This document shows positions 1-20,000 of a DNA stretch of 20,000 bases, piece by piece. The notes beneath the pieces were generated by a model. It was given only the letters and a program-made list of their open reading frames with translations. It did not search any database and was not told the DNA's origin. Position 1 is the stretch's first letter. Each line of letters starts with the position of its first letter. Source of the stretch: an uncultured virus (IMG/VR IMGVR_UViG_3300044631_003060) (lineage: Duplodnaviria; Heunggongvirae; Uroviricota; Caudoviricetes); IMG/VR virus record IMGVR_UViG_3300044631_003060; one strand, given 5' to 3'. Position numbers and translations under genes: made by a program.

Positions 1-947
1 TCAATGTAATCTTGAGCAGGTTTACCATATACAAATGCGTTGTACCCGCTATATGCCGTTGGTTCTACAAGCGTATTATCGGGATAATATTCACTAAAAT
101 ACGCTATGGCTATCTTATCGTAAAAATCGCCACCATAATCGGTAAAACCAAAAGCAATTACGGGCGTGTCCGTTTCTTGAATAACATCACCCTCTATACC
201 AATCGCTTTGCGTAGTTTTTCTTTTAATTCCTCGGAAGCAAATTCATCGGATAAATTCTTAACTCTTGCGCTCTCTCCCGATATACCGCCTCTACTAAAT
301 TTTATTTTAATTCTTCCACCATGAGAGTATTTAGCCATTTCTTTCAATTCGGCTTTTACTCGTTTTGCGGTTTCGCCTCTCCAAGTGCTTGCGTTAGCCA
401 AAAAGTAATTTACTATTGACCTACCATCATCCATACCATAATTATCGTCAATACTATTCATTGTGGACATAGCGTCTAAATATGGTTTAGCACCAAAATA
501 TACATTTTTCCAATCGGCACGAATTTCGGCGGCAATAACATGTAGCGGTCTTTTGGTAGTTCCACCATGAGCATAATATTTGCCTTTGAGCAAGCCATTA
601 TATAATTTTTTAGCGTTTACGGGTGTAAAATTCAAGTCGCGTTGCAAAGTAGTTTCGTCGCCATTGTAACTATAAAGTTTTTCGTTTTCTAACTCCTTTC
701 GAGAAACACTACCGATTTCTACATCTAAAATTTCATAGTCCACAATAGCCCAAATATAATCGGGGTCATTAGGGTCGGAATTTAATAAATACCAATTACC
801 AAAACCGAATGGGTTTACTATTTTTGCCACGACCATTTGTTTTGATAGGTCGTTACCCATTGGATATTGTTTAAAAAGCATCTTGTCAATAGATGCGGTA
901 AATAGTTTCGGGCTATGGTTGCGTAGTGGTTTAAGTTTATCTCTCAT
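1..947 (-). CDS. Modular phage protein, partial (runs off the left edge): N-terminal DUF2958-like domain, a second compact phage domain and a third module, separated by YAHGG / YSHGG / FSRGG motifs
   Basis: Not in the ORF track. I translated it from ATG at 947-945, which overlaps the end of the upstream gene, with no stop before base 1: MRDKLKPLRNHSPKLFTASIDKMLFKQYPMGNDLSKQMVVAKIVNPFGFGNWYLLNSDPNDPDYIWAIVDYEILDVEIGSVSRKELE...QRDLNF...KYYAHGG TTKRPLHVIAAEIRADWKNVYFGAKPYLDAMSTMNSIDDNYGMDDGRSIVNYFLANASTWRGETAKRVKAELKEMAKYSHGG RIKIKFSRGG... The VVAKxxNPxGxGxWY...ExGxxSxxELE...RDLxF pattern matches my recollection of DUF2958. Confidence 0.85.
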   Translation of the reverse strand, partial: MRDKLKPLRNHSPKLFTASIDKMLFKQYPMGNDLSKQMVVAKIVNPFGFGNWYLLNSDPNDPDYIWAIVDYEILDVEIGSVSRKELENEKLYSYNGDETTLQRDLNFTPVNAKKLYNGLLKGKYYAHGGTTKRPLHVIAAEIRADWKNVYFGAKPYLDAMSTMNSIDDNYGMDDGRSIVNYFLANASTWRGETAKRVKAELKEMAKYSHGGRIKIKFSRGGISGESARVKNLSDEFASEELKEKLRKAIGIEGDVIQETDTPVIAFGFTDYGGDFYDKIAIAYFSEYYPDNTLVEPTAYSGYNAFVYGKPAQDYI

Positions 948-3372
948 CGTTTCTGTGGGTTTTTGTTTTGGGCATTAGGTGTGTCAATTCACCACCTTTT
1001 GCATACTTAACTCCTTTTTTCACATATACGCCGTCTAATATGTTTGCGGCATCAATAAAGGTTGTCTTGCCTTTGCGTTCAACCTCTACCTCTTGTATCA
1101 TGTAATTTGGAACATAATTATACTTGCTCGACAATTTGCCTTTTAGCTTACCTCCTTTAGCAAATTCACCCGCTTCGTTTGAGTATGCTATATCGTCTAA
1201 TAGTATTAAATCGCCTACACCATCCTCTCGCTCATATCCTATTGGAGTGTCATTTGGAACTCGCTTATTTGTTTCTTTGTAAACATATTCTTGAAAATCG
1301 CCACTATCATCGCCCTCGGTATATATTATAACATAATCTTGATATTGTTTGGGATTTTGAGCAAATATTTTTTTAATATTTTTGCTTGTTAATGAATGTA
1401 CAGCACCGCCTTCGGCAAAACGCCCCGCACCAAACATGCCGCCATGGGCATTAAATCCCTGTGGTTTGTTTTTGATTAGTAAATAATAAACGCTACTTGG
1501 TACATCTTCTCTTGGTGCAGTATCCATACTATACCAAAGCATATATGCTTTTTTGAAATTTTCTTTTTTAATCATAAGCAAAATAGCTTCATGCTCTTTC
1601 TTGTCGGCACGCATCATTGCAACACCCGACTTATCGCCCTCTTTTTGATATTTTAATATTTTTTTATCGTAATTGGCAATATACTTCTCATAATCTTTTA
1701 CAACCTTTTCAAGATGTTTTTCTGTTTTGCCGCCTTTGGCGTAATGCTTACCGAGTTCTTCTAATGACAATACTTCAACAACCTCATATCCGTTGTTTTC
1801 CGTATCTTTTTTGAAAAGTTTTACGGCTTCTTGTTTTGCTTTTTCAACACTTGGTGCTTCCAAAGTATATGCTTCCGCCGTATTGTGTACTACACCTATG
1901 CCACTTTTTCTTTTTTCTCTCTTTGCTCCATACACGCGAATATGATAATATTTATTTCCGCTTTTGGTTGTTTCGAGTTCTTCTAATGACAACACTTCAA
2001 CAACATCATATCCGTCGTTTTCCGTATCTTTTTTGAAAAGTTTTACGGCTTTTTGTTTTGCTTTTTCAACACTTGGTGCTTCCAAAGTATATGCTTCCGC
2101 CGTATTATGTACTACGCCTATGCCACTTTTTCTTTTTTCTCTCTTTGCTCCATACACGCGAATATGATAAAATTTATTTTCGTCCACACCACCGCCTTTG
2201 GCGTATTTCTCGTTGTGTGCTTTGTGGGTTTTGTCAATGTATTCTAAAACCTCGGTAACTTTATTGTGTCCATATTTTTTTGCCATAGACGACCAAAGGC
2301 TACGGCTTCCAGTAACAACATCTTTTGGATTATGATAAGCATCCACCATTTTCTCAAAGTCTTTCTGGTCAATACCAAATGTATTTTCATACTCATAATC
2401 CTCACCCTCTTCAACATAACCGCCATGCGCAAACTTTTCGCGCATTTTGTACAAACGATTATATTCCGCCCCATTATCCTTGCTAAAATTTTCTTCCGCA
2501 TGATTTAAGGCGGCATAATAATTTTTTCTATTCTCGGCTATTAATCCCATGATACGATTGTATTCCGCACCATTGTCTTTGCTATAATTTTTTTCGGCTT
2601 CATTGAGTTGTGCATATAATTTGTCGGGGTCTACAATACCCCCGTCTTCAAATGTACCCGCACCATGTAACATGCCACCAAGTTTTAAGTATGGATATTT
2701 GCTACGACCAAATCTATCAACGCGGTTTTCGCGATACTCGTAATATGTGTTGCCTTCTTTAGAAATGCGCTTACCAGGCGTTTTGGCTTTGCGAGAAGCG
2801 TCGCGTTCTTTGTCCAATGGTCTTGTTTGCCAATTACCTTTTGAACCCGCTACAACAGTCGCACTATTGAGAGTAGGGTTTTTAGCAAGGAACTCTTGCA
2901 ACTTTTTGTATTGAGTATTGGCGTTTTTAACCGCTTTGGTTTTTTGGGCTTGTATCATTTGTCCCGCACGCTTTACCGCATCCGTCCATTTTTCTTCGCC
3001 CTTTTTGTAAATCTCTTTTGCCAATTTGGTAATGTTTCCCCTATCGGTAGGTTTCGCCGATGCCGTGCTTTTACCCTTTTTGGGTTGAACTACACTTGCT
3101 TGCGCTATTTTTTTAGCCATGGCTTGTGGCGTTTTTGGTTCGGGGGTTTTGGCTACCTTGCTTTTGATGCTTTCGGGATACTTTTGGGCAATATTGGAAT
3201 ACAATGCTTCCATACTATTTTCCGCTACTTTGTAAGCCTCTTTGCTATCCGCATCGGTGCTATTTTTTAATTTCGTGTCATTAAGATATTTTGCTATCTC
3301 TTTAACTTTCTCTACCGCTTTTTCGGGTAATTTGGACAAATCAATGTCTTTATATTTTTCTATTGGTGTCAT
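937..3372 (-). CDS. 811-aa modular Lys-rich protein segmented by about nine xxxGG motifs; putative virion-packaged polyprotein
   Basis: Long ORF abutting its neighbours in operon fashion. It contains LKLGG, FEDGG, FAHGG, YAKGG (x3), NAHGG, FAEGG and FAKGG, with mostly about 50-180-aa modules between them, plus internal duplications. Confidence 0.85.
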   Translation of the reverse strand: MTPIEKYKDIDLSKLPEKAVEKVKEIAKYLNDTKLKNSTDADSKEAYKVAENSMEALYSNIAQKYPESIKSKVAKTPEPKTPQAMAKKIAQASVVQPKKGKSTASAKPTDRGNITKLAKEIYKKGEEKWTDAVKRAGQMIQAQKTKAVKNANTQYKKLQEFLAKNPTLNSATVVAGSKGNWQTRPLDKERDASRKAKTPGKRISKEGNTYYEYRENRVDRFGRSKYPYLKLGGMLHGAGTFEDGGIVDPDKLYAQLNEAEKNYSKDNGAEYNRIMGLIAENRKNYYAALNHAEENFSKDNGAEYNRLYKMREKFAHGGYVEEGEDYEYENTFGIDQKDFEKMVDAYHNPKDVVTGSRSLWSSMAKKYGHNKVTEVLEYIDKTHKAHNEKYAKGGGVDENKFYHIRVYGAKREKRKSGIGVVHNTAEAYTLEAPSVEKAKQKAVKLFKKDTENDGYDVVEVLSLEELETTKSGNKYYHIRVYGAKREKRKSGIGVVHNTAEAYTLEAPSVEKAKQEAVKLFKKDTENNGYEVVEVLSLEELGKHYAKGGKTEKHLEKVVKDYEKYIANYDKKILKYQKEGDKSGVAMMRADKKEHEAILLMIKKENFKKAYMLWYSMDTAPREDVPSSVYYLLIKNKPQGFNAHGGMFGAGRFAEGGAVHSLTSKNIKKIFAQNPKQYQDYVIIYTEGDDSGDFQEYVYKETNKRVPNDTPIGYEREDGVGDLILLDDIAYSNEAGEFAKGGKLKGKLSSKYNYVPNYMIQEVEVERKGKTTFIDAANILDGVYVKKGVKYAKGGELTHLMPKTKTHRNDER
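1752..2179. repeat. Near-identical in-frame tandem duplication (two 206-bp copies, period 222 bp = 74 aa)
   Basis: Copies at 1752-1957 and 1974-2179, with 7 mismatches by manual alignment. Each encodes NK[FY]YHIRVYGAKREKRKSGIGVVHNTAEAYTLEAPSVEKAKQ.AVKLFKKDTEN.GY.VVEVLSLEEL. Confidence 0.95.
2452..2620. repeat. Degenerate 33-aa tandem repeat (period 99 bp)
   Basis: LYAQLNEAEKNYSKDNGAEYNR and YYAALNHAEENFSKDNGAEYNR. The DNA anchor attccgc occurs at 2463 and 2562. Confidence 0.85.
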
Positions 3373-3386
3373 ATTCTTTTTACAAA

Positions 3387-6300
3387 TTAAATATCATCGA
3401 GGTCAAGTTCGTCAAGTTTGTTTTTGATTTCTTTGGCTTTACTAATTTTTGGTTGTTTTGGTTTTGTTGTTTTAGATTTTGTTGTTGTAGTCGATGTGGT
3501 GAATGTAATACCATTTACCGACATGATAGTTTGCAAGAGTTCTTGCATTTTACCCTTATTAATATAATTTACAATTATATCGTCCAAAAGATAGGGATAA
3601 ATCCATACTTTAATCCAATTATCAACGCCTAAATTATCTTGCCCCGATATTCCTACTACAGTAAAAGCACTTTCGTCATAAGGCGTATAGAGCGTTGCTT
3701 GATATTGAGTATATCCTTTTGTTATCAAGCCGCTATCAATCAATTCTTCATAGTGTGGATTTGTGCTACCTAAAGCACTAAACATATAAAACAAGTTTAC
3801 AAATTGCACTTTTTCTTCAAGTGTGCGTCTTTTTTTGGATAATAAATCTTTTAATTGGGCTTCGGTTTTAATCGCACCAATATTCAAATCTTCCAACACA
3901 TCAAATTCTTCGTACCATTCGCTCGGAATTTTGGTCAATTTAGGTGTTGTTGTTGCGGGCGGTGTAGCGACTTGATTGCCTACATAATCTTCAACGTATT
4001 TTTCCGACCATTCTTTCACATATTCTTGTGGAACAATTATAGTATAATTAAAATCGTTGCTTTCCGCTATTCCTTTTAAAGGCTCGTACAAGTAATATAA
4101 ATTCGCTGTTCCGTATTTAGAAGCGTCATGTCGCATTTTCTTGATATACTCCTCATATTGAGGGGTATTCGGAATGTTTGACGGGTAAAATCCAAAAAGA
4201 AAATATTTATTTATATCATTTGGTGTTTCTATCGTGAACACTCTTCTTTTGATAGTAAAATCACTTATGGAAATATCTAAATTTCTTTTGATTTCTTCTA
4301 CCATGTACGCACTATGTGTGTTACCACCATCATTCCAATCATACCAATCTTCGTCCCACTTAAATATTGAAGTGGTTGCGGGTGTTGTTGTGGTGGTAGT
4401 TGGTGTAGTTCCGATGTTAAGATAAGCACGAAGTTTTACCCATAGATTTTCAAAAAACATGATTAGTTGGTCTTCGGGTAAAGTTATTAGTAGCCTATCA
4501 TTATTTGGCATTTTAACAACATGTGTTTCAATATCCCTATATCTTGGCGCTAAATAATCATTCACATAACTTGCCCAATCGGAATACATATCTTGTAGAG
4601 TGGTTAAAGCAATGTTGGCAATCGTAGCAAAATTGGGATTGCCGTTATTTTTTATTATCATTTCACGCAAATCGGTTGCATTCCCGTCCATGTCGGTAAA
4701 TTGCCTAAATTGAAAATCTATATCGTAATCGTCATAAATTACTCCAAATGTAATGGGTGTTAGATTATTATTAATCTTGTCAAAAAGCGCCATATCAAGA
4801 ACGCTATCGTTCCAATCAATATCAATTTGTGTAATTGGCGTTGTTGTCGTAGTGCTTGTAGTGGTCGTAGTTTGAGTAGTGCCTCTTTTTAATTTTAACA
4901 TTTTAGCAAAATCTTCCACAAACCTTGACCAAAACTCTTGTAATGTATCAAAAGGCAAAATAACTTTGGTGTCATACTTATCCGACCATTCATCTAAGCC
5001 GATATAGTTTTTATCAAAATCATCCGCGTAAACCTTAAAGCCTTCTTTGTTCATTGTATCGAGTATAGCATAAATTAGCGCACGAATATGTTGTAGTGTG
5101 TCTTTTGACGTTTGGTTGTTCGCTATATCCTCAAATATGATAGCTTTCAAGTCAATAACATCACGGGTGTTTTGCTCTTGAAATTGATATACGCCCATTA
5201 CTACTCCATATTCGTTGCGTAATATTTCTTCCGCATCAAAACCCGCTCCTTGTGTTTCGTTTACTTGTACAATAAAATTATTGTAAATCGCGGGTGTGCT
5301 TGCTTGGCTATCCCAATCTACCAAAACATCGTCCGACGACATTACGGCTTGAGGCGAGGTAGATTGTGGTTTGATAAGTTTGAAATCATACTTTGAATTA
5401 AAATCGTCTATCTTATCTACGGGTATTACAAGCAACAAATCATACGATGTGTCCGTAAGCATATCTCTCAACTCTTCATATTCGCTCCAAAACTTGCTTG
5501 TATCTTCATAGCTTTCTTCGGTTTCCGCCATCTCGCTTGTTAAATCGCTATATGCCCTTGACATTTTTTCGGTTTCGGGGGTAAACCTAACCAAAAGATA
5601 GTTTTTGGATACTCCCTTTTTCGTACTAACAAACTCGCGTTGGTCTATGGTTAATTCGGGGTTTTTAATGTCATATTTATTTTTGAACTCATGCAATTCG
5701 TCCACCATAATATCTTCGTACTTGTCGTCTATCCAAGTGAAGCCGTCTTTATATTTTGGCGTTGGTGTCGGTGTAATTATTTTTGTTTTTCTTGTCTTTG
5801 TTGGTTGTGGCGTTGTAGCGGTTGATACGGGTGTGTTGCCCATATATACTAACGGAGTTTGAGTGTTTCCCCAATCAATAGGTAATGCTTTTAATGTTTT
5901 TACAAACTCGTCTTTAAACTCCCCCATGTTTCTATACCTATAACTATATTCTACATCCTTTGCTTTTGATTGCAACTTGCTTATTTTGGTAGAAGCGTCC
6001 ATAGCCCTACTTGATGAATAGCTTGCATATAGATTTTGAATAAAACTTTCGGATATATATTCAAAAACTGGAGCATGACTTGCATCCTTAAAATTACTTA
6101 TATTGTCAAATGCTTTTTCGGGCGTTTGAAACGCGCCCATATAGTTAGCATATTTTAAGAAAGCTATGGCTCTTGGAGTTAATTTTATAGGAAATATCTT
6201 TTTGGCTTGTGCTTCGCTAAAATAGTTTGTAGCGTCTTTATTTAAAACCTCCATCACAAACAAATAATACATAATTGCATCGCCATAAGCTATCGTAAAA

Positions 6301-8447
6301 TAGTTTGCTTCGTCGGTATTTAATTTATTAATATTTACCCATCTCTCGAAAGCCATGGTTTTTAATTTAATGCTTTCATCCGACCTTGTTAAAACTATTT
6401 CATAATTTAAGGGCAACTCATTGTTTAATTGACTTACCAAGTATAATCTTAAATTATCTACATCTCTAAAGTCGGCGTATTGAGAAATTATTTTGCTTTC
6501 TTGCCCTATCTCATAACTTGTTGTTGCGGTTTGATTTTGAAACAAAAATGATTGCTCAACAAAATCTTTGGAGATAAATTGCGATATACCATCGACATTC
6601 TTTTCATAAGCTACAACATCTTCGCTATTGTCATTAAACCGCCAAGTAAATTGATTTTTTCTACGCGAGGTTTCTTGTTTCGCTACGGGTTCTTCTTCGG
6701 GTAGTTCTTGCTCTATTAAATAAAGCGCATAACTTTCGGATATAAGCGACTTAACTATATCTATGTATTCGGGGTTCTTTTTTGACAATTCGTTTATTCT
6801 ACCCCAATCAAGTGCCGATATAGTATTCAAAAACGTATCGTCATATTCCTCGCCCAAAACATCTATAATTGATTGATATGGGCTTGTTGCGGGTTGCGCC
6901 GCTCCCGTAGTCGTTGTTTTGGTGGTGGGTGAAACACTTAAAAACGCGTCCTTTATTATTTTGCGTATTTGCGGATAAATTTTTTGCGTACTCTTATCAA
7001 TATTTGCTTTTAGATATTCGTCCGTTATACAAAATATTTTTTGACCCGTAAACGGCAATTTGTCTATGTAGTTCAAAAGGTTTTGATATTCTACAACATA
7101 ATGACAAATAACATGTTCGCCTTTTTTATTGATAGCCAAACCCGAATATAAAATGATTAATTCTTCGCTTTTATTATTTATCTTAAACCTATCCCCAACA
7201 CCATAACTATTATCATTGTTTGCATCATCTATTGAAAAACAAGCAAAATATCCGCCGCCCGCGTAAGGTATTACGGGCATGCCATATAAATAATTTTCAA
7301 TAATTATATCTTCTTTCCACAAATCACCACGACTTATAGCAACTCCTTCATATTGATAGTATGTGGAATAATCAAGCGTATCAAACCCATCAAATTGAAA
7401 TTTTAATAAAGTACGAACTTCATTAGGGTTGGGGCTAAATAAGTTTTCTTGTGCGCTATTTTTGTTTTTAATTATGTATGCAAACGATTTACGATTTGAC
7501 GCATAAGAGCCTAAATCCATATTGCCTAAAGACATTCTATTTAACATGCCGTCGTCGCGCACAATACACAACTTATCAAATAGTACGTTGTCCGTAAAAG
7601 GCAAAACGGGCATAGGAAAAGGAGTATAGTTCAAAGATTGATATACCAACCCACTTGGTAATGCATCCCAAATATTGCTTATGCCAAATTTATTTCGGTA
7701 CTCTTCCCGTACACCATTACTTTTAATAGTTATTTCGGATTTTTCTTCAAAATATGAGTAGGCAACTATCTTATCCCCGCTATCTACAGGCTTTTTGGGT
7801 TTTTGTACTTTGATAGGTTCTATTCTTGGCAAGGGTTTTTCTTGCTTCATAAAAACAATACCCGATGGCTTTGGCATATTGATACTCCAATAAGCCATTT
7901 CCATATTGTCATATACGAAATTTAGAATATTGGTTTGCTCGGCGCTTGCAATGTTTTTAGAACTATCTAAAATCTTAGCAATACCTTGTCTTGTGTTTTC
8001 TATTAAAGACAAATACCCTACAACGGGATTGATTACAACACCAATCGGATATAACCTATCTTGTTTCGGTGCGCTCGCGCTTACGGCATCCGTGGACACT
8101 TCACGCTTAATAAATCCGATAGTCAAATAATCCTTGTTGGTCTTATTGTTGTAATATTTATCGCCTATGGAAATAGGTTTTTCCATTGTGGGAACATAGG
8201 TTGAAACCAAATCACTATCTAATATCTTACCATAACGCGGCTCAATAGCATTTATGCCCTTAATGTATGCCAATGCTTCTTTAGGGCTTGTTATTGATTT
8301 ATTTATGTTAAATACGGGATACTTGTCTATGTCGCCACTTGTGCTATATGCTAAATAGACAATGTTCCCGTCTATATCGGGTTCGGTTAGCGGTATTATA
8401 TATTTACCACCTTGTTTTATACCTATGTAAATTTCTCCTACTTTCAT
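3387..8447 (-). CDS. 1686-aa large multidomain protein with Thr/Pro-rich linkers and diverged internal domain repeats; function unknown
   Basis: Uninterrupted ORF. Linkers such as TTKTTTTGAAQPAT, TTQTTTTTSTTTTTP and TTPTTTTTTPATT separate acidic domains. It ends in ELDLDDI. Confidence 0.85.
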   Translation of the reverse strand: MKVGEIYIGIKQGGKYIIPLTEPDIDGNIVYLAYSTSGDIDKYPVFNINKSITSPKEALAYIKGINAIEPRYGKILDSDLVSTYVPTMEKPISIGDKYYNNKTNKDYLTIGFIKREVSTDAVSASAPKQDRLYPIGVVINPVVGYLSLIENTRQGIAKILDSSKNIASAEQTNILNFVYDNMEMAYWSINMPKPSGIVFMKQEKPLPRIEPIKVQKPKKPVDSGDKIVAYSYFEEKSEITIKSNGVREEYRNKFGISNIWDALPSGLVYQSLNYTPFPMPVLPFTDNVLFDKLCIVRDDGMLNRMSLGNMDLGSYASNRKSFAYIIKNKNSAQENLFSPNPNEVRTLLKFQFDGFDTLDYSTYYQYEGVAISRGDLWKEDIIIENYLYGMPVIPYAGGGYFACFSIDDANNDNSYGVGDRFKINNKSEELIILYSGLAINKKGEHVICHYVVEYQNLLNYIDKLPFTGQKIFCITDEYLKANIDKSTQKIYPQIRKIIKDAFLSVSPTTKTTTTGAAQPATSPYQSIIDVLGEEYDDTFLNTISALDWGRINELSKKNPEYIDIVKSLISESYALYLIEQELPEEEPVAKQETSRRKNQFTWRFNDNSEDVVAYEKNVDGISQFISKDFVEQSFLFQNQTATTSYEIGQESKIISQYADFRDVDNLRLYLVSQLNNELPLNYEIVLTRSDESIKLKTMAFERWVNINKLNTDEANYFTIAYGDAIMYYLFVMEVLNKDATNYFSEAQAKKIFPIKLTPRAIAFLKYANYMGAFQTPEKAFDNISNFKDASHAPVFEYISESFIQNLYASYSSSRAMDASTKISKLQSKAKDVEYSYRYRNMGEFKDEFVKTLKALPIDWGNTQTPLVYMGNTPVSTATTPQPTKTRKTKIITPTPTPKYKDGFTWIDDKYEDIMVDELHEFKNKYDIKNPELTIDQREFVSTKKGVSKNYLLVRFTPETEKMSRAYSDLTSEMAETEESYEDTSKFWSEYEELRDMLTDTSYDLLLVIPVDKIDDFNSKYDFKLIKPQSTSPQAVMSSDDVLVDWDSQASTPAIYNNFIVQVNETQGAGFDAEEILRNEYGVVMGVYQFQEQNTRDVIDLKAIIFEDIANNQTSKDTLQHIRALIYAILDTMNKEGFKVYADDFDKNYIGLDEWSDKYDTKVILPFDTLQEFWSRFVEDFAKMLKLKRGTTQTTTTTSTTTTTPITQIDIDWNDSVLDMALFDKINNNLTPITFGVIYDDYDIDFQFRQFTDMDGNATDLREMIIKNNGNPNFATIANIALTTLQDMYSDWASYVNDYLAPRYRDIETHVVKMPNNDRLLITLPEDQLIMFFENLWVKLRAYLNIGTTPTTTTTTPATTSIFKWDEDWYDWNDGGNTHSAYMVEEIKRNLDISISDFTIKRRVFTIETPNDINKYFLFGFYPSNIPNTPQYEEYIKKMRHDASKYGTANLYYLYEPLKGIAESNDFNYTIIVPQEYVKEWSEKYVEDYVGNQVATPPATTTPKLTKIPSEWYEEFDVLEDLNIGAIKTEAQLKDLLSKKRRTLEEKVQFVNLFYMFSALGSTNPHYEELIDSGLITKGYTQYQATLYTPYDESAFTVVGISGQDNLGVDNWIKVWIYPYLLDDIIVNYINKGKMQELLQTIMSVNGITFTTSTTTTKSKTTKPKQPKISKAKEIKNKLDELDLDDI

Positions 8448-8743
8448 TCGTATGTTTTTATCAAATCTAAACCTTTGATATACTCAATTCTATCGTTAAT
8501 AAATCTTATGCTATTCGCAAGTGGTTTAAGCGACCCGTCTTCATTGATTATGGTCATTGCAAAATCGTTCAATAGATGATTTAGTTGCATAGATGAAAAC
8601 TCGGTTACGAAAACAAATATATTTTTGTCCTTATCATAATATAGTTTATGTGGCATGTATCTAAAAGATGCGTGATTTCCATGCGAGGTAAAACTATTTA
8701 TAATTTCTCGTATTGCTTTATTTTGTTTTATGTTGGGTGTCAT
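8444..8743 (-). CDS. 99-aa hypothetical protein
   Basis: Fills the gap exactly. Its start overlaps the upstream stop at 8743, and its stop overlaps the next ATG (ATGA at 8447-8444), implying translational coupling. Confidence 0.75.
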   Translation of the reverse strand: MTPNIKQNKAIREIINSFTSHGNHASFRYMPHKLYYDKDKNIFVFVTEFSSMQLNHLLNDFAMTIINEDGSLKPLANSIRFINDRIEYIKGLDLIKTYE

Positions 8744-10221
8744 TATAGTAATCTATTAATAATATCTAATATGTCGTTCATTCTCTTTGTACCTTCTTCC
8801 ACGTCGATTTTGCTATCATAATAAGGCGATTGTGGGTTGCTCGGTGCGGGCTTTGTAAAAAACGCTTGAGTGATTATTCTTTGTAACCTATCGCGTATGT
8901 CTTGGTTGGTTTGGTTTTTTTCTTTTTCTCTTTTTATTATTCTTCTCAAAGCGTTTTCGGGTTTGCTCGCAAGCAATATTTCGGCTATGTCGCTTATGCG
9001 ATAAAATTCTTGCTCTATTGCGGTTTTATTTGCATCAAAATCATTATATGGCTGTCCTAAACCACCTACAATAAACAATTCTTTGCTTTTAACCTTTGTC
9101 TTGTTTACGCCTAATCTTTTTTGCTCTAATAGGTAGTTTTTGTACATAGCAAAACCATCCCTATAATCACTTTCAAGGTAAAGAGTGCTACCATAACCTT
9201 TTACCTCTTTCCCGTATCGCTTCCTACTTATACCCTCGCTATTTTGCCACATAGCCCACCTAAAAAATCTTGGGTCGGCAATCGCGGTAGAAATTGCTTG
9301 CAAATCAATGGGCGCTCCATAATCCTTAGCTACCCATGAATAGTAAACTTGCTCTCCGCTCGTAGTGTTATATGCCCTCAAACCATACACCCTAACTTTT
9401 GAACCCGCTTGTTCAAGTTGTTCGGCAAGCATTATTATAGGCGTTACTTTTGCCATCATCCCCATACTATCAAGGTCGGCAAGACCGCCCGCAATTACAA
9501 AAACATCGACATAATCGGGTTCGCCACCTTTTTTGGGTCGCTTCAAATATATCTTTTTGGTTTTAGTACCATATTTGAGCGTGTATTCTTTGCCGTCTTT
9601 ATCAAACGCTTTATTTTCATTAGCCGCAAAAAACCTATCGCCTACGGGTATCAAAAAAGTCGATGGAACATTTTTTAACATCTCGTAAGTACCTTTTTGT
9701 TGCCGCCTTGCAACATATTGTTTCGGCTTGCTACTTTTACTTGTCGTGCCACGATAGTAATAAGTTCCATTAATATCTTCAATAACACCCGTATCTAAAT
9801 TAGCTAACTCGTCCACTTCCTCAATATACCATTCAACCAAACGATATAATGTCGGTGCGGCAAGCCCAAACGAAAATATACCCGTTGCATCTTCCGTTGC
9901 TTTAAGCCTATCTTTTTCTAAACTACCGCCAAGGTCAAGTCGAGATTTAATATCATTTGATACGTTTTGATAATTGGTAAGAGCGTTTTGATTTACATAT
10001 CGGGTGATTTTGGTAATATCTAATTGGTCGTCTAATGGCTTGGTCGTATCAACCTCGTACCAAGAGGGATTGCCCGTTACTTCCGAAATATTATATGGCG
10101 AACCTCCGCCTACATAATTTGGTCGGGTAGTGGGATTACCATTTCTATCTTGCATTAAGCCCTCTTGTCCTTCTTTAATGAAAGAGTTGATGCTATCCCA
10201 CATTCCAAACAAATATTCCAT
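8743..10221 (-). CDS. Putative vWA-like partner of the adjacent AAA+ ATPase (CobT-like position, degenerate MIDAS)
   Basis: Lies directly downstream of a MoxR/CobS-type ATPase. The segment YVDVFVIAGGLADLDSMGMMAKVTPIIMLAEQLEQAGSKVRVYG has the strand-helix-strand pattern of vWA folds (LExxGxxVxV), followed by a D-P-x-F-F-R-like motif. There is no canonical DxSxS. Confidence 0.6.
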   Translation of the reverse strand: MEYLFGMWDSINSFIKEGQEGLMQDRNGNPTTRPNYVGGGSPYNISEVTGNPSWYEVDTTKPLDDQLDITKITRYVNQNALTNYQNVSNDIKSRLDLGGSLEKDRLKATEDATGIFSFGLAAPTLYRLVEWYIEEVDELANLDTGVIEDINGTYYYRGTTSKSSKPKQYVARRQQKGTYEMLKNVPSTFLIPVGDRFFAANENKAFDKDGKEYTLKYGTKTKKIYLKRPKKGGEPDYVDVFVIAGGLADLDSMGMMAKVTPIIMLAEQLEQAGSKVRVYGLRAYNTTSGEQVYYSWVAKDYGAPIDLQAISTAIADPRFFRWAMWQNSEGISRKRYGKEVKGYGSTLYLESDYRDGFAMYKNYLLEQKRLGVNKTKVKSKELFIVGGLGQPYNDFDANKTAIEQEFYRISDIAEILLASKPENALRRIIKREKEKNQTNQDIRDRLQRIITQAFFTKPAPSNPQSPYYDSKIDVEEGTKRMNDILDIINRLL

Positions 10222-10234
10222 AAAATATTAGGTA

Positions 10235-11668
10235 TTAGAAAATCTTATTTCCGAATTTAGTGTACCAATCGGAAATTTTTTGCTCCGCTTGCTCAATATC
10301 TTGCTTGGTAGATAATTCTTCTAATGGTCTTGTGTTTACTTCGGCTATTTTGTTTTCCAAAAAGTCCGCTACCTCTTGTGGCATAATATTTTGCCTTTGA
10401 GTTGGGGTAAACAAATTCATAAAACTTTCTATACCATCTTGCAAGGTTTTGGGGCGAGTGTTTTGTTGGTTTAATGGTAACAATTCATTTTTTCTATACT
10501 CAATATAAGTATCGCGTAGGTTTGTCATAATACGCATAGAAACGAAAGCGACGTTGGTGTAGTTTTCGGTTTCAATGGCTTCACGCAAGTCAATCAAGAA
10601 ATTGAACAAGAACGCAAAATTCATATTGATTTTTTTGCCTTGTATCATAATTGGAATATTATTCAAAACTTGATTGTATTCAAGTTCGTAGTCATAATAA
10701 ACCCTATATGTACTACCCGCAAATCGGTCTTGCAAAGAAGCGTCTTGTGCAAAGTTAGCGGTATATGTTGGGTCGGGTCTTAACAACAAGGTATTACCCG
10801 TACCTATGACAAACAATCTTGGCTTACCCGTTTCTCCATAAGTCGCAAGTTTGATATTTTGGTTACGCCCGTTTTTGATTTCTTTAGGCACTAACATGCC
10901 TTGAGAATTTATTACGGGTGGGTCTTTTAACGAAGACAAAGCATCGTTCATCAAGCCCGCCGTGTTTGGGTCAAGTTTAGGTAATTCGTCAATCAATAAT
11001 ATTGCACCCTCGTACTCTTGGTTTGTCATTGGGTTAATTCCAAGATTTAGATTACCCCATGCTTGTATAAGTGTACCTTCTTGGTATCCGTCAATAGTTT
11101 GACCACCGATAATTTCAATAGGTGAGGTATATTGGTTACAATTTATGGTAAGCACTTTATAGTTCAAGGCTCTACCCATGTATTTAGCCATAGCCGTTTT
11201 ACCCGTACCCGCTGGACCATACAAATAAACATTATTATTTGCCGCAAAGTCGCTCATTAACACATAGAACAAAGCCCTCGCACCTTTGACTGTTGCCGTC
11301 GGCGATACAATCGTTTGTCCCGTACTAACAACGCTTGATATTTGAACATTTATTGCCTTTGTTCTATCAATCATTTCAACCACATCGGGTGCAAGTTGAG
11401 AAGCGGTTATTTGCGCTTGTGCAAGGACTTTTTCGGCAATACGCGCTACTTCATCTTCACTTAATCCCGCATCAACGGCAAGTTGTTGTTGTAGTCGTTG
11501 TAATAATTGTTCGGATGCACTTCCTCCGCTTGGCGGATTAGCAACTCTATTGAGAGCGTCAAGGCGTTTTTGCAAGACGGCTTTCATGTTATCATCCGTC
11601 GCCCTTGCTAATAACTCTTCGGTCTTTTTTATTTGTTCGTCTAATTGGGTTTTATTTATATTATCCAT
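10235..11668 (-). CDS. AAA+ ATPase, MoxR/CbbQ/CobS-like, with N-terminal coiled coil
   Basis: Walker A NVYLYGPAGTGKT, Walker B ILLIDE, sensor-1 region FVIGTGNT, arginine finger QDASLQDRF, and sensor-2-like VSMR. Confidence 0.9.
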   Translation of the reverse strand: MDNINKTQLDEQIKKTEELLARATDDNMKAVLQKRLDALNRVANPPSGGSASEQLLQRLQQQLAVDAGLSEDEVARIAEKVLAQAQITASQLAPDVVEMIDRTKAINVQISSVVSTGQTIVSPTATVKGARALFYVLMSDFAANNNVYLYGPAGTGKTAMAKYMGRALNYKVLTINCNQYTSPIEIIGGQTIDGYQEGTLIQAWGNLNLGINPMTNQEYEGAILLIDELPKLDPNTAGLMNDALSSLKDPPVINSQGMLVPKEIKNGRNQNIKLATYGETGKPRLFVIGTGNTLLLRPDPTYTANFAQDASLQDRFAGSTYRVYYDYELEYNQVLNNIPIMIQGKKINMNFAFLFNFLIDLREAIETENYTNVAFVSMRIMTNLRDTYIEYRKNELLPLNQQNTRPKTLQDGIESFMNLFTPTQRQNIMPQEVADFLENKIAEVNTRPLEELSTKQDIEQAEQKISDWYTKFGNKIF

Positions 11669-13820
11669 TATAAATTGTTTTTAATGCGTTATCTATAACT
11701 CTTATGATTTGTTGTTTTGTTCCACTATATCCAAAAGTTGCGGCTATTTCTTGCAATTCCCTCTCGTTATACAACGAATTAAGATTTGAAATAACCCTTA
11801 CTCTCACGGGTATTACGTTAGGTAATTCGCCTTTGGGTGCTTTGAACAATTTTTCCATCGCTTCAATTATGTTTTCGGCGGGCGGTGGTTCTTTGTCGTC
11901 GTGATATACGTTTTGCGGTCTTTTGTTACCCTTGTTAATTTTCAACAAAATATAAGTTTCGTCGCCGTCGTCAAACATGGGTGAGCGAGCCAAAATTTCT
12001 AACTCTTCATCGGGAATAACGACATTTGGTTGTGGGAAACTTAACATTTTACCAAGGAACGCTTGATTGCCTCTATCTTTAATCGTAAATGCGGTGGTGT
12101 CGTCCATTCGCCTAACTTTAGTTTGCAAATCCAACTCTATGCGATTTAGATTAAGATATGTACCCTCGTCGGTAGTTATTGTATAAATAATAACTTTGGT
12201 GGGTTTTTTATGGTCGTCGCCATGGTCGTCATCGTGGTCGTCGCCATGGTCGTCTTTTTTCTCAACCAAAACATAAGCCAACATTCCTTTACCATCAAAA
12301 ATAGGCGCTCTTTTTAATGTTTGCCCATCGTTTTGCGACATACCTCCCATTGGTGGATTGGATGTAGAAAACAACATGCCCTTATAATCTTCGCCTTCTT
12401 TTTCAAAATAATAGAAGCCCGCTTGTCCTTTTTCGGTTTCTTCTTGTGTTTTTGGATTATATGTGTATTCTAATAACTCAAGCATAGAACTTCCGTCATC
12501 TTTTACAAGCCGATAAAATTTAGGGTTTTTGTCGCCTTTTCCATCACCATCGTCTTCACTCACCAACTCGTAACCTAAAGTACCTTCGCCCGACATACCA
12601 CCGATAGCAAAAGTTCTATTTGCATCAAAATCGGGTTTGCGTTTGAGTTTGAAGTTTTGACCATTGATTTCAATATTGATAAAATCTTCTCCCTCTTTGC
12701 TTTGGTATGGATAAGTAACATTTTGAATATACGTTTCTTCTTTTGTTTTTTTGTTATACAAATACTCCGCAAGTTCAACGCTTGTGCCATTGTCCTTAAC
12801 CAAGCGATACAATGTGATTTCGTCTTTTGGTGGTTTGGGTGGTTGTTTTTGTGGCTTTGCTTTGAAAACATAGCCATCCATGCCATCGCCATCAAATTTG
12901 GGTTCTTTTGTTAGTGTTCCCTCTTTTTGCTCATCCACAAACATGCCCTCAAAACCATCGCTCTTTTTGTTTGAAACTTGAAATTCCATGTCGCCCATGA
13001 ATGTAGCCGTTTGAGTAGGCTCGTCAAATTCATAGGTAGCCATAGTTAGCATGTTGCCATTCTCCCTACGCAAACGGAAAAATTGTTTCTTTTCGTCTTT
13101 CGGCGGCGGAGGTGGTGGCGGTGGCGGTGGCGGTGGTGGTGGCGGTGGTGGTGGCGGTGGATTGTCTTTATACTCTTGCTTATCGCTTAATTCTTTAAAA
13201 TAATCAAACGCATCCAAAGTGCCTTGAGTAGTTGGGCTAAATACTTTTTCTTCGCTTATGGTGTCTTTTTCATGCTTGCCAACATAAAAATAAGATAAGC
13301 CTTTTTCATCTACTCGATATTCAAGAAAAACGATTACGCCGCTTTTAGGAAAATAATTTTCCCATCTACGACCTTTCCCGTCGTCCATATCTTTTTTGGT
13401 GTAAACGGGTTTTTCGTAATTTCCTTGTGGCTGCATGGGTGGCATTTGTGGGGTGCTTTGCATTGATGGATTATCAATTTGCATGTTTCCATTATTTGCT
13501 TGCACCAACTCTAAATCTTTACCTTCCCAACTTTCACCATTAGACAAAACATATAATAAGCCACTCGGATTTTCTTGCCTAATAAATCCACCTATGTTGT
13601 TTCCTTGATTGTCCAACATATAAGGCGTTGCTCCGCCTCTTTCTATGCTTACCACTTTTAGCGGTCTTTGTTCTCCGCCCTCGGTATTTTGAAGCATATC
13701 GACGCGAACCGCCACTACATCGCCAACATTATAACTTGCGTTCCATGTACTTGCATCGGTAGAGGGTATTTTACTACTTGTCCAATCATCGTATTCTGCC
13801 CAACCTATATTCCAATTCAT
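11661..13820 (-). CDS. 719-aa protein with a 20-residue polyproline tract and four diverged repeats of about 80-95 aa; function unknown
   Basis: Long ORF overlapping the AAA start by 8 nt. Repeats begin FFRLRRENG, LYRLVKDNG, FYRLVKDDG and IYTITTDEG, and each ends with a L.[KR].P.FD...Y motif. Confidence 0.85.
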   Translation of the reverse strand: MNWNIGWAEYDDWTSSKIPSTDASTWNASYNVGDVVAVRVDMLQNTEGGEQRPLKVVSIERGGATPYMLDNQGNNIGGFIRQENPSGLLYVLSNGESWEGKDLELVQANNGNMQIDNPSMQSTPQMPPMQPQGNYEKPVYTKKDMDDGKGRRWENYFPKSGVIVFLEYRVDEKGLSYFYVGKHEKDTISEEKVFSPTTQGTLDAFDYFKELSDKQEYKDNPPPPPPPPPPPPPPPPPPPPKDEKKQFFRLRRENGNMLTMATYEFDEPTQTATFMGDMEFQVSNKKSDGFEGMFVDEQKEGTLTKEPKFDGDGMDGYVFKAKPQKQPPKPPKDEITLYRLVKDNGTSVELAEYLYNKKTKEETYIQNVTYPYQSKEGEDFINIEINGQNFKLKRKPDFDANRTFAIGGMSGEGTLGYELVSEDDGDGKGDKNPKFYRLVKDDGSSMLELLEYTYNPKTQEETEKGQAGFYYFEKEGEDYKGMLFSTSNPPMGGMSQNDGQTLKRAPIFDGKGMLAYVLVEKKDDHGDDHDDDHGDDHKKPTKVIIYTITTDEGTYLNLNRIELDLQTKVRRMDDTTAFTIKDRGNQAFLGKMLSFPQPNVVIPDEELEILARSPMFDDGDETYILLKINKGNKRPQNVYHDDKEPPPAENIIEAMEKLFKAPKGELPNVIPVRVRVISNLNSLYNERELQEIAATFGYSGTKQQIIRVIDNALKTIYNG
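12210..12254. repeat. 12-bp tandem repeat encoding DDHGDDHDDDHGDDH
   Basis: atggtcgtcgcc-type units are repeated nearly four times. Confidence 0.9.
13101..13160. repeat. Polyproline-coding tract (20 Pro codons)
   Basis: 60 bp of NGG triplets on the + strand, equal to mixed CCA/CCG/CCT codons on the - strand. Confidence 0.95.
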
Positions 13821-13837
13821 ATATTATTTTGATTATG

Positions 13838-13868
13838 CAATCTTACTAATTTTATTTTACAAAACAAA
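13838..13868 (-). promoter_or_regulatory. Candidate Bacteroidota sigma-70-type promoter for the repeat protein-AAA-vWA operon
   Basis: The minus strand reads TTTG-N19-TAAGATTG, one mismatch from TAnnTTTG. It lies in the only sizeable internal intergenic gap, 17 nt upstream of the ATG at 13820. Confidence 0.45.
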
Positions 13869-13897
13869 AATCTCATTAATCTATTTTTGTCTATTTA

Positions 13898-16270
13898 TCA
13901 TATCTTGCCACCCTTTTCAAAGCCCGCATTGTTTACTTGGGTATTAAAATGTTCGGCGCTTGACCATTTAATTTGCTCTTGACGAAATACCATGTAAGAA
14001 CCCGTTTGATTGGGTTGTCCATTAATTAAATCTTGGGGATTATCTTCATACATCATAATTCCATCATAGAAAGTATTATCACGCAAATATATTATCAATT
14101 TTGGGTTTATGTGTCGTATGTATTGCCAAAACTTAAATTCACTATCGAGATATTCATCCATGGCTTGTTGCCCCGCTTTTTCATATTTGGGCAAATCGGG
14201 TAAACTTGCACTTTGGGGTATTCCATATTCAACTTGCAAATAATCGGATATTCGGCGCAACGACAAAGCATCTAACCCCATACCCATAATATCAATCGGG
14301 TTTTTAATATCCACAAACACTTGATACATGAACCCATCACTTGTTAGGTTAGCAAACCATTGCGAATACGACCTATTATCCGCAAAATAAGCGGCGGGGA
14401 AATCATTAAAACGCCATGACATAAAATCGGCTCTTGAACCATGGTAGCAAACTAAAGGCTCTTGTGTTCTTGGATTGATTACTTTGCTTACGTTTGTGTA
14501 ATCTCCCGTATAGAAAGCGCTTTGCCAATCACCAAACCAATTAAGAAAGTTTTGGCTTCTTACCTTGTACCATTGTTTTTCGGACAACTCGCTTGGTTGC
14601 CCATTTATGCTTAATAGTTGGTTTGTTGGTTCGTACTCCTCAACCCTTACTTGTTCAAACGTGTTGCCAAGTTTGTCTATAAGTTCTACGCTTGTATTTG
14701 CATCTAATAAATACTTATCTCTTTGCTCTCTTAAATCGGATAACTTTCTATCTATTTGAACCTTTTGTTTTTGTCCACTTGCTATATCTCGCATCAATGT
14801 AAGTTGCAATACCTCCTCATTGATAGTGTCTATAAGCGTAGTGTAAAGTTCTACATCTCTCTCGTCTTTTTTTCTTTTTCGTACTATTTCTTTTTCTAAT
14901 GGGTTTGAACTAAATCCGCCGCGCCTATCTTCGTCAATAGTTTCGTAATGTTTAATAATAAGAAAATTCATATCACCCATAAAATCGGTGGTTATGTAAT
15001 TTTGATTATTATATTGAAACATTATACCGCCACATTGAAGAGAAGTGGTTAGTTTGAAGCCAATAATTTCAATATCCAAAATTGCATATTTTTCACCATT
15101 TATTGTTTGGGTATAGTCAAGTTTTAATTTTTTCGCTTTAGGCAAAACCTCATAATCATAATATGTATCGTCATTCATTGCGACGCTTTCTACTTGATAA
15201 CATGTCATACGTTCCCTAAAAGCAACCTTGCATTTTGAGCCAACTTGAAGTATTGTGTTTTCATCTAATTCTCGCGATTTATCATAATTTAATGGACGCT
15301 CATATATGTATCCATCTTCTTCTTTAATATTGCAACAATCATAATATGCGTTATTTGATAATGTTGGCATATCATACAAAAACACATAACCATCGGGATT
15401 GTCTATCACCCAATAATCTTCATCATTCATCCTTGCCGACAAAACAAAATTGCCTATCAAGTTTTCTTTATTAAAATACGGGCTATTTTGTGTTGGATAC
15501 ACTATTTGGGAACTTGTAGCAAAGTCGGGCGGTAGGTTTAATATGGGATAATTATATGTTATAATTCTATCCATATTATGAAAATTGGATTTTAATTCTA
15601 TTTGGAAATATTGCCCGTCATGCTCTCTACCCAATACCATGTACTCTAAGACATCCTCTTTAAAAACTAATCTTTTTACTTGCCATGGCAACATTGTTTT
15701 GTAGCCATATTGTTTTATGATATTAAAATAGTTTTTTCCAAATAAATTTTCATTCATTGCATCGTTTGCGGTTGGAAAAGGCTTTATATACATGAATGTA
15801 CCTTGAGTAATAATACGCGATAAATCACATTCATCGCCGTCGTTTAATACAAGTAAAATTGACGCGGTTTTATAATCTAAAATTATTTTATCAATTATGT
15901 ATTTAGTTAAGCCCCAATCGTCATGCGTAGATAGAACACAATCACGACCAACGTAATTTTTCTCCATTTCCTCTTTTGCTCCGTCGGTTATTGCGCCTCC
16001 AACATTATAAAATTGAGTAGGTACTTTGCCGCCCTCTTGAAACGATACTCCGCCATGTTCGCTATTCAAAACACTCAATATTTCTTTGGGTGTCATTTCT
16101 TTGCCCTCAAACAAATATTTGTCCTTGCTATCTATCGCGGGTTTGGTAATAACAACTTGACCGCCATCAACTTCTAATGGCTCGTTTGATATGTTGTTAT
16201 TCGCGCTTGATGCGTTTTGATTTGTTGTGCCTACAACGTATCCGCTATCTTCGGCTTGGTTATTATTCAT
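13898..16270 (-). CDS. Polyvalent-type protein with C-terminal ART-PolyVal-like ADP-ribosyltransferase domain (paralogue 2)
   Basis: The sequence VRSQNFLNWFGDW...SKVINPRTQEPLVCYHGS...AYFAD...VFVDIKNPID...YDGI...YMVFRQEQIK matches the motif series I recall for ART-PolyVal domains of phage polyvalent proteins. It aligns end to end with 16272..18695. Confidence 0.75.
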   Translation of the reverse strand: MNNNQAEDSGYVVGTTNQNASSANNNISNEPLEVDGGQVVITKPAIDSKDKYLFEGKEMTPKEILSVLNSEHGGVSFQEGGKVPTQFYNVGGAITDGAKEEMEKNYVGRDCVLSTHDDWGLTKYIIDKIILDYKTASILLVLNDGDECDLSRIITQGTFMYIKPFPTANDAMNENLFGKNYFNIIKQYGYKTMLPWQVKRLVFKEDVLEYMVLGREHDGQYFQIELKSNFHNMDRIITYNYPILNLPPDFATSSQIVYPTQNSPYFNKENLIGNFVLSARMNDEDYWVIDNPDGYVFLYDMPTLSNNAYYDCCNIKEEDGYIYERPLNYDKSRELDENTILQVGSKCKVAFRERMTCYQVESVAMNDDTYYDYEVLPKAKKLKLDYTQTINGEKYAILDIEIIGFKLTTSLQCGGIMFQYNNQNYITTDFMGDMNFLIIKHYETIDEDRRGGFSSNPLEKEIVRKRKKDERDVELYTTLIDTINEEVLQLTLMRDIASGQKQKVQIDRKLSDLREQRDKYLLDANTSVELIDKLGNTFEQVRVEEYEPTNQLLSINGQPSELSEKQWYKVRSQNFLNWFGDWQSAFYTGDYTNVSKVINPRTQEPLVCYHGSRADFMSWRFNDFPAAYFADNRSYSQWFANLTSDGFMYQVFVDIKNPIDIMGMGLDALSLRRISDYLQVEYGIPQSASLPDLPKYEKAGQQAMDEYLDSEFKFWQYIRHINPKLIIYLRDNTFYDGIMMYEDNPQDLINGQPNQTGSYMVFRQEQIKWSSAEHFNTQVNNAGFEKGGKI

Positions 16271-16271
16271 A

Positions 16272-18695
16272 TTAAATATCGTCTAAGGTTAGATTAGTAT
16301 AGTCGGGCGGCAACATTCCACCTTTGGCAAAACCCGCATTGTTTACTTGGGTGTTAAAATGTTCGGCGGTAGCCCATTTGATTTGAGATTGTCTAAACAC
16401 CATATAAGAACCCGTTGTGTTTGGTTGTCCGTTTACAATATCTTGAAGATTGTCCTCATACATCATAATACCATCATAAAACGTATTGTCCCGCAAGTAA
16501 TTAATTAAGTTTGGATTGTGGTGTCGTATAAATTGCCAAAATTTCATTGGGGCGTTAAGATATTGCTCTAACACATCTTCTCCCCCCGCTTCGTATTGCT
16601 TGTACCTTGGCAATATTTGTTCAAGCGGCAAGTCATAAGTATCGCGTAAGTGTTCCATAATTTCTCTTATGGTAAACTCTTTTATTCCCATAAACATTAC
16701 ATCTATGGGGTTTTTTATATCAATAAACACTTGATACATGAAACCATCGCTTGACAAATTAGCAAACCATTGTGAGTATGAACGATTGTCGGCAAAATAG
16801 GCGGCGGGGAAATCGTTAAATCTCCACGACATGAAATCCGCCCGTGAGCCATGATAACAAACAATAGGTTCTTTTGTCCTTGAGTTTATTACCTTACTCA
16901 CGCCCGCGTAATTATCAAATTCGTATGCGTTTATCCAATCACCAAACCATGCCTTGAATTTTTCGGTACGGACTTTATCATATTGGCTATCGGTCAATTC
17001 GGATGGTTGTCCGTTAATGCTCAATCTCGTTGTAGGTGGTTCTTCTTTTTCTATGCGGGATATTTCTAAAGTTTTACCAAGTTTATCTATCAACTCCACA
17101 TTGGTATCGTATTCAAGGGCGTATTTATCCCTTTGCTCTCGCAATTCTTCTAACTTTCTATCTATTTGGTTTATTTTGGTTTTTTGATTTGGATTGGTAA
17201 AATCACGAATGGTTTGATATTGTAATATTTCAATATCCAAAGCATTGATTAATTCTCCGTATAGTTCCTTGTCGCTTTTCTCTTTTTTTCTATATTTTCT
17301 AATTAACTTTTCGGTATCGGTCATATTGCTATTGCCCCAACGATTTTCTATGTCCACAAAGTTTTCAACCATACCAAAAAACAAACTATCAACATCGGTG
17401 CGTGATTTAGCAAAGTCAATAGCATAAGTAATTCCATTACTCTCAAAAATTATAGCGGTAACACGGGTAACATTGTTTATGGGCGTAAAAAAACCTTTTA
17501 TAATGCAATCAAATATTTTATAGCGAACACCATTTGGATATTTTTTGTCGTAATCAATATTAACTTGTTTGTTTGTATTAAAACTATAATATGTTTTGCC
17601 ACTTATTTCATATTCCGACACTTCCTCTACATGATAATTTTCATCAACATATAAATTGCATTTAGCACCTACAAAAAGAACCATGTGTTCGTCGTGTTTT
17701 ATGGCTACATCGTCTTGCACTACTCCACTTATACTATGTCCCTCTAAGTTTTTACATACATATTTAGGATAACGCTCTTGATTTTTATTTTCTACCCAAT
17801 TATGGCTATAAAAAGAAGCATAATTATTGGTGGGATAAAACATTTTTCCCGCTCCTAATGACGAATTGTAAGATAATCGTAAGGCAAGCGTGCCAAATAG
17901 ATGTGGTTGTAGCAAAAGCGTATTTTCTTGTGTTGGATATTCTTGGTCTAAATGAATTGTCGGCGTGTTAATAACAACTACCCTATCGCTATTGTAATAT
18001 TGTAAATTAAAATCAAATTGATAATATTCATCATCCTCGTTTCTTCCAAGAGTTAATTTAACTAAAGCATCGTCGATAAATTCCAAATCTACCACGCGCC
18101 ACGGAATGTAGATATTATATCCCCTTTTTTCTATTACTTCTTCGTAGTATTTATTGCCAAACAATTCCCTATCTCTTTCGTTGTCATTAAATCGTTTTAC
18201 AAAAACATAAGAACCAACTACTACTAATTCATGCAATGATGCAAATTCGTTGTTGTTGCATTTTGCTGTGAAATTATCTTGGTTTTGCAACAATATACTT
18301 TCTATTATATATTTTTTGGTTCGCAAATCATCATTATATGTAAAAACCATTGATTGCCCTACATACGATTTATTAATTTCATCCTCTTCTTGTTTGGTTA
18401 TTAGCCCGCCCGTTGAATATTTTGTCTTTTTTATCTCGCCCCCTTTTTTGAAAGACACTCCACCATGGTCGCTATTTAGTTTGCTCATAATTTCTTTGGG
18501 TGTCATTTGCTTGCCCTCAAAATTGTATTTTCTTACGCTTTCAACGGCGGGCTTGGTTATGATAACTTCTCCGCCCTCCACCTCAATAGGTTGATTAGTG
18601 TCGGTTACTATGGCTTTTATACCGCCCTCGCTATGTGGTTTGCCTACAAGGTATCCGCCTTTTTTGGCATCTTTTGTTTTTATGGTTTTTTTCAT
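16272..18695 (-). CDS. Polyvalent-type protein with N-terminal GxxHxxGGI...EVEGGE module and C-terminal ART-PolyVal-like domain (paralogue 1)
   Basis: N-terminus GGYLVGKPHSEGGI...EVEGGEVII. C-terminal region VRTEKFKAWFGDW...SKVINSRTKEPIVCYHGS...AYFAD...IKNPID...YDGI...YMVFRQSQIK. A coiled coil precedes the ART domain. Confidence 0.78.
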   Translation of the reverse strand: MKKTIKTKDAKKGGYLVGKPHSEGGIKAIVTDTNQPIEVEGGEVIITKPAVESVRKYNFEGKQMTPKEIMSKLNSDHGGVSFKKGGEIKKTKYSTGGLITKQEEDEINKSYVGQSMVFTYNDDLRTKKYIIESILLQNQDNFTAKCNNNEFASLHELVVVGSYVFVKRFNDNERDRELFGNKYYEEVIEKRGYNIYIPWRVVDLEFIDDALVKLTLGRNEDDEYYQFDFNLQYYNSDRVVVINTPTIHLDQEYPTQENTLLLQPHLFGTLALRLSYNSSLGAGKMFYPTNNYASFYSHNWVENKNQERYPKYVCKNLEGHSISGVVQDDVAIKHDEHMVLFVGAKCNLYVDENYHVEEVSEYEISGKTYYSFNTNKQVNIDYDKKYPNGVRYKIFDCIIKGFFTPINNVTRVTAIIFESNGITYAIDFAKSRTDVDSLFFGMVENFVDIENRWGNSNMTDTEKLIRKYRKKEKSDKELYGELINALDIEILQYQTIRDFTNPNQKTKINQIDRKLEELREQRDKYALEYDTNVELIDKLGKTLEISRIEKEEPPTTRLSINGQPSELTDSQYDKVRTEKFKAWFGDWINAYEFDNYAGVSKVINSRTKEPIVCYHGSRADFMSWRFNDFPAAYFADNRSYSQWFANLSSDGFMYQVFIDIKNPIDVMFMGIKEFTIREIMEHLRDTYDLPLEQILPRYKQYEAGGEDVLEQYLNAPMKFWQFIRHHNPNLINYLRDNTFYDGIMMYEDNLQDIVNGQPNTTGSYMVFRQSQIKWATAEHFNTQVNNAGFAKGGMLPPDYTNLTLDDI

Positions 18696-18708
18696 CGAGA
18701 ATTTTTTA

Positions 18709-19584
18709 TCAAATATCTTCCAAAGTTAAATTAGAATAGTCGGGTGGTGGAATTATCCCGCCCTCTTTGTAGTTAGCGTCTATGTAAAACAAATCACCCT
18801 CATATTCAAAGCCTATTGCTTCTTGCCCCCATTCTTTTGCCCATTTGGCTATCATTTTCATAAGTTTTAATTTGTTTTCTTTGAAGGCTTCGGGCGTAGA
18901 ATAGGCGACTACCCTTACCACGTCCTCATTGACAAGCGCACCCTCGTTTGTAACGTAACCACCAACGGCATCGGCGGAAGTATAACCACCGAACATGCTT
19001 GCAAGCGTTCTTTTTACCATCGTTACCCTACCGCTCAAATCGTTTTTATGAATTTTTGTGCTTACATTGGATGTGCTTGGGACATATACCGCCATTTCAA
19101 TCGGCAAATGAAACATTTTATTTTGTTTCGGCAATCTTGGCTTAGATGACACTCTTCCCCCTTGCGCCATTTTTATCGTCATGCCACCTAATTGCAATTT
19201 AAGGTCTTTCAATCGCCTATAATAGTCAAGTGTTTCGTATATGTGGTCTTGGGCAATCGCCATTGCAATAGCGGGGTCATCGGTATGTTCCATTTCGTGC
19301 GCCATACCTTCGTCAAGTAGCGTAATCAATTTATCTTTTGATACGTTGTGTTTTGATAAAATTTCTTCAAAGGTGTGTTTTCCGACGGGCAAGTTTGGCT
19401 TAATTAAGTCGGGTATTTGTATTTCTTCCATCGTAATTTGAGTATTTGGATTGGTTTCAAGTATTATTTTTGTTGGCGTAAAATCATCATTAAGCGTTAC
19501 ATTTAACGCATCTTGCAAATCTATATTACTACCGACATTAAACGCTTTGTGGTCGTTTTGGTCATTAATAAATAACACTATCAT
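18709..19584 (-). CDS. Multi-module protein: DUF5661-like domain plus an alpha/beta domain bounded by GG motifs
   Basis: GMAHEMEHTDDPAIAMAIAQDHIYETLDYYRRL matches the GxxxExEH...IAxDHL...YYxxL signature of DUF5661. The second domain (AVYVPST...FGGYT...GGYV...EDVVRV...WGQEAIGFE) lies between MAQGG and YKEGG. Confidence 0.8.
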   Translation of the reverse strand: MIVLFINDQNDHKAFNVGSNIDLQDALNVTLNDDFTPTKIILETNPNTQITMEEIQIPDLIKPNLPVGKHTFEEILSKHNVSKDKLITLLDEGMAHEMEHTDDPAIAMAIAQDHIYETLDYYRRLKDLKLQLGGMTIKMAQGGRVSSKPRLPKQNKMFHLPIEMAVYVPSTSNVSTKIHKNDLSGRVTMVKRTLASMFGGYTSADAVGGYVTNEGALVNEDVVRVVAYSTPEAFKENKLKLMKMIAKWAKEWGQEAIGFEYEGDLFYIDANYKEGGIIPPPDYSNLTLEDI

Positions 19585-19627
19585 AGTTCTTTTAGCAACG
19601 CTTTTAATGTAAGTACAAACGATGCTT

Positions 19628-19635
19628 TATTTTTG
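19628..19635 (+). promoter_or_regulatory. Bacteroidota -7 promoter element for the small + strand ORF
   Basis: TATTTTTG is an exact TAnnTTTG match, 21 nt upstream of ATG 19657. The -33 match is weak (TTTA at 19603-19606). Confidence 0.5.
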
Positions 19636-19641
19636 TTATGT

Positions 19642-19673
19642 CAAATATATAGCAAAATGAAAGAATTTTTCAA
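19642..19673 (-). promoter_or_regulatory. Bacteroidota promoter for the leftward operon
   Basis: The minus strand reads TTG (19673-19671)-N21-TATATTTG (19649-19642), an exact TAnnTTTG match upstream of ATG 19584. Confidence 0.55.
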
Positions 19674-19764
19674 CATCAACAGCGACAAGTGGTTGGGCGG
19701 CGTGAATGTTCACAACACCATCACCATTGCCTTGCTCGGTTACATCGTTTACAAACTCCGTTAA
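19657..19764 (+). CDS. 35-aa small membrane peptide MKEFFNINSDKWLGGVNVHNTITIALLGYIVYKLR
   Basis: Not in the supplied track. It has an A-rich leader, an upstream promoter box and a downstream terminator. Codon choice is strongly C-ending (TTC, AAC, ATC, ACC, TAC, CAC), unlike its neighbours. The hydrophobic C-terminal stretch ends in KLR. Confidence 0.7.
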   Translation: MKEFFNINSDKWLGGVNVHNTITIALLGYIVYKLR

Positions 19765-19811
19765 TCGGATTTAGAACGACGTAAATCATGCCTGTGCAAT
19801 GACTACGCGAG

Positions 19812-19849
19812 TAGGGCGATTAGCGGAATGTTAGTCGCCTTATTTTTTT
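19812..19849 (+). terminator. Rho-independent terminator
   Basis: 13-bp stem TAGGGCGATTAGC / GTTAGTCGCCTTA with three G-U pairs, which favours the + strand. Loop GGAAT, followed by T7. Confidence 0.85.
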
Positions 19850-20000
19850 ATAGTAGTTCGCCAAATATAACTTTCCAAGTTTCCGCTATCTTGTCCCAAT
19901 CGTATTCGCTTAGTATTTCACTATACAAGCCCGTATCTACAAGTATTCCATTGTGGGCATCCATATATGCTTGTATCATTTGATTTGCGGTTTCTTCCAC
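19848..20000 (-). CDS. C-terminal end of a probable GT-B (GT4-like) glycosyltransferase, partial
   Basis: Manual translation gives VEETANQMIQAYMDAHNGILVDTGLYSEILSEYDWDKIAETWKVIFGELL*. YxWxxIAxxWxxxF is the typical last helix of GT4 enzymes, but only 50 aa are visible. Confidence 0.55.
   Translation of the reverse strand: MEETANQMIQAYMDAHNGILVDTGLYSEILSEYDWDKIAETWKVIFGELL

Follow-up and report, generated by a model that had tools for sequence, protein, structure and literature searches.

The window analysed here, 20,000 nt of the uncultured virus IMGVR_UViG_3300044631_003060 (Caudoviricetes), raises the question of what role a short peptide of the form [FY]xxGG plays in the five proteins in which it recurs. 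All ten ORFs of the window lie on the minus strand (Table 1), and the first-pass annotation had counted 17 strict motifs in five of these genes, all 17 of which are found at the positions it gave. One extra strict match, YEAGG at 16581-16595, brings the total to 18, but it is probably a chance match outside the motif system because it is located within the ART-PolyVal envelope and the paralogue lacks GG there. The variants LKLGG, NAHGG, MAQGG, LQLGG, and AKKGG, listed in the same annotation, are all present. The five motif proteins (3014 aa) thus contain 18 motifs vs 1.34 expected from residue shuffles (SD 1.14, maximum 8), and 0 of 5000 shuffles reach 18, where the pattern was defined post hoc from the same data and the sites are partly non-independent, three being common by descent to both ART paralogues (46% identical). 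Of the 34 GG pairs, 18 have F or Y three residues ahead of the GG (background 10.5%; binomial p = 1e-9). The other five proteins (3473 aa) contain exactly the four loose matches reported earlier, YAGGG, YVGGG, FIVGG, and FAIGG, vs 1.15 expected, a number that 137 of 5000 shuffles reach. The motif is also found in 28 homologues and six related contigs, and we found no published description of it.

Table 1. Positions of the motif-bearing proteins, their modules, and their motifs in the window.
Feature	Position	Strand	Remarks
ORF, 315 aa, 3' open at window edge	3..947	-	DUF2958 (aa 35-110), module (aa 130-206) matching phrog_13953, and a further part
YAHGG junction motif, aa 125, downstream of DUF2958	561..575	-	
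Module aa 130-206 between two motifs	330..560	-	60-68% identity to small Gordonia and Mycobacterium phage proteins
YSHGG junction motif, aa 207, immediately past the module's natural C-terminus	315..329	-	
FSRGG motif, aa 217, in tandem with YSHGG	285..299	-	
811-aa string protein	937..3372	-	Conserved N-domain, seven motif-delimited segments, basic His-rich C-tail
Conserved N-domain of 811-aa protein, aa 1-231	2680..3372	-	Common to 18/18 family members compared
LKLGG variant motif, aa 229	2674..2688	-	
FEDGG motif, aa 241	2638..2652	-	
FAHGG motif, aa 314, at end of predicted helix 302-315	2419..2433	-	
YAKGG motif, aa 390, at end of predicted helix 369-392	2191..2205	-	
Alpha/beta module with internal duplication, aa 395-543	1744..2190	-	Motifs flank it, none between the two copies
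YAKGG motif, aa 544	1729..1743	-	
NAHGG variant motif, aa 641	1438..1452	-	
FAEGG motif, aa 652	1405..1419	-	
FAKGG motif, aa 737	1150..1164	-	
YAKGG motif, aa 790, last of 811-aa protein	991..1005	-	
ART-PolyVal protein, paralogue 2, 790 aa	13898..16270	-	
FQEGG motif, aa 77, paralogue 2	16028..16042	-	
YNVGG motif, aa 88, paralogue 2	15995..16009	-	
FEKGG motif, aa 784, paralogue 2	13907..13921	-	Protein stops 2 aa further (...FEKGGKI)
ART-PolyVal protein, paralogue 1, 807 aa	16272..18695	-	
GG-rich conserved module, ~80 aa	18366..18695	-	DAKKGGY..SHxEGGI..IEVEGGEVIITK..FEG..GGVSFxxGG
AKKGG variant motif, aa 10, paralogue 1	18654..18668	-	
FKKGG motif, aa 82, paralogue 1	18438..18452	-	
YSTGG motif, aa 93, paralogue 1	18405..18419	-	
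YEAGG, aa 701, paralogue 1, within ART-PolyVal envelope	16581..16595	-	
FAKGG motif, aa 789, downstream of ART-PolyVal, paralogue 1	16317..16331	-	
C-terminal tail MLPPDYTNLTLDDI past last motif of paralogue 1	16275..16316	-	
291-aa protein	18709..19584	-	DUF5661 (aa 75-127) and module (aa 156-271) matching phrog_3543
LQLGG variant motif, aa 130, immediately past DUF5661	19183..19197	-	
MAQGG variant motif, aa 139, DUF5661 protein	19156..19170	-	
Module aa 156-271 of DUF5661 protein	18772..19119	-	
YKEGG motif, aa 272, immediately past module aa 156-271	18757..18771	-	
C-terminal tail IPPPDYSNLTLEDI past last motif of DUF5661 protein	18712..18753	-	

The proposal that the motifs fall between recognisable domains is borne out, as a motif follows 19 of 21 Pfam/PHROG envelopes overall. 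In position tests, which are independent of motif count, 14 of 15 envelopes have a motif after them at -4 to +20 aa (random 2.75; 0/10000 trials reach 14), the result is replicated on other contigs (5 of 6 envelopes; random 1.21; 11/10000 trials), and just one motif lies inside an envelope vs 9.8 expected. The individual boundaries named at the outset are also as described, with YAHGG at 125 after DUF2958 (aa 35-110), YAKGG at 390 and 544 on either side of the duplicated module (aa 395-543), and, at the ART block, F[AE]KGG 7-10 aa past the end of ART-PolyVal. In the AlphaFold model of the 811-aa protein, six of the seven GG pairs have pLDDT <50 and the seventh is in coil, and helices 302-315, 369-392, and 537-546 stop at [FY]A, with the GG in coil.

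What the motif delimits is best seen where the modules are known from elsewhere. For two modules it is appended to the natural C-terminus of what is a whole free-standing protein in other phages: the module between YAHGG and YSHGG in the left ORF corresponds to residues 4-80 of Pukovnik gp85, a protein of 80 aa, and residues 156-268 of the DUF5661 protein match residues 14-122 (the final residue) of a 122-aa Bacillus phage protein. As both are complete stand-alone proteins elsewhere, the free modules are functional units. Among 18 homologues of the 811-aa protein the N-domain, which includes the element GKRxSKxGxTYYEYRxNRxD, is constant, while the modules come from at least 41 clusters, most of them without a known family, and differ in order; they are small, about 50-150 aa, each with its tag. 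Past the last motif of the 811-aa protein there is only a 17-aa tail, ELTHLMPKTKTHRNDER, which is kept in homologues. The GG-rich module of ~80 aa is N-terminal in ART paralogue 1 and C-terminal in the G001 relative. The beads-on-a-string architecture suggested in the first-pass annotation is therefore strongly supported, since the motif delimits recognisable modules that are shuffled between motifs in homologues.

The modules are of effector type, comprising ADP-ribosyltransferase, DUF2958, and DUF5661 in the window, to which relatives add ArdA (present in homologues of the 811-aa protein), NUDIX, LPD11, LPD1, RadC, and RelA/SpoT. ART-PolyVal scores 42.3 and 39.4 bits in the two paralogues vs a Pfam cut-off of 31.2. 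The strings are polyvalent in that DUF2958 and the phrog_13953 module share one protein and DUF5661 and the phrog_3543 module another, and virus-encoded in that the nearest relatives, which are viral contigs of IMG/VR, have the gene cluster in synteny; a search of 185,579 species genomes gave a single match, on a 6-kb MAG contig. These data show that each of the five genes encodes a polyvalent effector string, made up of small modules that fold independently and can be exchanged; we infer that these proteins are located in the virion.

The other part of the first-pass reading is that a GG-specific protease may release the modules. Six-frame searches found Ulp1 (C48, PF02902) and adenain (C5, PF00770) in none of five related contigs, which are 37-86% complete, and the embedded MPTase-PolyVal domain (PF18818) in none of five at E <= 0.1. 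Pfam assigned none of the ten window proteins to a peptidase family, and no prohead protease was found in 135 and 83 ORFs (Pfam) or 117 (PHROGs) from contigs that are incomplete and very poorly annotated. What all six related contigs do encode, outside the window, is a stand-alone HExxH protein of ~260 aa in which H187, E188, H191, and E201 are invariant across 58 sequences. Its AlphaFold model (pLDDT 92) places HExxH and the downstream Glu on helices 178-193 and 201-214, and the best structural match of its C-domain is E. coli BepA (M48; Z 8.6, rmsd 4.4, 122 aligned; VIA-align, 48,161 chains), followed by the putative Zn peptidase 3c37 (Z 6.9), ZMPSTE24 (6.5), Ste24p (6.2), and abylysin (5.9). 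These five are all the C-domain matches among the best 50, and every one is an M48 or minigluzincin peptidase, with moderate Z values. Foldseek with the same model gave no match at E <= 0.001, the sequence searches gave Peptidase_M56 alone (E 0.025, one of five members), and there was no match among PDB sequences. The placement of the invariant residues and the VIA-align matches point to a predicted gluzincin metallopeptidase with an M48-like fold. The zincin is present in 10 of 10 contigs of at least 26 kb that carry the N-domain of the string protein, a co-occurrence that may reflect shared descent only, given that the entire clade has the zincin among its core genes. No fused zincin of at least 512 aa was found, which is weak evidence.

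Across 357 motifs in 52 motif-rich proteins the protein-level consensus is K-[FYM]-A-[KDE]-G-G-x-[VILTM], eight residues, with K at -1 in 26%, A at +1 in 66%, K at +2 in 50%, and V/I/L/T/M at +6 in 89%; the extended positions go beyond what the search pattern demanded. Chance or a Gly-rich composition could be entertained given that the motif was defined post hoc, that YEAGG looks random, and that the simple pattern also catches a fibre repeat of G001, F[VI]GGG, to which the motif is unrelated, yet the shuffles, the binomial test, the position tests, and the recurrence in 28 homologues and six contigs refute it and leave it a negligible probability. That the repeats are instead a DNA-level linker, providing microhomology for in-frame cassette exchange with no role in the protein, would suit the shuffling of modules between motifs in homologues, but it is very improbable in view of the codons: the 15-nt sites have a mean pairwise identity of 8.89 vs 9.12 +/- 0.17 when codons are resampled (at least 8.89 in 1854 of 2000 resamplings; 18 sites), and both Gly positions use all four Gly codons. 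The motif is selected at the protein level, not the DNA level. It is restricted to proteins of this class: in the six related contigs 80-94% of extended motifs are in 2-5 proteins that account for 6-20% of residues, whereas 710 of the 745 ORFs lack it altogether. Nor is it a generic linker of the genome, as other linkers occur there, five Thr-rich ones in a neighbouring 1686-aa protein and a 20-residue Pro run in a 719-aa protein. That the genome links other multi-domain proteins by Thr-rich or Pro-rich stretches weighs against passive structural punctuation, in which the aromatic-Ala would cap a helix or pack on the module and the GG break the chain, with no partner and no cut, so that neighbouring small modules could fold, unfold, and refold independently. 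The modelled helices that stop at [FY]A conform to such a role, the hydrophobic residue at +6 would fit a capping contact, and in other lineages ART-PolyVal itself terminates in NPDIR[FYM], which means that the domain can include the aromatic residue. Nevertheless, we consider passive punctuation unlikely, as the motif follows beta-rich modules too, an eight-residue consensus across differing modules and distant contigs would exceed the usual conservation of linkers, and a hinge is needless at the end of a protein, yet the motif is within 0-20 aa of the end in 20 of the 52 motif-rich proteins vs 9.1 expected.

A recognised peptide is the reading that we prefer. We propose, tentatively and with confidence a little short of even, that the tag carried by each module is a recognition site at which the effector strings are cut, and that the M48-like zincin is the best candidate for the enzyme. 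The eight-residue peptide at each module C-terminus would be recognised by one conserved partner, and cutting there, in the particle or after host entry, would yield free modules. Among the proteins examined the stand-alone ~260-aa zinc metallopeptidase would be the best candidate, standing in for the domain of this type that other polyvalent proteins carry within their own chain. Three positions are possible for the bond that would be cut: following GG, preceding the aromatic residue, or, as T5 pb2 suggests, between that residue and Ala. Cutting is plausible, and an uncut C-terminal handle fits about equally well. Such a docking or loading handle, binding a particle component or a chaperone/ATPase, with repeats giving avidity and strings that stay whole, is possible though on the unlikely side. 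The C-terminal bias is what it would lead one to expect, a motif within the first 20 aa being seen in just 3 of the 52 motif-rich proteins, and so are the otherwise motif-free proteins that terminate in a single motif, such as the 350-aa G008 protein ending FKRGGEI, the tandem doublets such as xxGGYMAKGG, the constancy of the consensus across contigs with GC of 31 to 39%, and the failure to find a dedicated GG protease in the relatives searched. One tag per polypeptide would suffice for loading, yet nearly every module is tagged. Some of the same observations count against cutting, as a cut at a terminal motif would release only a tiny peptide (one motif-rich protein terminates exactly in ...FKTGG) and cutting at doublets would give hexapeptides. 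The helices ending at [FY]A, which equally fit a pure structural cap, count against it as well.

The wider reading, that uncultured bacterial viruses of ~75-170 kb, an abundant and large clade that may be tailless and membrane-containing, use plug-and-play strings in which a universal tag marks the effectors and a conserved zincin frees them, we regard as quite doubtful. The relatives of the window's virus may belong to a tailless lineage; STIV B204, a packaging NTPase, has a weak match among them, and no tail genes were found in those scanned. If the plug-and-play reading is true, any small effector would join the anti-defence arsenal by gaining an eight-residue C-terminal tag, and cutting by the zincin would parallel, in bacterial viruses, the adenovirus maturation system of a protease and its Gly-Gly site; the places at which polyvalent proteins have long been predicted to be cut would then be known. 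Such proteins are regarded as the weapons with which a virus or plasmid first enters the cell, and the delimiting, exchange, and release of their domains have so far been predicted without mapped sites. A searchable junction peptide would divide thousands of unannotated giant viral proteins into functional units, flag new anti-defence effectors, and show exactly where to aim mutagenesis and N-terminomics; should the tag prove to act in loading or as a site of cutting, it could be used to load chosen cargo into particles.

How does the junction motif compare with known systems? Adenain, ASFV pS273R, and the Ulp1/deubiquitinases cut at short Gly-Gly sites, and the substrates of the first two are packed with the genome and cut by a virus-encoded protease. 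The likeness lies in a site that ends in Gly-Gly, whereas the only candidate enzyme here is a zincin. The adenain-type site is (M/L/I)-x-G-G↓x with a hydrophobic P4, while the residue two before GG is here A in 66%, K in 11%, E in 10%, S in 4%, and N in 3% of 357 motifs, and the hydrophobic residue of the junction motif is one position further out than adenain P4. With a cut after GG, the motif does not fit the adenain rule, P4 being mostly Ala and M/I/L outside the five commonest residues there. The T4 capsid targeting sequence, a single N-terminal peptide that loads cargo into the head and is removed at L/I-x-E, is similarly portable and protease-removed, and the Gly-rich motifs of T-even gp38 adhesins similarly bracket swappable segments, in their case within one folded domain; unlike the junction motif, neither is repeated after every module.

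Tail proteins provide precedents for cleavage at sites of this kind. The T5 tape measure protein pb2 is described as cut after R1127, giving pb2* and pb2C (Linares et al., 2023, PMC10038345), where its sequence reads FVPR↓AEGGMM. This is the only mapped cut of a phage tape measure protein in the sources drawn on here, and it adjoins AEGG; it precedes A-x-G-G rather than following GG, and is a single instance. Lambda gpH is cut to gpH* in its Gly-rich C-terminal region according to PMC12617516, and its only two [FY]AxGG motifs, FATGG and YATGGYV, are both in that region. For both proteins the likeness is that a domain is split off a protein that leaves the particle, but there is one site per protein rather than one per module. 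Sequence comparison (Pfam, BLASTP, hhalign) revealed no homology of the string modules to tape measure proteins: there was no BLASTP alignment, hhalign gave probabilities of 1.4% (15 columns) and 0.2%, and no Pfam TMP family was found on the window modules, whereas T5 pb2 matches TMP_C. In the tail-associated lysin Tal of the lactococcal phage TP901-1, NGGGNSGGGD at the junction of two domains is reported to be proteolytically processed, and Gly-to-Arg changes block the cut (PMC11409707). This too is a Gly-rich junction peptide between domains of a virion protein, but a single site of other sequence, without the aromatic-Ala-Lys prefix, in a structural tail protein and not an effector string.

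The closest parallel is with the polyvalent proteins of phages and conjugative elements, for which processing into units by a metallopeptidase was predicted (Iyer, Burroughs, Anand, de Souza, and Aravind, 2017, PMC5512222). An embedded zincin-like MPTase domain is stated there to be present in about 36% of them and is thus common, not required. The text of that paper contains no use of "GG motif", "glycine", or "linker", so that no junction peptide is described in it. The likeness to our proteins is that both are virus-encoded strings of unrelated effector domains, ART-PolyVal included. They differ in that the polyvalent proteins of PMC5512222 would be processed by the embedded MPTase, which none of five relatives here carries, whereas the modules described here are unusually small (about 50-150 aa) and are tagged each.

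The motif [FY]xxGG had been reported 17 times in five proteins of the window, and all 17 occurrences were recovered where the first-pass annotation had placed them. An 18th, YEAGG at 16581-16595, is inside the envelope of ART-PolyVal, and the paralogue does not conserve it; it is therefore counted as what is probably a chance match. The five proteins (3014 aa) carry 18 motifs, whereas 5000 shuffles average 1.34 and never exceed 8, an F or Y occupies the position three residues upstream of GG in 18 of 34 GG pairs versus a background of 10.5% (p = 1e-9), and the other five proteins hold exactly the four loose matches previously noted (1.15 expected). The motif observation is real, and an origin by chance deserves little weight. 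Three of the sites are common to both ART paralogues by descent. Codons vary freely at the 18 sites, with a mean pairwise identity of the 15-nt sites of 8.89, which is not above the value of 9.12 +/- 0.17 obtained when codons are redrawn from the window's own usage and which speaks against a DNA-level recombination element, a reading to which we attach little credence. The motif is a signal at the protein level, not the DNA level.

The true motif extends beyond the five-residue pattern. Pooling 357 motifs from 52 motif-rich proteins, which comprise the five of the window, 28 homologues from databases and further ones encoded on six related viral contigs, gives a consensus that begins with G(-2) and K(-1), followed by F (45%), Y (42%) or M (13%), then A (66%), K (50%, otherwise D, N or E), G, G and any residue, and at position +6 V (31%), I (20%), L (15%), T (13%) or M (10%); this hydrophobic residue emerged without being part of the search pattern. 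The motif is also restricted to one class of proteins. When the six related contigs were taken whole (41-170 kb, CheckV completeness 37-86%), 80-94% of the extended motifs in each were found in two to five proteins representing 6-20% of the residues, and 710 of 745 ORFs had none. A 1521-aa ORF of contig G001 with 24 matches to the simple pattern was rejected as a motif protein, as its F[VI]GGG repeat is unrelated and fails the stricter patterns. This ORF (G001 37091-41655, in loci L078, L079 and L080), which is cut by the contig end, is built of F[VI]GGG and S-x-V-V-G-G repeats and looks like a fibre or beta-helix protein.

The motifs lie between domains, as the first-pass annotation had claimed. 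Among the proteins with motifs in the window and in three relatives, 14 of the 15 domain envelopes assigned by Pfam or PHROGs have a following motif at -4 to +20 residues, compared with 2.75 expected from random placement (10000 trials, 0 of which reach 14), and just one motif is buried inside an envelope versus 9.8 expected. Six more domain matches on other contigs gave the same picture (5/6; random 1.21; 11/10000 trials). Two modules are whole proteins elsewhere. In the left ORF, the stretch bounded exactly by YAHGG and YSHGG (aa 130-206; 330-560, minus strand) shares 60-68% identity with small proteins from Gordonia and Mycobacterium phages and spans residues 4-80 of the 80-aa Pukovnik gp85. 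In the 291-aa protein, aa 156-268 correspond to positions 14-122 of a Bacillus phage protein 122 aa long. The motif is therefore appended after the natural C-terminus of the module. The Gordonia and Mycobacterium phage relatives of the 77-aa module of the left ORF (79 records) are right-arm proteins, and its identity to them is unusually high given the contrast in GC and hosts.

The modules are also shuffled. Database searches gave 28 homologues of the 811-aa protein, 27 with 4-15 motifs and one with two, and the more distant ones include ArdA anti-restriction domains. When the motifs were used to split the window protein and the 17 homologues closest to it, all 18 shared an N-terminal domain of ~230 aa, and the remaining segments of at least 25 aa (n = 111) formed 41 clusters that recur with changed order and number from protein to protein. 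Similarly, an 80-aa GG-rich module (SHxDGGI...IEVEGGEVIITK...FEGxxLTNxEIL...GGGVSF) is N-terminal in the window's ART proteins and on the C-terminal side of ART in the G001 relative. The boundary tests, stand-alone modules and shuffling together give good support to the beads-on-a-string anatomy that had been proposed.

Several further elements were observed in these proteins. A basic element ahead of the first junction of the 811-aa protein also heads many motif-rich proteins on other contigs, with 58-67% identity, and is found as well in short motif-free proteins. In the BFVD fold search, the duplicated alpha/beta module of the 811-aa protein (1744-2190, minus strand) weakly resembles phage DUF4494 (probability 1.0, TM ~0.3, ~148 columns), which contig G002 encodes as a separate gene. 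A RadC-like JAB domain (aa 198-321) with YEMGG directly after it occurs in one motif-rich string (L189:10195-12378), on one contig alone among those examined; JAB enzymes include Gly-Gly-specific isopeptidases. A fold search of the 811-aa model against the PDB gave no match at E ≤ 0.001 and one against BFVD weak matches only, the ESM Atlas held no usable match to its N-domain, NCBIfam has no family for the motif proteins or the zincin described below, and PDB sequence-profile searches with alignments A3, A5, A6 and A7 gave no significant match.

The window contains ten ORFs, every one on the minus strand, with a GC content of ~36%, and five of the ten carry the motif (see table). No match came from megablast searches of 50,697 phage records with the window or from tblastn searches of cultured phages with the 811-aa protein, an exact 40-mer of the window had none in viral or metagenome contigs, and a scan of genome contigs gave a single match, a 6-kb MAG contig without a host clue. 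The AAA_5 ATPase lies within the effector-string cluster, whose gene order is kept in the window, G001, G007 and G008, and a LAGLIDADG intein interrupts the G001 copy. Three of the ten proteins have near-identical C-terminal tails, of the pattern L-x-L-[DE]-D-I (16275-16316, 18712-18753 and 3390-3431, minus strand) that end ...PPDYTNLTLDDI, ...PPPDYSNLTLEDI and ...KLDELDLDDI, respectively, in two cases directly after the last GG motif; ART paralogue 2 lacks the tail, and it is absent from every other ORF of the ~200 loci fetched. The tail is possibly another C-terminal tag, specific to this lineage.

Features of the window and of fetched loci (L-numbers) from related contigs
Feature	Coordinates	Strand	Remarks
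Left ORF, 315 aa	3-947	-	open at left window end; DUF2958 and module matching phrog_13953
811-aa motif protein	937-3372	-	no Pfam family
Basic element	2701-2817 (811-aa protein aa 186-224); L093-L104		R-D-A-x-R-K-A-x-P-x-G-K-R-x-S-K-x-G-x-T-Y-Y-E-Y-R-x-N-R-x-D
ART-PolyVal paralogue 2, 790 aa	13898-16270	-	46% identical to paralogue 1
ART-PolyVal paralogue 1, 807 aa	16272-18695	-
~80-aa GG-rich module	18366-18695; 15956-16270; L048:5237-5551; L095:3913-4227; L104:1573-1887		no Pfam family
291-aa protein	18709-19584	-	DUF5661 and module matching phrog_3543
Non-motif ORFs between carriers		-	1686 aa, 99 aa, 492 aa, AAA_5 ATPase, 719 aa
1686-aa protein	3387-8447	-	five Thr-rich linkers between parts; no Pfam or PHROG family
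AAA_5 (MoxR/CobS-like) ATPase	10235-11668; L078:6615-9116; L106:5326-6717	- (window)
719-aa protein	11661-13820	-	20-Pro run and DDHGDDHDDDHGDDH stretch; no Pfam or PHROG family
Zincin	L079:6430-7212; L083:2587-3363; L086:6830-7615; L107:6778-7566; L122:6303-7172
Core genes, examples	L079:1525-2337; L079:2634-3329
Sulfotransferase / APS-kinase-like	L079:12202-13023, 13442-13909; L083:11940-12764; L084:98-565; L107:15739-16560, 16919-17404

The clan CE protease that had been suggested as the Gly-Gly-cutting enzyme did not emerge, as Peptidase_C48 and Peptidase_C5 were unmatched in six-frame searches of five related contigs (37-86% complete), and MPTase-PolyVal likewise gave no match there. No peptidase family was detected in the window proteins, and cell-wall peptidases were the only ones found by Pfam (135 ORFs of G001-G003 and 83 of the 84 G008 ORFs of at least 90 aa that cross no piece border, two further ORFs crossing one) and by PHROGs (117 ORFs of G001-G003). 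An all-against-all comparison revealed in all six related contigs a stand-alone HExxH protein of ~260 aa, the zincin, which falls in no Pfam family and for which a database search gave 2378 homologues (E ≤ 0.001). Its H187, E188, H191 and E201 are unchanged in 58 of 58 aligned members, and forms of at least 512 aa were not found. The zincin model (pLDDT 92, pTM 0.91) starts with a beta-sandwich and continues with a helix-sheet-helix domain, for which the top structural match is E. coli BepA (M48; Z 8.6, rmsd 4.4, 122 aligned), and the other four matches to this domain among the best 50 are all M48 or minigluzincin peptidases. Foldseek alone gave none at E ≤ 0.001, and the ESM Atlas gave only leads below 0.9 (DUF4344, 0.86; M48, 0.81). 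The zincin is a credible zinc peptidase and a candidate processing enzyme. All 10 contigs of at least 26 kb with the string N-domain also encode it, and because the gene belongs to the clade's core, this co-occurrence proves nothing; nor is it informative that only 8 of 80 zincin loci have a motif-rich ORF within +/-10 kb, because the string and zincin blocks are usually more than 10 kb apart.

What the junction peptide does can be read in several ways. We lean, tentatively, towards a cut site, with the zincin as the likeliest enzyme. In 20 of the 52 motif-rich proteins the C-terminus is at most 20 residues from a motif (9.1 expected from uniform placement), although many of the 20 are homologues and represent, by eye, some eight to ten distinct tail types; only three of the 52 have a motif in the first 20 residues. 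One protein ends exactly in ...FKTGG and ART paralogue 2 in ...FEKGGKI. As the motifs tend towards the C-terminal ends of the proteins, the unit is best described as module plus tag. This bias fits a C-terminal handle well and cutting less well, unless the short tails themselves matter, and an uncut handle is a possibility to be taken seriously, if on balance unlikely. A purely structural role, as a cap or hinge, we regard as improbable. When the 811-aa protein was modelled with AlphaFold from a 27-row alignment (mean pLDDT 63, pTM 0.29), [FY]A terminated three helices, and six of the seven GG pairs fell in segments of pLDDT <50 and the remaining one in coil. The 1686-aa protein uses Thr-rich and the 719-aa protein Pro-rich joins, and the GG peptide is thus not the ordinary linker of this genome.

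Among the papers listed by our literature search, none was found to describe the junction peptide, and in the text of the 2017 polyvalent-protein paper (PMC5512222) "GG motif", "glycine" and "linker" each have 0 occurrences. This analysis adds the longer consensus, the test of codons, the tendency towards C-termini, the statistics on boundaries, the match of two modules to proteins that stand alone elsewhere, the modelled zincin and the connection to a putatively tailless clade. Homology of the window modules to tape-measure proteins was not demonstrated: BLASTP was empty and hhalign aligned 15 columns with a probability of 1.4%, a resemblance only; the core of the ~80-aa module is weakly like VHRGEFVFTKEATSR of lambda gpH (hhalign E 0.037, probability 1.4%).

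Precedents come from tailed phages. According to PMC12617516, lambda gpH is cut within its Gly-rich C-terminal region, with site and enzyme left unidentified, and the only two [FY]AxGG motifs of gpH, FATGG and YATGGYV, are in that region. TP901-1 Tal undergoes processing at a junction rich in Gly, which Gly-to-Arg changes prevent (PMC11409707). T5 pb2 is cut after R1127 (PMC10038345), and its sequence at this position reads FVPR|AEGGMM; there is a motif-like A-x-G-G at this cut, yet scission falls before it. The clade to which the window is related may itself be tailless, judging from its gene content. Terminase, portal and HK97-type capsid families were not detected in the related contigs by Pfam or PHROGs, and the packaging NTPase B204 of STIV is a weak match (E 0.029) to a P-loop protein of ~270 aa. 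This P-loop protein and an uncharacterised one of ~231-250 aa are among the core genes of G001, G002, G003, G007 and G008. Genes for a sulfotransferase and an APS-kinase-like protein are found repeatedly across G001, G002 and G008 and may constitute a virus-borne sulfation pathway. If the clade is tailless, the tape-measure analogy would be less apt and the adenovirus analogy more so.
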